Shown: positions 1 to 50,282 of the stretch, piece after piece | Numbering within the stretch: the stretch's first letter is position 1 | How the letters are laid out: each line of letters starts with the position of its first letter | Virus record (IMG/VR): IMGVR_UViG_3300033485_000020 | Coordinates: 1-50,282 of that record | Source of the DNA: a virus | Lineage: Duplodnaviria; Caudoviricetes | DNA length: 50,282 nt | Reading direction: 5' to 3' (one strand) | Program-made: the position numbers and the translations under genes | The notes under the pieces: model-generated | The model's database searches: none | Seen by the model: only the letters and a program-made list of their open reading frames with translations | Told to the model about the DNA's origin: nothing

Positions 1-127
1 TTTATAATAAATGTAATTGTAGGAAAGAATTATGGCCAGCGAACTTCAACTACGTGATGGACTCTATGGGTTTGAATATCGAGAGGAAGATCAGCGCAGA
101 GTCTCGCCTGAAGAACGTAAAACTTAC
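1..127. repeat. Terminal direct repeat copy 1 (circular assembly overlap)
   Basis: Identical to 50156-50282. 127 bp matches a common assembler k-mer size, and the repeat cuts through a promoter and a CDS. Confidence 0.95.
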
Positions 128-628
128 GACATTAAGGCCTTCTGGCTACGCCATCATGAGATAACGAGACTCGCAGCAGAAGGTTTCAAGCAAACAGAGA
201 TCGCTGAGATCCTTCATATACATCCGCAGACAGTCAGTAACACGCTTAATTCTCAAATTGGCAAAGAGAAGACCGCTGAGCTCACCGAACTTCGAGATGG
301 TGAGACCAAGAAACGTCTCGCTCAAATTCGTATCCTCACAGAGAAGGCCCTAGACACTTTCCACGAAATCTTCGATGATGATACTGGGCAGGTAACCCTT
401 AAAGACAAAAAAGAGGTCGCCAACACAGTACTTCTCGAACTCTCTGGCCTCCGAGTTCCTACTCGTATCCAGTCTCAGTCCCGTGTAACAGTCCTATCCT
501 CTGAAGAACTTAAGGACTTCAAAGCTCGTGGCATTGCAGCTATGAAAGAAGCAGGTCTTGTTGTAGATGTTGAACCAACTCAAATTGAAGAGGTCTCCGA
601 TGCCACTAAGACACTTCCAACTGAGTGA
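32..628 (+). CDS. HTH protein, probable terminase small subunit
   Basis: HTH-like segment (FKQTEIAEILHIHPQTVSNTL) followed by a helical region. First gene of the late arm, downstream of the promoter at 50135-50163. Confidence 0.6.
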   Translation: MASELQLRDGLYGFEYREEDQRRVSPEERKTYDIKAFWLRHHEITRLAAEGFKQTEIAEILHIHPQTVSNTLNSQIGKEKTAELTELRDGETKKRLAQIRILTEKALDTFHEIFDDDTGQVTLKDKKEVANTVLLELSGLRVPTRIQSQSRVTVLSSEELKDFKARGIAAMKEAGLVVDVEPTQIEEVSDATKTLPTE

Positions 629-959
629 GTTTGACTCTCCAGACATTCCAGGAAGCGGGTCCTCTATGGATACCGACTTCTTGGAGGTCCTCGAAGCTAT
701 CCGCGAAGATGCAGGAATCCCTTTCATAATCACCAGTGGCTTTCGCACTGAGGAGTATAACATTAAAGTAGGTGGCGTGGAAAATAGTGCCCATCTCCGA
801 GGCAAAGCTGCTGACATTCGTGCTGGAAATGCTCGAAATAAGTATATAATAGTCCACTTTGCCATAAAGCATGGGATCACAAGAATCGGCATTGGAAAGA
901 CTTTCATCCACTTGGATATAGACCAAGTGCTGCCAAACCCAGCTATTTGGGTATATTAG
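600..959 (+). CDS. Peptidase M15 family endolysin
   Basis: Motifs ITSGFR, SAHLRGKAADI and FIHLD (Zn ligands H, D, H). ATG at 600 follows GAGG. Confidence 0.9.
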   Translation: MPLRHFQLSEFDSPDIPGSGSSMDTDFLEVLEAIREDAGIPFIITSGFRTEEYNIKVGGVENSAHLRGKAADIRAGNARNKYIIVHFAIKHGITRIGIGKTFIHLDIDQVLPNPAIWVY

Positions 960-967
960 GAGGGTAT

Positions 968-1474
968 ATGCTAGGAGGGATAATAGACAAATTAAAACAA
1001 GTTGTGCCTATCGTAGCTGGCCTTGTGGGAGGAGAGACTGCAGGTAAGGCCGCTGCAACTATCTTAGGTATAGCTGAAAAAGTCACTGGGAAGAAGGGTG
1101 ACGCCGCTGTAGATGCAATCAAAGCTGATCCAGCGCTGGCTCTTCAGTTCGAACAAGCTTTAATGACTCAGGAAAAGGACCTCTTAAAGCTCCAATATGA
1201 AGACATAAAAGATGCTAGATCACGAGATATAGAGGTACGAAAACTCTCAAAAGGAAAAAATACTCGCGCTGATATTCTTGCTTATCTAGCAGTTGTAAGT
1301 TTCATTTCTTTGATATTCTTCTTCTTTTACAAGACTCCAGATGGTGGTGTAAAGGATATTATGATACTCCTAATAGGCAACCTATCTGGTGTTGTTTCAA
1401 CTATTTATGCCTATGAATTTGGATCGTCTAGAGGAAGTAAAGATAAAACAACTATTCTCGGGTTAAAAGAATAA
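968..1474 (+). CDS. Holin-like membrane protein
   Basis: Follows the endolysin. Has C-terminal TM segments and a YEFGSSRGS tail typical of 3TM/GTA-type holin-like proteins. GGAGG RBS before ATG 968. Confidence 0.7.
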   Translation: MLGGIIDKLKQVVPIVAGLVGGETAGKAAATILGIAEKVTGKKGDAAVDAIKADPALALQFEQALMTQEKDLLKLQYEDIKDARSRDIEVRKLSKGKNTRADILAYLAVVSFISLIFFFFYKTPDGGVKDIMILLIGNLSGVVSTIYAYEFGSSRGSKDKTTILGLKE

Positions 1475-1902
1475 TGAGAAAACTAACTTTAGGTTTAGTC
1501 TTATTTATTTTAAATTCAACTCTCCTCCTCGCTCAAAATACCCTCACTTTCGAGTGGGATCCTCATTCTCAAGCTGCTGACCTCCTAGGCTTCAAACTCT
1601 ATCAATCTAAGCAAAGTGGCACATACTCCTCTACTCCCATAGCCACTTTCCTCGGAGGCTCCCTAACAACTGGCTCCATCACTAAACCCTCCAGCCCTGG
1701 CAAATGGTACTGGGTACTCACTGCCTACATGCTAGACGCTGAATCAGACTACAGCAATGAAGTCAACAAAGTCATCAAACCTAATCCTCCTAACCTTAAA
1801 TCCGTAACCCTAACAGCCCTGAAAGCTCCAGTAGGTGGTATAGTTAAACTAGCAAAACTTCTCAAGAAAGACAAGGGTCTGCGCGTAAGAGATGCCGAAT
1901 AA
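1474..1902 (+). CDS. Exported fibronectin type III-like protein
   Basis: Signal peptide (MRKLTLGLVLFIL...LAQ) and FN3-like pattern (TFEWD, GFKLY, YWVLTAY, ESDYSNEV). Confidence 0.7.
   Translation: MRKLTLGLVLFILNSTLLLAQNTLTFEWDPHSQAADLLGFKLYQSKQSGTYSSTPIATFLGGSLTTGSITKPSSPGKWYWVLTAYMLDAESDYSNEVNKVIKPNPPNLKSVTLTALKAPVGGIVKLAKLLKKDKGLRVRDAE
1497..1521. promoter_or_regulatory. 25-bp quasi-palindromic site, copy 1
   Basis: agtcttATTTATTTTAAATtcaact; lies inside the signal-peptide codons of ORF 1474. Confidence 0.8.
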
Positions 1903-2920
1903 GCTATCTGTCATAATCTCTAATCGTAACGATGTAGTGATGCTCGCTGTCACAGTGCGTTCCTGCCTCGAGGGCCTACGTCCTCTCGGTCCTGGCAACG
2001 CTGAAATAGTCATCTGTGACAACTCAGACAAAAACATCTATGAAGTGGTAAAAGCCGTCCTCCCTAATGGCTACTGCAAAGATGGTACTTTACGCCTTAT
2101 CAGACAAGACTTTCCTTGCCTCTTCTCCGCTCGTGAAACCGCAGCTCGTGAAGCCAAGGGTGAGTACATTCTGTGCTTGGATTCTCACATGTTAGTAGGC
2201 CATGACTCCATTGAAAAGATGGTCAACTTTATGGATCGCCATAGCACTGACTCCACTCTTGGCTTCGCCCATGCTCCACTTTCCTGGGCTCATCAGCATG
2301 AATCCCATGCTAAGCACGATAGAGACATGGCAAAGTCTGAGTTAGGTCCTTGGGGAGGTATTAAACATTCAGAATGTACAATCTCCTGGAAAGGAATGCC
2401 CTGGATATGCAGACGAGAATGGTTCCTAGACTATGATAAAGGTCTAGGAGGCTATGGAGCCCTTAGTAAACATCGAGTAAGTTGGGGCGGAGGAGATATG
2501 CACATAGGCATAAAGCCCTGGCTCCTCGGATTCAAGAACTGGGCAGTCCCCTGTAATCCTTGCATCCACATAGGGCCTTTTCCTAAACTTGATAGGGTGG
2601 CAGGCAAACCAGATGATACAATAGTTGACACCCAAGGCCTTCCATTCTCAGAACGTTACCGTCTTTATGGCTCCAGCGGAGACTTTCCTCACACCTTTGG
2701 ATTCCTCGTAAGCTGCTACGTAATCGGTGGTGAGCCTATGATGGAGCGAAATAGAGCATTTCTACAGAATAGATTCGGTGCTTACATAGACTACAACAAG
2801 TACTGGCGCCGAGCCATCGAAGTAGGCTTTGAGGAACATAAGTGGCTCCTTGAGCATCAAAAACTTAGTTTTGAAACCTTACTCCTTCAAATGCCGTGGA
2901 ATAAGAATGGATCTCACTAA
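1892..2920 (+). CDS. GT-A glycosyltransferase, polypeptide GalNAc-transferase (GT27)-like
   Basis: GT2-type N-terminus (LSVII, IVICDN), DxH motif LDSH, and WGGGD...W..G....VPC...IH resembling the Gal/GalNAc-T motif. Confidence 0.75.
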   Translation: MPNKLSVIISNRNDVVMLAVTVRSCLEGLRPLGPGNAEIVICDNSDKNIYEVVKAVLPNGYCKDGTLRLIRQDFPCLFSARETAAREAKGEYILCLDSHMLVGHDSIEKMVNFMDRHSTDSTLGFAHAPLSWAHQHESHAKHDRDMAKSELGPWGGIKHSECTISWKGMPWICRREWFLDYDKGLGGYGALSKHRVSWGGGDMHIGIKPWLLGFKNWAVPCNPCIHIGPFPKLDRVAGKPDDTIVDTQGLPFSERYRLYGSSGDFPHTFGFLVSCYVIGGEPMMERNRAFLQNRFGAYIDYNKYWRRAIEVGFEEHKWLLEHQKLSFETLLLQMPWNKNGSH

Positions 2921-4049
2921 TAACGAAAGAAAGTTCATAAACAGCGCTAACTCCTGGCAGTGGCATACTAACTTCATAGGCTATCATATGCAGCATAGCT
3001 ATTATCTCTATCACATAATCGACGAGATTATGACTGAGAATCCAGAGATAATGGGCATAGTCGAGATAGGCACTGGGAGTGGAGCTCTTACAACAGTCCT
3101 AGGTTTGTGGGGAATTAGTAGAAATATTCCTGTCCTATCAGTTGACATAAAGAACATTCATGACGATAAGGTATTCAGGGCCCTCAAAATAACCTACATC
3201 CAATTAGATGAATTCAGCGACTATCTAATTTCCGAGGTAAAGCGTTTCATCAATCGAGTCAATGGCCCTATCCTCTTCATCTGTGATGGAGGAAACAAGA
3301 TTCGGGAGTTCAACTTCTGGGCACCTCTCCTCAAACCAAACTCAATCATAGCTGCTCATGATTGGACTACTGAAATAGACTACGACTCCATAGCCTCTAT
3401 TGCCTCACTCCACTGCGAACCCTATAAAGAATATCGCTGGAATGAGATGAACGTTCAGTTCGTCACATTTAAGACTCGTCAAATTAGACCTTTCCTCTCA
3501 ATAGTCACCCGTAATCACCCAGGTAGGCCAAATCTCCTCAAACGCTGCATAGAGAGTGTGGAAAAACTAAAAGATAAGGACTTCCAGCACATAATAATCT
3601 ATGACAGTGAAGGTCTCGGAATCCCTCATGCTAATCAGCTATTTGCCAAAGGTAAGTATCGGGTAACTGGCGAATACGTCTTCATGTTAGACGATGATGA
3701 TGTCTTGATTTCGGATGACTTGGTTTCCGACATGAAGCTAGTCACAAGTCTCCAAAACTACCCAGACATAATCTTTGTCCTAATGACTCTTAATGGTATA
3801 ACCTTTCCCTCTCCTCTCGTGTGGGAAAAAGACCAACTAATTCCAGGAAACATAGGCACTTCCTGCTTCGTTATGAAGAATGAACTCTGGCAGGATTCCA
3901 TAGACTCATTCAAAACCACCGAACTCTCAGGGGACTTCAACTTCATCAACACAGCATTTTCCAAAACTTCTTCAAAATACTGGTATGGTAAGACTTACGC
4001 TAGAGCCTTTGGACTAAGCGGAGGAAAGGCGGAGGAAGATATTCTGTGA
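2907..4049 (+). CDS. SAM O-methyltransferase (CmcI/Methyltransf_24-like) fused to GT2 glycosyltransferase
   Basis: N-terminal VEIGTGSG, ICDGG and IAAHD. C-terminal LSIVT...YVFMLDDDD...SGDFNF. Confidence 0.8.
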   Translation: MDLTNNERKFINSANSWQWHTNFIGYHMQHSYYLYHIIDEIMTENPEIMGIVEIGTGSGALTTVLGLWGISRNIPVLSVDIKNIHDDKVFRALKITYIQLDEFSDYLISEVKRFINRVNGPILFICDGGNKIREFNFWAPLLKPNSIIAAHDWTTEIDYDSIASIASLHCEPYKEYRWNEMNVQFVTFKTRQIRPFLSIVTRNHPGRPNLLKRCIESVEKLKDKDFQHIIIYDSEGLGIPHANQLFAKGKYRVTGEYVFMLDDDDVLISDDLVSDMKLVTSLQNYPDIIFVLMTLNGITFPSPLVWEKDQLIPGNIGTSCFVMKNELWQDSIDSFKTTELSGDFNFINTAFSKTSSKYWYGKTYARAFGLSGGKAEEDIL

Positions 4050-6064
4050 AAACTCTAATAGTAGCTCTCTACCCTTACAATGGTCAAAGTCTCGATGCCT
4101 GGCATGACCACGGCGCAGGGATGACTTACACTGCAGCTAAAAAAGCAGGCTGTGATGTATCATTCTTGGACCTTAAGATCGTAAAAGACGACTCTGACCT
4201 TAAAGTAAAACTAAGAGGCTATGACTTAGTAGGCTTCGGACTAAAAAGCTCCTATTACCAAATAGGGATGAAGGTAGCCAGGGCTGCCAAAGAGAATGGC
4301 TCGCAGACCATTATTGGAGGCTATCACATTACAGCTGCTCCAACTGAAATTGAGCAGGAATTATTCGACTATGTATTCCATGGAGAAAGTGAAATAACCT
4401 TTCCTCAATTCCTCAAAGACCCATCTAAATTCTCTCGAGACATTTATGGAGAGAAAGTCCCAGACCTCAACCAACTTCCTTGGATTGATAGAACCATCTA
4501 TCGTGACACCCTGGAAAATTGCTCCTTCTGGTGGCATGGAGGACGACGTAATAAGATGCTCTCCGTCTTCTCAGCCCGCGGTTGTCCTTTCCAGTGTGCA
4601 TTCTGCCAACCTCTCGAGGACAATCACTTTGGCAAGAAGCTTCGTCGTCGCTCTGTAGACAACCTAATATCTGAACTAAAGTGGCTCAAGAATCTCCATC
4701 ATCCAGACTGCATAATGATCCACGATGATACCTTCTTTGTCCAGCCTAAATGGATCGAGGAATTCATCGAGAAGTATCCTCAAATAGGCCTCCCTTTCTG
4801 GGCTGCTGCTCGATCAGATGGGATTTGTGAGAGGCCTGACTTACTCCGTAAACTGGTAAAAGTAGGCTGGGAACTCGTCTCGGTGGGCTTCGAAAGTGGC
4901 TCTCAACGCATCCTTAATAAGATGAAGAAGGACATCACTGTCAAGCAAAATCTTGAGTCAGCCAAACTCATCAAATCAGCTGGAGCAAAGATATATGCTA
5001 ACTATATTCTCGGACTTCCTTGGGAAACTAAAGAGGACATTCAAAAGACTGCGCAAATGGCTGATGCCATAAAAGCTGAGATGCCCTCTTGGGCATACTT
5101 CACTCCTTATCCAGGCTGCCACCTAGGCGATGAATGTAAGGAAAATGACTGGTCACTTCTCGACAGAAATCACTATGATAGATGTCCTTCAGGGAAGAAG
5201 GTGAAGTTTGTCGACTATGAATACATCAATACAGTGTTAACTAAGCGCTTTCGTGAAGATGTACCACCGCTCACAACTGACATAGTAATTCCTACTTACG
5301 AAAACGAAGACTACACAGTCGCCTGTCTCAATAGCATCAAAGAATTCACTAATCCTGCAATGTATAGAGTAATCCTAGTTGACAACGGCTCTAAGAACTT
5401 CTCTCGAGTCGAAAAAGTCCTAGGAACAATCGACAAGTGCTTATATATCAGACTTCCCAAAAACGAGGGATTCGTAACAGCTGTCAACAAAGGCCTTCAA
5501 ACCTCTACTGCTCCATCAGTCTGCATCTTAAATAACGACACAGTTGTCACCGACAGATGGTTAGAGAAACTAGCCAGTGCCCTATTTTCAGACCCTGGAC
5601 TTGGAATTGTAGGTCCTCTTACTCAGCCTGGGATAGGTACAGCAGTAGACTCACACCATAGTTTGACTCTTCACTCTTCTCTAATCCCTAATAACCTCAA
5701 GCCTCTTGACATGGCTAATACGAACATCTATCTGGAATCCAACTATATGGGAATGACTAAGCCTATTTCCTTTGTAGCATTCCTTTGCGCCCTAATTAAA
5801 CGAGAGGTTCTCGACAAGGTAGGCTTCCTAGACCCAAACTATGCTATGGGAATGTATGATGATAATGACTATAACCTATTAGTGAGGAAAGCTGGCTACC
5901 GCTGTGAGCTCTTAATCGACACCTGTATTTATCATAGAGGAAGATCAACTTTTCAAATAATCGAGAAGAATGAAGGCTTTGATGTTAATTCACTTTTAAA
6001 GCGTAACCTAGAATACCTAAATAAAAAGCATAATCTCAACATGAAGAATGCACATATAAGATGA
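4046..6064 (+). CDS. B12-binding radical SAM protein fused to GT2 glycosyltransferase
   Basis: IIGGYH B12-domain motif, RGCPFQCAFC (CxxxCxxC), GFESGSQRIL and YFTPYPG. C-terminal DIVIPTY, VDNGS, LNNDT and YDDND. Confidence 0.9.
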   Translation: MKTLIVALYPYNGQSLDAWHDHGAGMTYTAAKKAGCDVSFLDLKIVKDDSDLKVKLRGYDLVGFGLKSSYYQIGMKVARAAKENGSQTIIGGYHITAAPTEIEQELFDYVFHGESEITFPQFLKDPSKFSRDIYGEKVPDLNQLPWIDRTIYRDTLENCSFWWHGGRRNKMLSVFSARGCPFQCAFCQPLEDNHFGKKLRRRSVDNLISELKWLKNLHHPDCIMIHDDTFFVQPKWIEEFIEKYPQIGLPFWAAARSDGICERPDLLRKLVKVGWELVSVGFESGSQRILNKMKKDITVKQNLESAKLIKSAGAKIYANYILGLPWETKEDIQKTAQMADAIKAEMPSWAYFTPYPGCHLGDECKENDWSLLDRNHYDRCPSGKKVKFVDYEYINTVLTKRFREDVPPLTTDIVIPTYENEDYTVACLNSIKEFTNPAMYRVILVDNGSKNFSRVEKVLGTIDKCLYIRLPKNEGFVTAVNKGLQTSTAPSVCILNNDTVVTDRWLEKLASALFSDPGLGIVGPLTQPGIGTAVDSHHSLTLHSSLIPNNLKPLDMANTNIYLESNYMGMTKPISFVAFLCALIKREVLDKVGFLDPNYAMGMYDDNDYNLLVRKAGYRCELLIDTCIYHRGRSTFQIIEKNEGFDVNSLLKRNLEYLNKKHNLNMKNAHIR

Positions 6065-6765
6065 ATTACACAGTCGTAATACCTAACCACTATCGAGATG
6101 TCATTGAGCCCTTGTTAAGATCTATCCACAAATATGAGAACTCTCCTGACGTACTCATCGTTGCAGATAGACATGATCTTGATTATGGTTATAGGCGAGT
6201 GCGCATAGATGGCAAATTCATCTTCAGCCACGCAGTTAACGTTGGTATAGACTCATGCGCTCCTAATGACGTAATCTTACTAAATGACGACGTTAGACTC
6301 ATAATGCCAACCTTTCGTCAACTATCCAAGCTTGCCTATTCAGACGATCAAATAGGCATCCTCTCTCCTCTAATCGACGGAGGATGTGGTAACTTATTCA
6401 TGCGTGCTTCCCGTACAGATCTTTGGAAACCAGGAATGGATTTCCACTTCTGCAATGCCAAAGGTGGAGATAGAGTAACTTTCGCTTGTGTTTACATAAA
6501 GAGATCTTTAATAGATAGCATCGGCAGGTTCGACGAAAACTTCAAAGGCTACGGCTTTGATGATGCAGATATGAGTATTAGGACTGTAAAGAGTGGATGG
6601 AAACTCGCTATTACTAATAAACTTACAGTTATGCACGGAAAAGGTGGAAATGTCTTCAAACGAGGCTATAATTGGAACACCTCATTCTTTCGTGCAGGTG
6701 CAAAGGGTGCTAGGGAAAATCTCGCATACCTAAGATCAATTCATCCTTCTATGGTGCGTAAATAG
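6061..6765 (+). CDS. GT2 family glycosyltransferase
   Basis: TVVIP, LLNDD, GRFDENFKGYGFDDAD. Confidence 0.9.
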   Translation: MNYTVVIPNHYRDVIEPLLRSIHKYENSPDVLIVADRHDLDYGYRRVRIDGKFIFSHAVNVGIDSCAPNDVILLNDDVRLIMPTFRQLSKLAYSDDQIGILSPLIDGGCGNLFMRASRTDLWKPGMDFHFCNAKGGDRVTFACVYIKRSLIDSIGRFDENFKGYGFDDADMSIRTVKSGWKLAITNKLTVMHGKGGNVFKRGYNWNTSFFRAGAKGARENLAYLRSIHPSMVRK

Positions 6766-6788
6766 TTGAATTTAAAATAAATCAAACT
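6764..6788. promoter_or_regulatory. 25-bp quasi-palindromic site, copy 2
   Basis: agttgaATTTAAAATAAATcaaact; fills the gap between the GT cluster and terL. Confidence 0.85.
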
Positions 6789-6789
6789 A

Positions 6790-8325
6790 ATGGATAAAGA
6801 AACTGGTCTCATATTAAGTGCCTGCAGCGTCTCAACAAGGGCGGTGGCTAAGACTTTCTTTCCTGAGCGCTTCAACTTACCTTTCGCTGAAAATGTCCAC
6901 GGGAAGATCTTCAATGTCATAGATGGAACCTCTAACAAGAATGTAATAGCTGCCCCTCGTGGCTGGGGAAAGACTTCTATCGTAGCCCTTGCTCTCATGG
7001 CTCGCTATATCCTCTTCCGACTATGCGGCTTCATAGTCTACATCAACCAGTCTGAAACTGCTGCAGTAATGCAGACGGAGAACCTAAAACGTGAGCTCGT
7101 CACAAACCGTGTTATCAAGCATTTCTTTGGTTCTGTCAAAACTCGAGCTGCTGGAGATGATGAGATTGATGAGCAATTCTCCAAGAAGGCCTGGGTCGCT
7201 TATGATACCTTTGTTCTACCTCGAGGAGCTGGACAGCAAGTACGTGGAGTCATCTTCAAAAATGACCGTCCAGGACTCATTATTATTGATGACTTGGAAA
7301 ACAAAGATGATGTTATGAATCCTGATCTGCGCAAGCAGATAAAGACCTGGCTATATTCAGACGTCCTCGAGGCAATTCCTCAGACACATTTAAATTGGAA
7401 GGTAGTCTACATTGACACACTCAAGCATGAAGATGCACTTCTTCAACACCTATTAACCTCTGAAAGTTGGGAATCCCTCCGCCTCGAATCTTGCGATGAT
7501 GACTTTAATTCCACAGCTCCTGAGTTCGTCCCAACTGAGGTCATTAAAGCTAAATGGGAAGCTTCAGTAAAAGCAGGTGAAACTGACACCTTTTTCCAAG
7601 AGCATCGTAACCTCCCTATCTCATCCAAAGACTCAGCCTTCCGAGCTGAATACTTTCGCTATTACAACTTACCATCCACTCAATCTATTCGTGAAGGAAT
7701 AGACATACAGAAATTTGATTCAGAAATTCAATCAGATCAAAACATTGAGACTGTCATAATAGTTGATCCAGCTAAGACCGTAAAGATGCACTCGGCTGAG
7801 TCTGCCATAATAGGTATCGGAATAGACCTCACTTCCGCTCGTCTCTACATTCGAGATGCTATCTCCGATAAACTCTATCCAGATGAACTCTACGATGCTA
7901 TGTTTGGGATGGCTACTAGACTTGGTGCTAAGGTAATGGGAGTTGAGGAGACATCCCTAAATGAGTTTATAAAACAGCCTATTAAAAACGAGATGTTTCG
8001 CCGCGGTACTTTCTTTGAGCTCGTATGGCTAAATGCTCGGGGTGGGACTAAGAAAGAACTTCGTGTAAAGGAACTAGTCCCATACTACCGAGGAGGCTAC
8101 ATCTACCACAACGCCTCTTGCTCAACAATTAAGAAGCTTGAACAACAACTCCTTATGTATCCCAGATCTGCTCTATGGGATCTCATGGATGATGAGGCTT
8201 ACATTATAGAGATGCTCGAACTAGGCGAGCGTTACTTTTCTCCTAGTAATATTCCAGAGGATTCCGAAGCTGAATATGCTGAACTTAATTACGAGAAACC
8301 AATAGAAGATTGGAGATCTGTATGA
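6790..8325 (+). CDS. terL: Terminase large subunit
   Basis: Walker A APRGWGKT, Walker B IIIDDLE, RNase H-like nuclease region IVDPA...GVEE...DLMD. Confidence 0.92.
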   Translation: MDKETGLILSACSVSTRAVAKTFFPERFNLPFAENVHGKIFNVIDGTSNKNVIAAPRGWGKTSIVALALMARYILFRLCGFIVYINQSETAAVMQTENLKRELVTNRVIKHFFGSVKTRAAGDDEIDEQFSKKAWVAYDTFVLPRGAGQQVRGVIFKNDRPGLIIIDDLENKDDVMNPDLRKQIKTWLYSDVLEAIPQTHLNWKVVYIDTLKHEDALLQHLLTSESWESLRLESCDDDFNSTAPEFVPTEVIKAKWEASVKAGETDTFFQEHRNLPISSKDSAFRAEYFRYYNLPSTQSIREGIDIQKFDSEIQSDQNIETVIIVDPAKTVKMHSAESAIIGIGIDLTSARLYIRDAISDKLYPDELYDAMFGMATRLGAKVMGVEETSLNEFIKQPIKNEMFRRGTFFELVWLNARGGTKKELRVKELVPYYRGGYIYHNASCSTIKKLEQQLLMYPRSALWDLMDDEAYIIEMLELGERYFSPSNIPEDSEAEYAELNYEKPIEDWRSV

Positions 8326-8549
8326 CAGTTGCTGAGTCAATTATAGGAGGAATAGCTTTGGCTATTTTTACTGGAATATTAGGACTCTTACTTGGAGGTA
8401 AGAAGAAAGTAACTGAGGATAGATTTCTAGATCATGTTAACTCCTCTTTTCCTCATATGGCTTGTCCAATACATGAGACTCAGTTAAAGGCAATAGAAAA
8501 GAAGTTGGATAGGATAGATACTAAAATAGATAATCTTCTTGAGAGGTAA
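8322..8549 (+). CDS. Small membrane protein (TM plus coiled coil)
   Basis: N-terminal hydrophobic helix and C-terminal heptads (IEKKLDRIDTKIDNLL). Confidence 0.6.
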   Translation: MTVAESIIGGIALAIFTGILGLLLGGKKKVTEDRFLDHVNSSFPHMACPIHETQLKAIEKKLDRIDTKIDNLLER

Positions 8550-8551
8550 TT

Positions 8552-8917
8552 ATGGCACAGTCTAGTGCATATAAGCGTAAACTATCTGGCTCAACAGATG
8601 GCAAGGCAATAAAGATTACTCAAACAGCTACTGCTGGCGACACTATTCATACAGCAATAGCTGGAACTACAGCAGGCACATATGATGAGATTTGGCTATG
8701 GGCATACAACGGACATACAGCTGATGTAGTTCTCACCATCGAGTTTGGTGGAGCAACTGTCCCTGATCAGAATATAGTTGTAACAATTCCATTTAAGTCT
8801 GGACTTATTCCGGTTGTTCCAGGACTACTTCTTCAGAATGGAATGGTGGTAAAAGCATTTGCTTCTGTAGCAAATGTTATTACTCTAATTGGCTTTGTCA
8901 ACGCAATCACGGATTAG
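8552..8917 (+). CDS. Putative virion structural protein
   Basis: Beta-rich 121 aa with GAGG RBS, located between terL and portal. Confidence 0.55.
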   Translation: MAQSSAYKRKLSGSTDGKAIKITQTATAGDTIHTAIAGTTAGTYDEIWLWAYNGHTADVVLTIEFGGATVPDQNIVVTIPFKSGLIPVVPGLLLQNGMVVKAFASVANVITLIGFVNAITD

Positions 8918-8921
8918 ATAT

Positions 8922-9500
8922 ATGATTAATGTTAAAAAACACTATGGATCACACGCTAGATTTCTTGGGAGTGAATTAACAGCTAATCTTCACAGAAGTT
9001 TTAGGATACCGATAGCTGCAAACACTTCAGCTAGGTCTGGAAATTTCGTACGGGTAATGTATCAGGTTCATTCTACACAACAGTGCGAGATTCAGGGATC
9101 ATCTATACAAATACAAGGAGTTGGTGAGGATTTTGGCGCAGCTCCGGTTAGGTTGACATTTAATAATGGTAGTAACTCAATTATCCCAGCAGTTGGAACA
9201 TTCGTATTATCTGACTGGATAGCCTTTACGTTTACCAGAACAACAGCTTATCTTATTCATATTACTTTGAATCAAGTTGGTGGAAACAATGGGTGGAGAT
9301 ATCAAGCAGGGGCACCAGTCTCTGAGTACTACAAAGACTCTGTGGCTGATGATGAAACTATGGATCAGAATGTTGCAGGATATACAGATGATCAGTTTTT
9401 TCCTCTGGTATGTGGGATAGATGTTGCTGATGTAGCTGAATATAATTATCTAATAAGTCGTCGTGATAGGTTCAGAACAACAGGAATCTCATTAGGCTAA
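8922..9500 (+). CDS. Putative virion beta-sandwich protein
   Basis: Beta-rich ORF in the structural block; start chosen at ATG 8922. Confidence 0.5.
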   Translation: MINVKKHYGSHARFLGSELTANLHRSFRIPIAANTSARSGNFVRVMYQVHSTQQCEIQGSSIQIQGVGEDFGAAPVRLTFNNGSNSIIPAVGTFVLSDWIAFTFTRTTAYLIHITLNQVGGNNGWRYQAGAPVSEYYKDSVADDETMDQNVAGYTDDQFFPLVCGIDVADVAEYNYLISRRDRFRTTGISLG

Positions 9501-9501
9501 T

Positions 9502-10020
9502 ATGTCAGTAATCTTTGATGATATTCCAGATCTAATAATCCTAGATTATGATACTGATATCTGGGAGCCTTCTGAAATATCTACTACTATAGCTCCTACA
9601 ACCCTAGCTCCTACGACTATAGTCTCAACAACTCCTATTCCTACAACTCTTCCTCCGACTACTTTAGCCCCTACCACAGTAGTTTCCACTACTCCTATCC
9701 CAACCACAGTTGCTCCAACTACTTTAATACCTTCTACTACTCCAAGTCCAACTACTCTAGCGCCTACGACTATAATTTCAACCACTGCTCCTCCAACAAC
9801 TTTATTCCCTACTACGATAGTAACTACCTTAGCTCCAACAACACTAGTAACAACCTTTGCACCTACTACTAGTGTCCCAGTCCCTGTCTTTATATGCACT
9901 AAAAAATTAACCTCTTCTATCGAACACGAAATACTAGCTATCTCTCATATTATGACTGATATGCCTCTTCCATCACCGATTATAAAGGAGCTTGAAATAG
10001 ATGGAGACCTATGTTGGTGA
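9502..10020 (+). CDS. Mucin-like Thr/Pro-repeat protein
   Basis: About 20 tandem TTxxP/TTxxS pentapeptides (TTLAP, TTPIP, TTVAP and variants). Confidence 0.85.
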   Translation: MSVIFDDIPDLIILDYDTDIWEPSEISTTIAPTTLAPTTIVSTTPIPTTLPPTTLAPTTVVSTTPIPTTVAPTTLIPSTTPSPTTLAPTTIISTTAPPTTLFPTTIVTTLAPTTLVTTFAPTTSVPVPVFICTKKLTSSIEHEILAISHIMTDMPLPSPIIKELEIDGDLCW

Positions 10021-10330
10021 TACTGTAAATTTAGATGTAGATACAGCTATAGACCTAACTGGTTACACAGGTCTATACATTAAATTCAGGCGTCCTAATG
10101 GCTCGGTAGGGTTTTGGACTGCGGCGATAGATCCACTTGACTCAACTCATATGATCTATCAAACTGACCTAGATGACCTTAACATGGCTGGAGCCTGGAC
10201 AATTCAAGCTCATGCCGAGGCCCTTGGAGTACATCTTCATGGTAAGTGGTATACTTTTACTGTTCTTACTCCGTTGGCTGAGACGTCTACTCCTCCAACG
10301 ACGGCAGCTCCTACAACGCCTACTCCATGA
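10001..10330 (+). CDS. Ig/BppU-N-like structural protein with Thr/Pro tail
   Basis: YVGD...KFRRPNG...DLNMAGAWTIQA pattern; C-terminus TSTPPTTAAPTTPTP. Confidence 0.6.
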   Translation: METYVGDTVNLDVDTAIDLTGYTGLYIKFRRPNGSVGFWTAAIDPLDSTHMIYQTDLDDLNMAGAWTIQAHAEALGVHLHGKWYTFTVLTPLAETSTPPTTAAPTTPTP

Positions 10331-10354
10331 GACATATTTATTTTAAATTGAACT
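10330..10354. promoter_or_regulatory. 25-bp quasi-palindromic site, copy 3
   Basis: agacatATTTATTTTAAATtgaact; directly before the portal RBS. Confidence 0.85.
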
Positions 10355-10363
10355 GAGGAAGTT

Positions 10364-12319
10364 ATGCCATACATAGTGAAGGGAAATCCTGATTCATGGT
10401 CGAGAGTAAACTACAAGGATATGAATTTCGACTACAAATATCCTTATGGTTTAGATCTCAAACCAGACTCTGATTTTCATACTAAACTTCGTAGCAAGAT
10501 TTGGCAGCGTGCGCAAGAATCTCGGAATGAAATCTGCAAGAGGTTTAGTTCCTGGAGGGAAATAGATAGATCCTTAACAGTCTATATTGAGCCCACAGAC
10601 GAAGAAGAAACTGTCAAAGAGAAAGATCCCTCAAAGCCTATCTCTATAATCTTCCCTTATTCTTACTCAATGTTGGAAGCCCTTCTAACGTATCTCCAGA
10701 TGGCTTTCATTCAAGATCCTATCTTCCAATATGAAGGAGTAGAGGACGATGACACTGTTGGAGCAGCCCTTCTTGAACTCTGTATAAGGCTACATTGCAA
10801 TAAGAATAAGGTCCCTCTAAACCTTCATACTATGTTTCGTGACTCCTTAGCCTACGGAGTAGGAATAACCATTCCTGAATGGACTAGACGTTATGGAAAG
10901 AAGCCAGTAGTCCACCAATCAGTCACCGAGTCAGTCTTTGGAGCATCTTCTGCAAAGTATGTAACTATGGAAGATGCTATGTTGTTTGAAGGGAATAAGC
11001 TGAGCAACATAGATCCTTATATGTGGCTGCCAGACCCATCTGTAGCCAGCTCAGATATTCAAAGTGGAGAGTTCGTAGGCTGGGTGGATCGCACTAATTA
11101 CATGAAACTACTCAGTCTCGAAACTGAACCAGATTCTGGCTACTTCAACGTAAAGTATTTAAAAGAAAAGAAAGACCGTCGCTCAATCCTCGCTCTCGAT
11201 CAAAGTGATCGACAAACAAAGCATGGTGGGTCTACTGAACTAAACCGTTCAATGACTGAGACTGTGAACCCAGTTGATTCCATAAAGATGTATATCACAC
11301 TTATTCCAAAAGACTGGGAGCTCACCAACTCAGAAGTTCCCGAAAAGTGGTTCTTTGAGCTCGGCTCAGATGACGTAATCATTAGGTGTGAAAAAGCTGA
11401 CCACAACCACGGAATGTATCCTATATCAGTCGCTTCTCCCGAATACGATGGCTATTCAATAACTCCTATCGGTCGAATGGAGGTGCTCTATGGCTTGCAG
11501 CATACTCTTGATTTCCTGTTCAATTCGCACATCAGTAATGTACGCAAAGCGATTAACGACATGCTTGTTGTTGACCCTTATCTTGTCAACATTGAAGACC
11601 TTAAGGATCCTAAGCCTGGAAAACTCATACGTCTTCGCAGACCGGCGTGGGGTAGGGGTGTTGAGAAGGTTGTACAGCAGCTCGTTGTTCAAGACATTAC
11701 ACGTCTCAACATTAGCGATTCTTCATACATCACACAGTGGATGAATCAAATCGCAGGCGCTGATCAGGCAATGGCTGGAGTACTTCGTACTGGTGGACCT
11801 GAGCGTCTGACAAGTGCTGAATTCCAAGGTACTCGAGGATCTGCAATTAGTCGCCTCCAACGCATTGCTCAGATAATTAGTATGCAAGCAATGCATGATA
11901 TAGGAATGATGTTCGCTGTCCACACTCAGCAATATATGCAGCAGGAAACTTATGTAAAAATAGTTGGTCGTCATGCTGATGCACTCAAATCTATCTTCGG
12001 GCCTAAGCGACAAAATGCCCCTGTAAGCCCTTACGATTTAGCAATAAACTATGATCTAATGATACGAGATGGCTCAATTCCTGGAGGTAACTTCTCTGAC
12101 ACCTGGATAGAGCTATTCAAGACCATAGGTACAACCCCTGAATTAGCTATGCAGTTTGATGTTTCTCGAATCTTCATGTACATAGCTCATCAACTAGGTG
12201 CAAAGAATGTAGAGGACTTCAGACGTGTAACTAATCAGATCCAGCCTCAAGTTATGCCTGATGAGACGGTAGCTCGTCAGGTACAAGCCGGCAACTTGAT
12301 TCCAGCAGGAGTACAATAA
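10364..12319 (+). CDS. Portal protein
   Basis: 651 aa between terL and scaffold/capsid. Podovirus-portal-like features (DSLAYGVG, IDPY, LQHTLDFLFN, TSAEF). Confidence 0.85.
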   Translation: MPYIVKGNPDSWSRVNYKDMNFDYKYPYGLDLKPDSDFHTKLRSKIWQRAQESRNEICKRFSSWREIDRSLTVYIEPTDEEETVKEKDPSKPISIIFPYSYSMLEALLTYLQMAFIQDPIFQYEGVEDDDTVGAALLELCIRLHCNKNKVPLNLHTMFRDSLAYGVGITIPEWTRRYGKKPVVHQSVTESVFGASSAKYVTMEDAMLFEGNKLSNIDPYMWLPDPSVASSDIQSGEFVGWVDRTNYMKLLSLETEPDSGYFNVKYLKEKKDRRSILALDQSDRQTKHGGSTELNRSMTETVNPVDSIKMYITLIPKDWELTNSEVPEKWFFELGSDDVIIRCEKADHNHGMYPISVASPEYDGYSITPIGRMEVLYGLQHTLDFLFNSHISNVRKAINDMLVVDPYLVNIEDLKDPKPGKLIRLRRPAWGRGVEKVVQQLVVQDITRLNISDSSYITQWMNQIAGADQAMAGVLRTGGPERLTSAEFQGTRGSAISRLQRIAQIISMQAMHDIGMMFAVHTQQYMQQETYVKIVGRHADALKSIFGPKRQNAPVSPYDLAINYDLMIRDGSIPGGNFSDTWIELFKTIGTTPELAMQFDVSRIFMYIAHQLGAKNVEDFRRVTNQIQPQVMPDETVARQVQAGNLIPAGVQ

Positions 12320-12621
12320 TGGGAGAGATAGTAGAAATCAATGCTACAAAGGATCAGATAAAGGACTTCCTAGATTCAGTCCTCTGGGCTGACATAACCA
12401 GAGAGTGTGAATCTTGGGTCACTGGTTTCCAACGTGAGCAGGATGCAATCGTAGATGACGCAGCCTCAACTAATCCATCTACTGCTTCAGTCCTTCTCCA
12501 CCTCGGAGACATAAACGGTCGAAAGAAAGCTATTACTTACTTACTCAGCCTCCCTGAACTATTCCTGCAAATCTTAAATGAACGAACTAAGACACCATCC
12601 GAGGAGGTTAGCAATGAGTGA
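12319..12621 (+). CDS. Hypothetical head-module protein
   Basis: 100-aa helical ORF between portal and scaffold with a good RBS. Confidence 0.55.
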   Translation: MGEIVEINATKDQIKDFLDSVLWADITRECESWVTGFQREQDAIVDDAASTNPSTASVLLHLGDINGRKKAITYLLSLPELFLQILNERTKTPSEEVSNE

Positions 12622-13435
12622 AGACGTAGCAAAAGATGTAGCTGAAATGAATGACTTATTCGACGCAATCCTTAAGCCACCAGCATCAACTGAGGAAAAA
12701 TCTGATGAACCGAAAGAAGAGCCTAAGGATGAAGAAGTTGAGCCAAAAGAAGAGACTGTGGTTCCTGAAGATAAGGAAGAGAAATCTACAGAGCCAGAGC
12801 CTAAAGTAGATGAAAAAGTACCTGACGAGAAAGACAAAGCAATAGCGGATCTGAGAAATGAAATTGCAGCTTTGCAGGCAAAGGTAGCTACTCCTCCTAA
12901 ACCGGAGGAGAAACCAGACATAAAGCCTGCTCTGCCAGATGTCTCAGATCAAGACTTTATCGGAGACTTGGACCTTGACGAAGTAACTCGGGATTCTAAG
13001 GAGTTCAATAAAGTCCTCAACAACATTTACAAGAAGGCCAGACTTGATGGAGAACAAGCAATAATAAGCCGACTTCCGGAGTTGATAACTTCACAAGTGA
13101 ATGCTATCAACACTATGCAGAAGGCGGTGGAGGAATTCTATACAGCTAATGAAGACCTCAAGGCTTTTAGTAAAGTTGTTTCTGTTGTAACTCAAGAACT
13201 CGCGCAGGGCAATAAGGAACAGACTCTAGATAATCTAATGACTAACGTGGAGTCTGAGGTGCGCAAACGACTTTCTTTGCCAAGGAAAGCCGCTGAGAAG
13301 AAAGAGGATCCTCCTAAAAAGGAAGTTCCTCGACTTCCTGGCAAGAGTTCCTCCGCAGGAAAGTCAACAACCGAAACCAAAATCAAGTCTCTCGAAAGTG
13401 AGCTTGAAGAAATGAACAAGGTTATAGGGAGATAA
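12614..13435 (+). CDS. Capsid scaffolding protein
   Basis: E/K/P-rich N-terminus and coiled coils, upstream of the capsid gene. GGAGG RBS before ATG 12614. Confidence 0.75.
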   Translation: MSEDVAKDVAEMNDLFDAILKPPASTEEKSDEPKEEPKDEEVEPKEETVVPEDKEEKSTEPEPKVDEKVPDEKDKAIADLRNEIAALQAKVATPPKPEEKPDIKPALPDVSDQDFIGDLDLDEVTRDSKEFNKVLNNIYKKARLDGEQAIISRLPELITSQVNAINTMQKAVEEFYTANEDLKAFSKVVSVVTQELAQGNKEQTLDNLMTNVESEVRKRLSLPRKAAEKKEDPPKKEVPRLPGKSSSAGKSTTETKIKSLESELEEMNKVIGR

Positions 13436-13440
13436 CTCTT

Positions 13441-13866
13441 ATGGGTCTTGAACAGAATGAAGCTCAGCAGTACAGAGAGATCCCTGATAAGTACGTTGAG
13501 CCGAATGCAAACTATCAGATGAGAACGTGGGACTATGTTCTTCGTCCTTCATCTCAAGGTGCAGGCGGCCCGATAATTATCACGCTTCCTCCTGTCTCTG
13601 AGGCAAAGGGTCGATTCTATTCGATCATCTGTCGCGCTGCAAGCGCTGTCAACACAATAACTATCACTGACAAGAATGACTCTGAGTGCTGGACTGCTGA
13701 CATAGTCCTGGACGGCAAGTGTGACAGAGTTCTACTCTACAGCGATGGTCTGGCATGGATGGCATTGGGTCTTAATCCTGGAGATTGGCCAGGTGCTTCA
13801 ACGACTGGCGCTCCTGGAACGGCAACAGCAACAACCCTTGCTCCGACTACATCGGTTCAGATATAA
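13441..13866 (+). CDS. Putative capsid decoration/minor head protein with TTLAPTT tail
   Basis: Between scaffold and MCP. ITLPP and LLYSDG..W beta motifs; C-terminus TATATTLAPTTSVQI. Confidence 0.6.
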   Translation: MGLEQNEAQQYREIPDKYVEPNANYQMRTWDYVLRPSSQGAGGPIIITLPPVSEAKGRFYSIICRAASAVNTITITDKNDSECWTADIVLDGKCDRVLLYSDGLAWMALGLNPGDWPGASTTGAPGTATATTLAPTTSVQI

Positions 13867-13871
13867 TCATT

Positions 13872-13896
13872 AGTCACATTTAAAATAAATGTGACT
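13872..13896. promoter_or_regulatory. 25-bp quasi-palindromic site, copy 4 (perfect inverted repeat)
   Basis: agtcacATTTA-AAA-TAAATgtgact; upstream of the major capsid RBS. Confidence 0.9.
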
Positions 13897-13913
13897 TAAC
13901 ACATGAGGTGAAT

Positions 13914-15215
13914 ATGTTTCTTGGAATGAGAGGTAACGATGACTGGGTTGCCGACCAGAGGCCAATGAATTGGAGACAACAGATACTCTATTTGTATCCT
14001 AATGGCTCCGCGCCCTTAACGGCTATCCTTTCTATGATGGGAAGTCAATCAGTGGATGATCCACAGTTCCATTGGTGGACTCAGTCTCAAAGTGCAGTAT
14101 CAGGAGCAGTAGCTGGTGTATTTACTCTCCCTGATCTCTCTGTGGCCTACGCTGCAGGTGGTGTGGCTGGAGATATCGTCTATGTCCAGATCACAACTGT
14201 GCTTGGTAACAGAATTCGCGAAGGTCATCAGATTCTCCTCCGCGATGCTTCTGACTTCACAGTCGATGTAGTTGGCAAAGTCACTGGAGTAACCAGAGGC
14301 GCTGTCAACACTGTGTTGGCTGTGAAACTCTTGGAAGCTGACGATAACTCAACAACTCACGATCTCAGCGATTGCGATAACTTCAAAATTATCGGCAACA
14401 TCAATCCTGAGGGTGGTGAGATGCCTGATGCTATCGCACTCAACCCTGTCAAGGTGTATAACTACACCCAGATTTTCCGTACTCCTCTTTCATTAACTCG
14501 AACTGCAAAAAAGACCAAGCTTCGTACTCCTGACCAGTACCAGAAGGCGAAGTCTGAAGCTCTTGAAATGCACTCGTGGGAAATGGAACTGGCATTTCTG
14601 TGGGGAATACGTACTGAGAACACTGGAGACAACGGGAAGCCTGAGCGCACCACTATGGGTGTGATCAACTTCATTCGACAGTTTGCCCCCCTAAACTGCG
14701 ATGACTTCTCTACTAATGCTACTTATGCTGGTCTAGCATGGGCAGCTGCAGCGGGTGGATTGCTCTGGTTTGACAACATGCTGGAGCAAATCTTTAGGTT
14801 TGGAGCGACTGAGAAGCTTGCTCTGTGCGGATCGGGTGCTATACTTGGACTCCAACGTCTAGCACTTGTCCACGGACAGATTCAGCTTCAGAACGTTCCC
14901 AAAGCCTATGGTATGGAGATTTTGAGGTGGGTAACTCCGTTTGGTTCTATCTATCTCAAAACTCATCCACTCTTCAGCCATGATGCTACAACTCGTAACA
15001 TGATGGTCTTGCTTGAACCGAAGGAACTCACCTATCGTTACATTGACGATACTCAGTTCTACAACGAGGCTAATGCCAAGTCGCATCCTGAGGGATACGG
15101 CGGGAAACGTCTTGATGGCACGAACGAGGAGTTCCTCACTGAATGTGGCCTTGAATTTGGCCTCTCCGAGAAGTGTGCTGTACTCAACGGCGTCGGACTT
15201 GATAGTGTCGTTTAA
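13914..15215 (+). CDS. Major capsid protein (SU10/DUF5309-like)
   Basis: NYTQIFRTP, E...E.AFLWG, RTTMG and TPFG motifs; follows the scaffold. Confidence 0.85.
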   Translation: MFLGMRGNDDWVADQRPMNWRQQILYLYPNGSAPLTAILSMMGSQSVDDPQFHWWTQSQSAVSGAVAGVFTLPDLSVAYAAGGVAGDIVYVQITTVLGNRIREGHQILLRDASDFTVDVVGKVTGVTRGAVNTVLAVKLLEADDNSTTHDLSDCDNFKIIGNINPEGGEMPDAIALNPVKVYNYTQIFRTPLSLTRTAKKTKLRTPDQYQKAKSEALEMHSWEMELAFLWGIRTENTGDNGKPERTTMGVINFIRQFAPLNCDDFSTNATYAGLAWAAAAGGLLWFDNMLEQIFRFGATEKLALCGSGAILGLQRLALVHGQIQLQNVPKAYGMEILRWVTPFGSIYLKTHPLFSHDATTRNMMVLLEPKELTYRYIDDTQFYNEANAKSHPEGYGGKRLDGTNEEFLTECGLEFGLSEKCAVLNGVGLDSVV

Positions 15216-15218
15216 CTT

Positions 15219-15282
15219 TGTACCCAGTAGCTAACCTCCGGGTACATTGGCCGGGGCAGGTAGCCGACTTGCCTGCCTCGGC
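15219..15282 (+). terminator. Tandem hairpins after MCP (terminator or mRNA-stabilising element)
   Basis: tgtaccc/gggtaca (15219-15246) and gccggggcaggtag/cttgcctgcctcggc (15250-15282); weak U-tract. Confidence 0.6.
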
Positions 15283-15299
15283 ACTTAAATGAGGACAGT

Positions 15300-16022
15300 A
15301 TGAACCTAATAGACATTCGTACACAGTTTAGAAATATCTCAGGGCGTTACGACTTAGTCAACGATGACTTCAGCGATAATGGAGCTAATTTCTTTATCAA
15401 TGAAGGGAGTAAGTGGCTGGATCGTAAAGTCGAGACAACTAAGTCCTGGGGAACTTATCCAGTTATTAAACCACTCGGAACCTGGTACGTTAGGTTTCCT
15501 TATGCAAGAGCTGTGAAGGAAGTCTGGATGACAACTGTGGAAGGGCGTACTCAGTTGACAAAAGTTAGACTTCAAGACATGATGGCTAATTACTTCACAA
15601 CTATTCCGGCCGAGTGGACTAATGGAACGCCTCTATATTATAGTCCTACAATAACTCGCTTGATTCCAGAAATCCTAACTCCTGCAATGATAGCTACGTT
15701 AGATGACTATATTGGGATAGTTAGTCCAATCTCTAACGTATTCAACACTGTTATATTTTCTAGTCCAGTGGATCAAGAAACTCTGTTTGAAATAACTGGG
15801 TTGTTTTACTCTAAGGCATTAGCACTAGACGCTGATGAGAACTTCTGGTCTCAAGTACACCCACTTATTCTTATCCAAGCTGCTATCCTCCAAACTTACA
15901 TCATCAGCGGAAATCGTCCTATGATGAAGAACTATGCTGAGAACCTCGGAGATCAACTCAAGGATCTTGGCATGGATCTTGTGGAACAGATCATCGCTGA
16001 AATAGATCAAATGGAAGGATAA
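15300..16022 (+). CDS. Head-tail adaptor (tail tubular protein A-like)
   Basis: Position after MCP, size, and FINEG, GTPLYY, ENFWS..HP motifs. Confidence 0.6.
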   Translation: MNLIDIRTQFRNISGRYDLVNDDFSDNGANFFINEGSKWLDRKVETTKSWGTYPVIKPLGTWYVRFPYARAVKEVWMTTVEGRTQLTKVRLQDMMANYFTTIPAEWTNGTPLYYSPTITRLIPEILTPAMIATLDDYIGIVSPISNVFNTVIFSSPVDQETLFEITGLFYSKALALDADENFWSQVHPLILIQAAILQTYIISGNRPMMKNYAENLGDQLKDLGMDLVEQIIAEIDQMEG

Positions 16023-16081
16023 CATGAGACTGATACCTACAGGACGTTGAGGGCACTGCAGGCCTCAGTTGGAGGTAAGAA

Positions 16082-16285
16082 ATGCCAGTATCAATACAGA
16101 AGTCAGGCAGCGGCTACCGCGTGTCCACTCCCCACGGAGTGAAGGCAAAGCATACAACGAAAGCCAAAGCGGAGGCGCAGAAGAGATTACTCAACGCAGT
16201 CGAACATGGGTGGAAACCCTCGAAGACCTCTAAACATCACTCAGCTTGTGATGGAAAGTTTATAGATGACAGGAGACATCTGTGA
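16082..16285 (+). CDS. Small basic hypothetical protein
   Basis: GGAGG RBS; HTTKAKAEAQKRLL motif of a kind common in phage small proteins. Confidence 0.6.
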   Translation: MPVSIQKSGSGYRVSTPHGVKAKHTTKAKAEAQKRLLNAVEHGWKPSKTSKHHSACDGKFIDDRRHL

Positions 16286-16635
16286 TAACTGATGCTGAAA
16301 GACGAGAGATTATTGAGCAGGTTAAGGAAGAAATTCTATTAGCAATTCCTGATATTATAGGAAACTTAATGACTAATCATATGAGCTTGATTAGGATAAA
16401 TAAAGATTTCTATGACAAGCATAAGGAATTTGCTAGTAATAAAGATGCTGTGGCGTCGATAGTTGAGATGATAGAAGGACAGAATCCAGGAATGGATTAT
16501 AAAGAGATTCTTGAGAAAGCTGTGCCACTAGTAAGGGAACGTATTAAGACTGTTAAATCTCTCGATATGAAATCTGCTCCTAGACCAAGCAGGAATATCT
16601 CTCATCTTGAATTTAAAGGTAATGGGGAACTATAA
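16282..16635 (+). CDS. Hypothetical protein
   Basis: Translationally coupled ORF, helical. Confidence 0.55.
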   Translation: MITDAERREIIEQVKEEILLAIPDIIGNLMTNHMSLIRINKDFYDKHKEFASNKDAVASIVEMIEGQNPGMDYKEILEKAVPLVRERIKTVKSLDMKSAPRPSRNISHLEFKGNGEL

Positions 16636-17138
16636 TGCCTACACTACAAGATGGAACCTTTTCATTCACTATTGGATCAGAGGACTTGGCGCGAGGACTT
16701 AGACCATCTAAACGAAGTCCTCGCAATACAAAGTTCCTCACCAAGTGTGCTGGGGCTGTAGGACTGGACAATGTACTTCAAGCGCTTGCAGATATTACTG
16801 GAGATCGAATAGACACTTCAGCCCTTGCAGGTGTAGCTCATCCATATCCACAGTTGTTCGTATTCACTAATGTAATAATGGTCTGTTTGTCTACTCGAAT
16901 ATACGAGTATGATGGAACGTCTCTTACATTACGCTTGGACATAGGTGCTCCTAACGCAGGTATTTCATGGTCAGCTGTGGATTTCTTCGATTACATCTAT
17001 ATGAGCAATGGGAAGGTAGTTGTAGTGCGAAGCTCTGAAAGCAAAGCCTGGACTGTAACTACTTCCTTACCTCTTGCTAGCGGAATATGCAATCTTAATG
17101 GTCAAGTACTCATTGGTGCTCCTGATGTGGAGTGGTAA
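16635..17138 (+). CDS. Tail nozzle/stabilisation protein, N-terminal part (putative)
   Basis: Beta-propeller-like blades (YIYMSNG, CNLNGQVLIG); ends abruptly at 167 aa. Confidence 0.5.
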   Translation: MPTLQDGTFSFTIGSEDLARGLRPSKRSPRNTKFLTKCAGAVGLDNVLQALADITGDRIDTSALAGVAHPYPQLFVFTNVIMVCLSTRIYEYDGTSLTLRLDIGAPNAGISWSAVDFFDYIYMSNGKVVVVRSSESKAWTVTTSLPLASGICNLNGQVLIGAPDVEW

Positions 17139-17140
17139 TA

Positions 17141-19009
17141 ATGTCTCCTTATGTTGTTGAGTTTAATTACACACTTCCTGCTTTAAGCATATCTCCTGGG
17201 AATATAGCTTATATAAGGATCTATGAGCAGGTGCTTATAGCAGATCCAGTGTTAGAGCTTAGAAGTCAATTCTCATATAATCCAGCAGTTCATGTAGGAT
17301 CTAATTATATGAGGTATGAGACTGAAGTCCCAGGCCCTCATGTGCATTATATCTATGGATACTTTCTTGTAGGGATGGAAGCTATTGAACAGCTCCTTAT
17401 GGCTCCTATAACAGCTACTGCTGTTCCATTAGCGGAGGTCTCCTCAACTGATAATTCTGGGACTCCAGTAGTTCCTCATGATAGATGGGGAGTAGGCACA
17501 GGTCCTTGGAATTTCACTAAGCAATATAATAAATGGGCTTATCTTAATAATCCGCGCTGGTTAGTTAATGGGAGAGTATTCGTTCACGGAGGGCCTGACG
17601 ACTATAATGGGAGAGAAAGTTTGGAGCCTCAGTTATGGACTCCTACTGATAGGACTGGACGTTCAAGAGGAACATTAAACAGACATCATCAATGTGGACA
17701 CTGGCATCAGCCTGTAGCTATATCACCTACAACCTTAGCTCCTACTACTATACCATTTGGAGGTTTTACATATGAAGGATGGCTTAGTTGTCCTCAGTTT
17801 ATTCTTCCATCTCCAGATACTCCTGGTCAAGTATGGTATATAACTTCTCTCGACGATGAGCCAGATGATTACTTTAGAGTCATAGAATACTTTGATGGGG
17901 CTGGATATTATTGGGATAGTGTATATAACTTTCTTCATACTGACGTAGAATCTTGGGAACACTGGCAGGAGCCTGATGGAGGAGTCGCTCAACGTGGAGC
18001 TATCTCAGTTGTAGCATTTATAGGTAATGATGATGCTGTAAATGCCTCAAGTTACTATCTCGAAACTTGGGTATTTAACAATGGGACTTTGTTAAATCAT
18101 ACTATAACTCCTGCAGGCCCAGCTTATGCATATGGACAGATAATAATCTCTAATATGGACTCTAAACTTTGTGCAATAGATAGTGCTGGAAATATTCATG
18201 TAGCCTTAAAGACTTTCAAAGGAGGTGTGTATAGAATATATGACTTTAGATCTACAGATAATGGTGCAAGCTTTAATCCAGTATTAGTAAGATCAGGAGT
18301 AAGTGGATCTTATAATAACTTTAAAGACTTAGGGGTCTTTAGTGATGGTACTCTCTATATCAGAGAGGGATGGATTATGCTAACATCTGCAGATAATGGT
18401 GCAACCTGGGGATTGTTAGGAGGCTCTGGTGACATAGGTTTATATATGTCATCAGATACTTGCTATATAAATGATACTTTCTTTACTATAGGCTGTGATT
18501 ATAATGGGCCTCCTTATAATGACGTTCTTTTACTAAGATCAGTTAATGGACTAATATATAGTACAGTCCTAACAATACCAGGACTATGGACTACTCTATC
18601 TGGATGTGATATGCTCTATGATGGAACTTATTATTATCTAGCTGTAATGTTTAGAAATTCTACTGTAGGAAAACCTGCTGGATATACTAGAATATATAGA
18701 AGTGACGATGGGATAACTTGGGTTTTAATTTCTACTATAGTCGACGAATCTCAATTAGGCGTACCTTCCAGATATGTTGCATGGGACGCTTTGTTATGGC
18801 CCACTCAAATAATCAAATCGGGTAGTGATCTATTCTATTGCTTTTATTATGGATCTATGAGCGCACCAGCTCATGGAGGCGCTAGTGTTTATTTAATGAG
18901 TATTTGGAAATCCAGTGACAGCGGAGTAACATGGGAAACTGTGCATACTCCTTATTATGATCTAACTAGAACTCCTGCATCAGATGTACCTTGCGGGGCT
19001 TGGGGGTAA
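17141..19009 (+). CDS. BNR/Asp-box beta-propeller protein (putative receptor-binding or sialidase-like)
   Basis: Asp-boxes RSTDNGASF, TSADNGATW, RSDDGITW and KSSDSGVTW; internal SPTTLAPTTIP linker. Confidence 0.75.
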   Translation: MSPYVVEFNYTLPALSISPGNIAYIRIYEQVLIADPVLELRSQFSYNPAVHVGSNYMRYETEVPGPHVHYIYGYFLVGMEAIEQLLMAPITATAVPLAEVSSTDNSGTPVVPHDRWGVGTGPWNFTKQYNKWAYLNNPRWLVNGRVFVHGGPDDYNGRESLEPQLWTPTDRTGRSRGTLNRHHQCGHWHQPVAISPTTLAPTTIPFGGFTYEGWLSCPQFILPSPDTPGQVWYITSLDDEPDDYFRVIEYFDGAGYYWDSVYNFLHTDVESWEHWQEPDGGVAQRGAISVVAFIGNDDAVNASSYYLETWVFNNGTLLNHTITPAGPAYAYGQIIISNMDSKLCAIDSAGNIHVALKTFKGGVYRIYDFRSTDNGASFNPVLVRSGVSGSYNNFKDLGVFSDGTLYIREGWIMLTSADNGATWGLLGGSGDIGLYMSSDTCYINDTFFTIGCDYNGPPYNDVLLLRSVNGLIYSTVLTIPGLWTTLSGCDMLYDGTYYYLAVMFRNSTVGKPAGYTRIYRSDDGITWVLISTIVDESQLGVPSRYVAWDALLWPTQIIKSGSDLFYCFYYGSMSAPAHGGASVYLMSIWKSSDSGVTWETVHTPYYDLTRTPASDVPCGAWG

Positions 19010-19011
19010 AG

Positions 19012-19437
19012 ATGGCAAATCAAGCATCAAATCACATAAAGTATTTATTAGCAACTGGGGCAGTAGACTTTCTCAACGATCAGTTTATCATAATCCTTAT
19101 GGAATCTGGCTTTGTGTTTGATAAAGACACACATGAGGAATATGTAGACGTATCAGCGAGCGAGATTCCAGCTGGTAATGGATACCTTCAATTCACTAAA
19201 GTCCTCGCCGGAGTAGCAGTTGCTGAGGATGATGTAGATGATCGCTGCGAAGTTACTTGGACTAATCCTGCGTGGATAGCTGCTGGTGGAGATATAGGCC
19301 CTGCCTCAGGTGCTATCATCCTGGATGATACAGTAGCTAATGATCCGGTAGTTGGCTACATAGACTTTGGTGGTGACTATACTCAGGCCGATGGTGGAAC
19401 TGCTACATTGTCAGGTGTTGAAGTTAGAATTCAGTAG
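19012..19437 (+). CDS. Putative tail structural protein
   Basis: E...GNGY, W.A.GG.IGP...AII.DDT and GYIDFG motifs typical of phage tail-associated proteins. Confidence 0.6.
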   Translation: MANQASNHIKYLLATGAVDFLNDQFIIILMESGFVFDKDTHEEYVDVSASEIPAGNGYLQFTKVLAGVAVAEDDVDDRCEVTWTNPAWIAAGGDIGPASGAIILDDTVANDPVVGYIDFGGDYTQADGGTATLSGVEVRIQ

Positions 19438-19446
19438 GAGGAAGTA

Positions 19447-20676
19447 ATGGCTACTACACTAATTCCTACTACTCTATTCGCTACAACTTTAGCTCCTACA
19501 ACCATAGCAGCTGATGATGTAACTATTGTATGTGATCCTATAGTACTCACTTTCGTCAAGCCTCAGGGAGTACTCAGTCACATTCCAGGACCTATTGACC
19601 ATGACTTAGATTATCTTCTTGATATAAGTGATGATCCTATTGTTATCACATTATCCCAAGAAGGCTCTATTAGTGGAATGTCTTCTGGTGATTATAGTAT
19701 TCCAATTACTATATTCATAGAAGGTTCATTGGTTGTAGGTACAGTCATCTCCTGTAATCCAATAGTAATAACTCTCGAAGTCTCTCCAGTTGCAGAAATG
19801 ATCCTTCAATCAAACGTCTGCAACTTTGTAGCGTGGTCTCAGATTGGGCATCTGAATTTTGACATAACCAAGACCAATGAAGCTGGTAAGATAGTGATGG
19901 ATTGGCGAGGGTGTGTTAATGAGATACTTAAGCTGGGAAACTCAGCTGTGGTATACGGAGGAGATGGAGTAGCTATTCTGACGCCTTCTCAAAATAAGTA
20001 TGGGAAGCAGACTATTCATCGAATAGGATTGTTGAATAAAGAGGCAGTAGCTGGGACTGAGTATGAGCATTACTTCATTGATAAAAAGTATAGGTTGCAT
20101 AGGATTACTCAGCAGAATGGACTAGAGCTACTTGACTATTCTGAGTATTTATCTCTATTGACTAATCCAAAGTTAGCTCTAGACATTTCGGAGAAGCTGC
20201 TCTACATCTGTGATAATGTCTATGGATTTGTCTATGGGACTCAAACTAAGAGTTTTGGCGAGGGGCCTATAAACATTACTGGAGTAGGTTATCAGGGAAC
20301 AACTCTCTATGTTACTTCAGTTGGGACTATTAGGATTCCAAAGTTTCATGTTACTACAGATATGTACGACTTAGGTACACGAAAGCCTAAGACAGTCCAG
20401 GAGATAGAACTAGGGACTGATCTTACAGTTGGTCTCGAGGCTAAGATTGAATCTCGACTTAGTAACAAACTCCCATTCATTAGTTCTCGGTGGGTTCTAG
20501 TTAATCCTACTGGTCGAGCATTCCTTCCATGCTACGGGATTGAGTTTAAGTTTCATGTAAGATCATTTATGTATGAGTACTTTGAGCTTGATTACTTAAC
20601 AATTAAAGGAACCATGCATGAGTATGAATACCTAGAGGCAATAGGAAACTCTGTCAGGAATGATCCGATAAGTTAA
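19447..20676 (+). CDS. Tail nozzle/stabilisation protein, C-terminal part (putative), with N-terminal TTLAPTT tag
   Basis: Starts MATTLIPTTLFATTLAPTT, has PIV(I/L)T repeats, then a propeller-like region from NFVAWSQIG. Confidence 0.55.
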   Translation: MATTLIPTTLFATTLAPTTIAADDVTIVCDPIVLTFVKPQGVLSHIPGPIDHDLDYLLDISDDPIVITLSQEGSISGMSSGDYSIPITIFIEGSLVVGTVISCNPIVITLEVSPVAEMILQSNVCNFVAWSQIGHLNFDITKTNEAGKIVMDWRGCVNEILKLGNSAVVYGGDGVAILTPSQNKYGKQTIHRIGLLNKEAVAGTEYEHYFIDKKYRLHRITQQNGLELLDYSEYLSLLTNPKLALDISEKLLYICDNVYGFVYGTQTKSFGEGPINITGVGYQGTTLYVTSVGTIRIPKFHVTTDMYDLGTRKPKTVQEIELGTDLTVGLEAKIESRLSNKLPFISSRWVLVNPTGRAFLPCYGIEFKFHVRSFMYEYFELDYLTIKGTMHEYEYLEAIGNSVRNDPIS

Positions 20677-20695
20677 ATTTATTTTAAATGCGACT
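20671..20695. promoter_or_regulatory. 25-bp quasi-palindromic site, copy 5
   Basis: agttaaATTTATTTTAAATgcgact. Confidence 0.85.
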
Positions 20696-20703
20696 GGTGA
20701 AGA

Positions 20704-21141
20704 ATGGTTATTAGACTACTTCCGAATCAAGTACCTAAGTTATGGAATCAGATAAAGTACGCAGTAGTTAATACAGACAGAGTTAGTGAGAAGGACATGC
20801 CTAGGTATTTGAATGACTTACTGCACGCACTCTTGAGTGACAAAGCTCAGTGCTTTATTAGGTTTGATGAAGATAGAATGTTGAAAGCTTTGTGTATTAC
20901 TAAGATTGGATTAGATGAGTTGTCGGGGGAGAGGTCATTAGTATTACAATGTCTATTCTCGTATCAGAGAGTCCCTGAGCAAGAGTGGAAGGATAACTTG
21001 GAATTCATAGAGTTGTTTGCTCGGAAAAGTAAATGTAAGTCTATTCTTGCATACTCGGAGAATCAGAGAATTTTTGACTTGGCCAGTAGCACTAATTTTG
21101 AAGAACGCTTTAGATGTTTTATAAAGAGACTGGAGGACTAG
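20704..21141 (+). CDS. GNAT-fold-like tail/ejection-associated protein
   Basis: 145 aa between nozzle and ejection genes (the position of T7 gp13); FARKSKCKSILAYS. Confidence 0.45.
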   Translation: MVIRLLPNQVPKLWNQIKYAVVNTDRVSEKDMPRYLNDLLHALLSDKAQCFIRFDEDRMLKALCITKIGLDELSGERSLVLQCLFSYQRVPEQEWKDNLEFIELFARKSKCKSILAYSENQRIFDLASSTNFEERFRCFIKRLED

Positions 21142-21142
21142 C

Positions 21143-22000
21143 ATGGGTGGAAGTGGGTCAACTACTACTAACATAGTCAGATATGCACCTTATTTAGAGA
21201 GTAGACACATAACATACTTAGATAAGGTAAATGCATCTGTTAACCTAGCCATGGTTGCATCTCCTTACGCGGCTTACACAGCAGTAGACTTTGACGATGC
21301 TTTGTATGGCGCTGGATATGCAATAGGTTCATTCCCGTCCCTCTATGATATGTATGGGAAGTTTATGGCTGGTCTGGATATAGAAGTGTTGTTTGACGAA
21401 GCGTTTGAGGAAACTATAAATGGCACTGTAGTCAGCAACGCTATATCACAAGAAGCTAGCATCCTAGAAGATGACATGGAGAATAACATCCTTCCGAGGT
21501 TTAAGGAAGGAATGAGAGATATTAACTCCGTAATGAGTTCTACATTTATAGTTGGCCAGGCTCAGCTCGAAGCAGAACGACTTAAGGCTATTTCTAGATT
21601 CAGCGCAGACCTCAGAGCAAAGTTACTTCCTATTGTAACTGAAAGGTGGAAAGCTCATCTTAATTGGAATAGTGATGTTGTTCAGATGTATGCACAGATT
21701 GCAAAGTTCGCTATATCGGTTAAGCTTGATACAGATAATCAGAACTTGGAAATGGCTGCGAAGGATGTCCTCTGGCCATTTAATGCTCTACAGTATCAAA
21801 CTGCTGCGCTTGGAACTCTGAGTGGAGCAACTAATACTTCGTCAGATACTGCTGGTGGATCGAAGACGCAGAGAGTGATAGGAAGCTCATTAACAGGAGC
21901 AGCGAGTGGAGCTATGATAGGAGCACAGATTGGATCAGGTGGAGGTTTTATAGGCGCTGGTATTGGAGCATTAGTAGGCTTAGCAGCTGGTTTGTTTTAG
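21143..22000 (+). CDS. Internal virion/DNA ejection protein
   Basis: MGGSGSTTT start, helical body, C-terminal glycine zipper (GAASGAMIGAQIG...GAGIGALVG). Confidence 0.65.
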   Translation: MGGSGSTTTNIVRYAPYLESRHITYLDKVNASVNLAMVASPYAAYTAVDFDDALYGAGYAIGSFPSLYDMYGKFMAGLDIEVLFDEAFEETINGTVVSNAISQEASILEDDMENNILPRFKEGMRDINSVMSSTFIVGQAQLEAERLKAISRFSADLRAKLLPIVTERWKAHLNWNSDVVQMYAQIAKFAISVKLDTDNQNLEMAAKDVLWPFNALQYQTAALGTLSGATNTSSDTAGGSKTQRVIGSSLTGAASGAMIGAQIGSGGGFIGAGIGALVGLAAGLF

Positions 22001-22023
22001 TTAAATTTATTTTAAATTGGACT
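21999..22023. promoter_or_regulatory. 25-bp quasi-palindromic site, copy 6
   Basis: agttaaATTTATTTTAAATtggact. Confidence 0.85.
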
Positions 22024-22033
22024 GGAGATAGTT

Positions 22034-23380
22034 ATGGTTAACGGAGTCTTTGGATTAGGATCTGACTTTATTGCTAAGTTAGGTCAAGGAATGGCTGGGC
22101 AAGGAATGGCAGCACAGCCTGGATTTCTACAAAACTTATTTTCCAATAGATTATTCCTCCAGATGCTTGGCGCAGCTGGAGCTGATCTCTCACAGGGCAC
22201 AGGAGGAAAGCATACTCTTGAAGCTCTCACTAAGAACTTAGCTGGAGGTAGTTTTAAGGAGCTAATGGGAGCGTTGATGAAAGGAGGAGCTGATGCAAAG
22301 ATGACCATTGGAGGAGATGGAAGTGTGTCGTTGAAGACTGCCCCTGGTACAACGCAAGGTACTCAACCTCAAGTCCCATCAGTAACTCCTAACGTATTCA
22401 ATCCTCAGATACCTACTACACCAGCAGGCTCTCAGCCTATTGGATCGTCTGGGACTCAGCCTAATAACTTCTCTGACATAATAGGTCAGATGATGCTTGG
22501 TAAAAGTTTTTTCGCGCCTAGTCTGTCAGGATTGTCAGCGTCTGACTTGGCAGGCTTAGGCCCTGAAGAAATTGCGCAGGCGCTGACCTTGAAAGGGAAC
22601 TTTGATGAGTTAGGTATGCAACGGCTTAGGGATATCTCTGATGCAATGTTCAGAGGATCACAAGTTAGTGATTGGGCAGAGCAGAGGAGATTGGCTGCTA
22701 GTGGACAGGATGTTGATAGAACACAAGCAGAGACTGCTCGACTAAATGCTATCAGAGCACTTGCTGATGAGATGAGAGAATCTCCTATAGAGATTCCAGG
22801 TATTGGAAAAGTCGATCTTAAGTCCTTTAACGCTTTGCCAGAGAAAGCTAAGGCATATGCTTTCTATGTATTTGATCAGAAGAAGAATAGTAGAGCCCCA
22901 CTGGTATATGAAGCGTGGGAAGCTCAGATTGATGCTCCTACTTTGAAAAAGTACTACGATCTTTCTAAAACAGATTCTGGGTTTAAAGAGTTTCTTATGG
23001 AGTATCAAGAGCGTGGATCTACTAAAGTAAGTAACTATATGACTCCTGAAGCGACTGCCTTATCTAGAGGTAAAGCTGAGCCTTGGGTTCAGTTGCAAGA
23101 TCCTAAGCTGATAAATGCTGAAGTATTTAGTCATCCTGAGTATGAGGCAGCTAAGGATAGTTATGATCTTGCCATGCTATCAGATAACAAGGATAAAAGA
23201 GATGAGGCTAGGACGGAGTTTGCTCTTGAGACCGCTAAGATTAGAAAGAAGGTAGTCCTTGGCATGATAGCTGCTGGAAAAGGTACTATTAAAAATATGT
23301 ATCTTAAAAATGGAAAGATGGTAATTGAAGTAATTAAAGAGAATGGTGAGCCTACGGTGGTGTCTTATGCCCTTGACTGA
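22034..23380 (+). CDS. Internal virion/DNA ejection protein
   Basis: Gly/Ala/Gln-rich N-terminus; precedes the giant protein. Confidence 0.55.
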   Translation: MVNGVFGLGSDFIAKLGQGMAGQGMAAQPGFLQNLFSNRLFLQMLGAAGADLSQGTGGKHTLEALTKNLAGGSFKELMGALMKGGADAKMTIGGDGSVSLKTAPGTTQGTQPQVPSVTPNVFNPQIPTTPAGSQPIGSSGTQPNNFSDIIGQMMLGKSFFAPSLSGLSASDLAGLGPEEIAQALTLKGNFDELGMQRLRDISDAMFRGSQVSDWAEQRRLAASGQDVDRTQAETARLNAIRALADEMRESPIEIPGIGKVDLKSFNALPEKAKAYAFYVFDQKKNSRAPLVYEAWEAQIDAPTLKKYYDLSKTDSGFKEFLMEYQERGSTKVSNYMTPEATALSRGKAEPWVQLQDPKLINAEVFSHPEYEAAKDSYDLAMLSDNKDKRDEARTEFALETAKIRKKVVLGMIAAGKGTIKNMYLKNGKMVIEVIKENGEPTVVSYALD

Positions 23381-26300
23381 TCAGATGGATCTTGAGCTGG
23401 AGAAGTATTATAGAAATAAGTCTATAAAAACTAGTGAGCCTGTGCAAGCCTCTACTGATGATATTGATACTCAGCTAGAAGCTTATTATAGGAAGAAGAA
23501 AGTCTCTTCAGCTCCTCCACCAAAACCTAAGGAAGAGCCTAAGCCTATGACTCTTCCTCCAGAGAGAAGATCTGTAGGAATTCTTCCAGTTCCAATGGAG
23601 ATGGGAAGAGAGGGTGGAGGAGAATGGGGAGGAGGACGTTTAGCTAAGCCTTTAGAAGGTCCTGCTAAGTCAGTAGAAAGTTTTATTGAAGGTGTTGGAG
23701 AGGCTCTTGATCCTAGACCAATAATTACTGAAACTTATAAGCGTTGGAAAGAAGGGGACCTTCCTGGAATGGCCGAGATAATTTCGGGAGGGTTTGTTAG
23801 TAAGGATTTGCTTGAAGGAAAGACTACTGGAATATCTGGGATAGAAAAACTTAATGTCGGGGCCAAGGCATTGCTAAAAGGCAATCCAGTTGAGGCCGCT
23901 AACGAAGCAGCTAAGGCTATTCCTTTCTTCGGACCTATGCTTGAAGCAGTTCAGTATTATTTAGATCAGGGAGAGTATGCTAAGGCTGCTGGGCTAACTA
24001 CTGGAATACTAATTCCTTTTAAGGCTGGACAAATACTTCATAATATAAGGATGGCAGAAGCATCAGCTAAGGCTGCTAAAAGGTATGAGAGAGTAGCGGT
24101 TGATACGTCTAGACAAGAAGCAGCTATTTCTCAAATGCCTGAAGGTTCTCAGAAAGAAACAGCTACTGCTCAAGTTGAGAAGGTCAAGAAATCTAACAAA
24201 GCTAAGGCTGAGAAAATAGTTCAAGAGGAAGCTCAGAAGGCAGTCGTCAAAGCTGATGTAGCTGCGAAGGCTAGACAAGTCAAAGAACGAAAAAAGATGA
24301 GAGCTGTTCCTGAGATTGCGAAGGAGACTAAGGCTGAGGTTCCTACAGTTCCAGAGAAATCCATAGAAGACATTATGGCTCCGGTGAAGGAGCTTGAAGC
24401 GCAGCAGAAGGCTAAAGGTGAGCCTATTAGGGTTAAAGTTCCTTCTGTGATGAGAGTGTCAGAAGTCCCATCCAAAATAAATGAGACTCAGTGGGTTAAG
24501 GAGAATGCTCCTGATATTTATAGAGAAGCGGAGCGTCGTACTAGGGAGCGTACATCAGAGATATGGGATGAAGCGAGGAGACAAACTGAGAGGGCTAAGA
24601 TAGCTCAGGAGAAAGAGTTCATTATTCAGCCTGATGAATATGCAGCGCTGGACGCTCACTTCGATGATTGGACTGAAGTGCCTACGAGTGAGTTGGTAGA
24701 GTTCTTACAGAATAGAAGGAGAGGGAAAGTTGAGCCGTCTAAGAGGACGCCTGAAGTGTTTGAGGATGAAGCTACGTTGGAAAGGGAACTAGCGGAGATA
24801 GAAGCAGAGTTCACACCTGACAAGATGGAGATTAAGAAGGGAGTCCCCGCTGCTACACCTTCTTTGTCTAAGGTCGAAGCACTTAATGCAGTCAGAGAAA
24901 AGTTAGATACTCTACGTAAGCAGCAAGAAGCAGAAGTAGATGCATTCTTAGACGATATTGACTTGGGATTAGGAGTAGAGGAATCACCTGGATTGGTTGG
25001 CGAGGTTAGTCCATTTAGAACTGATCCGAGCGCTACTAAGGCACAGTCAATAGCTTATGGAAAGAATCCTTTGGTTGCAGCTAGTATGGAAGAGCTGACC
25101 AATCCATCTGCGCCAAAAGATCCTATGATAACAAGTCATAAGTTAATGAATGACTTTAACAGATGGCTTGATGGCGAGGAGGTTAGTGTAGAGCAGACGA
25201 GGAATTTTCTAAGTGACTTAGCATCAAAGACAGATGACTTCAAATGGACTTTCATGGATGAGTTAGGGAACTTGGATGTTGAGGCGTTTAGTGAGTGGAA
25301 GGATTTTATTAGCGAAGGAGCGAAGTGGGCTAGGAAGACAGAGAGAGGAGGAGTGAGGAGTACACTGACTAGTTTGTATATGGGCTTGCCGATAGATGAA
25401 GCTTGGAATCAGATGAAAGTTTGGTACTCGGCATTGAGGAAGGCAGCTGAAGTGAAGTTACCTAATAAAGTTACTGGAGCACAGCTAAAGAATACTTTTG
25501 TAAGTAAGAATAGTAAAGGAGAAGACGTATTTAATAAAGGAGTTACCGAAGCTGAATGGAGGGCTATAGGTCTAGAAGATATCTATAGACCTGAGGCCTT
25601 GATAGAAAAAAGTGAGATATTAAAGAGGATAGATGAGAGTACTGTAGAGTTTAAAGATGTTATATTAGAAGATAAGCCTCATAAGAATTTCGTAGAGTGG
25701 GCTAGAGAAAGAGGATTAGATACTAGAGAAAGAGAGGCTTATGAAATATATGAAGATGAGTATGGAGTAAAAGCAGAAAGGACTAAATTCTCCTCCTATC
25801 AAGAACCTGGAGGGAGTAATTATAAAGAGTTGTTTGTGACGGCTCCTGCTACTAAAACATCTGACTGGAATAAGGCTTTTAGAGTAGTAGAGCAAGATGG
25901 TAAGTTTAACATAATGTCTCCAGACGGAGAGTTATTTATTCCTAGAGATAGATTATATAATACTAGAGAAGAGGCCTTAGCGAGGATAGCTAGAGAAAAA
26001 GACGTATCAGTAGAAGAAGGTATGAATAAAGTTAGTACTCCTAAATGGCAAGACGGCCACTCCGACTACTCAGACATAGAAAATCCTATTGTTAGATTGA
26101 GGATGAATGATAGAGTAGATGCACAAGGTAATAAAGTTCTCTTCCTCGAAGAACTTCAACCTCCTGTCCCTGACCAGCAAGCTAAGATGCCTCCTGCTTT
26201 ACAAAAAAGATGGCGTGAAATAGGAATGAAGAGGGCTATTAAGTATGCACTAGATAATGGATATGATAAGGTAGCGTGGACAACTGGGGAGATGCAGGCT

Positions 26301-29300
26301 AATAGGTATTCACTTGATAAACAAATTAGTAGTATTGATTACTGGAAAAATTCAGATGGAACATATCAACTATGGCCTAACGGAGTACAGCAAGCTGACT
26401 TTAGCCATATTCCAGCTGAAAGACTTCCTGAGTATGTAGGTGCTGAAGTAGCTCAGAGGATTATAGGTAATGAAGGTGAGTATGCACGAGGTGATGTAGA
26501 GTATGCAGCTATGTTATATCAGCGTAGAATAGGTAGAGATCATCTTCTTACTGAAGAGGCTCATCCTGATGGTGGCTATATCTCTAGATATTCTGAAGAG
26601 TTTAAGAGTTCTCCAGAATGGAAATCTTATGTAGATGGAAAGACTCTACAAGGACTTGACCTTAAGAATGAAGAGAAAGGTCTCCGCAAACTCTACGACC
26701 AAGGCCTTCCTAATGTAGCAAAGAAGTTAGGAGGAAGAGTTGAGAGTGTTGAGTTACCTAGTGGTCGTAGTGCAGAAACATTTGAAGAGTTTCAATCTCG
26801 TATGGTTCCAGAAGATAGAAATGCTCCATTAGAAGTTCAAAGAAGATGGTATGACGAGATAATTCCTGACAATAGAAATAGATTTATAACAGTCTCCTCC
26901 ATCTCTCTCGAACCTTTCAAATCTAAAATAGGAGAAGGATTTTCACTTTATAGTGGGATACCTATTGATGAGATAGTCAAAAGACTAGGCAAAATTCATC
27001 CTGCTACGTATCCAAAGACTATTCAAAAGACTATGGCTGCTATAGCCTATGAGCTAAAGGTTACTGATATATTAGACATATTTGCTGGAATAGGAAATAT
27101 AGGAAAGCTGAAAGAATATGGATACACTGGAAATATTAGAGCTAGCGAAATAGAACCTAAATGGGGAGGGGAGTCTACTAAATCACTTCATAAGGCTAGA
27201 GGAGTTGATGAATCTTATATAGGAGATTCTAGAAAACTTCCTATTGCAGATGAATCTGTACAAGCTATTTTTACTTCTCCTACTTATGGAAATATGATGG
27301 CTGCGAGGTCTCCAAGTAGAATAGATACTTATCAGGCATTAGCAGGAGGTAAACTAAAGAAAGGTAATACTGGAGGAGAAGTATGGGGACCTGAATATGA
27401 GAAGCTACATAGAGAAGCGTATGATGAAGCTTATAGGATAGTTAAGCCTGGAGGCTTCTTTGTTCTTAATATGAAAGATAAGCCAGTTTCTGCAGTAGAT
27501 GCAAAAAATAACTGGATTCCAAAGAGAGGATCTACAGTAGAAGTTAGAGATAATGTGATGAAAGCTACTGACTGGCATATAAGAGCTTTGGAAGATGCGG
27601 GATTTGAGTATATAGAAACTATAACTGTTGAGGAGGCTAAAGCTGGATCTGCTACTCAGCTATATCTTAGACGCTATACTACTGGGACTGAAAATATAGT
27701 TGTTATGGGTAAGCCTGATCAGGCTGGAAAAGTAAGAAGTTTAAAAGCTAATAGAATAAGGAGTATGTTGGATATAGAAAAATCATGGAGTGGTAAAGGC
27801 CAGATGTTATACTCAGGCATACCTCTTAATAAACTCCTAGAAGTTGGAAAGCTCTGGAAGAAGTATAGTGATGATTATGAATTAGCAAAACACATTCCTT
27901 TTAAAGTCCAACTTCAAACATTCAGAGAAAACTTTAACAAACACTGGCTATCTCAATCTGGAAACATTCGTAGAGCACTTGAGCAATATGGAGATAGAGG
28001 ACATGAGATCCTCCAAGCGCAGCTAACGACCAAGAATGGGCATCCAAGAGCTGTGAATAAACATAGACAGTTGATCAAAGAGTACGATCATGGACTAAGT
28101 AAAGAGCTCCGTGATATTAGGGATCAACTAATCCTCGCCGAACGTATGCTTTCGATTTCAAAGACTGAGTCTGGAAAGAAGATGAAGTATCCAGAGGCAT
28201 TTACTCCAGAGAGGTCTAAGATAATTAGTGAGGCGATAGGATCAAAGACTATAAATGGGATTAGAGACCTTACACCAGAAGAAGTTGCTAAGATCAGAAA
28301 GTCTACTGAGGCATACTTTGAACATCATAAGATGTTGATTGAAGATAGGTACAAAGCTGGACTAATTGGTAAGGAGGAAAGGGATAACTTAATTGCGAAT
28401 AACTTTGAGAAGTTCAGAAATGTAAAGGATATTACACCAGCTAATACGTTTGATAGAAAGAGAGAGGTGAATGTAGGAGGGAAGAAAATTCAAGTATATG
28501 ACTCAGGTATTGATACACTAGCAAAGGGAAGGACTACTGATATACTTGAAAAGAACTCAGCGCTATTAGCGTTGGAGGAGATGCATAGGACGTATGCAGG
28601 ACTAGCTAACAATGAAGCTATGACCTTAATTCTCGACACAGCACGTAGAGATCCTAACAATCCTTTTGCAAGAGTCAGCGAACCACAAGTTATTGAATTA
28701 GCTGAACAGCCTAAGAAGAGGACTGAGCTGGTTAGATCTATCCATATTAAGAAGAATGAACTAGCAATGTCTGACTATGAATATAAGGCTAGGCTTAAGA
28801 AAGAGACAGGACATACTAGTACGAAACAGTTGACTGATAAACAACTGGCAGCCTTTGATACTTCACTAGGAGGCCCTTCCAAGGGATATGCTAAGGGATC
28901 AGGACAGAAGATTCCTAAGGGTTGGAAGAGGCACTTTGTATATGAGAATGGGGCGAGGAAGATTGTATGGCTAGAGCCGAAGTTCTCTGGAGAGTTTATA
29001 ACTAGTGGTAATGATGTGTCAGGGGCATTAGCTAAGACATTAAAGTGGCTGACGCTCACACCAGTGGTGAGGACATTTGCTACTACTATTGAGCCTGTAT
29101 TTGCATTAGCTAACTTCCCTCGTGATATAACTCATGCACTGTTCGCTGCGAGAACATTTGAGAATGGGAAGTATAAGAGCTTGTATCAAGTTACTCATCC
29201 AACATCTATTCTTAAGATGCCAGCTGACTTTAAAGCAGTATTCAAAGATGCATTTAAACGTACTGGAAGATATAATGACTACATAGATGATGGCGCTGGA

Positions 29301-30842
29301 ATGGACTTCTTGGTTGTCCAAGGAAGGCCATGGAAGAGAGGACTGAGACTAGAGAATGTCTTTGATAAGGCACTAGATTTCTTTGGTTATCTTAATGAAA
29401 CATCTGAGATACTAACTAGACTCGCTGTGAGAGAAAGAGTAATCAAGAATGAAGCTGCTAAGGCAGGAATCACAGTTGAGCAAGCACTTAAGGATACAAA
29501 GATTAGAAAGAAAGCTTCATTCGCTGCACTGGATATGATGAACTTTGGAGACACAGGAGGATTCTCCAGGGCTATTAACAACGTGAGTCCGTACTTCAGT
29601 GCAAGGCTTACTGCTACTAGATCATTGTTTAGGACTTTCAAGCCAGGCAGTGGGACAGCAGCTGAGAACTGGTTGAAGATAGCTACGTTTGGTAGCTTGA
29701 TTACTGCTCTGTATATAGGAAACCACAAGAAGAATCCCAAGACTATGGAGCAACTAAGAGGTGATGGAAGGAACTTAAATTATTTAATTATACCTCTTGG
29801 TGACCAGTTTGGCTATCCAGATCCTGAGACTAAGCAGATGAGATATCCTTATATAAAGATTCCTATTGATAGCTCTCAGGTATTCTTTAAGACTTTGTTT
29901 GAGGCGCTTACGGATAAGTGGTTAGGGAAAGAAGTAGATGCGAATAGAGTTATTCAAGCCCTTAAGAATTCCAGTCCTGTGGATGTGACGGCTTATCCGC
30001 CACTTGCTAGTGCACTAACTGGCTATTGGCTGAATAAGGATTTCTGGAACGCTCAGGATATATGGAAGCAGACTGATAAGCCACTACCGTTAGCACAACC
30101 GAAGTGGATAAGCGGGGAGAAAGTTGGGAGGTCTGAAGAGGAATACCTTCCAGGGAAAACTCCTCAGTTCTTTGTTGACTTAGGGAAGGTAACTGGGCTG
30201 AGTCCAGAGCGTGCTAAGTATATGGCGGAGGAACTTTATACAAGTGATAGTACGTATGCTAAGTTGTTACTCTATGGATATGAAGAGGTGCTTAGTCAAC
30301 TCCCAGAGGACTACAGACAACAAGTGTTAGCTGATGCACTGTCAAAGGTTCCAGGGATTAAGAGGTTCTATGGAGTAACTAATCCTCAAGCCAAGGGAAT
30401 GGTTGAGTATAGGAAGTTAGCTGAGAAGGAAGATGCTGTGCTGTGGACACAGAATAGAGGATTAGATGAGAGGATGAATAGGTACTTTAATGCCACGCAA
30501 GCAAATCCAAAACAGAAGTCAGATCTTAATCAGGAAGTGATTGACTATATTTCTGGCTTCAAGGATAAAGAAATTAGGAAGAGAATGATAGATGATTATA
30601 AATTTACTAGATCCATTAGACAACTTCCTAATAGACAATTCTGGCTGAATATGAAGAGGCTTGGGATTGAGCAGAGGGCTGAGTACTATTTGTGGAAGAT
30701 GAGAAATTCACCTCAGGATGAGATAGATCAGATCAATAAAGAGTCTGCAGTTATAATGAGAATAGGTGGGATTATTACTAAGGAATTTAGACATAAGGTT
30801 CAGCTGCAGCAAGCAAGAGAACGTGAGTCCAATTTAAAATAA
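23367..30842 (+). CDS. Giant polyvalent internal virion protein with embedded DNA methyltransferase domain
   Basis: About 2,490 aa at the end of the virion arm. MTase motifs DIFAGIG and IFTSPTY, a GemA-like insert, and a helical LPD38-like C-terminal region. Confidence 0.75.
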   Translation: MPLTDQMDLELEKYYRNKSIKTSEPVQASTDDIDTQLEAYYRKKKVSSAPPPKPKEEPKPMTLPPERRSVGILPVPMEMGREGGGEWGGGRLAKPLEGPAKSVESFIEGVGEALDPRPIITETYKRWKEGDLPGMAEIISGGFVSKDLLEGKTTGISGIEKLNVGAKALLKGNPVEAANEAAKAIPFFGPMLEAVQYYLDQGEYAKAAGLTTGILIPFKAGQILHNIRMAEASAKAAKRYERVAVDTSRQEAAISQMPEGSQKETATAQVEKVKKSNKAKAEKIVQEEAQKAVVKADVAAKARQVKERKKMRAVPEIAKETKAEVPTVPEKSIEDIMAPVKELEAQQKAKGEPIRVKVPSVMRVSEVPSKINETQWVKENAPDIYREAERRTRERTSEIWDEARRQTERAKIAQEKEFIIQPDEYAALDAHFDDWTEVPTSELVEFLQNRRRGKVEPSKRTPEVFEDEATLERELAEIEAEFTPDKMEIKKGVPAATPSLSKVEALNAVREKLDTLRKQQEAEVDAFLDDIDLGLGVEESPGLVGEVSPFRTDPSATKAQSIAYGKNPLVAASMEELTNPSAPKDPMITSHKLMNDFNRWLDGEEVSVEQTRNFLSDLASKTDDFKWTFMDELGNLDVEAFSEWKDFISEGAKWARKTERGGVRSTLTSLYMGLPIDEAWNQMKVWYSALRKAAEVKLPNKVTGAQLKNTFVSKNSKGEDVFNKGVTEAEWRAIGLEDIYRPEALIEKSEILKRIDESTVEFKDVILEDKPHKNFVEWARERGLDTREREAYEIYEDEYGVKAERTKFSSYQEPGGSNYKELFVTAPATKTSDWNKAFRVVEQDGKFNIMSPDGELFIPRDRLYNTREEALARIAREKDVSVEEGMNKVSTPKWQDGHSDYSDIENPIVRLRMNDRVDAQGNKVLFLEELQPPVPDQQAKMPPALQKRWREIGMKRAIKYALDNGYDKVAWTTGEMQANRYSLDKQISSIDYWKNSDGTYQLWPNGVQQADFSHIPAERLPEYVGAEVAQRIIGNEGEYARGDVEYAAMLYQRRIGRDHLLTEEAHPDGGYISRYSEEFKSSPEWKSYVDGKTLQGLDLKNEEKGLRKLYDQGLPNVAKKLGGRVESVELPSGRSAETFEEFQSRMVPEDRNAPLEVQRRWYDEIIPDNRNRFITVSSISLEPFKSKIGEGFSLYSGIPIDEIVKRLGKIHPATYPKTIQKTMAAIAYELKVTDILDIFAGIGNIGKLKEYGYTGNIRASEIEPKWGGESTKSLHKARGVDESYIGDSRKLPIADESVQAIFTSPTYGNMMAARSPSRIDTYQALAGGKLKKGNTGGEVWGPEYEKLHREAYDEAYRIVKPGGFFVLNMKDKPVSAVDAKNNWIPKRGSTVEVRDNVMKATDWHIRALEDAGFEYIETITVEEAKAGSATQLYLRRYTTGTENIVVMGKPDQAGKVRSLKANRIRSMLDIEKSWSGKGQMLYSGIPLNKLLEVGKLWKKYSDDYELAKHIPFKVQLQTFRENFNKHWLSQSGNIRRALEQYGDRGHEILQAQLTTKNGHPRAVNKHRQLIKEYDHGLSKELRDIRDQLILAERMLSISKTESGKKMKYPEAFTPERSKIISEAIGSKTINGIRDLTPEEVAKIRKSTEAYFEHHKMLIEDRYKAGLIGKEERDNLIANNFEKFRNVKDITPANTFDRKREVNVGGKKIQVYDSGIDTLAKGRTTDILEKNSALLALEEMHRTYAGLANNEAMTLILDTARRDPNNPFARVSEPQVIELAEQPKKRTELVRSIHIKKNELAMSDYEYKARLKKETGHTSTKQLTDKQLAAFDTSLGGPSKGYAKGSGQKIPKGWKRHFVYENGARKIVWLEPKFSGEFITSGNDVSGALAKTLKWLTLTPVVRTFATTIEPVFALANFPRDITHALFAARTFENGKYKSLYQVTHPTSILKMPADFKAVFKDAFKRTGRYNDYIDDGAGMDFLVVQGRPWKRGLRLENVFDKALDFFGYLNETSEILTRLAVRERVIKNEAAKAGITVEQALKDTKIRKKASFAALDMMNFGDTGGFSRAINNVSPYFSARLTATRSLFRTFKPGSGTAAENWLKIATFGSLITALYIGNHKKNPKTMEQLRGDGRNLNYLIIPLGDQFGYPDPETKQMRYPYIKIPIDSSQVFFKTLFEALTDKWLGKEVDANRVIQALKNSSPVDVTAYPPLASALTGYWLNKDFWNAQDIWKQTDKPLPLAQPKWISGEKVGRSEEEYLPGKTPQFFVDLGKVTGLSPERAKYMAEELYTSDSTYAKLLLYGYEEVLSQLPEDYRQQVLADALSKVPGIKRFYGVTNPQAKGMVEYRKLAEKEDAVLWTQNRGLDERMNRYFNATQANPKQKSDLNQEVIDYISGFKDKEIRKRMIDDYKFTRSIRQLPNRQFWLNMKRLGIEQRAEYYLWKMRNSPQDEIDQINKESAVIMRIGGIITKEFRHKVQLQQARERESNLK

Positions 30843-30850
30843 ATGTGACT
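30826..30850. promoter_or_regulatory. 25-bp quasi-palindromic site, copy 7 (convergence of the two arms)
   Basis: agtccaATTTAAAATAAATgtgact; spans the gap between the two convergent stop codons. Confidence 0.85.
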
Positions 30851-32064
30851 TATGCTTCAACTATCCCTTGCATAGGATCGCCCAGAGTGTGGATCACAGT
30901 ATCTGCACCTGGGCGTCTTACTATTACAACATACTTCATTGCCTCGAGAGTGGTTAACAGACGATCCATCATAAACTTATCAGCATCTCCTTCAAAACGT
31001 CGAGAGAATTCCCAGAGAGGAATGTCCTTACCTTTTGCATTAGCGAAGAAGATAATTGCTTCGTTGATTAGCGCGGAGATATCTGAGCGACCAATTCCTC
31101 TAAACACAGTTCCCATCTTCATCTCAACTTCGGCAAGTAAGTAAGCAGCCCTCTCAATGTCATCTGAGGTGATGATTAAGCTATCATTCCTACTCGCACT
31201 ACATATCATAGCAAGAGTGTTTAGATGATTCCTTCTCCTCCCATTATAGCCGTCGAACTTCTTATCTTGAAATGGAGGATGCTTGTCAGCTTCCATACAC
31301 CAGTCTGCATAGAAACTCATAGCGGCCTCTGTGAACCTAGCAGCTCCACTTAACAAGGCTATTCGCTCAAGATCATGGATAAGGTATTGTTGGAGCTCGA
31401 GTTCAGCTTTTGTTGCTGCAGGAAATACGACAAGTTTATTACGCTTGTCTTCATTGACAAAGATGATTCTAGACGTGAGACCGCCACCGATAGCTTCCAT
31501 AGGGAAGGAACTTTGTATATTGTCAGGAGTAGTGCCTGCAAGTAGATTAACCCAGACTCCGACAACTTCTTCCTTATCACGCTTAATCGTATCATAGACC
31601 CACCTATCTTTACAATCATACCAGTCGCATAGAGCTGACATTAGTTCTCGATTGTGATAGCCGAGGAATACAGTAAACTCATCGCTGAAGATTGTAAGGG
31701 ATGAATGAAACTGTTGTTTTCCTGTCTCGAGGTCGACGTCTGTAAGGTTAGTATTCTTCATTCCTCGGATGAGAGCTTGAAGGGATGTAGCCTGGGCGCT
31801 CATCTTGATGGAAGGAATTTCTTTTAGTATGTCATAGCTGAACCGCATCGCTGTGCCTTTGCCAGTAGCTGATGGGCCGACTAGGACGACATATAAATTA
31901 GGGAAAATAGTTAGAGATAATCCAAGTTCAAGCCTTACCTTTCGTTGAAGTGCTGCGGCAATCGTGGAGATAGCAGACCACTTCCGATATAATATAGGTG
32001 GTTCGCTATTTTCCGTAAGACACATAAAGCCTTCGATCCAATCAGGGAGGTTTCTATCCGACAT
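30850..32064 (-). CDS. DUF3987/YfjI-like P-loop ATPase (putative replicative helicase)
   Basis: PNLYVVLVGPSATGKGT, FSDEF, GGLTSRIIFV; adjacent to the polymerase. Confidence 0.75.
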   Translation of the reverse strand: MSDRNLPDWIEGFMCLTENSEPPILYRKWSAISTIAAALQRKVRLELGLSLTIFPNLYVVLVGPSATGKGTAMRFSYDILKEIPSIKMSAQATSLQALIRGMKNTNLTDVDLETGKQQFHSSLTIFSDEFTVFLGYHNRELMSALCDWYDCKDRWVYDTIKRDKEEVVGVWVNLLAGTTPDNIQSSFPMEAIGGGLTSRIIFVNEDKRNKLVVFPAATKAELELQQYLIHDLERIALLSGAARFTEAAMSFYADWCMEADKHPPFQDKKFDGYNGRRRNHLNTLAMICSASRNDSLIITSDDIERAAYLLAEVEMKMGTVFRGIGRSDISALINEAIIFFANAKGKDIPLWEFSRRFEGDADKFMMDRLLTTLEAMKYVVIVRRPGADTVIHTLGDPMQGIVEA

Positions 32065-32076
32065 GAGCGAGTGTCC

Positions 32077-32376
32077 TTATTCCTTAACAAATAGTCCATT
32101 TACCATCTTACCTTTGCGATCTTTGATTTCAATGTAGGCAGCAGCATAGCATTGAAACATATCAAGGCTATTTAATTTAGCTATCAACGTCTGAACTACC
32201 ATCATATCACCTATGGCATCCCTAACATCTGCAACAGAGCCATTTGAGATAGCTGCACAGAGTTCTTTGAACTCTTCTTCTAATTTTATAATCTGTGCCT
32301 CAGATGATGTAGATTGTAGTATGTTTCGATCTTTTGCCCAGCTAATTACCATCTGCTCTACGTCTGCAAAGTTCAT
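32077..32376 (-). CDS. MazG-like NTP pyrophosphohydrolase
   Basis: KLEEEFKEL...DAIGDMMV...IKDRKGKMVNGLFVKE. Confidence 0.88.
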   Translation of the reverse strand: MNFADVEQMVISWAKDRNILQSTSSEAQIIKLEEEFKELCAAISNGSVADVRDAIGDMMVVQTLIAKLNSLDMFQCYAAAYIEIKDRKGKMVNGLFVKE

Positions 32377-34861
32377 CGTAAGTCTCCTGAAGTTTAATTG
32401 CTAAGTTGTCAATGTTAGACGGGAATGACTTGCTTTTGAGTTCTATCATGGACTCTTTACACATATTAAAGCCGATAGCTAAGTCAACAGGTGTGGCAAA
32501 CTCAGTATCATGCCAAGTGAGAGGGGTTTCCAATGACTGCTTAATCATTGAGAGCATCCTAGCGTGCTCGAGCCAAGGGAGAGATAGTGGGATTTGGAAT
32601 ACTATTGAGTCATGAATCTGAGCGAGGAGTTCTATAGGGCTAAAGAGATCTTGGTTGTAATAGATAAATTCTACTCCTTGTTCATTTATCTTATCAGCGC
32701 AAGTACTCTGTGCCATTTGAGCATAGGCTTCTCTATATGTATCTTGGCAGGCACTAAGTGATGTGTTGCGATCTGGATGGACGGGGCCTAGGAACATCCT
32801 TGAGCGGCCAAACAAGTTAATAACAACCCTTGATTTCTTCAACATCTCTTGGATGATTAGTTGATAACCACCTCTTATTTGTGGATAGCCTTTGTGAATC
32901 TTCTCGAGCATGTACTTAGCTTCAGCTTCAGGTATCTCATTTACCAGAGCGAAGGTCTTATATCCAACATCGTAGTTGATAGCATGATTACCTTTCTTTC
33001 CCCAGTATCGCTCACTCTGACGACCATCACCTAGGTCTGAAGATCCATCTTCGTTGGAGATTTGATCATAGGGTTTGTTGAAGATAACAGAGGCTGTCAG
33101 CTTGTGTAGATCGATCCCTGATTCGAAAGCTTCAATCTGCGGAATAACTCCTCCAACATAAGCCACGATTCTGTTTTCGATCTGAGAGAGGTCAAAGCTG
33201 TATCCGATATAACCGTCATCGAATAGGAAGAATCGTAAAAGGTCATGCGGCCAGTTTTGTTGGTTACCTCCAGTTCCAAAGATAGTTTCACCCGAACTAA
33301 GTCTACCTGTTTCCGCACCAACTGGTTTGTAAGACGATCTATAGCGTCCATCCCTGTCAACCTTTCCTATGTTTAAATAAGTTGAAATACGCTTCGTCAA
33401 GCTGCGAATGTCAAGCATTATGCGAGCAGCTTCGGAACCCTTTACTCCGAGCCGAAAGATGCGCTTGAGTGCGTCTACATCAGTAGAGTCCTGGTGAGTG
33501 TTGCGGTTTTTGTAGGGCCTGATTCCACAGTCTTTGTAAAAGTACTGCATCAACTGATCTGGTGAATTATAGTTTATATCACGTCCTACTTCGCTTCTTA
33601 ATTTTTCCGCAAGATTATCTAATGTACATTGTTGTGTGTTTCTATACTCTATCATTCCCTGCACATCAACTCGAATTCCACGCTCTCCCATGTAAAGGAG
33701 AGGTTCAATGAGTTTACGTTGGCGCTGATAAGTTTCAATATTCCCTTGTTTAGAAAGAACTTGAAATTGCTTAGGGAATGCTTCGAGTGGGACTATAGAG
33801 TCCATGCCATTATAGTTCCACCATTCTTCCCAAGTTCCTGCACCGAGTTTCATCCACTGCTTACCATCAGCCTTGTAATAAGGAATATCAGTATACATGC
33901 TAGTGACAAAGTCAAGACCAGCAGGGAAGTCAGGATAGGATATTTTCTGTGCAATTTGAGTACAATGAAGAACGCCACGAGGTCTAATGCCATACTTACG
34001 AAACAAAAACTGAGTATCAAATATAAAGTTAGCACCGACTTTAGCTATCCTTTCTTCTTGTAAGATTTTGGCGACGAGGAGCATAATCCCAAGCTCATCG
34101 TCTGGGTTAAAATAATCACCTTGCGAGGATCTAAAAGGGATACAAGCGGCGTGAGTACTATCCCATCCGACGGAGAGACAATCGACCTCACCATTGATGA
34201 CTTCAATATCGAGACTAAGTACTTGGCCTCTGAGCCCGACCTCATAACAATAGTTGAGAAGTCTAACACTCTCGTCATAAGAAGGTTTAGTATAGATTGT
34301 GCGACCGATTCGACGAATACCTTTGAATTCTGATTCAGCTTTGGCACGGAGTAAGTCCTCGCAAATTAAGGGTTTATTGAGAAAGTTGAATTTGGGTGGA
34401 ATGAAAGTTGCTGGATGATAAGTAGGGAGAACTTTCAATCCAGGAACAAGAGTTGAGTCTAGTACAGAGCTACGCCATCTACCTATGCCCATTCGATTAG
34501 TGAGTGCTATGAGGGCTACGTTGCCGAGAGCTACGATACAATTAAGGGTACGATTTCTAAGTTCATTTCCTAACTCCTGAATATACTGATAACCTTCAGG
34601 ATGGATAGTGAACTTACCTTTCTTAAAATCAAGGTCTATGTAGTGAGCTAGTGGCATATCGAGGTCTTTGATTACATTGGTGAGGTAGAGATCCCTACGC
34701 AGAATTTTAGTCATCATCAAGCAATCATCAAGACCTTGACCTGCAGGACCTATGAAACCACGAGGAGGATTGGCTCTGATTTCTTGAACTCCAGGCTGCT
34801 CACCACAAATGCCGAGTTTGGCATCTGGAGGACCGTTAGGCGGAACGAAGGTTCGCTTCAT
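32342..34861 (-). CDS. polA: Family A DNA polymerase with N-terminal uracil-DNA-glycosylase-like domain
   Basis: UDG4-like GEQPG, FIGPAG, TNV and YHP. Exonuclease LDIE, N..FD, YNGMD. Pol motifs ETGRLSS, DLSQIE, KKGNHAINY, QIHDS. Confidence 0.93.
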   Translation of the reverse strand: MKRTFVPPNGPPDAKLGICGEQPGVQEIRANPPRGFIGPAGQGLDDCLMMTKILRRDLYLTNVIKDLDMPLAHYIDLDFKKGKFTIHPEGYQYIQELGNELRNRTLNCIVALGNVALIALTNRMGIGRWRSSVLDSTLVPGLKVLPTYHPATFIPPKFNFLNKPLICEDLLRAKAESEFKGIRRIGRTIYTKPSYDESVRLLNYCYEVGLRGQVLSLDIEVINGEVDCLSVGWDSTHAACIPFRSSQGDYFNPDDELGIMLLVAKILQEERIAKVGANFIFDTQFLFRKYGIRPRGVLHCTQIAQKISYPDFPAGLDFVTSMYTDIPYYKADGKQWMKLGAGTWEEWWNYNGMDSIVPLEAFPKQFQVLSKQGNIETYQRQRKLIEPLLYMGERGIRVDVQGMIEYRNTQQCTLDNLAEKLRSEVGRDINYNSPDQLMQYFYKDCGIRPYKNRNTHQDSTDVDALKRIFRLGVKGSEAARIMLDIRSLTKRISTYLNIGKVDRDGRYRSSYKPVGAETGRLSSGETIFGTGGNQQNWPHDLLRFFLFDDGYIGYSFDLSQIENRIVAYVGGVIPQIEAFESGIDLHKLTASVIFNKPYDQISNEDGSSDLGDGRQSERYWGKKGNHAINYDVGYKTFALVNEIPEAEAKYMLEKIHKGYPQIRGGYQLIIQEMLKKSRVVINLFGRSRMFLGPVHPDRNTSLSACQDTYREAYAQMAQSTCADKINEQGVEFIYYNQDLFSPIELLAQIHDSIVFQIPLSLPWLEHARMLSMIKQSLETPLTWHDTEFATPVDLAIGFNMCKESMIELKSKSFPSNIDNLAIKLQETYDELCRRRADGN

Positions 34862-35043
34862 ATAACACCAGCCAATGCAAATGCTGCCCAGAAAATAACT
34901 AAGATATTTTCAAATAGTTTAAAGCAATCTTCTTTCCTGCTCCACTTTACTACTCTAGGATATTCTTTTACTGCTAGAGTTAGGAGTAAGGATATGAAGT
35001 GGATTATTTGAAAGGCTAGAACAAATATTACTAGAACTTTCAT
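34858..35043 (-). CDS. Small two-TM membrane protein
   Basis: Two hydrophobic segments, GGAGG RBS, overlaps the pol start (ATGA). Confidence 0.6.
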   Translation of the reverse strand: MKVLVIFVLAFQIIHFISLLLTLAVKEYPRVVKWSRKEDCFKLFENILVIFWAAFALAGVI

Positions 35044-35056
35044 CAGCTAACCTCCG

Positions 35057-35081
35057 AGTCATATTTATTTTAAATTTAACT
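35057..35081. promoter_or_regulatory. 25-bp quasi-palindromic site, copy 8
   Basis: agtcatATTTATTTTAAATttaact. Confidence 0.85.
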
Positions 35082-35085
35082 TCCG

Positions 35086-35322
35086 TTAAAAGATCTTTAC
35101 TATAGGATCGCCCATTCCCCACTTAGGCCTTCTTAGTCTGATAATCTTAATTGTTGAAGGAAGGCCGGAGTGTATGAGATCTTCCATATTTATCTGATAT
35201 GGATCAACTATCAATGCTTTAGGTATCCCATCTTTGTTTTCTGGTCCTATAGCACTAACACAACTAACTACTGGTATGGCTGGTAGAGCAAGCGCATACT
35301 TGAAAAAATTTCTTCTGTCCAT
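35086..35322 (-). CDS. Small protein with Tat-like N-terminus and portal-like C-terminal segment
   Basis: MDRRNFFK plus hydrophobic stretch; LIVDPY..N.EDL...IRLRRP.WG.G matches this phage's portal; AAGGAG RBS. Confidence 0.7.
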   Translation of the reverse strand: MDRRNFFKYALALPAIPVVSCVSAIGPENKDGIPKALIVDPYQINMEDLIHSGLPSTIKIIRLRRPKWGMGDPIVKIF

Positions 35323-35336
35323 AATATCTCCTTTGT

Positions 35337-36653
35337 TTAACTTTTCATTAAGTGTGCTTTAACCAAGAACGAATCCTTATACGCCTTCGATAACTCAAAA
35401 CCAAGGGCAGCCATACCCAGTTGATTCGCGGCAAGAAGACCATTACCAGAACCCAGAAAAGGAATAAGCACGCGAGAACCCGGAAAAGCAAACGTCTCAT
35501 AAAGCTCCTTCATTAGTTCTACTGGTCGTTCTGTTGGGTGAGTTTTCTGAGTTGGTGGGACAGGAGGGAAGCGAAACTCATTGGAGTGACCCGCTTTGTT
35601 AAGGGCAGGATTACCTTTCCATGCGTAGAAGAACATTTCGTAGGAGTTGCTTAGACGAATCGCAGGGTTCATGTTTTGACCGGGAGTTCCCTTAGTCCAT
35701 ATGCCGCACATTCGAGTGGTTTCAAATCCAGCGCCAGTGATAGCGTTGTAGATTATCTCAAACCACGGCTGAGGAGCGAACCAACAGATGAGCCAAGAGT
35801 GCTGAGCCATTACTCGGTAGCATTCCTTGAATACTTTGTAGATGAATTTTGGATAGTCGTCTGAGTCTACTTCGTTATAGTTTTCCAGGTTATATTGAGA
35901 CTCTCCATCCTTCCTTTTCTGATCTCCAAGACGAATGGCGTAGGGAGGATCTATCTCAACCAAGTGCATTACGTTATCAGGGATTTCCTTCACGCCCTCA
36001 AAGAAATCTTTGACAACATAGGAATTTGATAACTTCTGTAGGCTAAAATCACTCTTGTCAGATTCAAGTTTCTGAGCAATCACTTGCTTAACAACTTCCT
36101 CATCTATCTTCTTAAGCACTTTAGATGCATCAGAAGCTGTTTTACAATTCTCGAATAGTTCTGGAAATGCCTCCCGAGCAGTAGCTCGTTTGATAGCCTG
36201 GGTTACTTGAGGCTGGGAAATACCTACCATTGATCCAGTATCTGCGACAGTCCAACCTGAGTTGCCAGGTCCAGGAACTGGAACACCGTGGAGTTGTTGT
36301 TGGAGAGAATGGATTTCGAGAGTGAGTGCATCAAGTTCCCAGTATTCAAAGTCCTTACGAAAGAAGTTCTCAGCCTTCTCAATGATCTTCATCTCGAGGT
36401 CTGAAAGTTCTTGTTCATAGATTCGTACTGGAATCTCAGTCACATTGTTACGTTTTAGGACTGTATATCTTCGTTCGCCAGCTAAGAGACGAAATGTTCC
36501 ATCTTCGTTGGCGAGGACTGCGAGTGGAGAGATGAGACCACTCTCCTTCATATTAGCTTCTAATCCATCCAAGTCACCCATCTCCTGACGAGCACGTTCT
36601 TCGATGGTTATTAAGTCAGTTGGAACCATTCCTACTTTGCCTACTTCAATCAT
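35337..36653 (-). CDS. ParB-N domain fused to N4/N6 DNA methyltransferase (beta class)
   Basis: ParB motif GLISPL...LLAGERR, HTH-like linker, IDPPY, HPTERP, PFLGSG. Confidence 0.9.
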   Translation of the reverse strand: MIEVGKVGMVPTDLITIEERARQEMGDLDGLEANMKESGLISPLAVLANEDGTFRLLAGERRYTVLKRNNVTEIPVRIYEQELSDLEMKIIEKAENFFRKDFEYWELDALTLEIHSLQQQLHGVPVPGPGNSGWTVADTGSMVGISQPQVTQAIKRATAREAFPELFENCKTASDASKVLKKIDEEVVKQVIAQKLESDKSDFSLQKLSNSYVVKDFFEGVKEIPDNVMHLVEIDPPYAIRLGDQKRKDGESQYNLENYNEVDSDDYPKFIYKVFKECYRVMAQHSWLICWFAPQPWFEIIYNAITGAGFETTRMCGIWTKGTPGQNMNPAIRLSNSYEMFFYAWKGNPALNKAGHSNEFRFPPVPPTQKTHPTERPVELMKELYETFAFPGSRVLIPFLGSGNGLLAANQLGMAALGFELSKAYKDSFLVKAHLMKS

Positions 36654-36856
36654 TAACTACCTCCAGTTAAAAGTTTTAATAATTCAGCTGCTTGATCAGA
36701 GTCTACTTTTACATCTAGTTTCTTCTTAGTCGTTGTCGTCTTGGTCGTTTTAACTGGTGCTCGGCGAGCTAAGCGAATTTGCCTTAGCGTCTCGAGCGCT
36801 TCGTCGTTGGTCATCTCGGTTATAGATTTATATCCCAGATCGTCCAGATTTGCCAT
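36653..36856 (-). CDS. Hypothetical protein
   Basis: Coupled ORF with GAGG RBS. Confidence 0.6.
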   Translation of the reverse strand: MANLDDLGYKSITEMTNDEALETLRQIRLARRAPVKTTKTTTTKKKLDVKVDSDQAAELLKLLTGGS

Positions 36857-37094
36857 CCTTTACCTCCTCTGCTTGCTGCATAGTAGGAATTATATCCCTT
36901 GGTTTGACAGCGCCGGACATTAGGATGCCGAGAGAGACAGGGCCGTATGACTCAATCATGTCTAAGACATCGTCCAGTATTGCGCTGAAGATTGCACGTC
37001 TTAGTCCGTATTGGTTGAGGAGTCTATCGGCCCTGGCTTTTTGAGCTTCTGTTATTTCAAATGAGAATCGTCTAATATAATCTTCAACGCTCAT
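36828..37094 (-). CDS. Putative ribbon-helix-helix-like DNA-binding protein
   Basis: RRFSFEITEAQ strand followed by two helices. Confidence 0.45.
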   Translation of the reverse strand: MSVEDYIRRFSFEITEAQKARADRLLNQYGLRRAIFSAILDDVLDMIESYGPVSLGILMSGAVKPRDIIPTMQQAEEVKDGKSGRSGI

Positions 37095-37534
37095 AGTGAG
37101 TATGTCCTTACTTTTATGTTTGAGTTAGACATTAGAAAGTTAGTGTGTGGATCGTAGAGAGTTAGTTCTTTGCATACTATCTCAGCAATCCCAGCGTTGA
37201 TTAAAGTGCCGAAGCACTTGGAGCATGGGACTACTGTGTTGAGATAGAGAGTGCATCCGATAGTACTTGTACCATTCCGAGCTGCATTTGAGACAGCGTT
37301 TTCCTCAGCGTGTTGTGCAGGACAGTGTTCCATCCCTTCGCCACTTAAGAATCCTTTGACTCGACGAGGACAAAGGTCACCTTCACAGTGAGGAATCCCG
37401 CGAGGAGGGCCATTATAGCCTGTGGAAACTAATGAGTTATTAAAGACTAAAATGGCCCCTATCTGGCGGGAGAGGCAAGGGGATTTTAAGGAGACAGCGC
37501 TGCAGATTGTTAGGAAGTATCTATCCCAGTTCAT
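37091..37534 (-). CDS. dCMP deaminase
   Basis: SPCLSRQIGA, TGYNG, HAEENA, PCSKC. Confidence 0.93.
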   Translation of the reverse strand: MNWDRYFLTICSAVSLKSPCLSRQIGAILVFNNSLVSTGYNGPPRGIPHCEGDLCPRRVKGFLSGEGMEHCPAQHAEENAVSNAARNGTSTIGCTLYLNTVVPCSKCFGTLINAGIAEIVCKELTLYDPHTNFLMSNSNIKVRTYSL

Positions 37535-37845
37535 CAGATAGCTCCCATGTCGATGAGGAGTCCTTTGATTAGGTAAGTATAGTTACGAATGTCCCTGAGC
37601 TTCTCGTCCCACTGTTCGATAGGATATTTGATAGGATTCTTAGCCATATCTGAGACAGAGACGAAATGCTTAGTTAGCATTCCCATAGCTGCTTCGACAG
37701 AATTTATACTGCGCAGACCAGCCGCTTGTTTGAAGTTGAGAAGTCGATCTTCTTTGCCAGCATACTCGGTTGCTTTTCGAGATAGAATACTGCATGATTC
37801 CTCATGCTCTGTTAATACTAATTGTTCAAAGTCTTCCTTTGTCAT
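37534..37845 (-). CDS. Alpha-helical DUF1599/Nmad1-like protein
   Basis: ILSRKATEYA...NF...K...EKLRDIRNY pattern. Confidence 0.55.
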   Translation of the reverse strand: MTKEDFEQLVLTEHEESCSILSRKATEYAGKEDRLLNFKQAAGLRSINSVEAAMGMLTKHFVSVSDMAKNPIKYPIEQWDEKLRDIRNYTYLIKGLLIDMGAI

Positions 37846-37856
37846 AGTTTTTCTCC

Positions 37857-37881
37857 AGTTAAATTTATTTTAAATCCATCT
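37857..37881. promoter_or_regulatory. 25-bp quasi-palindromic site, copy 9
   Basis: agttaaATTTATTTTAAATccatct; overlaps the sqdB stop codon. Confidence 0.85.
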
Positions 37882-39045
37882 TGTTTTAGGCATTATTGAG
37901 TCAGTGATGATACGGTCTTTGAATTGGCGAAGCTTAGGCATTAAGAGAGTTATCTCTTTCTGAATGTCTGTAGTTGGTTCATAGCCCAAGTTGAATAACT
38001 TCTGATGAGTTGGATTATAGTAGTGAGATTCGGCCTCTTTGCGGGGATTATCTATATTCTCAACTACTGGATATTCATGAAACTCATTGGCAACGCTAGC
38101 TACCATAAAGGCAAGCTCTCTTACTGTATGGAGACTCTCGAATTGATTAAGAGTTCTATACTCGCCGAGAAGTGGAGGATTATCTATTGCAATAGTCAAG
38201 CATTGAATGGAGTCCTTAAGCGGTAACAGTCCACGAGTCTGTCCACCTGAACCATAGATTGTAAGTGGCATACCTATTAAGGCCTGCACACAGAAACGAT
38301 TAAGGACTGTGCCAAAATACTCATCGTAGTCAAAGCGAGTTAGTTCGTAACTATTAGAGTAATCATTTAGTCCAAACACAATACCTTGCATTATATCAGT
38401 AGAGCGAAGTCCCCAGTTGCGACAAGCAAACTCGATGTTGTGAGTGTCGTGGACTTTGGAGAGGTGATAGAAGGAACCAGCTGTGCGAGGGAATAGTAAG
38501 CCTCCCATAGGACATCTATCATCTCCAGTCTCATCTCTATTTCCTTCTAAACATCCTTCAGGAATCCTCCCTTCAGGTATATCACATCCAGGTGTCCCAT
38601 ACTCTCCCATAGTTCCAAGTTTAATTAAATGAGCTTCTGGACAGGCAATCTTCATTCCCCAAAGAAGGTTAAGTGTACCTATTACGTTATCCATCTGAGT
38701 TCTAGCTGCTGTTGTATTACTCTGCATTGACCAAGGCGCGGAGGGTTGTTCTGCAAGGTGGACTATTGTATCTGGTTTGAAGTCATAAAGGATTCCAGCG
38801 AGTGCTGTAGAGGAGATTGAAATGTCTATGTTACGAATTGCCTTGAAGTTCTTAAAATAGTTCATCATATACATAGTGCGATCTGCCACACTTGCTATCG
38901 GAGTCAGCGAATCACTTCCTACATCAGCTACTCTATCCCTTCTTATTCTATTGTCCACTCCGAATACCTCAGTTCCACGTTTTAGTAAGTGGAGGGCTAA
39001 GGAGTAACCTATGTAGCCATCTATACCAAGTATTAAGACTTTCAT
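37870..39045 (-). CDS. sqdB: UDP-sulfoquinovose synthase (SqdB/SQD1/Agl3 family SDR)
   Basis: GIDGYIG, SLTPIAS, HLAEQPSAP, KLGTMGEYG, GSFYHLSKVHD, RFDYD..FGTVLNRFCVQA, YGSGGQTRG, NPRKEAESHYY. Confidence 0.9.
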   Translation of the reverse strand: MKVLILGIDGYIGYSLALHLLKRGTEVFGVDNRIRRDRVADVGSDSLTPIASVADRTMYMMNYFKNFKAIRNIDISISSTALAGILYDFKPDTIVHLAEQPSAPWSMQSNTTAARTQMDNVIGTLNLLWGMKIACPEAHLIKLGTMGEYGTPGCDIPEGRIPEGCLEGNRDETGDDRCPMGGLLFPRTAGSFYHLSKVHDTHNIEFACRNWGLRSTDIMQGIVFGLNDYSNSYELTRFDYDEYFGTVLNRFCVQALIGMPLTIYGSGGQTRGLLPLKDSIQCLTIAIDNPPLLGEYRTLNQFESLHTVRELAFMVASVANEFHEYPVVENIDNPRKEAESHYYNPTHQKLFNLGYEPTTDIQKEITLLMPKLRQFKDRIITDSIMPKTRWI

Positions 39046-39057
39046 CTGCGCCTCCCA

Positions 39058-39082
39058 AGTTAGATTTATTTTAAATTCATCT
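39058..39082. promoter_or_regulatory. 25-bp quasi-palindromic site, copy 10
   Basis: agttagATTTATTTTAAATtcatct; just upstream of the sqdB RBS. Confidence 0.85.
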
Positions 39083-39169
39083 GGGCTGGTGAGTGTTTGT
39101 CGTCCCTGGAACGACTACCACTGGGTATCACTCATGCTCCACTTACTCCTGCCAGTTCAGGACCCAGAT
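39079..39169 (-). ncRNA. Candidate multi-stem structured RNA in the sqdB leader
   Basis: Five nested complementary pairs (top strand): atctggg/cccagat, ctgg/ccag, tgagtg/cactca, gtcgt/acgac, tacc/ggta. Confidence 0.45.
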
Positions 39170-39174
39170 AAGGG

Positions 39175-39642
39175 TTAGTAATCAGTGCCTTTGGTAGCAG
39201 CTGGAGCGCCCTGAGGCCCAATGACGAACTTGGAAACGGTGTTCTTGTCTCCATACTGATCATCACTTTGCACTCCAACTATGATCCACCCTATCTTCCC
39301 AGGCAGATCATCTTCCCATGAGAAAGGCTTCGAGAGGTCAATCTTAAAGCACTTGGTGAAGCGATTGAATTGATCCTTGGAACGAGCTACTTTCTTCGGA
39401 TCGGCTATGTTGTTGTATGTGAGAGGATCCCACATGAAGGTGTTAAACTCCTTCACGTAAGGATCATCTGGGCAGTCAAAGGTAGGCATGAACCAGCGTG
39501 CTCCCTGACTTCCATCCTTGTCACTAATGCCTGAGTTGACTGAGACAATGCGAACTTTTGTCTCAGCTCCTCTCGGCAGAGTTTTCATCTCAGGAGTGCT
39601 GCGAATCTCCTGTTCCATTGAACTATAATCTGAAAGACCCAT
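39175..39642 (-). CDS. Putative single-stranded DNA-binding protein (DUF669-like)
   Basis: OB-fold-like pattern (LPRG...VRIV, YGDKNTVSKF); follows the AAA ATPase and nuclease. Confidence 0.6.
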   Translation of the reverse strand: MGLSDYSSMEQEIRSTPEMKTLPRGAETKVRIVSVNSGISDKDGSQGARWFMPTFDCPDDPYVKEFNTFMWDPLTYNNIADPKKVARSKDQFNRFTKCFKIDLSKPFSWEDDLPGKIGWIIVGVQSDDQYGDKNTVSKFVIGPQGAPAATKGTDY

Positions 39643-39687
39643 TTGAATCTCCTTTGTAGTTTAGGTTAGTTGTGACAGCTTTTGCAT

Positions 39688-40509
39688 CTATAATTCGAGC
39701 TTAGGTTTATCCTCATCGGAAAGCCCGATCTTCCGAAGAAGTGCTTTGATGTCAGCTGGTTCAACTGCATCAAGTTTATTGTTAGCCTTTAGACGTGAAC
39801 GAGCCATGTACTTACCTTGGGCCTCAATGAGGAGCTGACGCTCCAATCCATTAGGTCCGTCGGAAGTAGTGAGTACATAGATTTCGTCGAACAGCAGTGG
39901 AATAGTGACTATTGCTTGACCAGTAGTGAGGAAGCGATATTCGACTTTGGACTTAGTTATTCCAGTCTTTGTGTCGATAGTAAGAACTTCCTCATTCATG
40001 CGTAAGTGGCCAGTCAAGATGAAGTCACAAGGGAGACGCATTAGTTTTTTAATATAGTTCACCATGAAAACTTTCTGTGGATTATAGTCATGGCGATGCT
40101 GAGGAACTGACGCAGGACGACCAGCAGATTTGAGTTGATAGTTCATTACTGTATCACCCCAAGTTGTTGCGCTGTCCAGGACGTAGGTGCCGAAGTTATC
40201 GAAGTAGTTTATTTCAAATCTTAAGTCGATAGCTTTCATCCAGCGAGCAAATTTATCTGGATTGAATGGATCGTCAGCTTCCCACTGTGTATCTGCGATA
40301 ATGTCCCCTTTATCGATCCACTCCCGTAGACATTTTGTACCGCCTGGATCAAATGAGTCAATATGGACAGGACGTCTACAGCTTCTTGTGAGGAAAGTTT
40401 TACCCGCACCAACTTCCCCACAGACAAGAGCTGAGAATCTCTTTTGTAGTCTGTCTCCTGAATAATAATCTCTAACTCGTTTAAGTTCGTCTTTATAGTC
40501 ATAGGTCAT
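39688..40509 (-). CDS. AAA_24/Sak4-like recombination ATPase
   Basis: GEVGAGKT, YVLDSAT, ILTGH, FDEIY. Confidence 0.8.
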   Translation of the reverse strand: MTYDYKDELKRVRDYYSGDRLQKRFSALVCGEVGAGKTFLTRSCRRPVHIDSFDPGGTKCLREWIDKGDIIADTQWEADDPFNPDKFARWMKAIDLRFEINYFDNFGTYVLDSATTWGDTVMNYQLKSAGRPASVPQHRHDYNPQKVFMVNYIKKLMRLPCDFILTGHLRMNEEVLTIDTKTGITKSKVEYRFLTTGQAIVTIPLLFDEIYVLTTSDGPNGLERQLLIEAQGKYMARSRLKANNKLDAVEPADIKALLRKIGLSDEDKPKLEL

Positions 40510-41507
40510 CTCGGAAACTCCAAGTTCATTTTATTAGTAGTTTTCATTTCACTTGGATTCCAGAACTCTTGCTTGAATCCAATAGGAGGTTCGTAGCAGT
40601 GTTGGAGAGGATTAGACCAACTTAGACAATAGTCGTGGTAAGGACATCCTCGGTAAGCTGTGCAAGACTTAGGATTCATTTGAAAAGCTTGCATTATGTT
40701 ATCTTCTTCCTTACAGTGGTACATACGATCTATTTCCCGATCCAAGTCGTCGAGAATGTCGAGGATATTCCAGAGCCAAACATTCATCTGCTCTGGAGTC
40801 TTAAATGCAGGTACTCGTTGAAGCTCTGCATAGTAACCAGCTGGACGACTCTTGGAGCCACGAGTAAGGAATTCAAATCCAGTGCCACAGAACTCCACGC
40901 CGAGGACTTGCTCGATAGGAAATAGACAATATAAGCAGTGAGTGTAAGTACCATTCTGGAGTGAGAGGTGAAATTGCTCAGTCCATGAGCGGTGATTGAT
41001 GTACTTTGAGGACGTAGTCTTATGATCCCATGAGAAGATTTTATCATCTTCATTTCGCTGCATGATAGAGTCCATTCGGTAGTAGAGGACTCTATGTTCG
41101 TCAACAGGGACAGTCCCAGAGATCTCCGTCATCTTACGTCCTCCATGTTCATAGACATGATTTTCGTAGAGATCCATAGAACGCTCCTCGGAGAACTTCA
41201 TGAGGGCTCTGAGGACTGCAGCAGGAGTCTTGGGATTATAGATTGAGTCGGTGGAAGGATCAAACTGGAGTCGATAGTGTTGGATGAACTTATCGTAAGC
41301 TCCAGGAATGTCGTGATAGCCGTGGATTAGTTGATGTTCACGAGCTCTGTGCCAACACTCTCCGAAGTATAAGTCGTGAGCAGGTGCATCGCTGCGCCAT
41401 CCGAGAATGTGAGCGTAGAAGAACTTCCTATGGCAAGCGATGAAGTCATCGAGCTTGGATGAGTCACGGATTAGCCAGGTAGGGTGGGACTGAATTGGGA
41501 AGGTCAT
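40506..41507 (-). CDS. PD-(D/E)xK exonuclease (Cas4/RecB-like)
   Basis: C...FG..WH, E...RMD...WDHKT, Q...Y, and C-terminal C....C....C. Confidence 0.85.
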   Translation of the reverse strand: MTFPIQSHPTWLIRDSSKLDDFIACHRKFFYAHILGWRSDAPAHDLYFGECWHRAREHQLIHGYHDIPGAYDKFIQHYRLQFDPSTDSIYNPKTPAAVLRALMKFSEERSMDLYENHVYEHGGRKMTEISGTVPVDEHRVLYYRMDSIMQRNEDDKIFSWDHKTTSSKYINHRSWTEQFHLSLQNGTYTHCLYCLFPIEQVLGVEFCGTGFEFLTRGSKSRPAGYYAELQRVPAFKTPEQMNVWLWNILDILDDLDREIDRMYHCKEEDNIMQAFQMNPKSCTAYRGCPYHDYCLSWSNPLQHCYEPPIGFKQEFWNPSEMKTTNKMNLEFPR

Positions 41508-41513
41508 TAGCTT

Positions 41514-41696
41514 TTACTTTCCTCTCATTAAATGCTGATCGAGAAGTTCTTGAGTGAGTCGAAGGATGCGGCTGTTGAGTTCATCTATTTTTAATGCTAC
41601 TATATTCAATGAGCCAGGTTCTTTAGGGTCAACTGGCACTACTTCCTTTCTTAGCGCATCCCTTCTCCAATTTCGTAGAGTTCTTTCAGTTATCAT
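41514..41696 (-). CDS. Hypothetical protein
   Basis: AAAGGAG RBS directly downstream of a strong promoter. Confidence 0.6.
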   Translation of the reverse strand: MITERTLRNWRRDALRKEVVPVDPKEPGSLNIVALKIDELNSRILRLTQELLDQHLMRGK

Positions 41697-41720
41697 TTCG
41701 TCTCCTTTCATTATTTCATC

Positions 41721-41749
41721 ATTGTAACACAACTACACCTAATTGTCAA
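41721..41749 (-). promoter_or_regulatory. Sigma70-type promoter for the replication/recombination block
   Basis: TTGACA-17 bp-TACAAT on the minus strand. Confidence 0.85.
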
Positions 41750-41762
41750 CAAGAACATGGAT

Positions 41763-42053
41763 TTATAGAACATGGTTCCTTTCAATATATCTCCCATCCT
41801 TAAACAGTAACAAATTAAGTCTCCCATGCTTCTTTGCAAAGATAGCACAGGCAATCGAGTTCATTACATTTAAACTACAAGGTACAATTAAGTCTTCCTC
41901 ATGAGAGTCTGTCATTCTCTCATGGAAGATCCTAATCATGTTATTTGTAGCGTACCGATTCATAGAACCTTCGCTTAGAAAAATTATCTTACCATATTGC
42001 TCAGCGGCGCTAAAATCATGAGGTGAGTGGTTGACTATGAATACCTTTCGCAT
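41763..42053 (-). CDS. Conserved phage hypothetical protein
   Basis: VFIVN...HDFSAAEQYG pattern of a kind seen in phage early regions. Confidence 0.6.
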   Translation of the reverse strand: MRKVFIVNHSPHDFSAAEQYGKIIFLSEGSMNRYATNNMIRIFHERMTDSHEEDLIVPCSLNVMNSIACAIFAKKHGRLNLLLFKDGRYIERNHVL

Positions 42054-42065
42054 AAAGTCTCCAGG

Positions 42066-42404
42066 TTATTCTGTTTGTCGTTTAAGGGCTTCGAGTAAGT
42101 TAGTTGGCGCTGAGGATACTATGTCAGAGCGAACATCCTTATCGTCACGCTTGTCTCTTAATCCAGTTTCATTTAAATTAAATGGCACTGGTGGAGGTTG
42201 TAGTTCGTCAAGGTGATTGGCGAACTTAGTGGTCTCAGTCTTTTTGATAAAAGTTGGAGTGGCCACTGGAGTTAAATCAGGAGGGATGAATTCCTCAGCG
42301 CAAGTATGCTGCTCAATGAGATCGAGAACACAGCCGAATTTAGGCATAGCCTTACGAGTGACCAGGAGTCTAGTTCCACAATTAGCACAGAATACAAACT
42401 TCAT
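42066..42404 (-). CDS. Zn-ribbon hypothetical protein
   Basis: CANCG...HTC. Confidence 0.55.
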   Translation of the reverse strand: MKFVFCANCGTRLLVTRKAMPKFGCVLDLIEQHTCAEEFIPPDLTPVATPTFIKKTETTKFANHLDELQPPPVPFNLNETGLRDKRDDKDVRSDIVSSAPTNLLEALKRQTE

Positions 42405-42763
42405 TATTCCTCCTTTTCATCTTCCTCAGAATCGAGTTCGTCAACTTCATCGAAGTTATCGAGTTCATCTAAGGCATGTATCCACACTTGGCACTGTTCC
42501 CAGGGACGAGCAGATGGATCGACGATAGTTACTGTGCAGCAGAGGTCAGGATCAGCTTCGAGTTTAGCTGAGACCTGAGCGCTGAAGGTCTTAGGGACGT
42601 AACCGAGCATTACGTCTCCGAGGAGGATCTTTACAGCATTTGAGTCATATTGGTTAGTTGGCTCTGGAACGAGATTGAGTTCGTCTCCTTCAGAGATGTC
42701 GCTGATTACTTTGTGTAGGTCGTGAAACTTAATACCTGCGATAAAGAATCTTGGTACTTCCAT
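42404..42763 (-). CDS. HIRAN domain protein
   Basis: IAGIKF, L.LVPEPTNQYDSNAVKI, LGYVP; acidic tail. Confidence 0.9.
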   Translation of the reverse strand: MEVPRFFIAGIKFHDLHKVISDISEGDELNLVPEPTNQYDSNAVKILLGDVMLGYVPKTFSAQVSAKLEADPDLCCTVTIVDPSARPWEQCQVWIHALDELDNFDEVDELDSEEDEKEE

Positions 42764-42791
42764 TTTAGTCTCCTTTATTTTGAATGATTAG

Positions 42792-42977
42792 TTACTTCTT
42801 AACACTTTCGTTAGTTTTTGAACCCTCATAGCGTTTATCGCCTTTCCATCCTATAGCATTTAGATATCTGATCATATCTGCGCCACTTACCTCATTAGTG
42901 ATGTAGTAGCGATTTACATAAGAGTTTTGATGCTTATAGTTTATAAGACTCATCCACCAGTTTGTTAGGAATTTCAT
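42792..42977 (-). CDS. Hypothetical protein
   Basis: Coupled small ORF. Confidence 0.45.
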   Translation of the reverse strand: MKFLTNWWMSLINYKHQNSYVNRYYITNEVSGADMIRYLNAIGWKGDKRYEGSKTNESVKK

Positions 42978-43219
42978 TTCTCCCTCGCTCGTTTTGCTAT
43001 GGCTGCGGCTTTAATTGCCTGCTTGATGGCTATGTTTATTCCGAGTTCTCCGCTGGCAATATCGTCCAGTATTAACTCAATCTCCCGCAACAGCCCCATC
43101 AGGCGGTCAATTTCCTGCTGCTGCCAGTCGGTCCAGATGAGGCCACAAGAGGAACACCACCAAGTTTGCATTGTCTCGGGTGGATTTGTTTTATCACTCC
43201 CGCACTTTGGACAGTTCAT
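42974..43219 (-). CDS. Zn-ribbon hypothetical protein
   Basis: MNCPKCG...CSSCG; GGAGG RBS. Confidence 0.6.
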   Translation of the reverse strand: MNCPKCGSDKTNPPETMQTWWCSSCGLIWTDWQQQEIDRLMGLLREIELILDDIASGELGINIAIKQAIKAAAIAKRAREK

Positions 43220-44107
43220 TTGCCCTCCTTCCGACCTTGCCGTAATCCGATGTAGTAAGAAATAAAACACGCAACAAACGTACCTATGGTGTTAATTATC
43301 CAATATTCTAGCGATGGCATTTCTTGACCTCCTCGGCCACGATCTTCCTAATTCTAGTACAGCGATCTTCATGACTGCCTAATATCGGAGGCCACTTGCA
43401 CCAGCAATTAGGGGCACGCGATAGTTCTTTGATAATCTGAATAAGCTCCCACGCTGAGTAATTACGCCTTTTCATCGTCCCCCCCAATCACCGTGTATCA
43501 CTAAAGGCTGTTCCATCGGACGCATTCTGACTTCACGGCATGCCCTATTTTTATCATCGGCCCTTCTTACTACGCCGCATAACTGGCAATACTCCCAAGG
43601 GAACCGATCATTTTTAACCCACAGATGATTACGCTTTTTCATCGTCGGCCTCACCTTTACGTTCAATAGAATCGGCCCACTCGCGCAAGAATGACGCGAT
43701 AATCCGGTTACCTTGCGGATAAAATCTCATTTCCCTCAGCTCGTAGTTTGTTATCTCGCAAGCCCGCACCGGAACGTCTTTGGCTGTTGCGGCTGCTCCT
43801 AGTTTTGTCAGACCAGAACATCGTTCCATGAAGTTCTGGCAGCATTCATTCCATAGCATAATTGCACTTGAATGATTCATCCTCATCCTCCTTGCGTGTT
43901 TTGGGCAGCTCCACGCCGCCCGCGAATTGTCATTTCGCCGTTAGCCCTTTTCTCAGTGAATCACGCTTGATGGTCATCCTGAATCCACACCACTGACACC
44001 ATAACTGCGTATCACCTTCTGGATAGCATGGCGGCGCATAGTGCCAGTGATAGTGATGAGCAAGTTTCATAACAGTCCGATAGATCCATCCCTTAATCAT
44101 TTCGCTG

Positions 44108-44302
44108 TTACCTCCACCTCCACCACCTCATCGCTGCCGTGCCGTGGCAATCGCTTGCCGGAGCCGCGAAGGGAGCGAAATTCTTGCACTCACTTGTCGG
44201 TTGTGTTCGAAATGGATAACCATCACGCCAAGCGTAGTTGAAGCAATGCCTACCATGCACGCCATATAATTGTCTCCAATGAGCACACCGCTCAACTTTC
44301 AT
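44108..44302 (-). CDS. Small Cys-containing hypothetical protein
   Basis: Coupled to the upstream ORF (ATGA overlap). Confidence 0.45.
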   Translation of the reverse strand: MKVERCAHWRQLYGVHGRHCFNYAWRDGYPFRTQPTSECKNFAPFAAPASDCHGTAAMRWWRWR

Positions 44303-44631
44303 TTCCCCTCCAGTAGTACCGACAGCCAGCAGTCGGGCTTATGGCCTGTATTGTTTGGATATTTGAACCTATCACACGCAGGGCAGAATTGATGATCTTC
44401 ATAATCCCGTATACACCACTCCAACTTCCTCAACCCCTCCGTCAGCCTGCCGATCTCGCCCTGCGCCTCGGTGAGTTGCTTCTCAAAATCAGCAATCTGA
44501 AAAATGCGAAGCTCTTGAGCCTCCTCAAGCTGCCGCTGAAGGTCGGAGATTTGGTCGTCTTTCCTATTCTTTCTTGCTGCGTCACATAACTCACAATCAA
44601 TATGTCCCAAGTCAATAGGATCTTCTATCAT
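44299..44631 (-). CDS. Coiled-coil/Zn-finger hypothetical protein
   Basis: CELC, a coiled coil, and CPAC...HKPDCWL. Confidence 0.6.
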   Translation of the reverse strand: MIEDPIDLGHIDCELCDAARKNRKDDQISDLQRQLEEAQELRIFQIADFEKQLTEAQGEIGRLTEGLRKLEWCIRDYEDHQFCPACDRFKYPNNTGHKPDCWLSVLLEGK

Positions 44632-45482
44632 GTCCTCACCTTCACTTCCACAAATACTGGAAACCTTGGTACTCTATTCCCATTAGTTATATGCTGGTAC
44701 TTAACCTTAGCGTCCATGCCAAGAAGTAAGTCTCTCCCTTCCCAGAGTTCTCGTCTGCGCTCGTCTGTGAAGCCAGTGCCAACATTAAATAGATTGCCAT
44801 CACCAGACTTGCAAACCAAAGCGCCGAGGGTATCTTTTGGATTGCCTTCCTTATCATGCTCTTCAACAAAGCCAACGATTTCATAGTCGTCCTCTTTCTT
44901 GGGTTTAAACTTCATTACAAGTGTACTACGTTTCCGCTCATAGTAATTAGAGTTATGGCGAACTATTATGCCTTCATATCCAGCGTCGATTATCTTGTCG
45001 TATGCTTGGAGAACATCTTCTAAGTTTTCACATAGATAAAATGGAGATACTTCAATGCGAGGATTGAGGTTCCTGAGGTTTTCGATTAAGAGAGTTCGTC
45101 GCATCTGAAGTTCATTATTGACTATATCGAAGATGTGGAATTGAATCTTAGGATAGTCTGGATGGAGGTTTACTGAGCGACTAGTAATTGAAGTGATTTG
45201 CTCAAAACTCATTCCGTGGCAATAGAGTTCTCCATCTAATTCACATTTTAACTTCATTGATTGAAGTGCTAAGTTAATGTGAGGTACTGAGCGAATGATA
45301 TTCTCTTCGCTGGAGAGGAGAAGGTAATCGTCTGGGTTTATGCTTGTTTGAAGAGGGATTGCACGACAGCGGATGCCATCATACTTTGGTTGGACTATAT
45401 AAGGAGGCTGCCAGGAAGAGAGGCGCTTTTCCTCAAATGGGTAGCACTTCATTATGTTCTTCCATCGCTGCCACTCAGTCAT
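44628..45482 (-). CDS. lig: ATP-dependent DNA ligase
   Basis: QPKYDGIR, LDGELY, FHIFD, GYEGIIVR, KFK, VGTGF, RFPVF. Confidence 0.95.
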   Translation of the reverse strand: MTEWQRWKNIMKCYPFEEKRLSSWQPPYIVQPKYDGIRCRAIPLQTSINPDDYLLLSSEENIIRSVPHINLALQSMKLKCELDGELYCHGMSFEQITSITSRSVNLHPDYPKIQFHIFDIVNNELQMRRTLLIENLRNLNPRIEVSPFYLCENLEDVLQAYDKIIDAGYEGIIVRHNSNYYERKRSTLVMKFKPKKEDDYEIVGFVEEHDKEGNPKDTLGALVCKSGDGNLFNVGTGFTDERRRELWEGRDLLLGMDAKVKYQHITNGNRVPRFPVFVEVKVRT

Positions 45483-45750
45483 TTTTAGCCTCTTCGTTAG
45501 CAATCCATTTATCTACAACTCCTTGAGATCCCCAGCAACTATGTGGAAGTTCTAGATAACAGAATTTGACTATATCATACATAGCTATAGCATTGTAATC
45601 ATCTGCTATTAGGAATGAACTAAGAAGATCGTTTGAGAGGACTGCTCTTAGAAAGGATCCTGGAGAGACATGATGAGTTACATATCTACTTAAGCCTTTG
45701 TAGGTCAGCTCAGGCATTTCATAACTGCCATGTTCAGTCTCATACTTCAT
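45475..45750 (-). CDS. Conserved phage hypothetical protein
   Basis: PGSFLRAVLSNDL...AD..N...P..CWGS pattern. Confidence 0.65.
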   Translation of the reverse strand: MKYETEHGSYEMPELTYKGLSRYVTHHVSPGSFLRAVLSNDLLSSFLIADDYNAIAMYDIVKFCYLELPHSCWGSQGVVDKWIANEEAKND

Positions 45751-45771
45751 TAGCTTTTTCTCCTATCATTG

Positions 45772-45796
45772 AGTTGAATTTATTTTAAATCTAACT
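45772..45796. promoter_or_regulatory. 25-bp quasi-palindromic site, copy 11
   Basis: agttgaATTTATTTTAAATctaact. Confidence 0.85.
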
Positions 45797-45832
45797 AAAC
45801 AATAGCATCTCATTTCAACATTATTAAGCCAG

Positions 45833-45866
45833 AAAAAGGGCCTCCTGAGACCATCCCAAGAGGCCC
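45833..45866 (-). terminator. Rho-independent terminator
   Basis: Minus strand GGGCCTCTTGGGA-TGG-TCTCAGGAGGCCC-TTTTT, downstream of ORF 45890-46279. Confidence 0.8.
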
Positions 45867-45889
45867 ATTCAAGCTGAAACGGACAGAAA

Positions 45890-46279
45890 CTACTTTTTCG
45901 CCTTGGCCTTCAGTTCCTCGATCATCTTGGCCTGCTCAGCTGGTGTAGCAGAAGCAAACCGAGCGATGTAGGCCTGAACTGGATCAACCACGACACCTTT
46001 CTGAGCAACTCCCATCTTGGCATTACCAAGACGAGCTTGCAGCTGCTCTTGTGTCTCGCCTTTCTTCATTCCAGAGCGCATGTTGCCCTGGAGTGTTACT
46101 GTCCAGTTCGACTCCGCATTTGACTTCACAGCCTCATCACCGAACATCTGGATGCACTCTGCACCAGTAGTTCCCGTGGTAACTTCGATTGTAAAAGGTC
46201 CAACTTGGGCCTGGACTACTTTTCCACTTGCATCTTTCTTCTCAGGCACAGTTGCCTGGACTTTCATCTTCTCACTCAT
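45890..46279 (-). CDS. Hypothetical early protein
   Basis: Has its own promoter (46326-46354), an AAGGAG RBS and a terminator. Confidence 0.7.
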   Translation of the reverse strand: MSEKMKVQATVPEKKDASGKVVQAQVGPFTIEVTTGTTGAECIQMFGDEAVKSNAESNWTVTLQGNMRSGMKKGETQEQLQARLGNAKMGVAQKGVVVDPVQAYIARFASATPAEQAKMIEELKAKAKK

Positions 46280-46325
46280 GAATGATCTCCTTAGTTAAAG
46301 TTTAAACCATTAAACGAATACATTG

Positions 46326-46354
46326 AATATACCACAAGTGCATTGAGTTGTCAA
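46326..46354 (-). promoter_or_regulatory. Sigma70-type promoter
   Basis: TTGACA-17 bp-TATATT with extended -10 TG. Confidence 0.8.
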
Positions 46355-46548
46355 TGCAAAATTTTGTAACATTATAATGAGCGTTGCACCTCCTTCATCA
46401 TTAGTGACTTGAGTTGATTGACTAAGTTCTTTGCCAAAAGTATGGCATTGGAAGTGTCGTTATCGAGATACCTTCCTTCCTTAAGAACATAAGTGAGGAT
46501 CTTTCCTAATTCATCGAGAGTTTGCCACTTATCCATTTGAGGCTCCTC

Positions 46549-46573
46549 AGTTGAATTTATTTTAAATCAAACT
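46549..46573. promoter_or_regulatory. 25-bp quasi-palindromic site, copy 12
   Basis: agttgaATTTATTTTAAATcaaact. Confidence 0.85.
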
Positions 46574-46660
46574 AAACGTCCACTTGAACGCCCAGTAGGT
46601 TTTTCGCATAACTTGTGCTGAAGCAATTTATGCTACCTTGCTGGGCGCTGTAGTCGGCGT

Positions 46661-47029
46661 TTAATCCTCCATTAGAATAGATACGTCATTAAGTTGCTTT
46701 TCCTCATCTTCTTCCCTCACTTCAATTTCTGGAAGCTTCAGCCCAAGTTCGAGGGCTATCTGAATGATTTGATCTTCGGTTAGCTCTACGTTAGTTGTCT
46801 TGACTTTCTTCCCACTGGCATTAGGTGGCTCAATTCTGAGCCTGCCATCTATCATGGCTAGTTTTTTGTCAGTAGTTTCATAGTCAAGTTTGTCAGCTTC
46901 ATAACGAGCTTTTACTTGAAAGTAGAGCTTCTGCGCTCGGATGTAAATAGAGTGCGAGGATAGCATATGGTGATAAGCTATCCTACGCCTCTCCTTCAAC
47001 AACTCCATTTCCAGGGACTGATCGCTCAT
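46661..47029 (-). CDS. Hypothetical coiled-coil protein
   Basis: 122-aa ORF in the early region. Confidence 0.55.
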   Translation of the reverse strand: MSDQSLEMELLKERRRIAYHHMLSSHSIYIRAQKLYFQVKARYEADKLDYETTDKKLAMIDGRLRIEPPNASGKKVKTTNVELTEDQIIQIALELGLKLPEIEVREEDEEKQLNDVSILMED

Positions 47030-47332
47030 TTGGTTGCCTCGCTGGTATAGTTAATCGTGGAAGTAGTGGATTTCTCCACTTTGGAAATGCCTTATCACGG
47101 CATTCTGGACAACGCAGCCCAGGGCCTGAGAAGGTGTTGTTACACTTGTTGTTACAGCATTTTTTCATCCTCAGTCTCCTTTTCTGAGATGGTAACATAT
47201 ACAGTTGGAGGTGCTACTATGCCAACTATATCTTTTGGAATGTAGAATGTAACATTCTCTTCTTTGTTAGTAAATACATGAGAATGTTTGCATTCCTTCG
47301 ATAGGCTAAGTTTGATAGTTTTAGTTTTCACC

Positions 47333-47737
47333 TTATCCCTCCAGTTTAATAAGGGTCTTTGAATCATACTTCTGACCAAGGCCAGTGCCGAGGCCATAGC
47401 CACTTGTTTCAAAACAGAATATGCACATTAGTGCCCAAGAGGAGCCAACTACTCTTCCGTCTACAAACCAAGGATCTTTCGATAGATCTAATCCACAGAT
47501 GTCACACTTTGCCGGCCAAGTCCCTTGCCATTTCTTCTGTATTCTGTCATTAAATAGAAGACAACCGCACTTAATCCTTGGCTGATTATGTATAGAACAT
47601 ATTCCACACTGATGATGGCCTGCCTCACCAGCGCTTTTGCAGTCTATTCTATCTTGACAATCGCAAGGATATTCATCCTCTCCGCAATACTTACATCGTG
47701 TCAAAGGTTTAACAATCAACTCGTCGTCAAGACTCAT
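47333..47737 (-). CDS. Cys-rich Zn-binding hypothetical protein
   Basis: Multiple CxxC/CxxH motifs; C-terminal CDIC...WALMC..C...GLGTGLGQKY. Confidence 0.65.
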   Translation of the reverse strand: MSLDDELIVKPLTRCKYCGEDEYPCDCQDRIDCKSAGEAGHHQCGICSIHNQPRIKCGCLLFNDRIQKKWQGTWPAKCDICGLDLSKDPWFVDGRVVGSSWALMCIFCFETSGYGLGTGLGQKYDSKTLIKLEG

Positions 47738-47933
47738 CACATTCCTCCGGATCACATAGGCCACAGTAAAAAGTTATATTCTTACACTTCTCACACATCC
47801 AGAGGCCGTGTCCTGGAATTCCACAGCTGGAAGTCCAGTACAATTTTGTATGCTCTCCACAGTAATCACAATCATCTGGGAGTTGAAGGATTGAAGTACG
47901 AAGTGGTTTAGAATCTATTGTAGCTGGCATCAC
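47727..47933 (-). CDS. Small Zn-finger hypothetical protein
   Basis: CDYCG...CEKC...CGLC. Confidence 0.5.
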   Translation of the reverse strand: MMPATIDSKPLRTSILQLPDDCDYCGEHTKLYWTSSCGIPGHGLWMCEKCKNITFYCGLCDPEECDES

Positions 47934-48069
47934 ACTACTCCCAAGTTATGAAGATGTCTCTTACACCATCTCAAAAACATCTTCCATTTGCTTCCTGTGA
48001 AACCAAGTTGGTTTCGTAAGTGTTGAACATTGAAGTCGTTCATAACTACTCCTTTTTCATTATTATCTC

Positions 48070-48099
48070 ATTATACCATAACTACCTCATACTTTTCAA
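48070..48099 (-). promoter_or_regulatory. Sigma70-type early promoter
   Basis: TTGAAA-18 bp-TATAAT with extended -10 TG; leader resembles that of the 41721 promoter. Confidence 0.7.
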
Positions 48100-48116
48100 C
48101 AAGGTATTTCATTTCA

Positions 48117-48141
48117 AGTTCAATTTATTTTAAATTCAACT
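48117..48141. promoter_or_regulatory. 25-bp quasi-palindromic site, copy 13
   Basis: agttcaATTTATTTTAAATtcaact. Confidence 0.85.
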
Positions 48142-48192
48142 ATTGTAATCGCACTGGTTCAATTATCCTCGCCAACCTTGTTGGCGTTGGAT

Positions 48193-48217
48193 AGACACAT
48201 TTAAAATAAATTCAACT
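48193..48217. promoter_or_regulatory. 25-bp quasi-palindromic site, copy 14
   Basis: agacacATTTAAAATAAATtcaact; overlaps the stop codon of ORF 48212-48949. Confidence 0.85.
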
Positions 48218-48949
48218 CTTTACCACTCTACTCCTCAAAAACTCCATATCCAAAGGAGCATTTTCCTTCTCTATTATAGCTTTATCAATCCGCTCTTGTC
48301 TCTCATTCACTTCTTCCATCGTCATTCCTTCTCGCACATCAGCTATTACACTACCTCTCTCCCTCATCCCTGCCTTTTGCTTCTCTATCTCTGCGTCTTG
48401 CTTGGCCTTAGCTTGAGCAATCAACTTATTCATCACTACTGTATCACCCTCAGGATACATCAAGTCAGGAAACCCAGGCAGAGGAATCCAGTGAGGTCCA
48501 TTGTCTCTATTAGGCGCTCCTGTCTGAGCATCATTATATCTGCTCCCAGATCTCAACTTCTCTCCTAACTCGATTCTCTTATCAGTAAGTATCTGATTAT
48601 GCAAGACATTCTTCCCACCTCTTCCACCTCTATTCAAGTCTATCCTAAACCTTCTTGACAAACTATCCCTTGCAGCCACTGTATCATCTACCATCTCAAT
48701 CTCTCCATTACTCACTAATTGCTCTACTAACATTCTCAGTGGCTCTCTTATTATCTCACTCATAAACCTCGGATAGACTCCATTCTTATCCATCCAGTTA
48801 GCAAGCGTAGCTAACAACCTACTATCCATCCACACCTGGCTAAGTACATCTCCTTTATAATTCAAAGGTTGAATGACACTACTCCCCTTTGTACTATCTT
48901 CCTTATAAGGAGTATTCCTACTCCCATCCTTGTCATAATAACTTGTCAT
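48212..48949 (-). CDS. Putative DNA-binding protein with ribbon-helix-helix-like N-terminal domain
   Basis: LSQVWMDSRLLATLANWM...MSEIIREPLRMLV strand-helix-helix pattern. Confidence 0.55.
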   Translation of the reverse strand: MTSYYDKDGSRNTPYKEDSTKGSSVIQPLNYKGDVLSQVWMDSRLLATLANWMDKNGVYPRFMSEIIREPLRMLVEQLVSNGEIEMVDDTVAARDSLSRRFRIDLNRGGRGGKNVLHNQILTDKRIELGEKLRSGSRYNDAQTGAPNRDNGPHWIPLPGFPDLMYPEGDTVVMNKLIAQAKAKQDAEIEKQKAGMRERGSVIADVREGMTMEEVNERQERIDKAIIEKENAPLDMEFLRSRVVKS

Positions 48950-48960
48950 ATAGCTCCTAT

Positions 48961-49161
48961 GTTAGTGTCGTTAATATCGTTAGTGTCATTAATATATTTA
49001 ATACCATAGTGCTATTGCCCTACCCAACGTATTATATTACATTAAGTATATTAACCATAATATCGTTAATATCATATGTTAATACACTATCTGTAATATA
49101 TATTATTATATAGGCAACAGCACTACACCATTAATGACATTAAATACATTAAATACATTAA
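48961..49161. repeat. AT-rich long imperfect palindrome with short direct repeats (origin candidate)
   Basis: Nested inverted arms centred near 49066; tandem gttagtgtcRttaatat x2 and taaatacat x2. Confidence 0.6.
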
Positions 49162-49430
49162 CATAACTATATGTAATATGTAAAGGCAAAATTATGTAAC
49201 ATTGTTGACAGTTAGAAACTATCCTTCATCAGCCATCCAGCTATGTAATACTTCTGGTTCAACTAGCAAGCATAGTAATGCCCATAGCTGTTCTGTAGTA
49301 AGTGAACTCCAGTTGGCATAGATGCCAGTGACTCCTTCGAGTCTATCTATGATACTCTGTCTATCTTTCATACTCTCCTCCTTGTCAATGAACTATTTAA
49401 CAACTCAATCCAAGTGTCCAGGGCTACTGT

Positions 49431-49802
49431 TTACTTCTTCGCTCTCGCTTCGGCCAACTTTTGAGTTAACAGTTCTTCAACTGTCATCCCTTTAGCTTGT
49501 GCTTCCCTCGCTAACAACTCCTCTGCCGTAGCTTGTGGAGCAGCTGCTGGAGCGTCTGCTTTAATCTTCACCGTGGACTTATCGACGTGAGATTCATACT
49601 TCGCTCGACCACTTGAGCCATTCGCCCATGCTATTACGTCATTCCTAACGCATTTGCTGAGCAACTGCTCAACGGTAAGCCCTGAGTAATCTATCTCCAG
49701 CGTTATGGTCTTATGGATACCTGCTTTCTTAGCATCCTCATCCGCAGATATCTTGCATACCTTTGTCCGAACTACATTAACCAAGCTTTCATTCAGGTTC
49801 AT
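49431..49802 (-). CDS. Hypothetical early protein
   Basis: AAAGGA RBS before ATG 49802; among the first ORFs of the minus arm. Confidence 0.65.
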   Translation of the reverse strand: MNLNESLVNVVRTKVCKISADEDAKKAGIHKTITLEIDYSGLTVEQLLSKCVRNDVIAWANGSSGRAKYESHVDKSTVKIKADAPAAAPQATAEELLAREAQAKGMTVEELLTQKLAEARAKK

Positions 49803-50072
49803 AACGTATCCTTTCATATTGATACAGGTTACGCCCTGAACACCTGGATTGAATTGTCAAAGAACATATCATCTCATCCATGTCTGGCTGCGATGATGCA
49901 ACCATCGTACCACACAAGAACACGAATGTCAAGACAATTCGTACTGATGGCATGGGGGAAAACAGATTCGGTCGCGGCTTGGTTGACTCTCTCACAAAAT
50001 GTCCCTAACTAATAAATGTTGAAATGTTGTAACATTCATCCCAGACTCATTCAAAACTTGTGGATGAGAATT

Positions 50073-50097
50073 AGTTAAATTTATTTTAAATATGACT
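50073..50097. promoter_or_regulatory. 25-bp quasi-palindromic site, copy 15
   Basis: agttaaATTTATTTTAAATatgact; upstream of the late-arm promoter. Confidence 0.85.
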
Positions 50098-50134
50098 ATG
50101 GGATATAGTACATTAAATGTTGAAGGAAATTACC

Positions 50135-50163
50135 TTGACGTTTGGGTGTAGAACATTTATAAT
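50135..50163 (+). promoter_or_regulatory. Sigma70-type promoter for the plus (packaging/lysis/structural) arm
   Basis: TTGACG-17 bp-TATAAT, 23 bp before the ATG of ORF 32 across the circular join. Confidence 0.85.
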
Positions 50164-50282
50164 AAATGTAATTGTAGGAAAGAATTATGGCCAGCGAACT
50201 TCAACTACGTGATGGACTCTATGGGTTTGAATATCGAGAGGAAGATCAGCGCAGAGTCTCGCCTGAAGAACGTAAAACTTAC
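50156..50282. repeat. Terminal direct repeat copy 2 (circular assembly overlap)
   Basis: Identical to 1-127. Confidence 0.95.

Follow-up and report, generated by a model that had tools for sequence, protein, structure and literature searches.

The phage genome analysed here probably encodes its own cytoplasmic system for protein O-glycosylation, made up of a UDP-sulfoquinovose synthase (SqdB) homolog, a soluble glycosyltransferase (ORF1892) and threonine/proline-rich tags on several proteins of the structural region. The window, that is, the whole stretch of DNA analysed, is a complete phage genome of 50,282 bp with portal and capsid genes of the SU10 type. Computational analysis established the motifs, domain assignments and fold described below, together with the co-distribution of enzyme, SqdB and tags across related phages. 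In agreement with the preliminary description, the interval 1892-6765 holds four genes in a row with glycosyltransferase domains, all on the plus strand, flanked by a lysis gene on one side and a terminase-like gene on the other. Two of the four assignments are solid and the other two probable, since strong Pfam matches underlie the former and matches below cut-off the latter. These genes and the distant SqdB gene are as follows:

567-959, Peptidase_M15_3 endolysin (Pfam), one flank of the glycosyltransferase genes
1892..2920, plus strand, ORF1892, candidate core enzyme, a soluble GT-A glycosyltransferase with a GT27-like catalytic domain (Pfam Glycos_transf_2, E 3.4e-16)
2907..4049, plus strand, methyltransferase/glycosyltransferase protein of two domains, Methyltransf_24/CmcI-like (resembling sugar O-methyltransferases) at the N-terminus and GT-A-like at the C-terminus, accessory
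4046..6064, plus strand, B12-binding/radical SAM/GT2 fusion (Pfam E 2.2e-10, 4.8e-19 and 5.2e-22), accessory
6061..6765, plus strand, probable small GT-A glycosyltransferase (Pfam Glyco_tranf_2_3, E 1.5e-5), accessory
6790-8325, terminase-like ORF, the other flank (48% identical to the protein annotated as large terminase in Desulfofustis phage OP947158; no Pfam match)
37870..39045, minus strand, UDP-sulfoquinovose synthase (SqdB/SQD1) homolog in the replication-gene block (NCBIfam NF041015, E 1.4e-134, full length)

ORF1892 lies between the lysis and structural genes and runs in the same direction as both. All of its Foldseek PDB matches listed to rank 37 are polypeptide GalNAc-transferases, and a 28-sequence profile of its family aligns with GalNAc-T10 (E 1.6e-5), placing DSH on DSH, WGGgd on WGGEQ and viHi on VGHI, residues that are invariant or nearly so across the phage family. 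The fold of ORF1892 is closest to the peptide-acting GT27 polypeptide GalNAc-transferases, with the metal-binding and WGG motifs kept, which supports the earlier suggestion that it is the priming enzyme; we propose that ORF1892 puts the first sugar on tag threonines. In the ESM Atlas, unsolved bacterial GT2/Glyco_transf_7C families appear equally near, and the nearest clusters are mostly viral. The full-length family is small (41 representatives at E 1e-30 or better among 1.84 billion), and a tblastn search of 50,697 GenBank phage records, mycobacteriophages included, returned no match at E 1e-3 or better; neither core enzyme, ORF1892 or SqdB, is present in any GenBank phage record. Eukaryotic polypeptide GalNAc-transferases (CAZy GT27) start mucin-type O-glycosylation, and GT27 enzymes use UDP-GalNAc. 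ORF1892 shares only 15-20% sequence identity with GT27 and, unlike these enzymes, has no ricin-type lectin domain, membrane anchor or stem. The first residues of ORF1892 form the first strand of the GT-A fold, leaving neither leader nor membrane segment, and, without anchor or stem, the enzyme would be cytoplasmic.

A six-frame scan found TT[LA]APTT at eight sites, all on the plus strand and in the frame of listed ORFs, and located it in all five structural-region proteins for which it had been reported:

9502..10020, plus strand, mucin-like protein ORF9502, motifs at 9598, 9658, 9751 and 9823; 20 TTxx(P/S/T) pentads at residues 28-126 (about nt 9583-9879), preceded by a short N-terminal stretch and followed by 45 C-terminal residues
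10001..10330, plus strand, small protein ORF10001, motif at 10298 in the C-terminal tag ...ETSTPPTTAAPTTPTP (about nt 10286-10327)
13441..13866, plus strand, ORF13441, just upstream of the major capsid gene, motif at 13831 in a C-terminal Thr/Pro tail (about nt 13759-13863)
17132..19009, plus strand, ORF17132 (earlier called ORF 17141), large structural-region protein with one linker tag, SPTTLAPTTIP, motif at 17729-17749
19447..20676, plus strand, ORF19447, motif at 19483 in the N-terminal tag MATTLIPTTLFATTLAPTTIAA (nt 19450-19512), followed by a conserved C-terminal domain

The looser pattern TTxxPTT has a chance expectation of 0.006 in about 9,900 residues; four proteins besides ORF9502 carry it, compared with a mean of 0.009 and a maximum of 1 in 2,000 residue shuffles. 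Codon usage differs among the tags, so it is the peptide that is conserved and not a copied stretch of DNA. Across the family, 868 motifs give the consensus PTT[L/V/A][A/P]PTT with a period of 5. The pentad count in ORF9502, a protein with no Pfam or PHROG family, bears out the approximately 20 repeats first described, and its versions in relatives reach 1,238 aa with 69-80 strict motifs.

The most widespread carrier is ORF13441, with homologs in 126 loci. Its AF2 model combines a core with pLDDT above 90 and a disordered tail below 50, and the beta-rich core (residues ~20-110) resembles the N-terminal anchor domains of phage spikes (Foldseek: tailspike N-terminal domain, E 6.6e-5; Pseudomonas phage Pa223 capsid spike, E 1.2e-3; TMq about 0.5). 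Most ORF10001 homologs among those listed end in a Thr/Pro tag, while the N-terminal tag of ORF19447, a protein with a weak PHROG 'virion structural protein' match (E 6.5e-4), is found in a subset of system-positive relatives only, residues 127-399 being conserved in all. In one relative (L104), the major capsid protein itself bears a tag, added at its C-terminus. The tags thus behave as appendages rather than linkers, most of them ending proteins and connecting nothing; that of ORF17132 sits between two parts, an N-terminal part common to relatives and a C-terminal part mostly absent from them (most relatives among those listed align to residues ~116-252 only, and there is a weak BNR repeat match). 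A virion location for the tagged proteins is suggested by gene position, the modest fold match of ORF13441 and the one weak PHROG match. An awkward carrier is the scaffold-like protein, which in system-positive relatives bears S-T-E-x-P pentads too; if these are true scaffolds, they would be absent from the mature particle.

To compare enzyme and tags across genomes, we used 35 related whole records, 21 with an ORF1892 homolog and 14 without. The DNA pattern for TTxxPTT occurs in 18 of the former and one of the latter (at most one per record for the reversed-pattern control), so relatives lacking the enzyme do not keep the tags equally often, a result that favours the preliminary proposal. Restricting the comparison to records at least 90% complete gives 13/14 and 0/7, and in the single enzyme-positive miss (G015) the ORF13441 homolog is cut by the contig end. 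The tail of ORF13441 homologs shows the same division, with 21-44 residues containing PT(T/S) in 20/20 assessable system-positive records and 9-21 residues without PT in 10/10 system-negative records. Four relatives (G016, G022, G024 and G033) have other GT2 genes and neither an ORF1892 homolog nor tags. The enzyme-tag pairing also recurs outside the family, in other genomic backgrounds and with homologs only 34-45% identical: in L006, which has a different replication module, a homolog (45% identical) is directly followed by a 110-aa ORF with TTLAPTT, and in L188, a Verrucomicrobiota MAG contig, the ORF directly upstream of a homolog (34% identical) ends in PPTT repeats. The system changes state only five times on the terminase tree and five times on the capsid tree, or three times among near-complete records; on the capsid tree, system-negative lineages are nested among positives at four places, with enzyme, SqdB and tags absent together each time. 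Fisher p values of 4.6e-6 to 3e-8 overstate the case, because relatedness, and with it the small number of state changes, is ignored; the well-supported branches yield just two independent pairs, which is not enough for a sign test.

The SqdB homolog scores 448.9 bits against NF041015, below the 575-bit equivalog cut-off. It is homologous to SQD1 over its full length: the match to the Arabidopsis enzyme (1qrr) has E 4.9e-101, and two stretches of the catalytic site, GTMGEYGTP and SFYHLSKVHD, are identical. Although it lies 31 kb from ORF1892 on the opposite strand, SqdB tracks the enzyme across genomes, present in 18/21 records with an ORF1892 homolog vs 2/14 without, and in 14/14 vs 0/7 near-complete records, which supports its earlier, tentative assignment to the system. 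Both SqdB-positive, enzyme-negative records are incomplete and have tags. SqdB was not found in three enzyme-positive records (G001, 85% complete with the enzyme and nine tags; G007; G025), so it may be non-obligatory or located in their missing parts. Outside the family, in the record of L005, SqdB directly follows the capsid gene. We propose that SqdB supplies the sugar donor, a link to ORF1892 suggested by co-occurrence; the sugar transferred may be sulfoquinovose rather than GalNAc, and the donor could equally be UDP-sulfoquinovose. To our knowledge, transfer of sulfoquinovose to protein is not known for any GT-A enzyme.

The suggestion that the other three GT2 domains extend the chain gained no support from the comparison of genomes, as their genes are sporadic. 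The methyltransferase/glycosyltransferase gene, for which the ORF listing has a TTG start at 2829 and ATG 2907 is an alternative, has homologs in three of the loci examined; its Pfam GT2 match is weak (E 0.0046, below cut-off), and ESM Atlas feature and structure neighbours place Methyltransf_24/RMNT_CmcI at residues ~7-191 and GT2 at 193-376. The radical SAM fusion, which also matches NCBIfam B12-radical-SAM families, has full-length homologs in 5/35 records and a weak partial match in one more. Two of those five (G016 and G024) lack both an ORF1892 homolog and tags, and the fusion is not tied to tags. The small glycosyltransferase (Glyco_tranf_2_3 at 25.6 bits against a 27-bit cut-off; Glyco_transf_7C, E 1.1e-3; PHROG glycosyltransferase, E 1.2e-5) has homologs in nine loci. 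A complete relative with 33 tags has a single PF00535 match in its whole record and only a 170-aa ORF without a Pfam family between the ORF1892 homolog and the terminase; no second GT2-type user of a sulfo-sugar was therefore found there. In the phage analysed here, the three accessory genes may nonetheless have a part in extending or modifying the glycan, and since methyltransferase domains are the commonest fusion partners among eight fused forms examined, it is plausible that methyltransferases cap it.

A different account of the same genes concerns the donor. ORF1892 might glycosylate the tags with an ordinary host sugar nucleotide (UDP-GalNAc, UDP-GlcNAc or UDP-glucose). SqdB would then provide a sugar that accessory transferases attach later, or would feed the host's sulfolipid or envelope metabolism while infection proceeds. 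All the nearest solved structures are of UDP-GalNAc users, G001 combines enzyme and tags with no SqdB found, and a Mu-like virus is reported to carry a putative UDP-sulfoquinovose synthase as an auxiliary metabolic gene (PMC7785012). We nonetheless regard this account as rather unlikely, given that SqdB is present in every near-complete record with the enzyme and in none without it, though it lies in a different module, that the GT2-type search of the 33-tag relative gave no second transferase able to use a sulfo-sugar, and that no SqdX-type GT4 was found in the window.

Less likely still, the Thr/Pro stretches could be extended spacers that stay unmodified, comparable to the Pro/Thr linkers in secreted bacterial enzymes. 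The host surface or lipids would then be the target of the transferases and SqdB, for instance in superinfection exclusion, and the three features would travel together only as markers of one sub-lineage. Pro/Thr-rich linkers are common, the ORF17132 tag does separate two protein parts, independent state changes are few, and the PHROG category of the matching transferase families is 'moron, auxiliary metabolic gene and host takeover'. Against this, most tags terminate a protein and join nothing, and enzyme, distant SqdB and tags in separate genes are jointly absent at four places on the capsid tree. The pairing beside divergent homologs in other backgrounds, the lack of a leader or membrane segment in ORF1892, and its best structural matches, which act on peptides, also argue against spacers. 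Phage glycosyltransferases often act on DNA, as described in PMC12619734, and this genome encodes a dCMP deaminase, a UDG-domain/DNA polymerase fusion and a ParB/DNA methylase fusion. Glycosylation of hypermodified bases, unrelated to the tags, is nevertheless very improbable: it leaves the tracking of ORF1892 by structural-gene tags unexplained, the fold is nearest to peptide-acting GT27, and the transferase genes lie between lysis and packaging genes rather than with replication genes.

Chloroviruses and giant viruses decorate their own capsid proteins in the cytoplasm using virus-encoded transferases, and here too the transferases are virus-encoded and not the host's; those are eukaryotic viruses with unrelated glycans and sites, and we know of no shared sequon or SqdB link among them. 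SQD1/SqdB enzymes serve sulfolipid synthesis in phototrophs, whereas this phage has no GT4 sulfolipid synthase and its gene tracks a GT27-like enzyme and protein tags. Agl3 is reported to serve the sulfoquinovose-containing glycoconjugates of Sulfolobus (PMC4388408). Nearest in kind are mycobacteriophages (Che8 and others; Freeman et al. 2023, Cell Host Microbe, as cited in PMC12619734 and PMC11256854), for which phage-encoded virion glycosylation is reported, with glycans at the C-termini of capsid and tail-tube subunits shielding the particle. The likeness extends to phage-encoded glycosyltransferases and to C-terminal placement, the tags here being mostly terminal tails and, in L104, capping the major capsid protein. 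This phage differs in the absence of ORF1892 from the searched mycobacteriophage records, in a recognisable pentad sequon common to up to five or more proteins, and in its giant mucin-like repeat proteins, dedicated SqdB and SU10-type portal and capsid genes.

In the system we propose, SqdB would convert host UDP-glucose and sulfite into UDP-sulfoquinovose, and soluble ORF1892 would recognise extended P-T-T-(L/V/A)-(A/P)-P-T-T stretches and glycosylate their threonines. These acceptors would be presented as terminal tails, a linker or a long repeat array on several structural-region proteins, among them the spike-anchor-like ORF13441 encoded beside the capsid gene. The glycan, which a sulfo-sugar would enter, would then be extended or methylated by accessory enzymes varying from phage to phage, here the CmcI-like methyltransferase/glycosyltransferase, the B12-radical-SAM/GT2 fusion and the small GT-A enzyme. 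Virion modification itself, the order of expression and the purpose of a coat we infer from these genes. Enzyme, SqdB and tags are retained or missing as a set in related phages, which suggests that the virus itself encodes a sugar coat for its particle, a glycan coat that would possibly be sulfonated.

Four consecutive transferase-domain genes occupy the + strand, with an M15 endolysin on one side and the large terminase on the other. The terminase is so named because it is 48% identical to an annotated terminase; two of the four transferase assignments are solid and two are probable. The first gene, ORF1892 (ORFs are named by their start nucleotide), encodes a GT27-like enzyme, and ORF2907, ORF4046 and ORF6061 are accessory genes. 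Thr/Pro tags of the form TT[LA]APTT occur at 8 sites, all in frame, within five ORFs: the mucin-like ORF9502, in which 20 pentads were counted, ORF10001, ORF13441 beside the capsid gene, ORF17132 and ORF19447. The preliminary description of a transferase cluster accompanied by tags in the structural region, including the placement of each tag, is confirmed in full. These genes belong to a whole virus record of 50,282 bp with direct terminal repeats of 127 bp, in which every gene-like ORF of at least 100 aa from 32 to 30842 is on the + strand and the replication genes are on the - strand, from ~30.8 kb onward. The closest GenBank phage is Desulfofustis phage LS06-2018-MD01 (capsid identity 50%), in which an ORF of 4.7 kb occupies the end of the structural block that matches the place of 23343-30842 in the window.

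Further features of the window, with coordinates and strand
1474-1902, + strand: 142-aa ORF after the lysis genes and before ORF1892; its first residues (MRKLTLGLVLFILNSTLLLAQ...) are hydrophobic and resemble a signal peptide, and it has homologs in 7 loci only and no Pfam family
10364-12319, + strand: SU10-type portal
12578-13435, + strand: acidic scaffold-like protein, between portal and capsid
13908-15215, + strand: SU10-type major capsid protein
23343-30842, + strand: 2,499-aa ORF, the last of the + strand block, with only weak local PHROG matches, which are DNA methyltransferase-like (1293-1460) and endolysin-like (949-1005)
32342-34861, - strand: 839-aa family A DNA polymerase that also contains a 3'-5' exonuclease domain and, N-terminally, a domain of the uracil-DNA glycosylase superfamily
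35337-36653, - strand: N6/N4 DNA methylase with a fused ParB N-terminal domain, next to SqdB in the replication block
37091-37534, - strand: dCMP deaminase, near SqdB in the replication block
37870-39045, - strand: SqdB, a UDP-sulfoquinovose synthase homolog

Chance cannot account for the tags. The expectation for TTxxPTT in the window proteome is 0.006, and the carriers other than ORF9502 number 4, against a mean of 0.009 in shuffled proteins. Copying of a single DNA segment between genes was rejected as their source since synonymous codons differ at every site, and this variation in codons between tags points to selection on the tag peptide. ORF9502, ORF10001 and ORF13441 match no family in Pfam, PHROGs or NCBIfam, while ORF17132 (BNR repeat) and ORF19447 give weak matches only in the same databases. 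Across all loci, 868 strict motifs yield the family-wide consensus P-T-T-[L/V/A]-[A/P]-P-T-T, with successive motifs spaced by 5 residues in 554 cases, far above any other spacing. Three loci of relatives (L088:1-2694, L089:891-4604 and L137:1-3189) encode giant mucin-like proteins, 898 to 1,238 aa long and with 28-80 strict TTxxPTT motifs; the window version has 172 aa.

An AlphaFold model of ORF1892 built from 28 homologs (pLDDT 85.6, pTM 0.87) was compared with the PDB by Foldseek, and the matches listed, through rank 37, are all polypeptide GalNAc-transferases. The match extends over the whole domain, giving ORF1892 a predicted GT-A catalytic domain with GT27-specific elaborations. Residues D97, S98, H99, W198 and H226 are invariant in the 28 homologs, and G199 and G200 are nearly so. 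When the family profile is aligned with GalNAc-T10 (2d7i; E 1.6e-5, 220 positions), the phage DSH, WGGG(D) and IHI segments fall on DSH, WGGE(Q) and (V)GHI, which we take to be the WGGE motif of Gal/GalNAc-Ts and the Mn-binding DxH, together with a His further downstream, of GT27-type enzymes; the fourth position of the WGG motif in the ORF1892 family is G or D, not E. Chondroitin synthase and TarP outscore GalNAc-T10 in the profile search, the single ORF1892 sequence retrieves no GT27 chain at E <=1 when run against the PDB, and in the ESM Atlas there are unsolved bacterial GT2/7C clusters as near to ORF1892 as GT27 is. Because of this low sequence similarity, the better-scoring non-GT27 chains and the equally near bacterial clusters, we do not file ORF1892 as a GT27 member; what the predicted model and aligned motifs say is that it would work like a GT27 catalytic domain.

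The catalytic-domain match takes up residues 1-338 of the 342 in ORF1892, and GT2 is the sole Pfam match. The enzyme has the predicted fold and the Mn/WGG motifs in common with GT27 polypeptide GalNAc-transferases but has neither the ricin-type lectin domain found at their C-terminus nor the type II membrane anchor found at their N-terminus. Since the first GT-A strand begins the protein and neither of these elements is present, ORF1892 should act in the cytoplasm. Homologs number 463 at E <=1e-3, a profile scan of 185,579 species genomes returned 10 confirmed loci with only 2 full-length relatives, and tblastn (E <=1e-3) detected no homolog in 50,697 GenBank phage records; these include the mycobacteriophages, and at this threshold ORF1892 thus matches no enzyme of the Che8-type phages. 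In one relative, L007, two GT27-like paralogs (5573-6529 and 9335-10336) stand on either side of a Methyltransf_24 gene and a GT17-like gene, with repeat proteins next, one of which matches Pfam Extensin_1.

The co-distribution of enzyme and tag was assessed in 35 whole records, with relatives gathered via terminase, capsid and ORF1892, using a back-translated TTxxPTT DNA pattern whose reversed control gave at most 1 match per record. The preliminary description had asked if the tags persist in relatives that lack the transferases, and the tags are found to follow the ORF1892 homolog: the pattern is present in 18 of 21 records with the homolog versus 1 of 14 without it, and among records at least 90% complete in 13/14 versus 0/7. 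Records that have other GT2 genes but no ORF1892 homolog are without tags. The exceptions to the pairing dissolve on inspection. G015, which is 91% complete and has the enzyme and no tag, was rejected as a true exception, as the contig stops within its ORF13441 homolog; in G014 the tag-bearing gene is likewise interrupted by a contig end, G030 has the enzyme, no strict motif and a variant tail (...TSHAPTTLLTT), and G029, with tags and no enzyme, is a record 67% complete. The same dichotomy appears within a single gene: after a conserved YSDGxxW, the ORF13441 homolog of system-positive records (those with the ORF1892 system) continues into a tail of 21-44 residues with PT(T/S) in 20/20 cases, whereas in system-negative records the tail has 9-21 residues of the GYDY or FDDLFPK type in 10/10, with 4 records that were not assessable left out. 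This alternative short aromatic/acidic tail (...FPSGYDYDY or ...FDDLFPK) is seen, for example, in the system-negative loci L038, L120, L125 and L154.

SqdB is encoded on the strand opposite to ORF1892, at a distance of 31 kb. It is closely related to plant SQD1 over its full length (1qrr; E 4.9e-101, query 2-390 on chain 3-382), with the stretches GTMGEYGTP and SFYHLSKVHD identical in both, and it is in these stretches that we presume the catalytic Thr and the YxxxK of SQD1 to sit. Its score against NCBIfam NF041015, 448.9 bits, is under the equivalog cut-off of 575, with the next family at 33 bits. Its tentative assignment to the system in the preliminary description is borne out by its distribution, as SqdB presence follows the ORF1892 homolog in near-complete (at least 90%) records (14/14 with versus 0/7 without) and in all 35 (18/21 versus 2/14); the two SqdB-positive, enzyme-negative records are both incomplete and tag-bearing. 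A GT4 sulfolipid synthase, which would offer another explanation for SqdB, is absent from the window. In the record of a more distant relative, L005, SqdB directly follows the capsid gene. The viral-contig scan with SqdB returned members of the same phage family only, and tblastn found no SqdB homolog in the 50,697 GenBank phage records; because GenBank phages have neither ORF1892 nor SqdB homologs, the system has no cultured handle. In G019 (the record of L059), SqdB matches in two pieces, 28867-29358 and 29476-30123, within one 421-aa open frame, as would be expected if ~40 residues had been inserted mid-protein.

The remaining transferases behave differently: they are sporadic across records, and the roles in chain extension that had been ascribed to them are not backed by comparison. 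Full-length homologs of ORF4046, a radical-SAM/GT2 fusion, occur in 5/35 records (a sixth has a weak partial match), and two of these five are without both ORF1892 homolog and tags. The N-terminal part of ORF4046 has a B12-binding and then a radical SAM domain (PF02310, E 2.2e-10; PF04055, E 4.8e-19), the domain order of Class B (B12-binding) radical SAM enzymes, and among the NCBIfam families it matches HpnJ best (E 4.4e-37), below the cut-off of that family. In G010 and G025 (the records of L030 and L077) the ORF4046 homolog lies in open frames of 962-972 aa, ~300 residues beyond that of the window, which suggests a larger radical-SAM/GT2 fusion in these phages. The companions of ORF1892 vary among methyltransferases, GT7C/GT2, GT1-like, epimerase and beta-helix proteins, and a methyltransferase-like domain is present in 6 of the 8 fused ORF1892-type enzymes examined. 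One complete relative with 33 tags has a single PF00535 match in its whole record, and a 170-aa ORF without a Pfam family stands alone between its ORF1892 homolog and the terminase. Judging from these comparisons, the other transferases do not have to belong to the system.

The joint distribution of the components is not very independent, and this is the main weakness of the associations. Fisher values on the co-distribution ignore relatedness, and on a terminase tree of 29 records there are 5 changes of enzyme state and 6 of tag state, with only 2 independent pairs on well-supported branches, so that an independent-pairs test is unable to reach significance. A capsid tree of 30 records plus outgroup has 5 system changes, or 3 when near-complete records alone are counted, and negative lineages stand at four places on it, two of them single records, one a pair and one a six-member clade. 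At each change on the trees, three physically separate components switch together. Beyond the tree counts, the pairing of enzyme and tag recurs in other genomic backgrounds, namely a phage with a different replication module, in which a TTLAPTT ORF comes directly after the enzyme, and a Verrucomicrobiota MAG contig, in which a 34%-identical enzyme homolog is preceded by an ORF ending in PPTT repeats.

The tagged proteins are probably part of the virion. In the model of ORF13441 the beta-rich core is predicted well and the tail is disordered. The core is similar to tailspike N-terminal anchor domains, T4 gp9/gp10 and the Pseudomonas phage Pa223 capsid spike (E 6.6e-5 to 4e-3), as well as to the N-termini of many fibre-like viral proteins. 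In ORF17132 the tag is downstream of the part common to relatives, and in ORF19447 the tagged N-terminus is variable while residues 127-399 are conserved. In a 5-kb relative (L104:2327-3724, + strand), the major capsid protein homolog ends in a Thr/Pro tag, ...ATATTAAPTTLGPTTIVTTAAPTTVV, while that of the window ends untagged; the tag can thus be located on the capsid subunit itself. Arrays of S-T-E-x-P pentads occur in scaffold-like homologs of several system-positive relatives (among them L017:17484-18302 and L028:14988-15854) and fit the reading of a virion coat poorly, because the protein, if a true scaffold, should be absent from mature particles.

As far as sequence allows, these results support a phage-encoded O-glycosylation in which ORF1892 is the priming enzyme, the acceptor tag is portable and SqdB is linked to the system. 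The core idea of the preliminary description is supported to this extent, and the roles it gave to the other three transferases are not backed by comparison. A more specific chemistry is conceivable, if doubtful: the GT27-like enzyme would put SqdB-made sulfoquinovose onto threonines of the PTTxAP pentads, and the tagged capsid- and tail-associated proteins would form a polyanionic, sulfonated mucin-like brush. Protein O-sulfoquinovosylation would, to our knowledge, be the first of its kind. No description of the enzyme/SqdB/tag combination was found in the literature searched, which lay mostly outside subscription journals. Phage self-glycosylation as a kind is already known, and protein O-sulfoquinovosylation, if real, would be new chemistry. 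According to two accounts that cite the mycobacteriophage work, self-glycosylation of the particle by a phage has so far been shown in mycobacteriophages only (PMC12619734, PMC11256854). Set against those accounts, the present system has in common with the mycobacteriophage type the co-occurrence of phage transferases and acceptor tails, its virion location being the probable one argued here; it differs in having another enzyme family and a sequon that can be read from sequence.

If this reading is true, the enzyme family that begins mucin-type O-glycosylation in animals would have a phage relative in ORF1892, which would serve as a prokaryotic-virus reference point on the origin of GT27. The acceptor of ORF1892 would be a short sequon, transplantable and shifted in the course of evolution among at least 6 different proteins. 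With three defined parts, a 342-aa enzyme, a sugar-nucleotide synthase and a tag of 7-10 residues, the system would also offer a compact cytoplasmic O-glycosylation tool for glycoengineering. Were the sugar sulfoquinovose, both the protein modification and the sink that it represents in the environmental sulfoquinovose cycle would be new. The finding would extend phage self-glycosylation beyond actinobacteriophages to a large uncultured family with SU10-type portal and capsid, for which at least 120 related contigs were found, and glycan-shielded phage proteins would become predictable from sequence, with a bearing on adsorption, stability and immune recognition.

Follow-up and report, generated by a model that had tools for sequence, protein, structure and literature searches.

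A rare early podophage gene encodes a stand-alone relative of a portal segment and may mimic the portal clip

The portion of the portal ring known as the clip protrudes from the capsid. Among portals, the closest described relatives of the small phage protein reported here are those of the SU10/VP1 type (PF23899; PDB 8zkk, 7z44), proteins of about 650 aa with wing, stem, crown, and barrel. In the canonical order of portal domains the clip lies between two stem helices and consists of three strands and one helix, it is flexible in isolated portal rings, and it forms the docking station for the terminase and the tail machinery (PMC12847820). In SU10, a loop of the adaptor wedges between neighbouring clips (PMC9509320), and the domain limits of a portal of similar size have been described (PMC13730344). 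The portal ranks with the most highly conserved proteins of phages, and this is why several bacterial immune sensors take it as their trigger. The clip of the SPbeta portal is the docking site of the TIR sensor SpbK, which can be escaped through a mutation in the clip (PMC12847820, PMC11984713). For Avs4 the sensed form is the portal monomer, and Avs11 likewise recognises the portal (10.1101/2025.11.14.688446, 10.64898/2026.01.04.697583). Phages of the SPbeta group counter SpbK with Nip, which is expressed early, before the late portal (PMC11984713). An action of the portal on RelA/SpoT was also considered as a lead and was set aside, since the clip is not needed there (PMC13483052).

The window analysed here is the whole of IMG/VR virus record IMGVR_UViG_3300033485_000020 (Duplodnaviria; Caudoviricetes), which at 50,282 bp is a complete phage genome bounded by direct terminal repeats. 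Its plus-strand arm carries the structural and packaging genes, and its minus-strand arm is devoted to replication, encoding a primase, MazG, a UDG-exonuclease-PolA fusion, a ParB-methylase fusion, a dCMP deaminase, a Sak4-like protein, an exonuclease, and a ligase. The gene of interest, hereafter ORF78, lies in the minus-strand replication arm, flanked by the ParB-methylase and DNA polymerase genes. The features referred to below are as follows.

6790-8325, plus strand: large terminase, in the structural and packaging arm
10364-12319, plus strand: portal gene, 651 aa, SU10/VP1-type, in the same arm
11543-11692, plus strand: portal segment, residues 394-443, homologous to the small protein and the likely start of the clip domain
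13908-15215, plus strand: major head protein, in the same arm
34858-35043, minus strand: ORF of 61 aa that contains two hydrophobic stretches and comes second, after ORF78, in the variable insert
34862-35336, minus strand: variable insert from the methylase stop to the polymerase start, an accessory-gene hot spot of lower G+C
35086-35322 (stop codon included), minus strand: ORF78, 78 aa, a group A member of the portal-clip-like family
35089-35235, minus strand: portal-clip-like core (residues 30-78) with the conserved positions V-D-P-Y, D, R, and W-G
35245-35322, minus strand: N-terminal leader, residues 1-26, with the twin-arginine motif DRRNFFK followed by 19 uncharged residues
35323-35336, minus strand: spacer of 14 nt between the methylase stop codon and the ORF78 ATG, holding AAGGAG

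As read from the sequence, ORF78 has a strong ribosome-binding site (AAGGAG, 5 nt before the ATG), and scanning for promoters and terminators gave no candidate site above chance near the gene. The ORF78 sequence recurred with zero differences in contigs of two other sequencing runs. The downstream 61-aa ORF is preceded by GGAGG, 7 nt ahead of its ATG, and overlaps the start of the polymerase gene in the sequence ATGA; it had no match in Pfam, PHROG, or PADLOC. A look-alike 61-aa ORF occupies the same junction in L024 (4776-4961), and different membrane ORFs of 55-57 aa lie at the methylase-polymerase junction of L015, L029, and L042.

The initial annotation of this DNA had noticed that the C-terminal half of ORF78 resembles a segment of the phage's portal, and the resemblance proved to be robust. 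Residues 30-71 of ORF78 aligned with portal residues 394-432 (nt 11543-11659) at a BLASTP E value of 8e-11, with 21 of 42 identities and a single 3-residue gap. The portal coordinates first proposed for the match (11564-11659) were correct, both proteins contain VDPY, N.EDL, and IRLRRP.WG.G as described, and the location of ORF78 in the replication arm, on the strand opposite to the portal, was confirmed by the ORF list and the Pfam annotation of the neighbours. The Smith-Waterman score of the pair was 98, which none of 5000 shuffles reached (30.2 ± 4.4, maximum 63), and the next best score among the 131 other open frames of at least 60 aa, taken from all six frames, was 42. A six-frame search of the whole phage returned only ORF78 itself and the portal segment, the latter at E 2.8e-8. 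When the small-protein family described below was compared as a whole with the portal family, hhalign gave a probability of 98.7% and an E value of 4.3e-16 over 49 columns, aligning residues 31-78 of the small proteins with residues 395-443 of the portal. No portal match for ORF78 (78 aa, compared with 651 aa) was found in Pfam or PHROGs. Based on these alignments, we concluded that the core of ORF78 is homologous to a defined part of the SU10_portal (PF23899) portal.

The portal of this phage matched PF23899 at E 4.3e-15 and PDB 8zkk_A at E 1.7e-104, and the top Foldseek matches of its model were the VP1, N4, and Pa223 portals. In the AF2 model of the portal monomer, a helix at residues 371-393 was followed by an irregular stretch to residue 452, helices at 453-463 and 470-473, and a long helix at 484-524, with pLDDT below 50 over residues 377-494, the range that holds the segment. 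Since this order is the canonical one of stem helix, clip, stem helix, and long wing helix, we accepted as likely the earlier suggestion that the segment belongs to the clip: it comes immediately after the predicted stem helix, in a part of the model where pLDDT is below 50. The model of ORF78, itself of low confidence (pLDDT 66), showed three strands (19-22, 36-39, and 59-62) and one short helix (46-50) besides an N-terminal helix (3-12), and a Foldseek search of PDB with this low-confidence model gave no match at E<=0.001. The "KRRR" wing motif of P22 was considered as an equivalent of the RLRRP strand and rejected, being located in the wing, before the stem; its authors show that it is not a scaffold-binding site (PMC13386823).

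Early searches had suggested that ORF78 was an orphan. A word-indexed protein search with ORF78 alone retrieved only itself, tblastn against 50,697 phage records gave no match, and neither did an IMG/VR scan with the single ORF78 protein. This picture was overturned by an exhaustive HMMER search of 1.84 billion representatives, which returned 10 matches, 7 of them small homologs: four proteins of 75-82 aa that matched over their full length at 46-51% identity, and three of 81-83 aa that matched in the core only. The other matches, P0126, P0127, and P0129, were long repeat proteins with many short matching stretches and were dropped as spurious. A profile search based on 15 members yielded 40 clusters of proteins 65-130 aa long, and no cluster had a Pfam domain or an informative source name; there was no PHROG match among the 46 family members, and nothing was found when prokaryotic genomes were scanned with the group A alignment. 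Short-word searches can miss this family entirely, and an exhaustive profile search recovers it. The result is an unannotated protein family, with no Pfam or PHROG match, added to phage genomes.

The family comprises about 40 clusters of full-length homologs, in which length, start, and core are conserved. Throughout the alignment of 46 members, D40, P41, and R62 were invariant and N45, D48, R65, P66, W68, and G69 were at least 90% conserved; across eight small proteins, the conserved positions were V39, D40, P41, Y42, D48, R62, W68, and G69. The residues invariant in the portal segment of 32 portals (V403, D404, P405, N409, D412, R423, W429, G430, and G432) mostly align with these conserved positions (V-D-P, D, R, and W-G), and the cores of the small proteins were on average about 46% identical to portal cores. 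As judged from the profile comparison and these shared residues, the ORF78 family is a stand-alone derivative of the portal family.

A tree of the core could draw on 44 columns only. Group A, to which ORF78 belongs, formed one clade (support 100/95) among other small proteins, and 28 of 29 portal cores formed another (100/92), which also included one long-branch small protein; the divergent portal of L230 paired with the small protein of L227, so that two long-branch rows broke a clean split between small proteins and portals. The tree is compatible with one or a few old origins and with group A being derived, which is as much as so few columns show. The L230 portal (6867-8792) is a distant one, 37% identical to that of this phage; its clip segment is nearer to the leaderless small proteins than the segments of other portals are, and its pairing with a leaderless small protein is, given the long branch, of unsure placement.

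The initial annotation had described ORF78 as a copy of the phage's own portal segment. This was not borne out. ORF78 is an ancient paralog whose distance to every portal of the group is about the same: its matches to the portals of 80/80 related loci had E values of 1e-8 to 5e-6, making them about as similar as its own portal, and its core identity was 0.50 with its own portal, the mean over all portals being 0.46. Codon by codon, ORF78 and the portal segment agreed at 60 of 117 nt, distributed over codon positions 1, 2, and 3 as 23, 29, and 8 of 39. Third positions were at or below random agreement while 21 of 39 residues were identical, and the same codon was used at only 5 of the 21 identical residues. 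Synonymous sites have thus been randomised while residues persisted, which argues that the ORF78 peptide has been retained by selection. Pairwise dN/dS, computed among eight family members with DNA sequence, was 0.18-0.36 for ORF78 against the members in L139, L235, and L236, and 0.12-0.61 in 9 of the 10 small-gene pairs, those with finite dS; the tenth pair was saturated.

These values bear on the possibility that ORF78 is a non-functional relic, a decaying fragment of a portal gene left by illegitimate recombination and open by chance. Such an origin would agree with the short extent of the portal-like stretch and with the placement of the gene in a recombination hot spot of lower G+C, but it is hardly credible in view of the roughly 40 clusters of full-length homologs with conserved length, start, and core, the dN/dS below 1 in all 9 measurable pairs, the strong ribosome-binding site, the occupation of the same site in L139, L235, and L236, and the retention of the peptide at saturated synonymous sites. 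From the pattern of substitution we concluded that ORF78 is a real gene under selection, and on the same grounds the relic reading appears nearly excluded.

The distribution of the family is sparse. All six members that could be located belong to related podophages; they are encoded on the early/replication strand and occupy four different places. The group A members of this phage, L139, L235, and L236 are situated between the methylase and the polymerase, and the other positions are between exonuclease-like and Sak4-like genes (L219, and L220, whose protein is the same as in L221), directly after the polymerase (L222), and immediately before the exonuclease (L227). None of 24 near-complete relatives (polymerase-locus contigs of 41 kb or more) carries the small gene; in these the family profile matched the portal only, whereas both positive controls matched twice. 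The methylase-polymerase gap was surveyed in the 54 of 56 polymerase loci that have a methylase homolog. It measured about 90 nt or less in 27 of the 54 and 125-817 nt in the other 27, where it contained unrelated small ORFs, some coding for HNH endonucleases or small membrane proteins. G+C over the insert of this phage was 0.30-0.41, compared with 0.40-0.50 in most flanking windows, and in a diverged relative's contig from run X3 position 34768 was joined to 35431 without the 662-nt insert (22 differences in 119 aligned letters). HNH-type ORFs resembling homing endonucleases fill the junction in L011 (4522-4965) and L049 (4481-5008); the occurrence of ORFs of this type marks the junction as an insertion hot spot. 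We concluded that ORF78 is an accessory, rare early gene.

This distribution weighs on a role in packaging or assembly. A free mini-clip could bind the phage's own large terminase (6790-8325) or its adaptor at the portal-docking site, and so postpone or adjust docking until procapsids are available, or interfere with a relative infecting the same cell. The terminase and tail machinery do dock on the clip (PMC12847820), the adaptor loop is wedged between clips (PMC9509320), and the small proteins have retained the conserved residues of the portal. A core assembly factor would, however, be expected in most relatives and beside the structural genes, while this gene is absent from 24/24 near-complete relatives and is always found in the replication arm, at varying positions. 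Moreover, the portal segment is nearly invariant in 80/80 related portal loci, so that a competitor's portal would be indistinguishable from the phage's own. We consider a packaging modulator of this kind unlikely.

The same observations apply to a mini-clip that would pair with the clip of a portal protomer in the manner of a neighbouring subunit, and so cap or poison the ring, either as a chaperone holding portal monomers or as a dominant-negative factor against ring assembly by a superinfecting relative. All portal sub-domains, the clip included, have been modelled in inter-subunit contacts (PMC12847820), and the mean identity of about 46% between small and portal cores would be compatible with such pairing. 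As the segment is the same in all relatives, however, the phage would poison its own portal too, and the gene is rare. In addition, the identity to the own portal relative to the mean over all portals was 0.50/0.46 in this phage, 0.39/0.39 in L227, and 0.50/0.45 in L222; the small proteins are not closer to the portal of their own phage, and there is thus no sign of co-evolution with a cognate portal. We regard ring capping as quite improbable. A complex prediction with two copies of portal residues 365-480 and residues 30-78 of the small protein gave no verdict (score 0.00 in two runs) and speaks neither for nor against binding.

The N-terminal regions divide the family into two types. Group A (10 of 46 members, ORF78 included) begins with a twin-arginine motif followed by an A-A-P-A-like stretch, while most of the other 36 members have a conserved acidic N-terminal segment without any signal-like feature, and a few have other N-termini. 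The consensus of twin-arginine (Tat) signal peptides is S/T-R-R-x-F-L-K followed by an h-region, and the TATFIND rule asks for an R-R-x-F-L-K-like motif and about 13 or more uncharged residues. ORF78, with DRRNFFK and 19 uncharged residues, agrees with this rule and is in these respects like the described Tat signal peptides (PF10518, TIGR01409), although its scores fall below the cut-offs. The resemblance that the initial annotation had pointed out is real but weak: the Pfam TAT_signal match of ORF78 had an E value of 0.039 and 14.4 bits, below the cut-off of 22.7. Among six group A members, three matched TAT_signal at E<=1 (best 0.002) and one matched TIGR01409 at E 0.004, ORF78 not being matched by the latter, and all Tat HMM scores in group A were below the curated cut-offs of PF10518 and TIGR01409. 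The motif RR-x-F-[FIL]-K is found in 9 of the 10 group A members, P0125 having L at the F position. The longest uncharged run after RR was 17-19 residues in five of the ten (19 in ORF78) and only 8 in the other five, in which Lys and Asp come after 8 uncharged residues. Look-alikes in the Atlas included Tat-signal clusters at 0.80-0.85; all look-alikes were below 0.9 and serve as leads only, and the pLDDT of the Atlas model of ORF78 was 0.31. A lipoprotein signal was considered because of the V-V-S-C box of ORF78 and rejected, as Cys21 is not conserved among group A members, and no conserved cleavage site was seen in the alignment of the group A leaders.

Part of the leader region is set by the alignment opposite a likely strand of the leaderless members, which suggests that the leader may have arisen from the N-terminal part of the domain. 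The N-termini of 15 members, compared with all proteins of this phage, gave no significant match outside the family, indicating that the leaders were not copied from another phage protein.

Judged by its leader, ORF78 may be exported or tethered to the inner membrane. For group A, this opens the possibility of an envelope function, in which the leader would export the folded mini-clip or anchor it in the inner membrane, where it would prevent related phages from delivering their genomes (superinfection exclusion) or have a target in the envelope. The motif in 9 of 10 members, the 19 uncharged residues of ORF78, the TAT_signal matches of three of six members at E<=1 (best 0.002), the Tat-signal look-alikes in the Atlas at 0.80-0.85 (as leads only), and the small two-helix membrane ORF that follows ORF78 are all in keeping with such a role. 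On the other hand, all HMM scores lie under the curated cut-offs, five of the ten group A members have an uncharged run of only 8 residues, a short one for a signal, there is no conserved cleavage site or lipobox (Cys21 of ORF78 is not shared), and the clip of an incoming virion is covered by the adaptor outside the cell (PMC9509320). Furthermore, with the leader confined to 10 of 46 members and most members lacking any signal, export cannot be the common mode of action of the family, and the two subgroups, 36 members being without a leader, may not act in the same compartment. An envelope function of group A therefore seems rather improbable to us.

Any mechanism must cover a small, early, rare, and positionally mobile gene under long-term selection with varying N-termini. 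Because the small proteins retain most of the residues conserved in the portal, molecular mimicry is the most likely mechanism, and by this reasoning the family probably acts by imitating the portal clip. As to the function of ORF78, our proposal is a tentative one, possible rather than probable: it may imitate the portal clip as a free-standing protein and compete for a partner that binds the clip, with a portal-sensing host protein as the most plausible candidate. In its core of about 45 residues, the family is a stand-alone paralog, diverged long ago, of the stretch that comes after the first stem helix of the portal, the putative clip. Made before the portal, the mini-clip would occupy the clip-binding site of a partner, and if that partner is an immune sensor of the portal, as we favour, the mini-clip would be a decoy or competitive inhibitor, binding as a monomer and without supporting the clustering that such sensors need. 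In group A the N-terminus appears to have become similar to a twin-arginine signal, and with 19 uncharged residues the ORF78 copy may in addition be tethered to the membrane or passed through the inner membrane.

Three arguments lead us to favour a host sensor as the partner. Accessory early genes located at hot spots usually target the host; a ligand present as a monomer would fail to support the clustering by which the sensor is activated; and action ahead of the late portal is the logic described for Nip. Against the decoy reading, a mimic of the trigger could activate the sensor instead of blocking it, and a decoy acting in the cytoplasm is not easily reconciled with the twin-arginine leader of group A. 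A more specific form of the decoy, which we find doubtful, is that the mini-clips blind SpbK-, Avs4-, or Avs11-like sensors and that the group A leader drags the sensor to the Tat machinery, resulting in its sequestration at the membrane or its expulsion from the cytoplasm. None of five proteins (ORF78, its 61-aa neighbour, and three family members) matched the defence or exclusion models of PADLOC-DB at E<=0.01.

In comparison with the SU10/VP1-type portals, the small proteins have the homologous core of about 45 residues with most of its invariant residues kept, but they are without wing, stem, crown, and barrel and have no portal HMM match; ORF78 is moreover located in the early arm, on the other strand, as an accessory and rare gene, and the N-termini of the family are found in no portal. 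The principle proposed for ORF78 is the same as that of Ocr, a DNA-mimic anti-defence phage protein, and of mimics of its type, in that an early protein would imitate the ligand of a host defence protein and occupy its binding site. Unlike those mimics, ORF78 would imitate part of a structural protein of the phage itself, retained as a paralog. Nip is likewise an early accessory gene directed at a system in which the portal clip is sensed by the host, but it is described as a protein of 279 aa with SH3-like and HU-like domains that binds the TIR effector domain and is not a portal look-alike (PMC11984713, PMC12847820). No sequence relation between ORF78 and Nip was seen, nor would one be expected. 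A full-text literature search in a collection with few subscription papers found no free-standing paralog of the portal clip and no counter-defence by portal mimicry. If the decoy function is true, it would represent a new principle of counter-defence, built from the phage's own structural gene. The family may also provide a testable handle on how an indispensable structural protein is shielded from sensing, on the timing of docking, and on the minimal recognisable epitope of the portal.

Several further features were observed in this genome and its relatives. In L222 (8001-8393), directly after the polymerase gene, the family member is a protein of 130 aa with a Cys-rich C-terminal extension ending in C-P-K-C. 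In L220 (4925-6153), a leaderless member overlaps the end of an exonuclease-like gene by 4 nt, which suggests translational coupling of the family member with recombination genes. The DNA polymerase of this phage (32342-34861, minus strand) combines a UDG-superfamily domain, a 3'-5' exonuclease, and PolA in one fusion protein, and its neighbours encode MazG, the dCMP deaminase, the ParB-methylase fusion, and a sugar epimerase; this set of UDG, MazG, deaminase, methylase, and epimerase genes may point to modified DNA. The structural arm ends in a giant ORF of 2499 aa (23343-30842, plus strand). Three ORFs around the portal and head genes contain Thr/Pro-rich repeats of the form T-T-[LI]-A-P-T-T (9502-10330 and 13441-13866, both plus strand), which may be mucin-like or glycosylated decoration segments.
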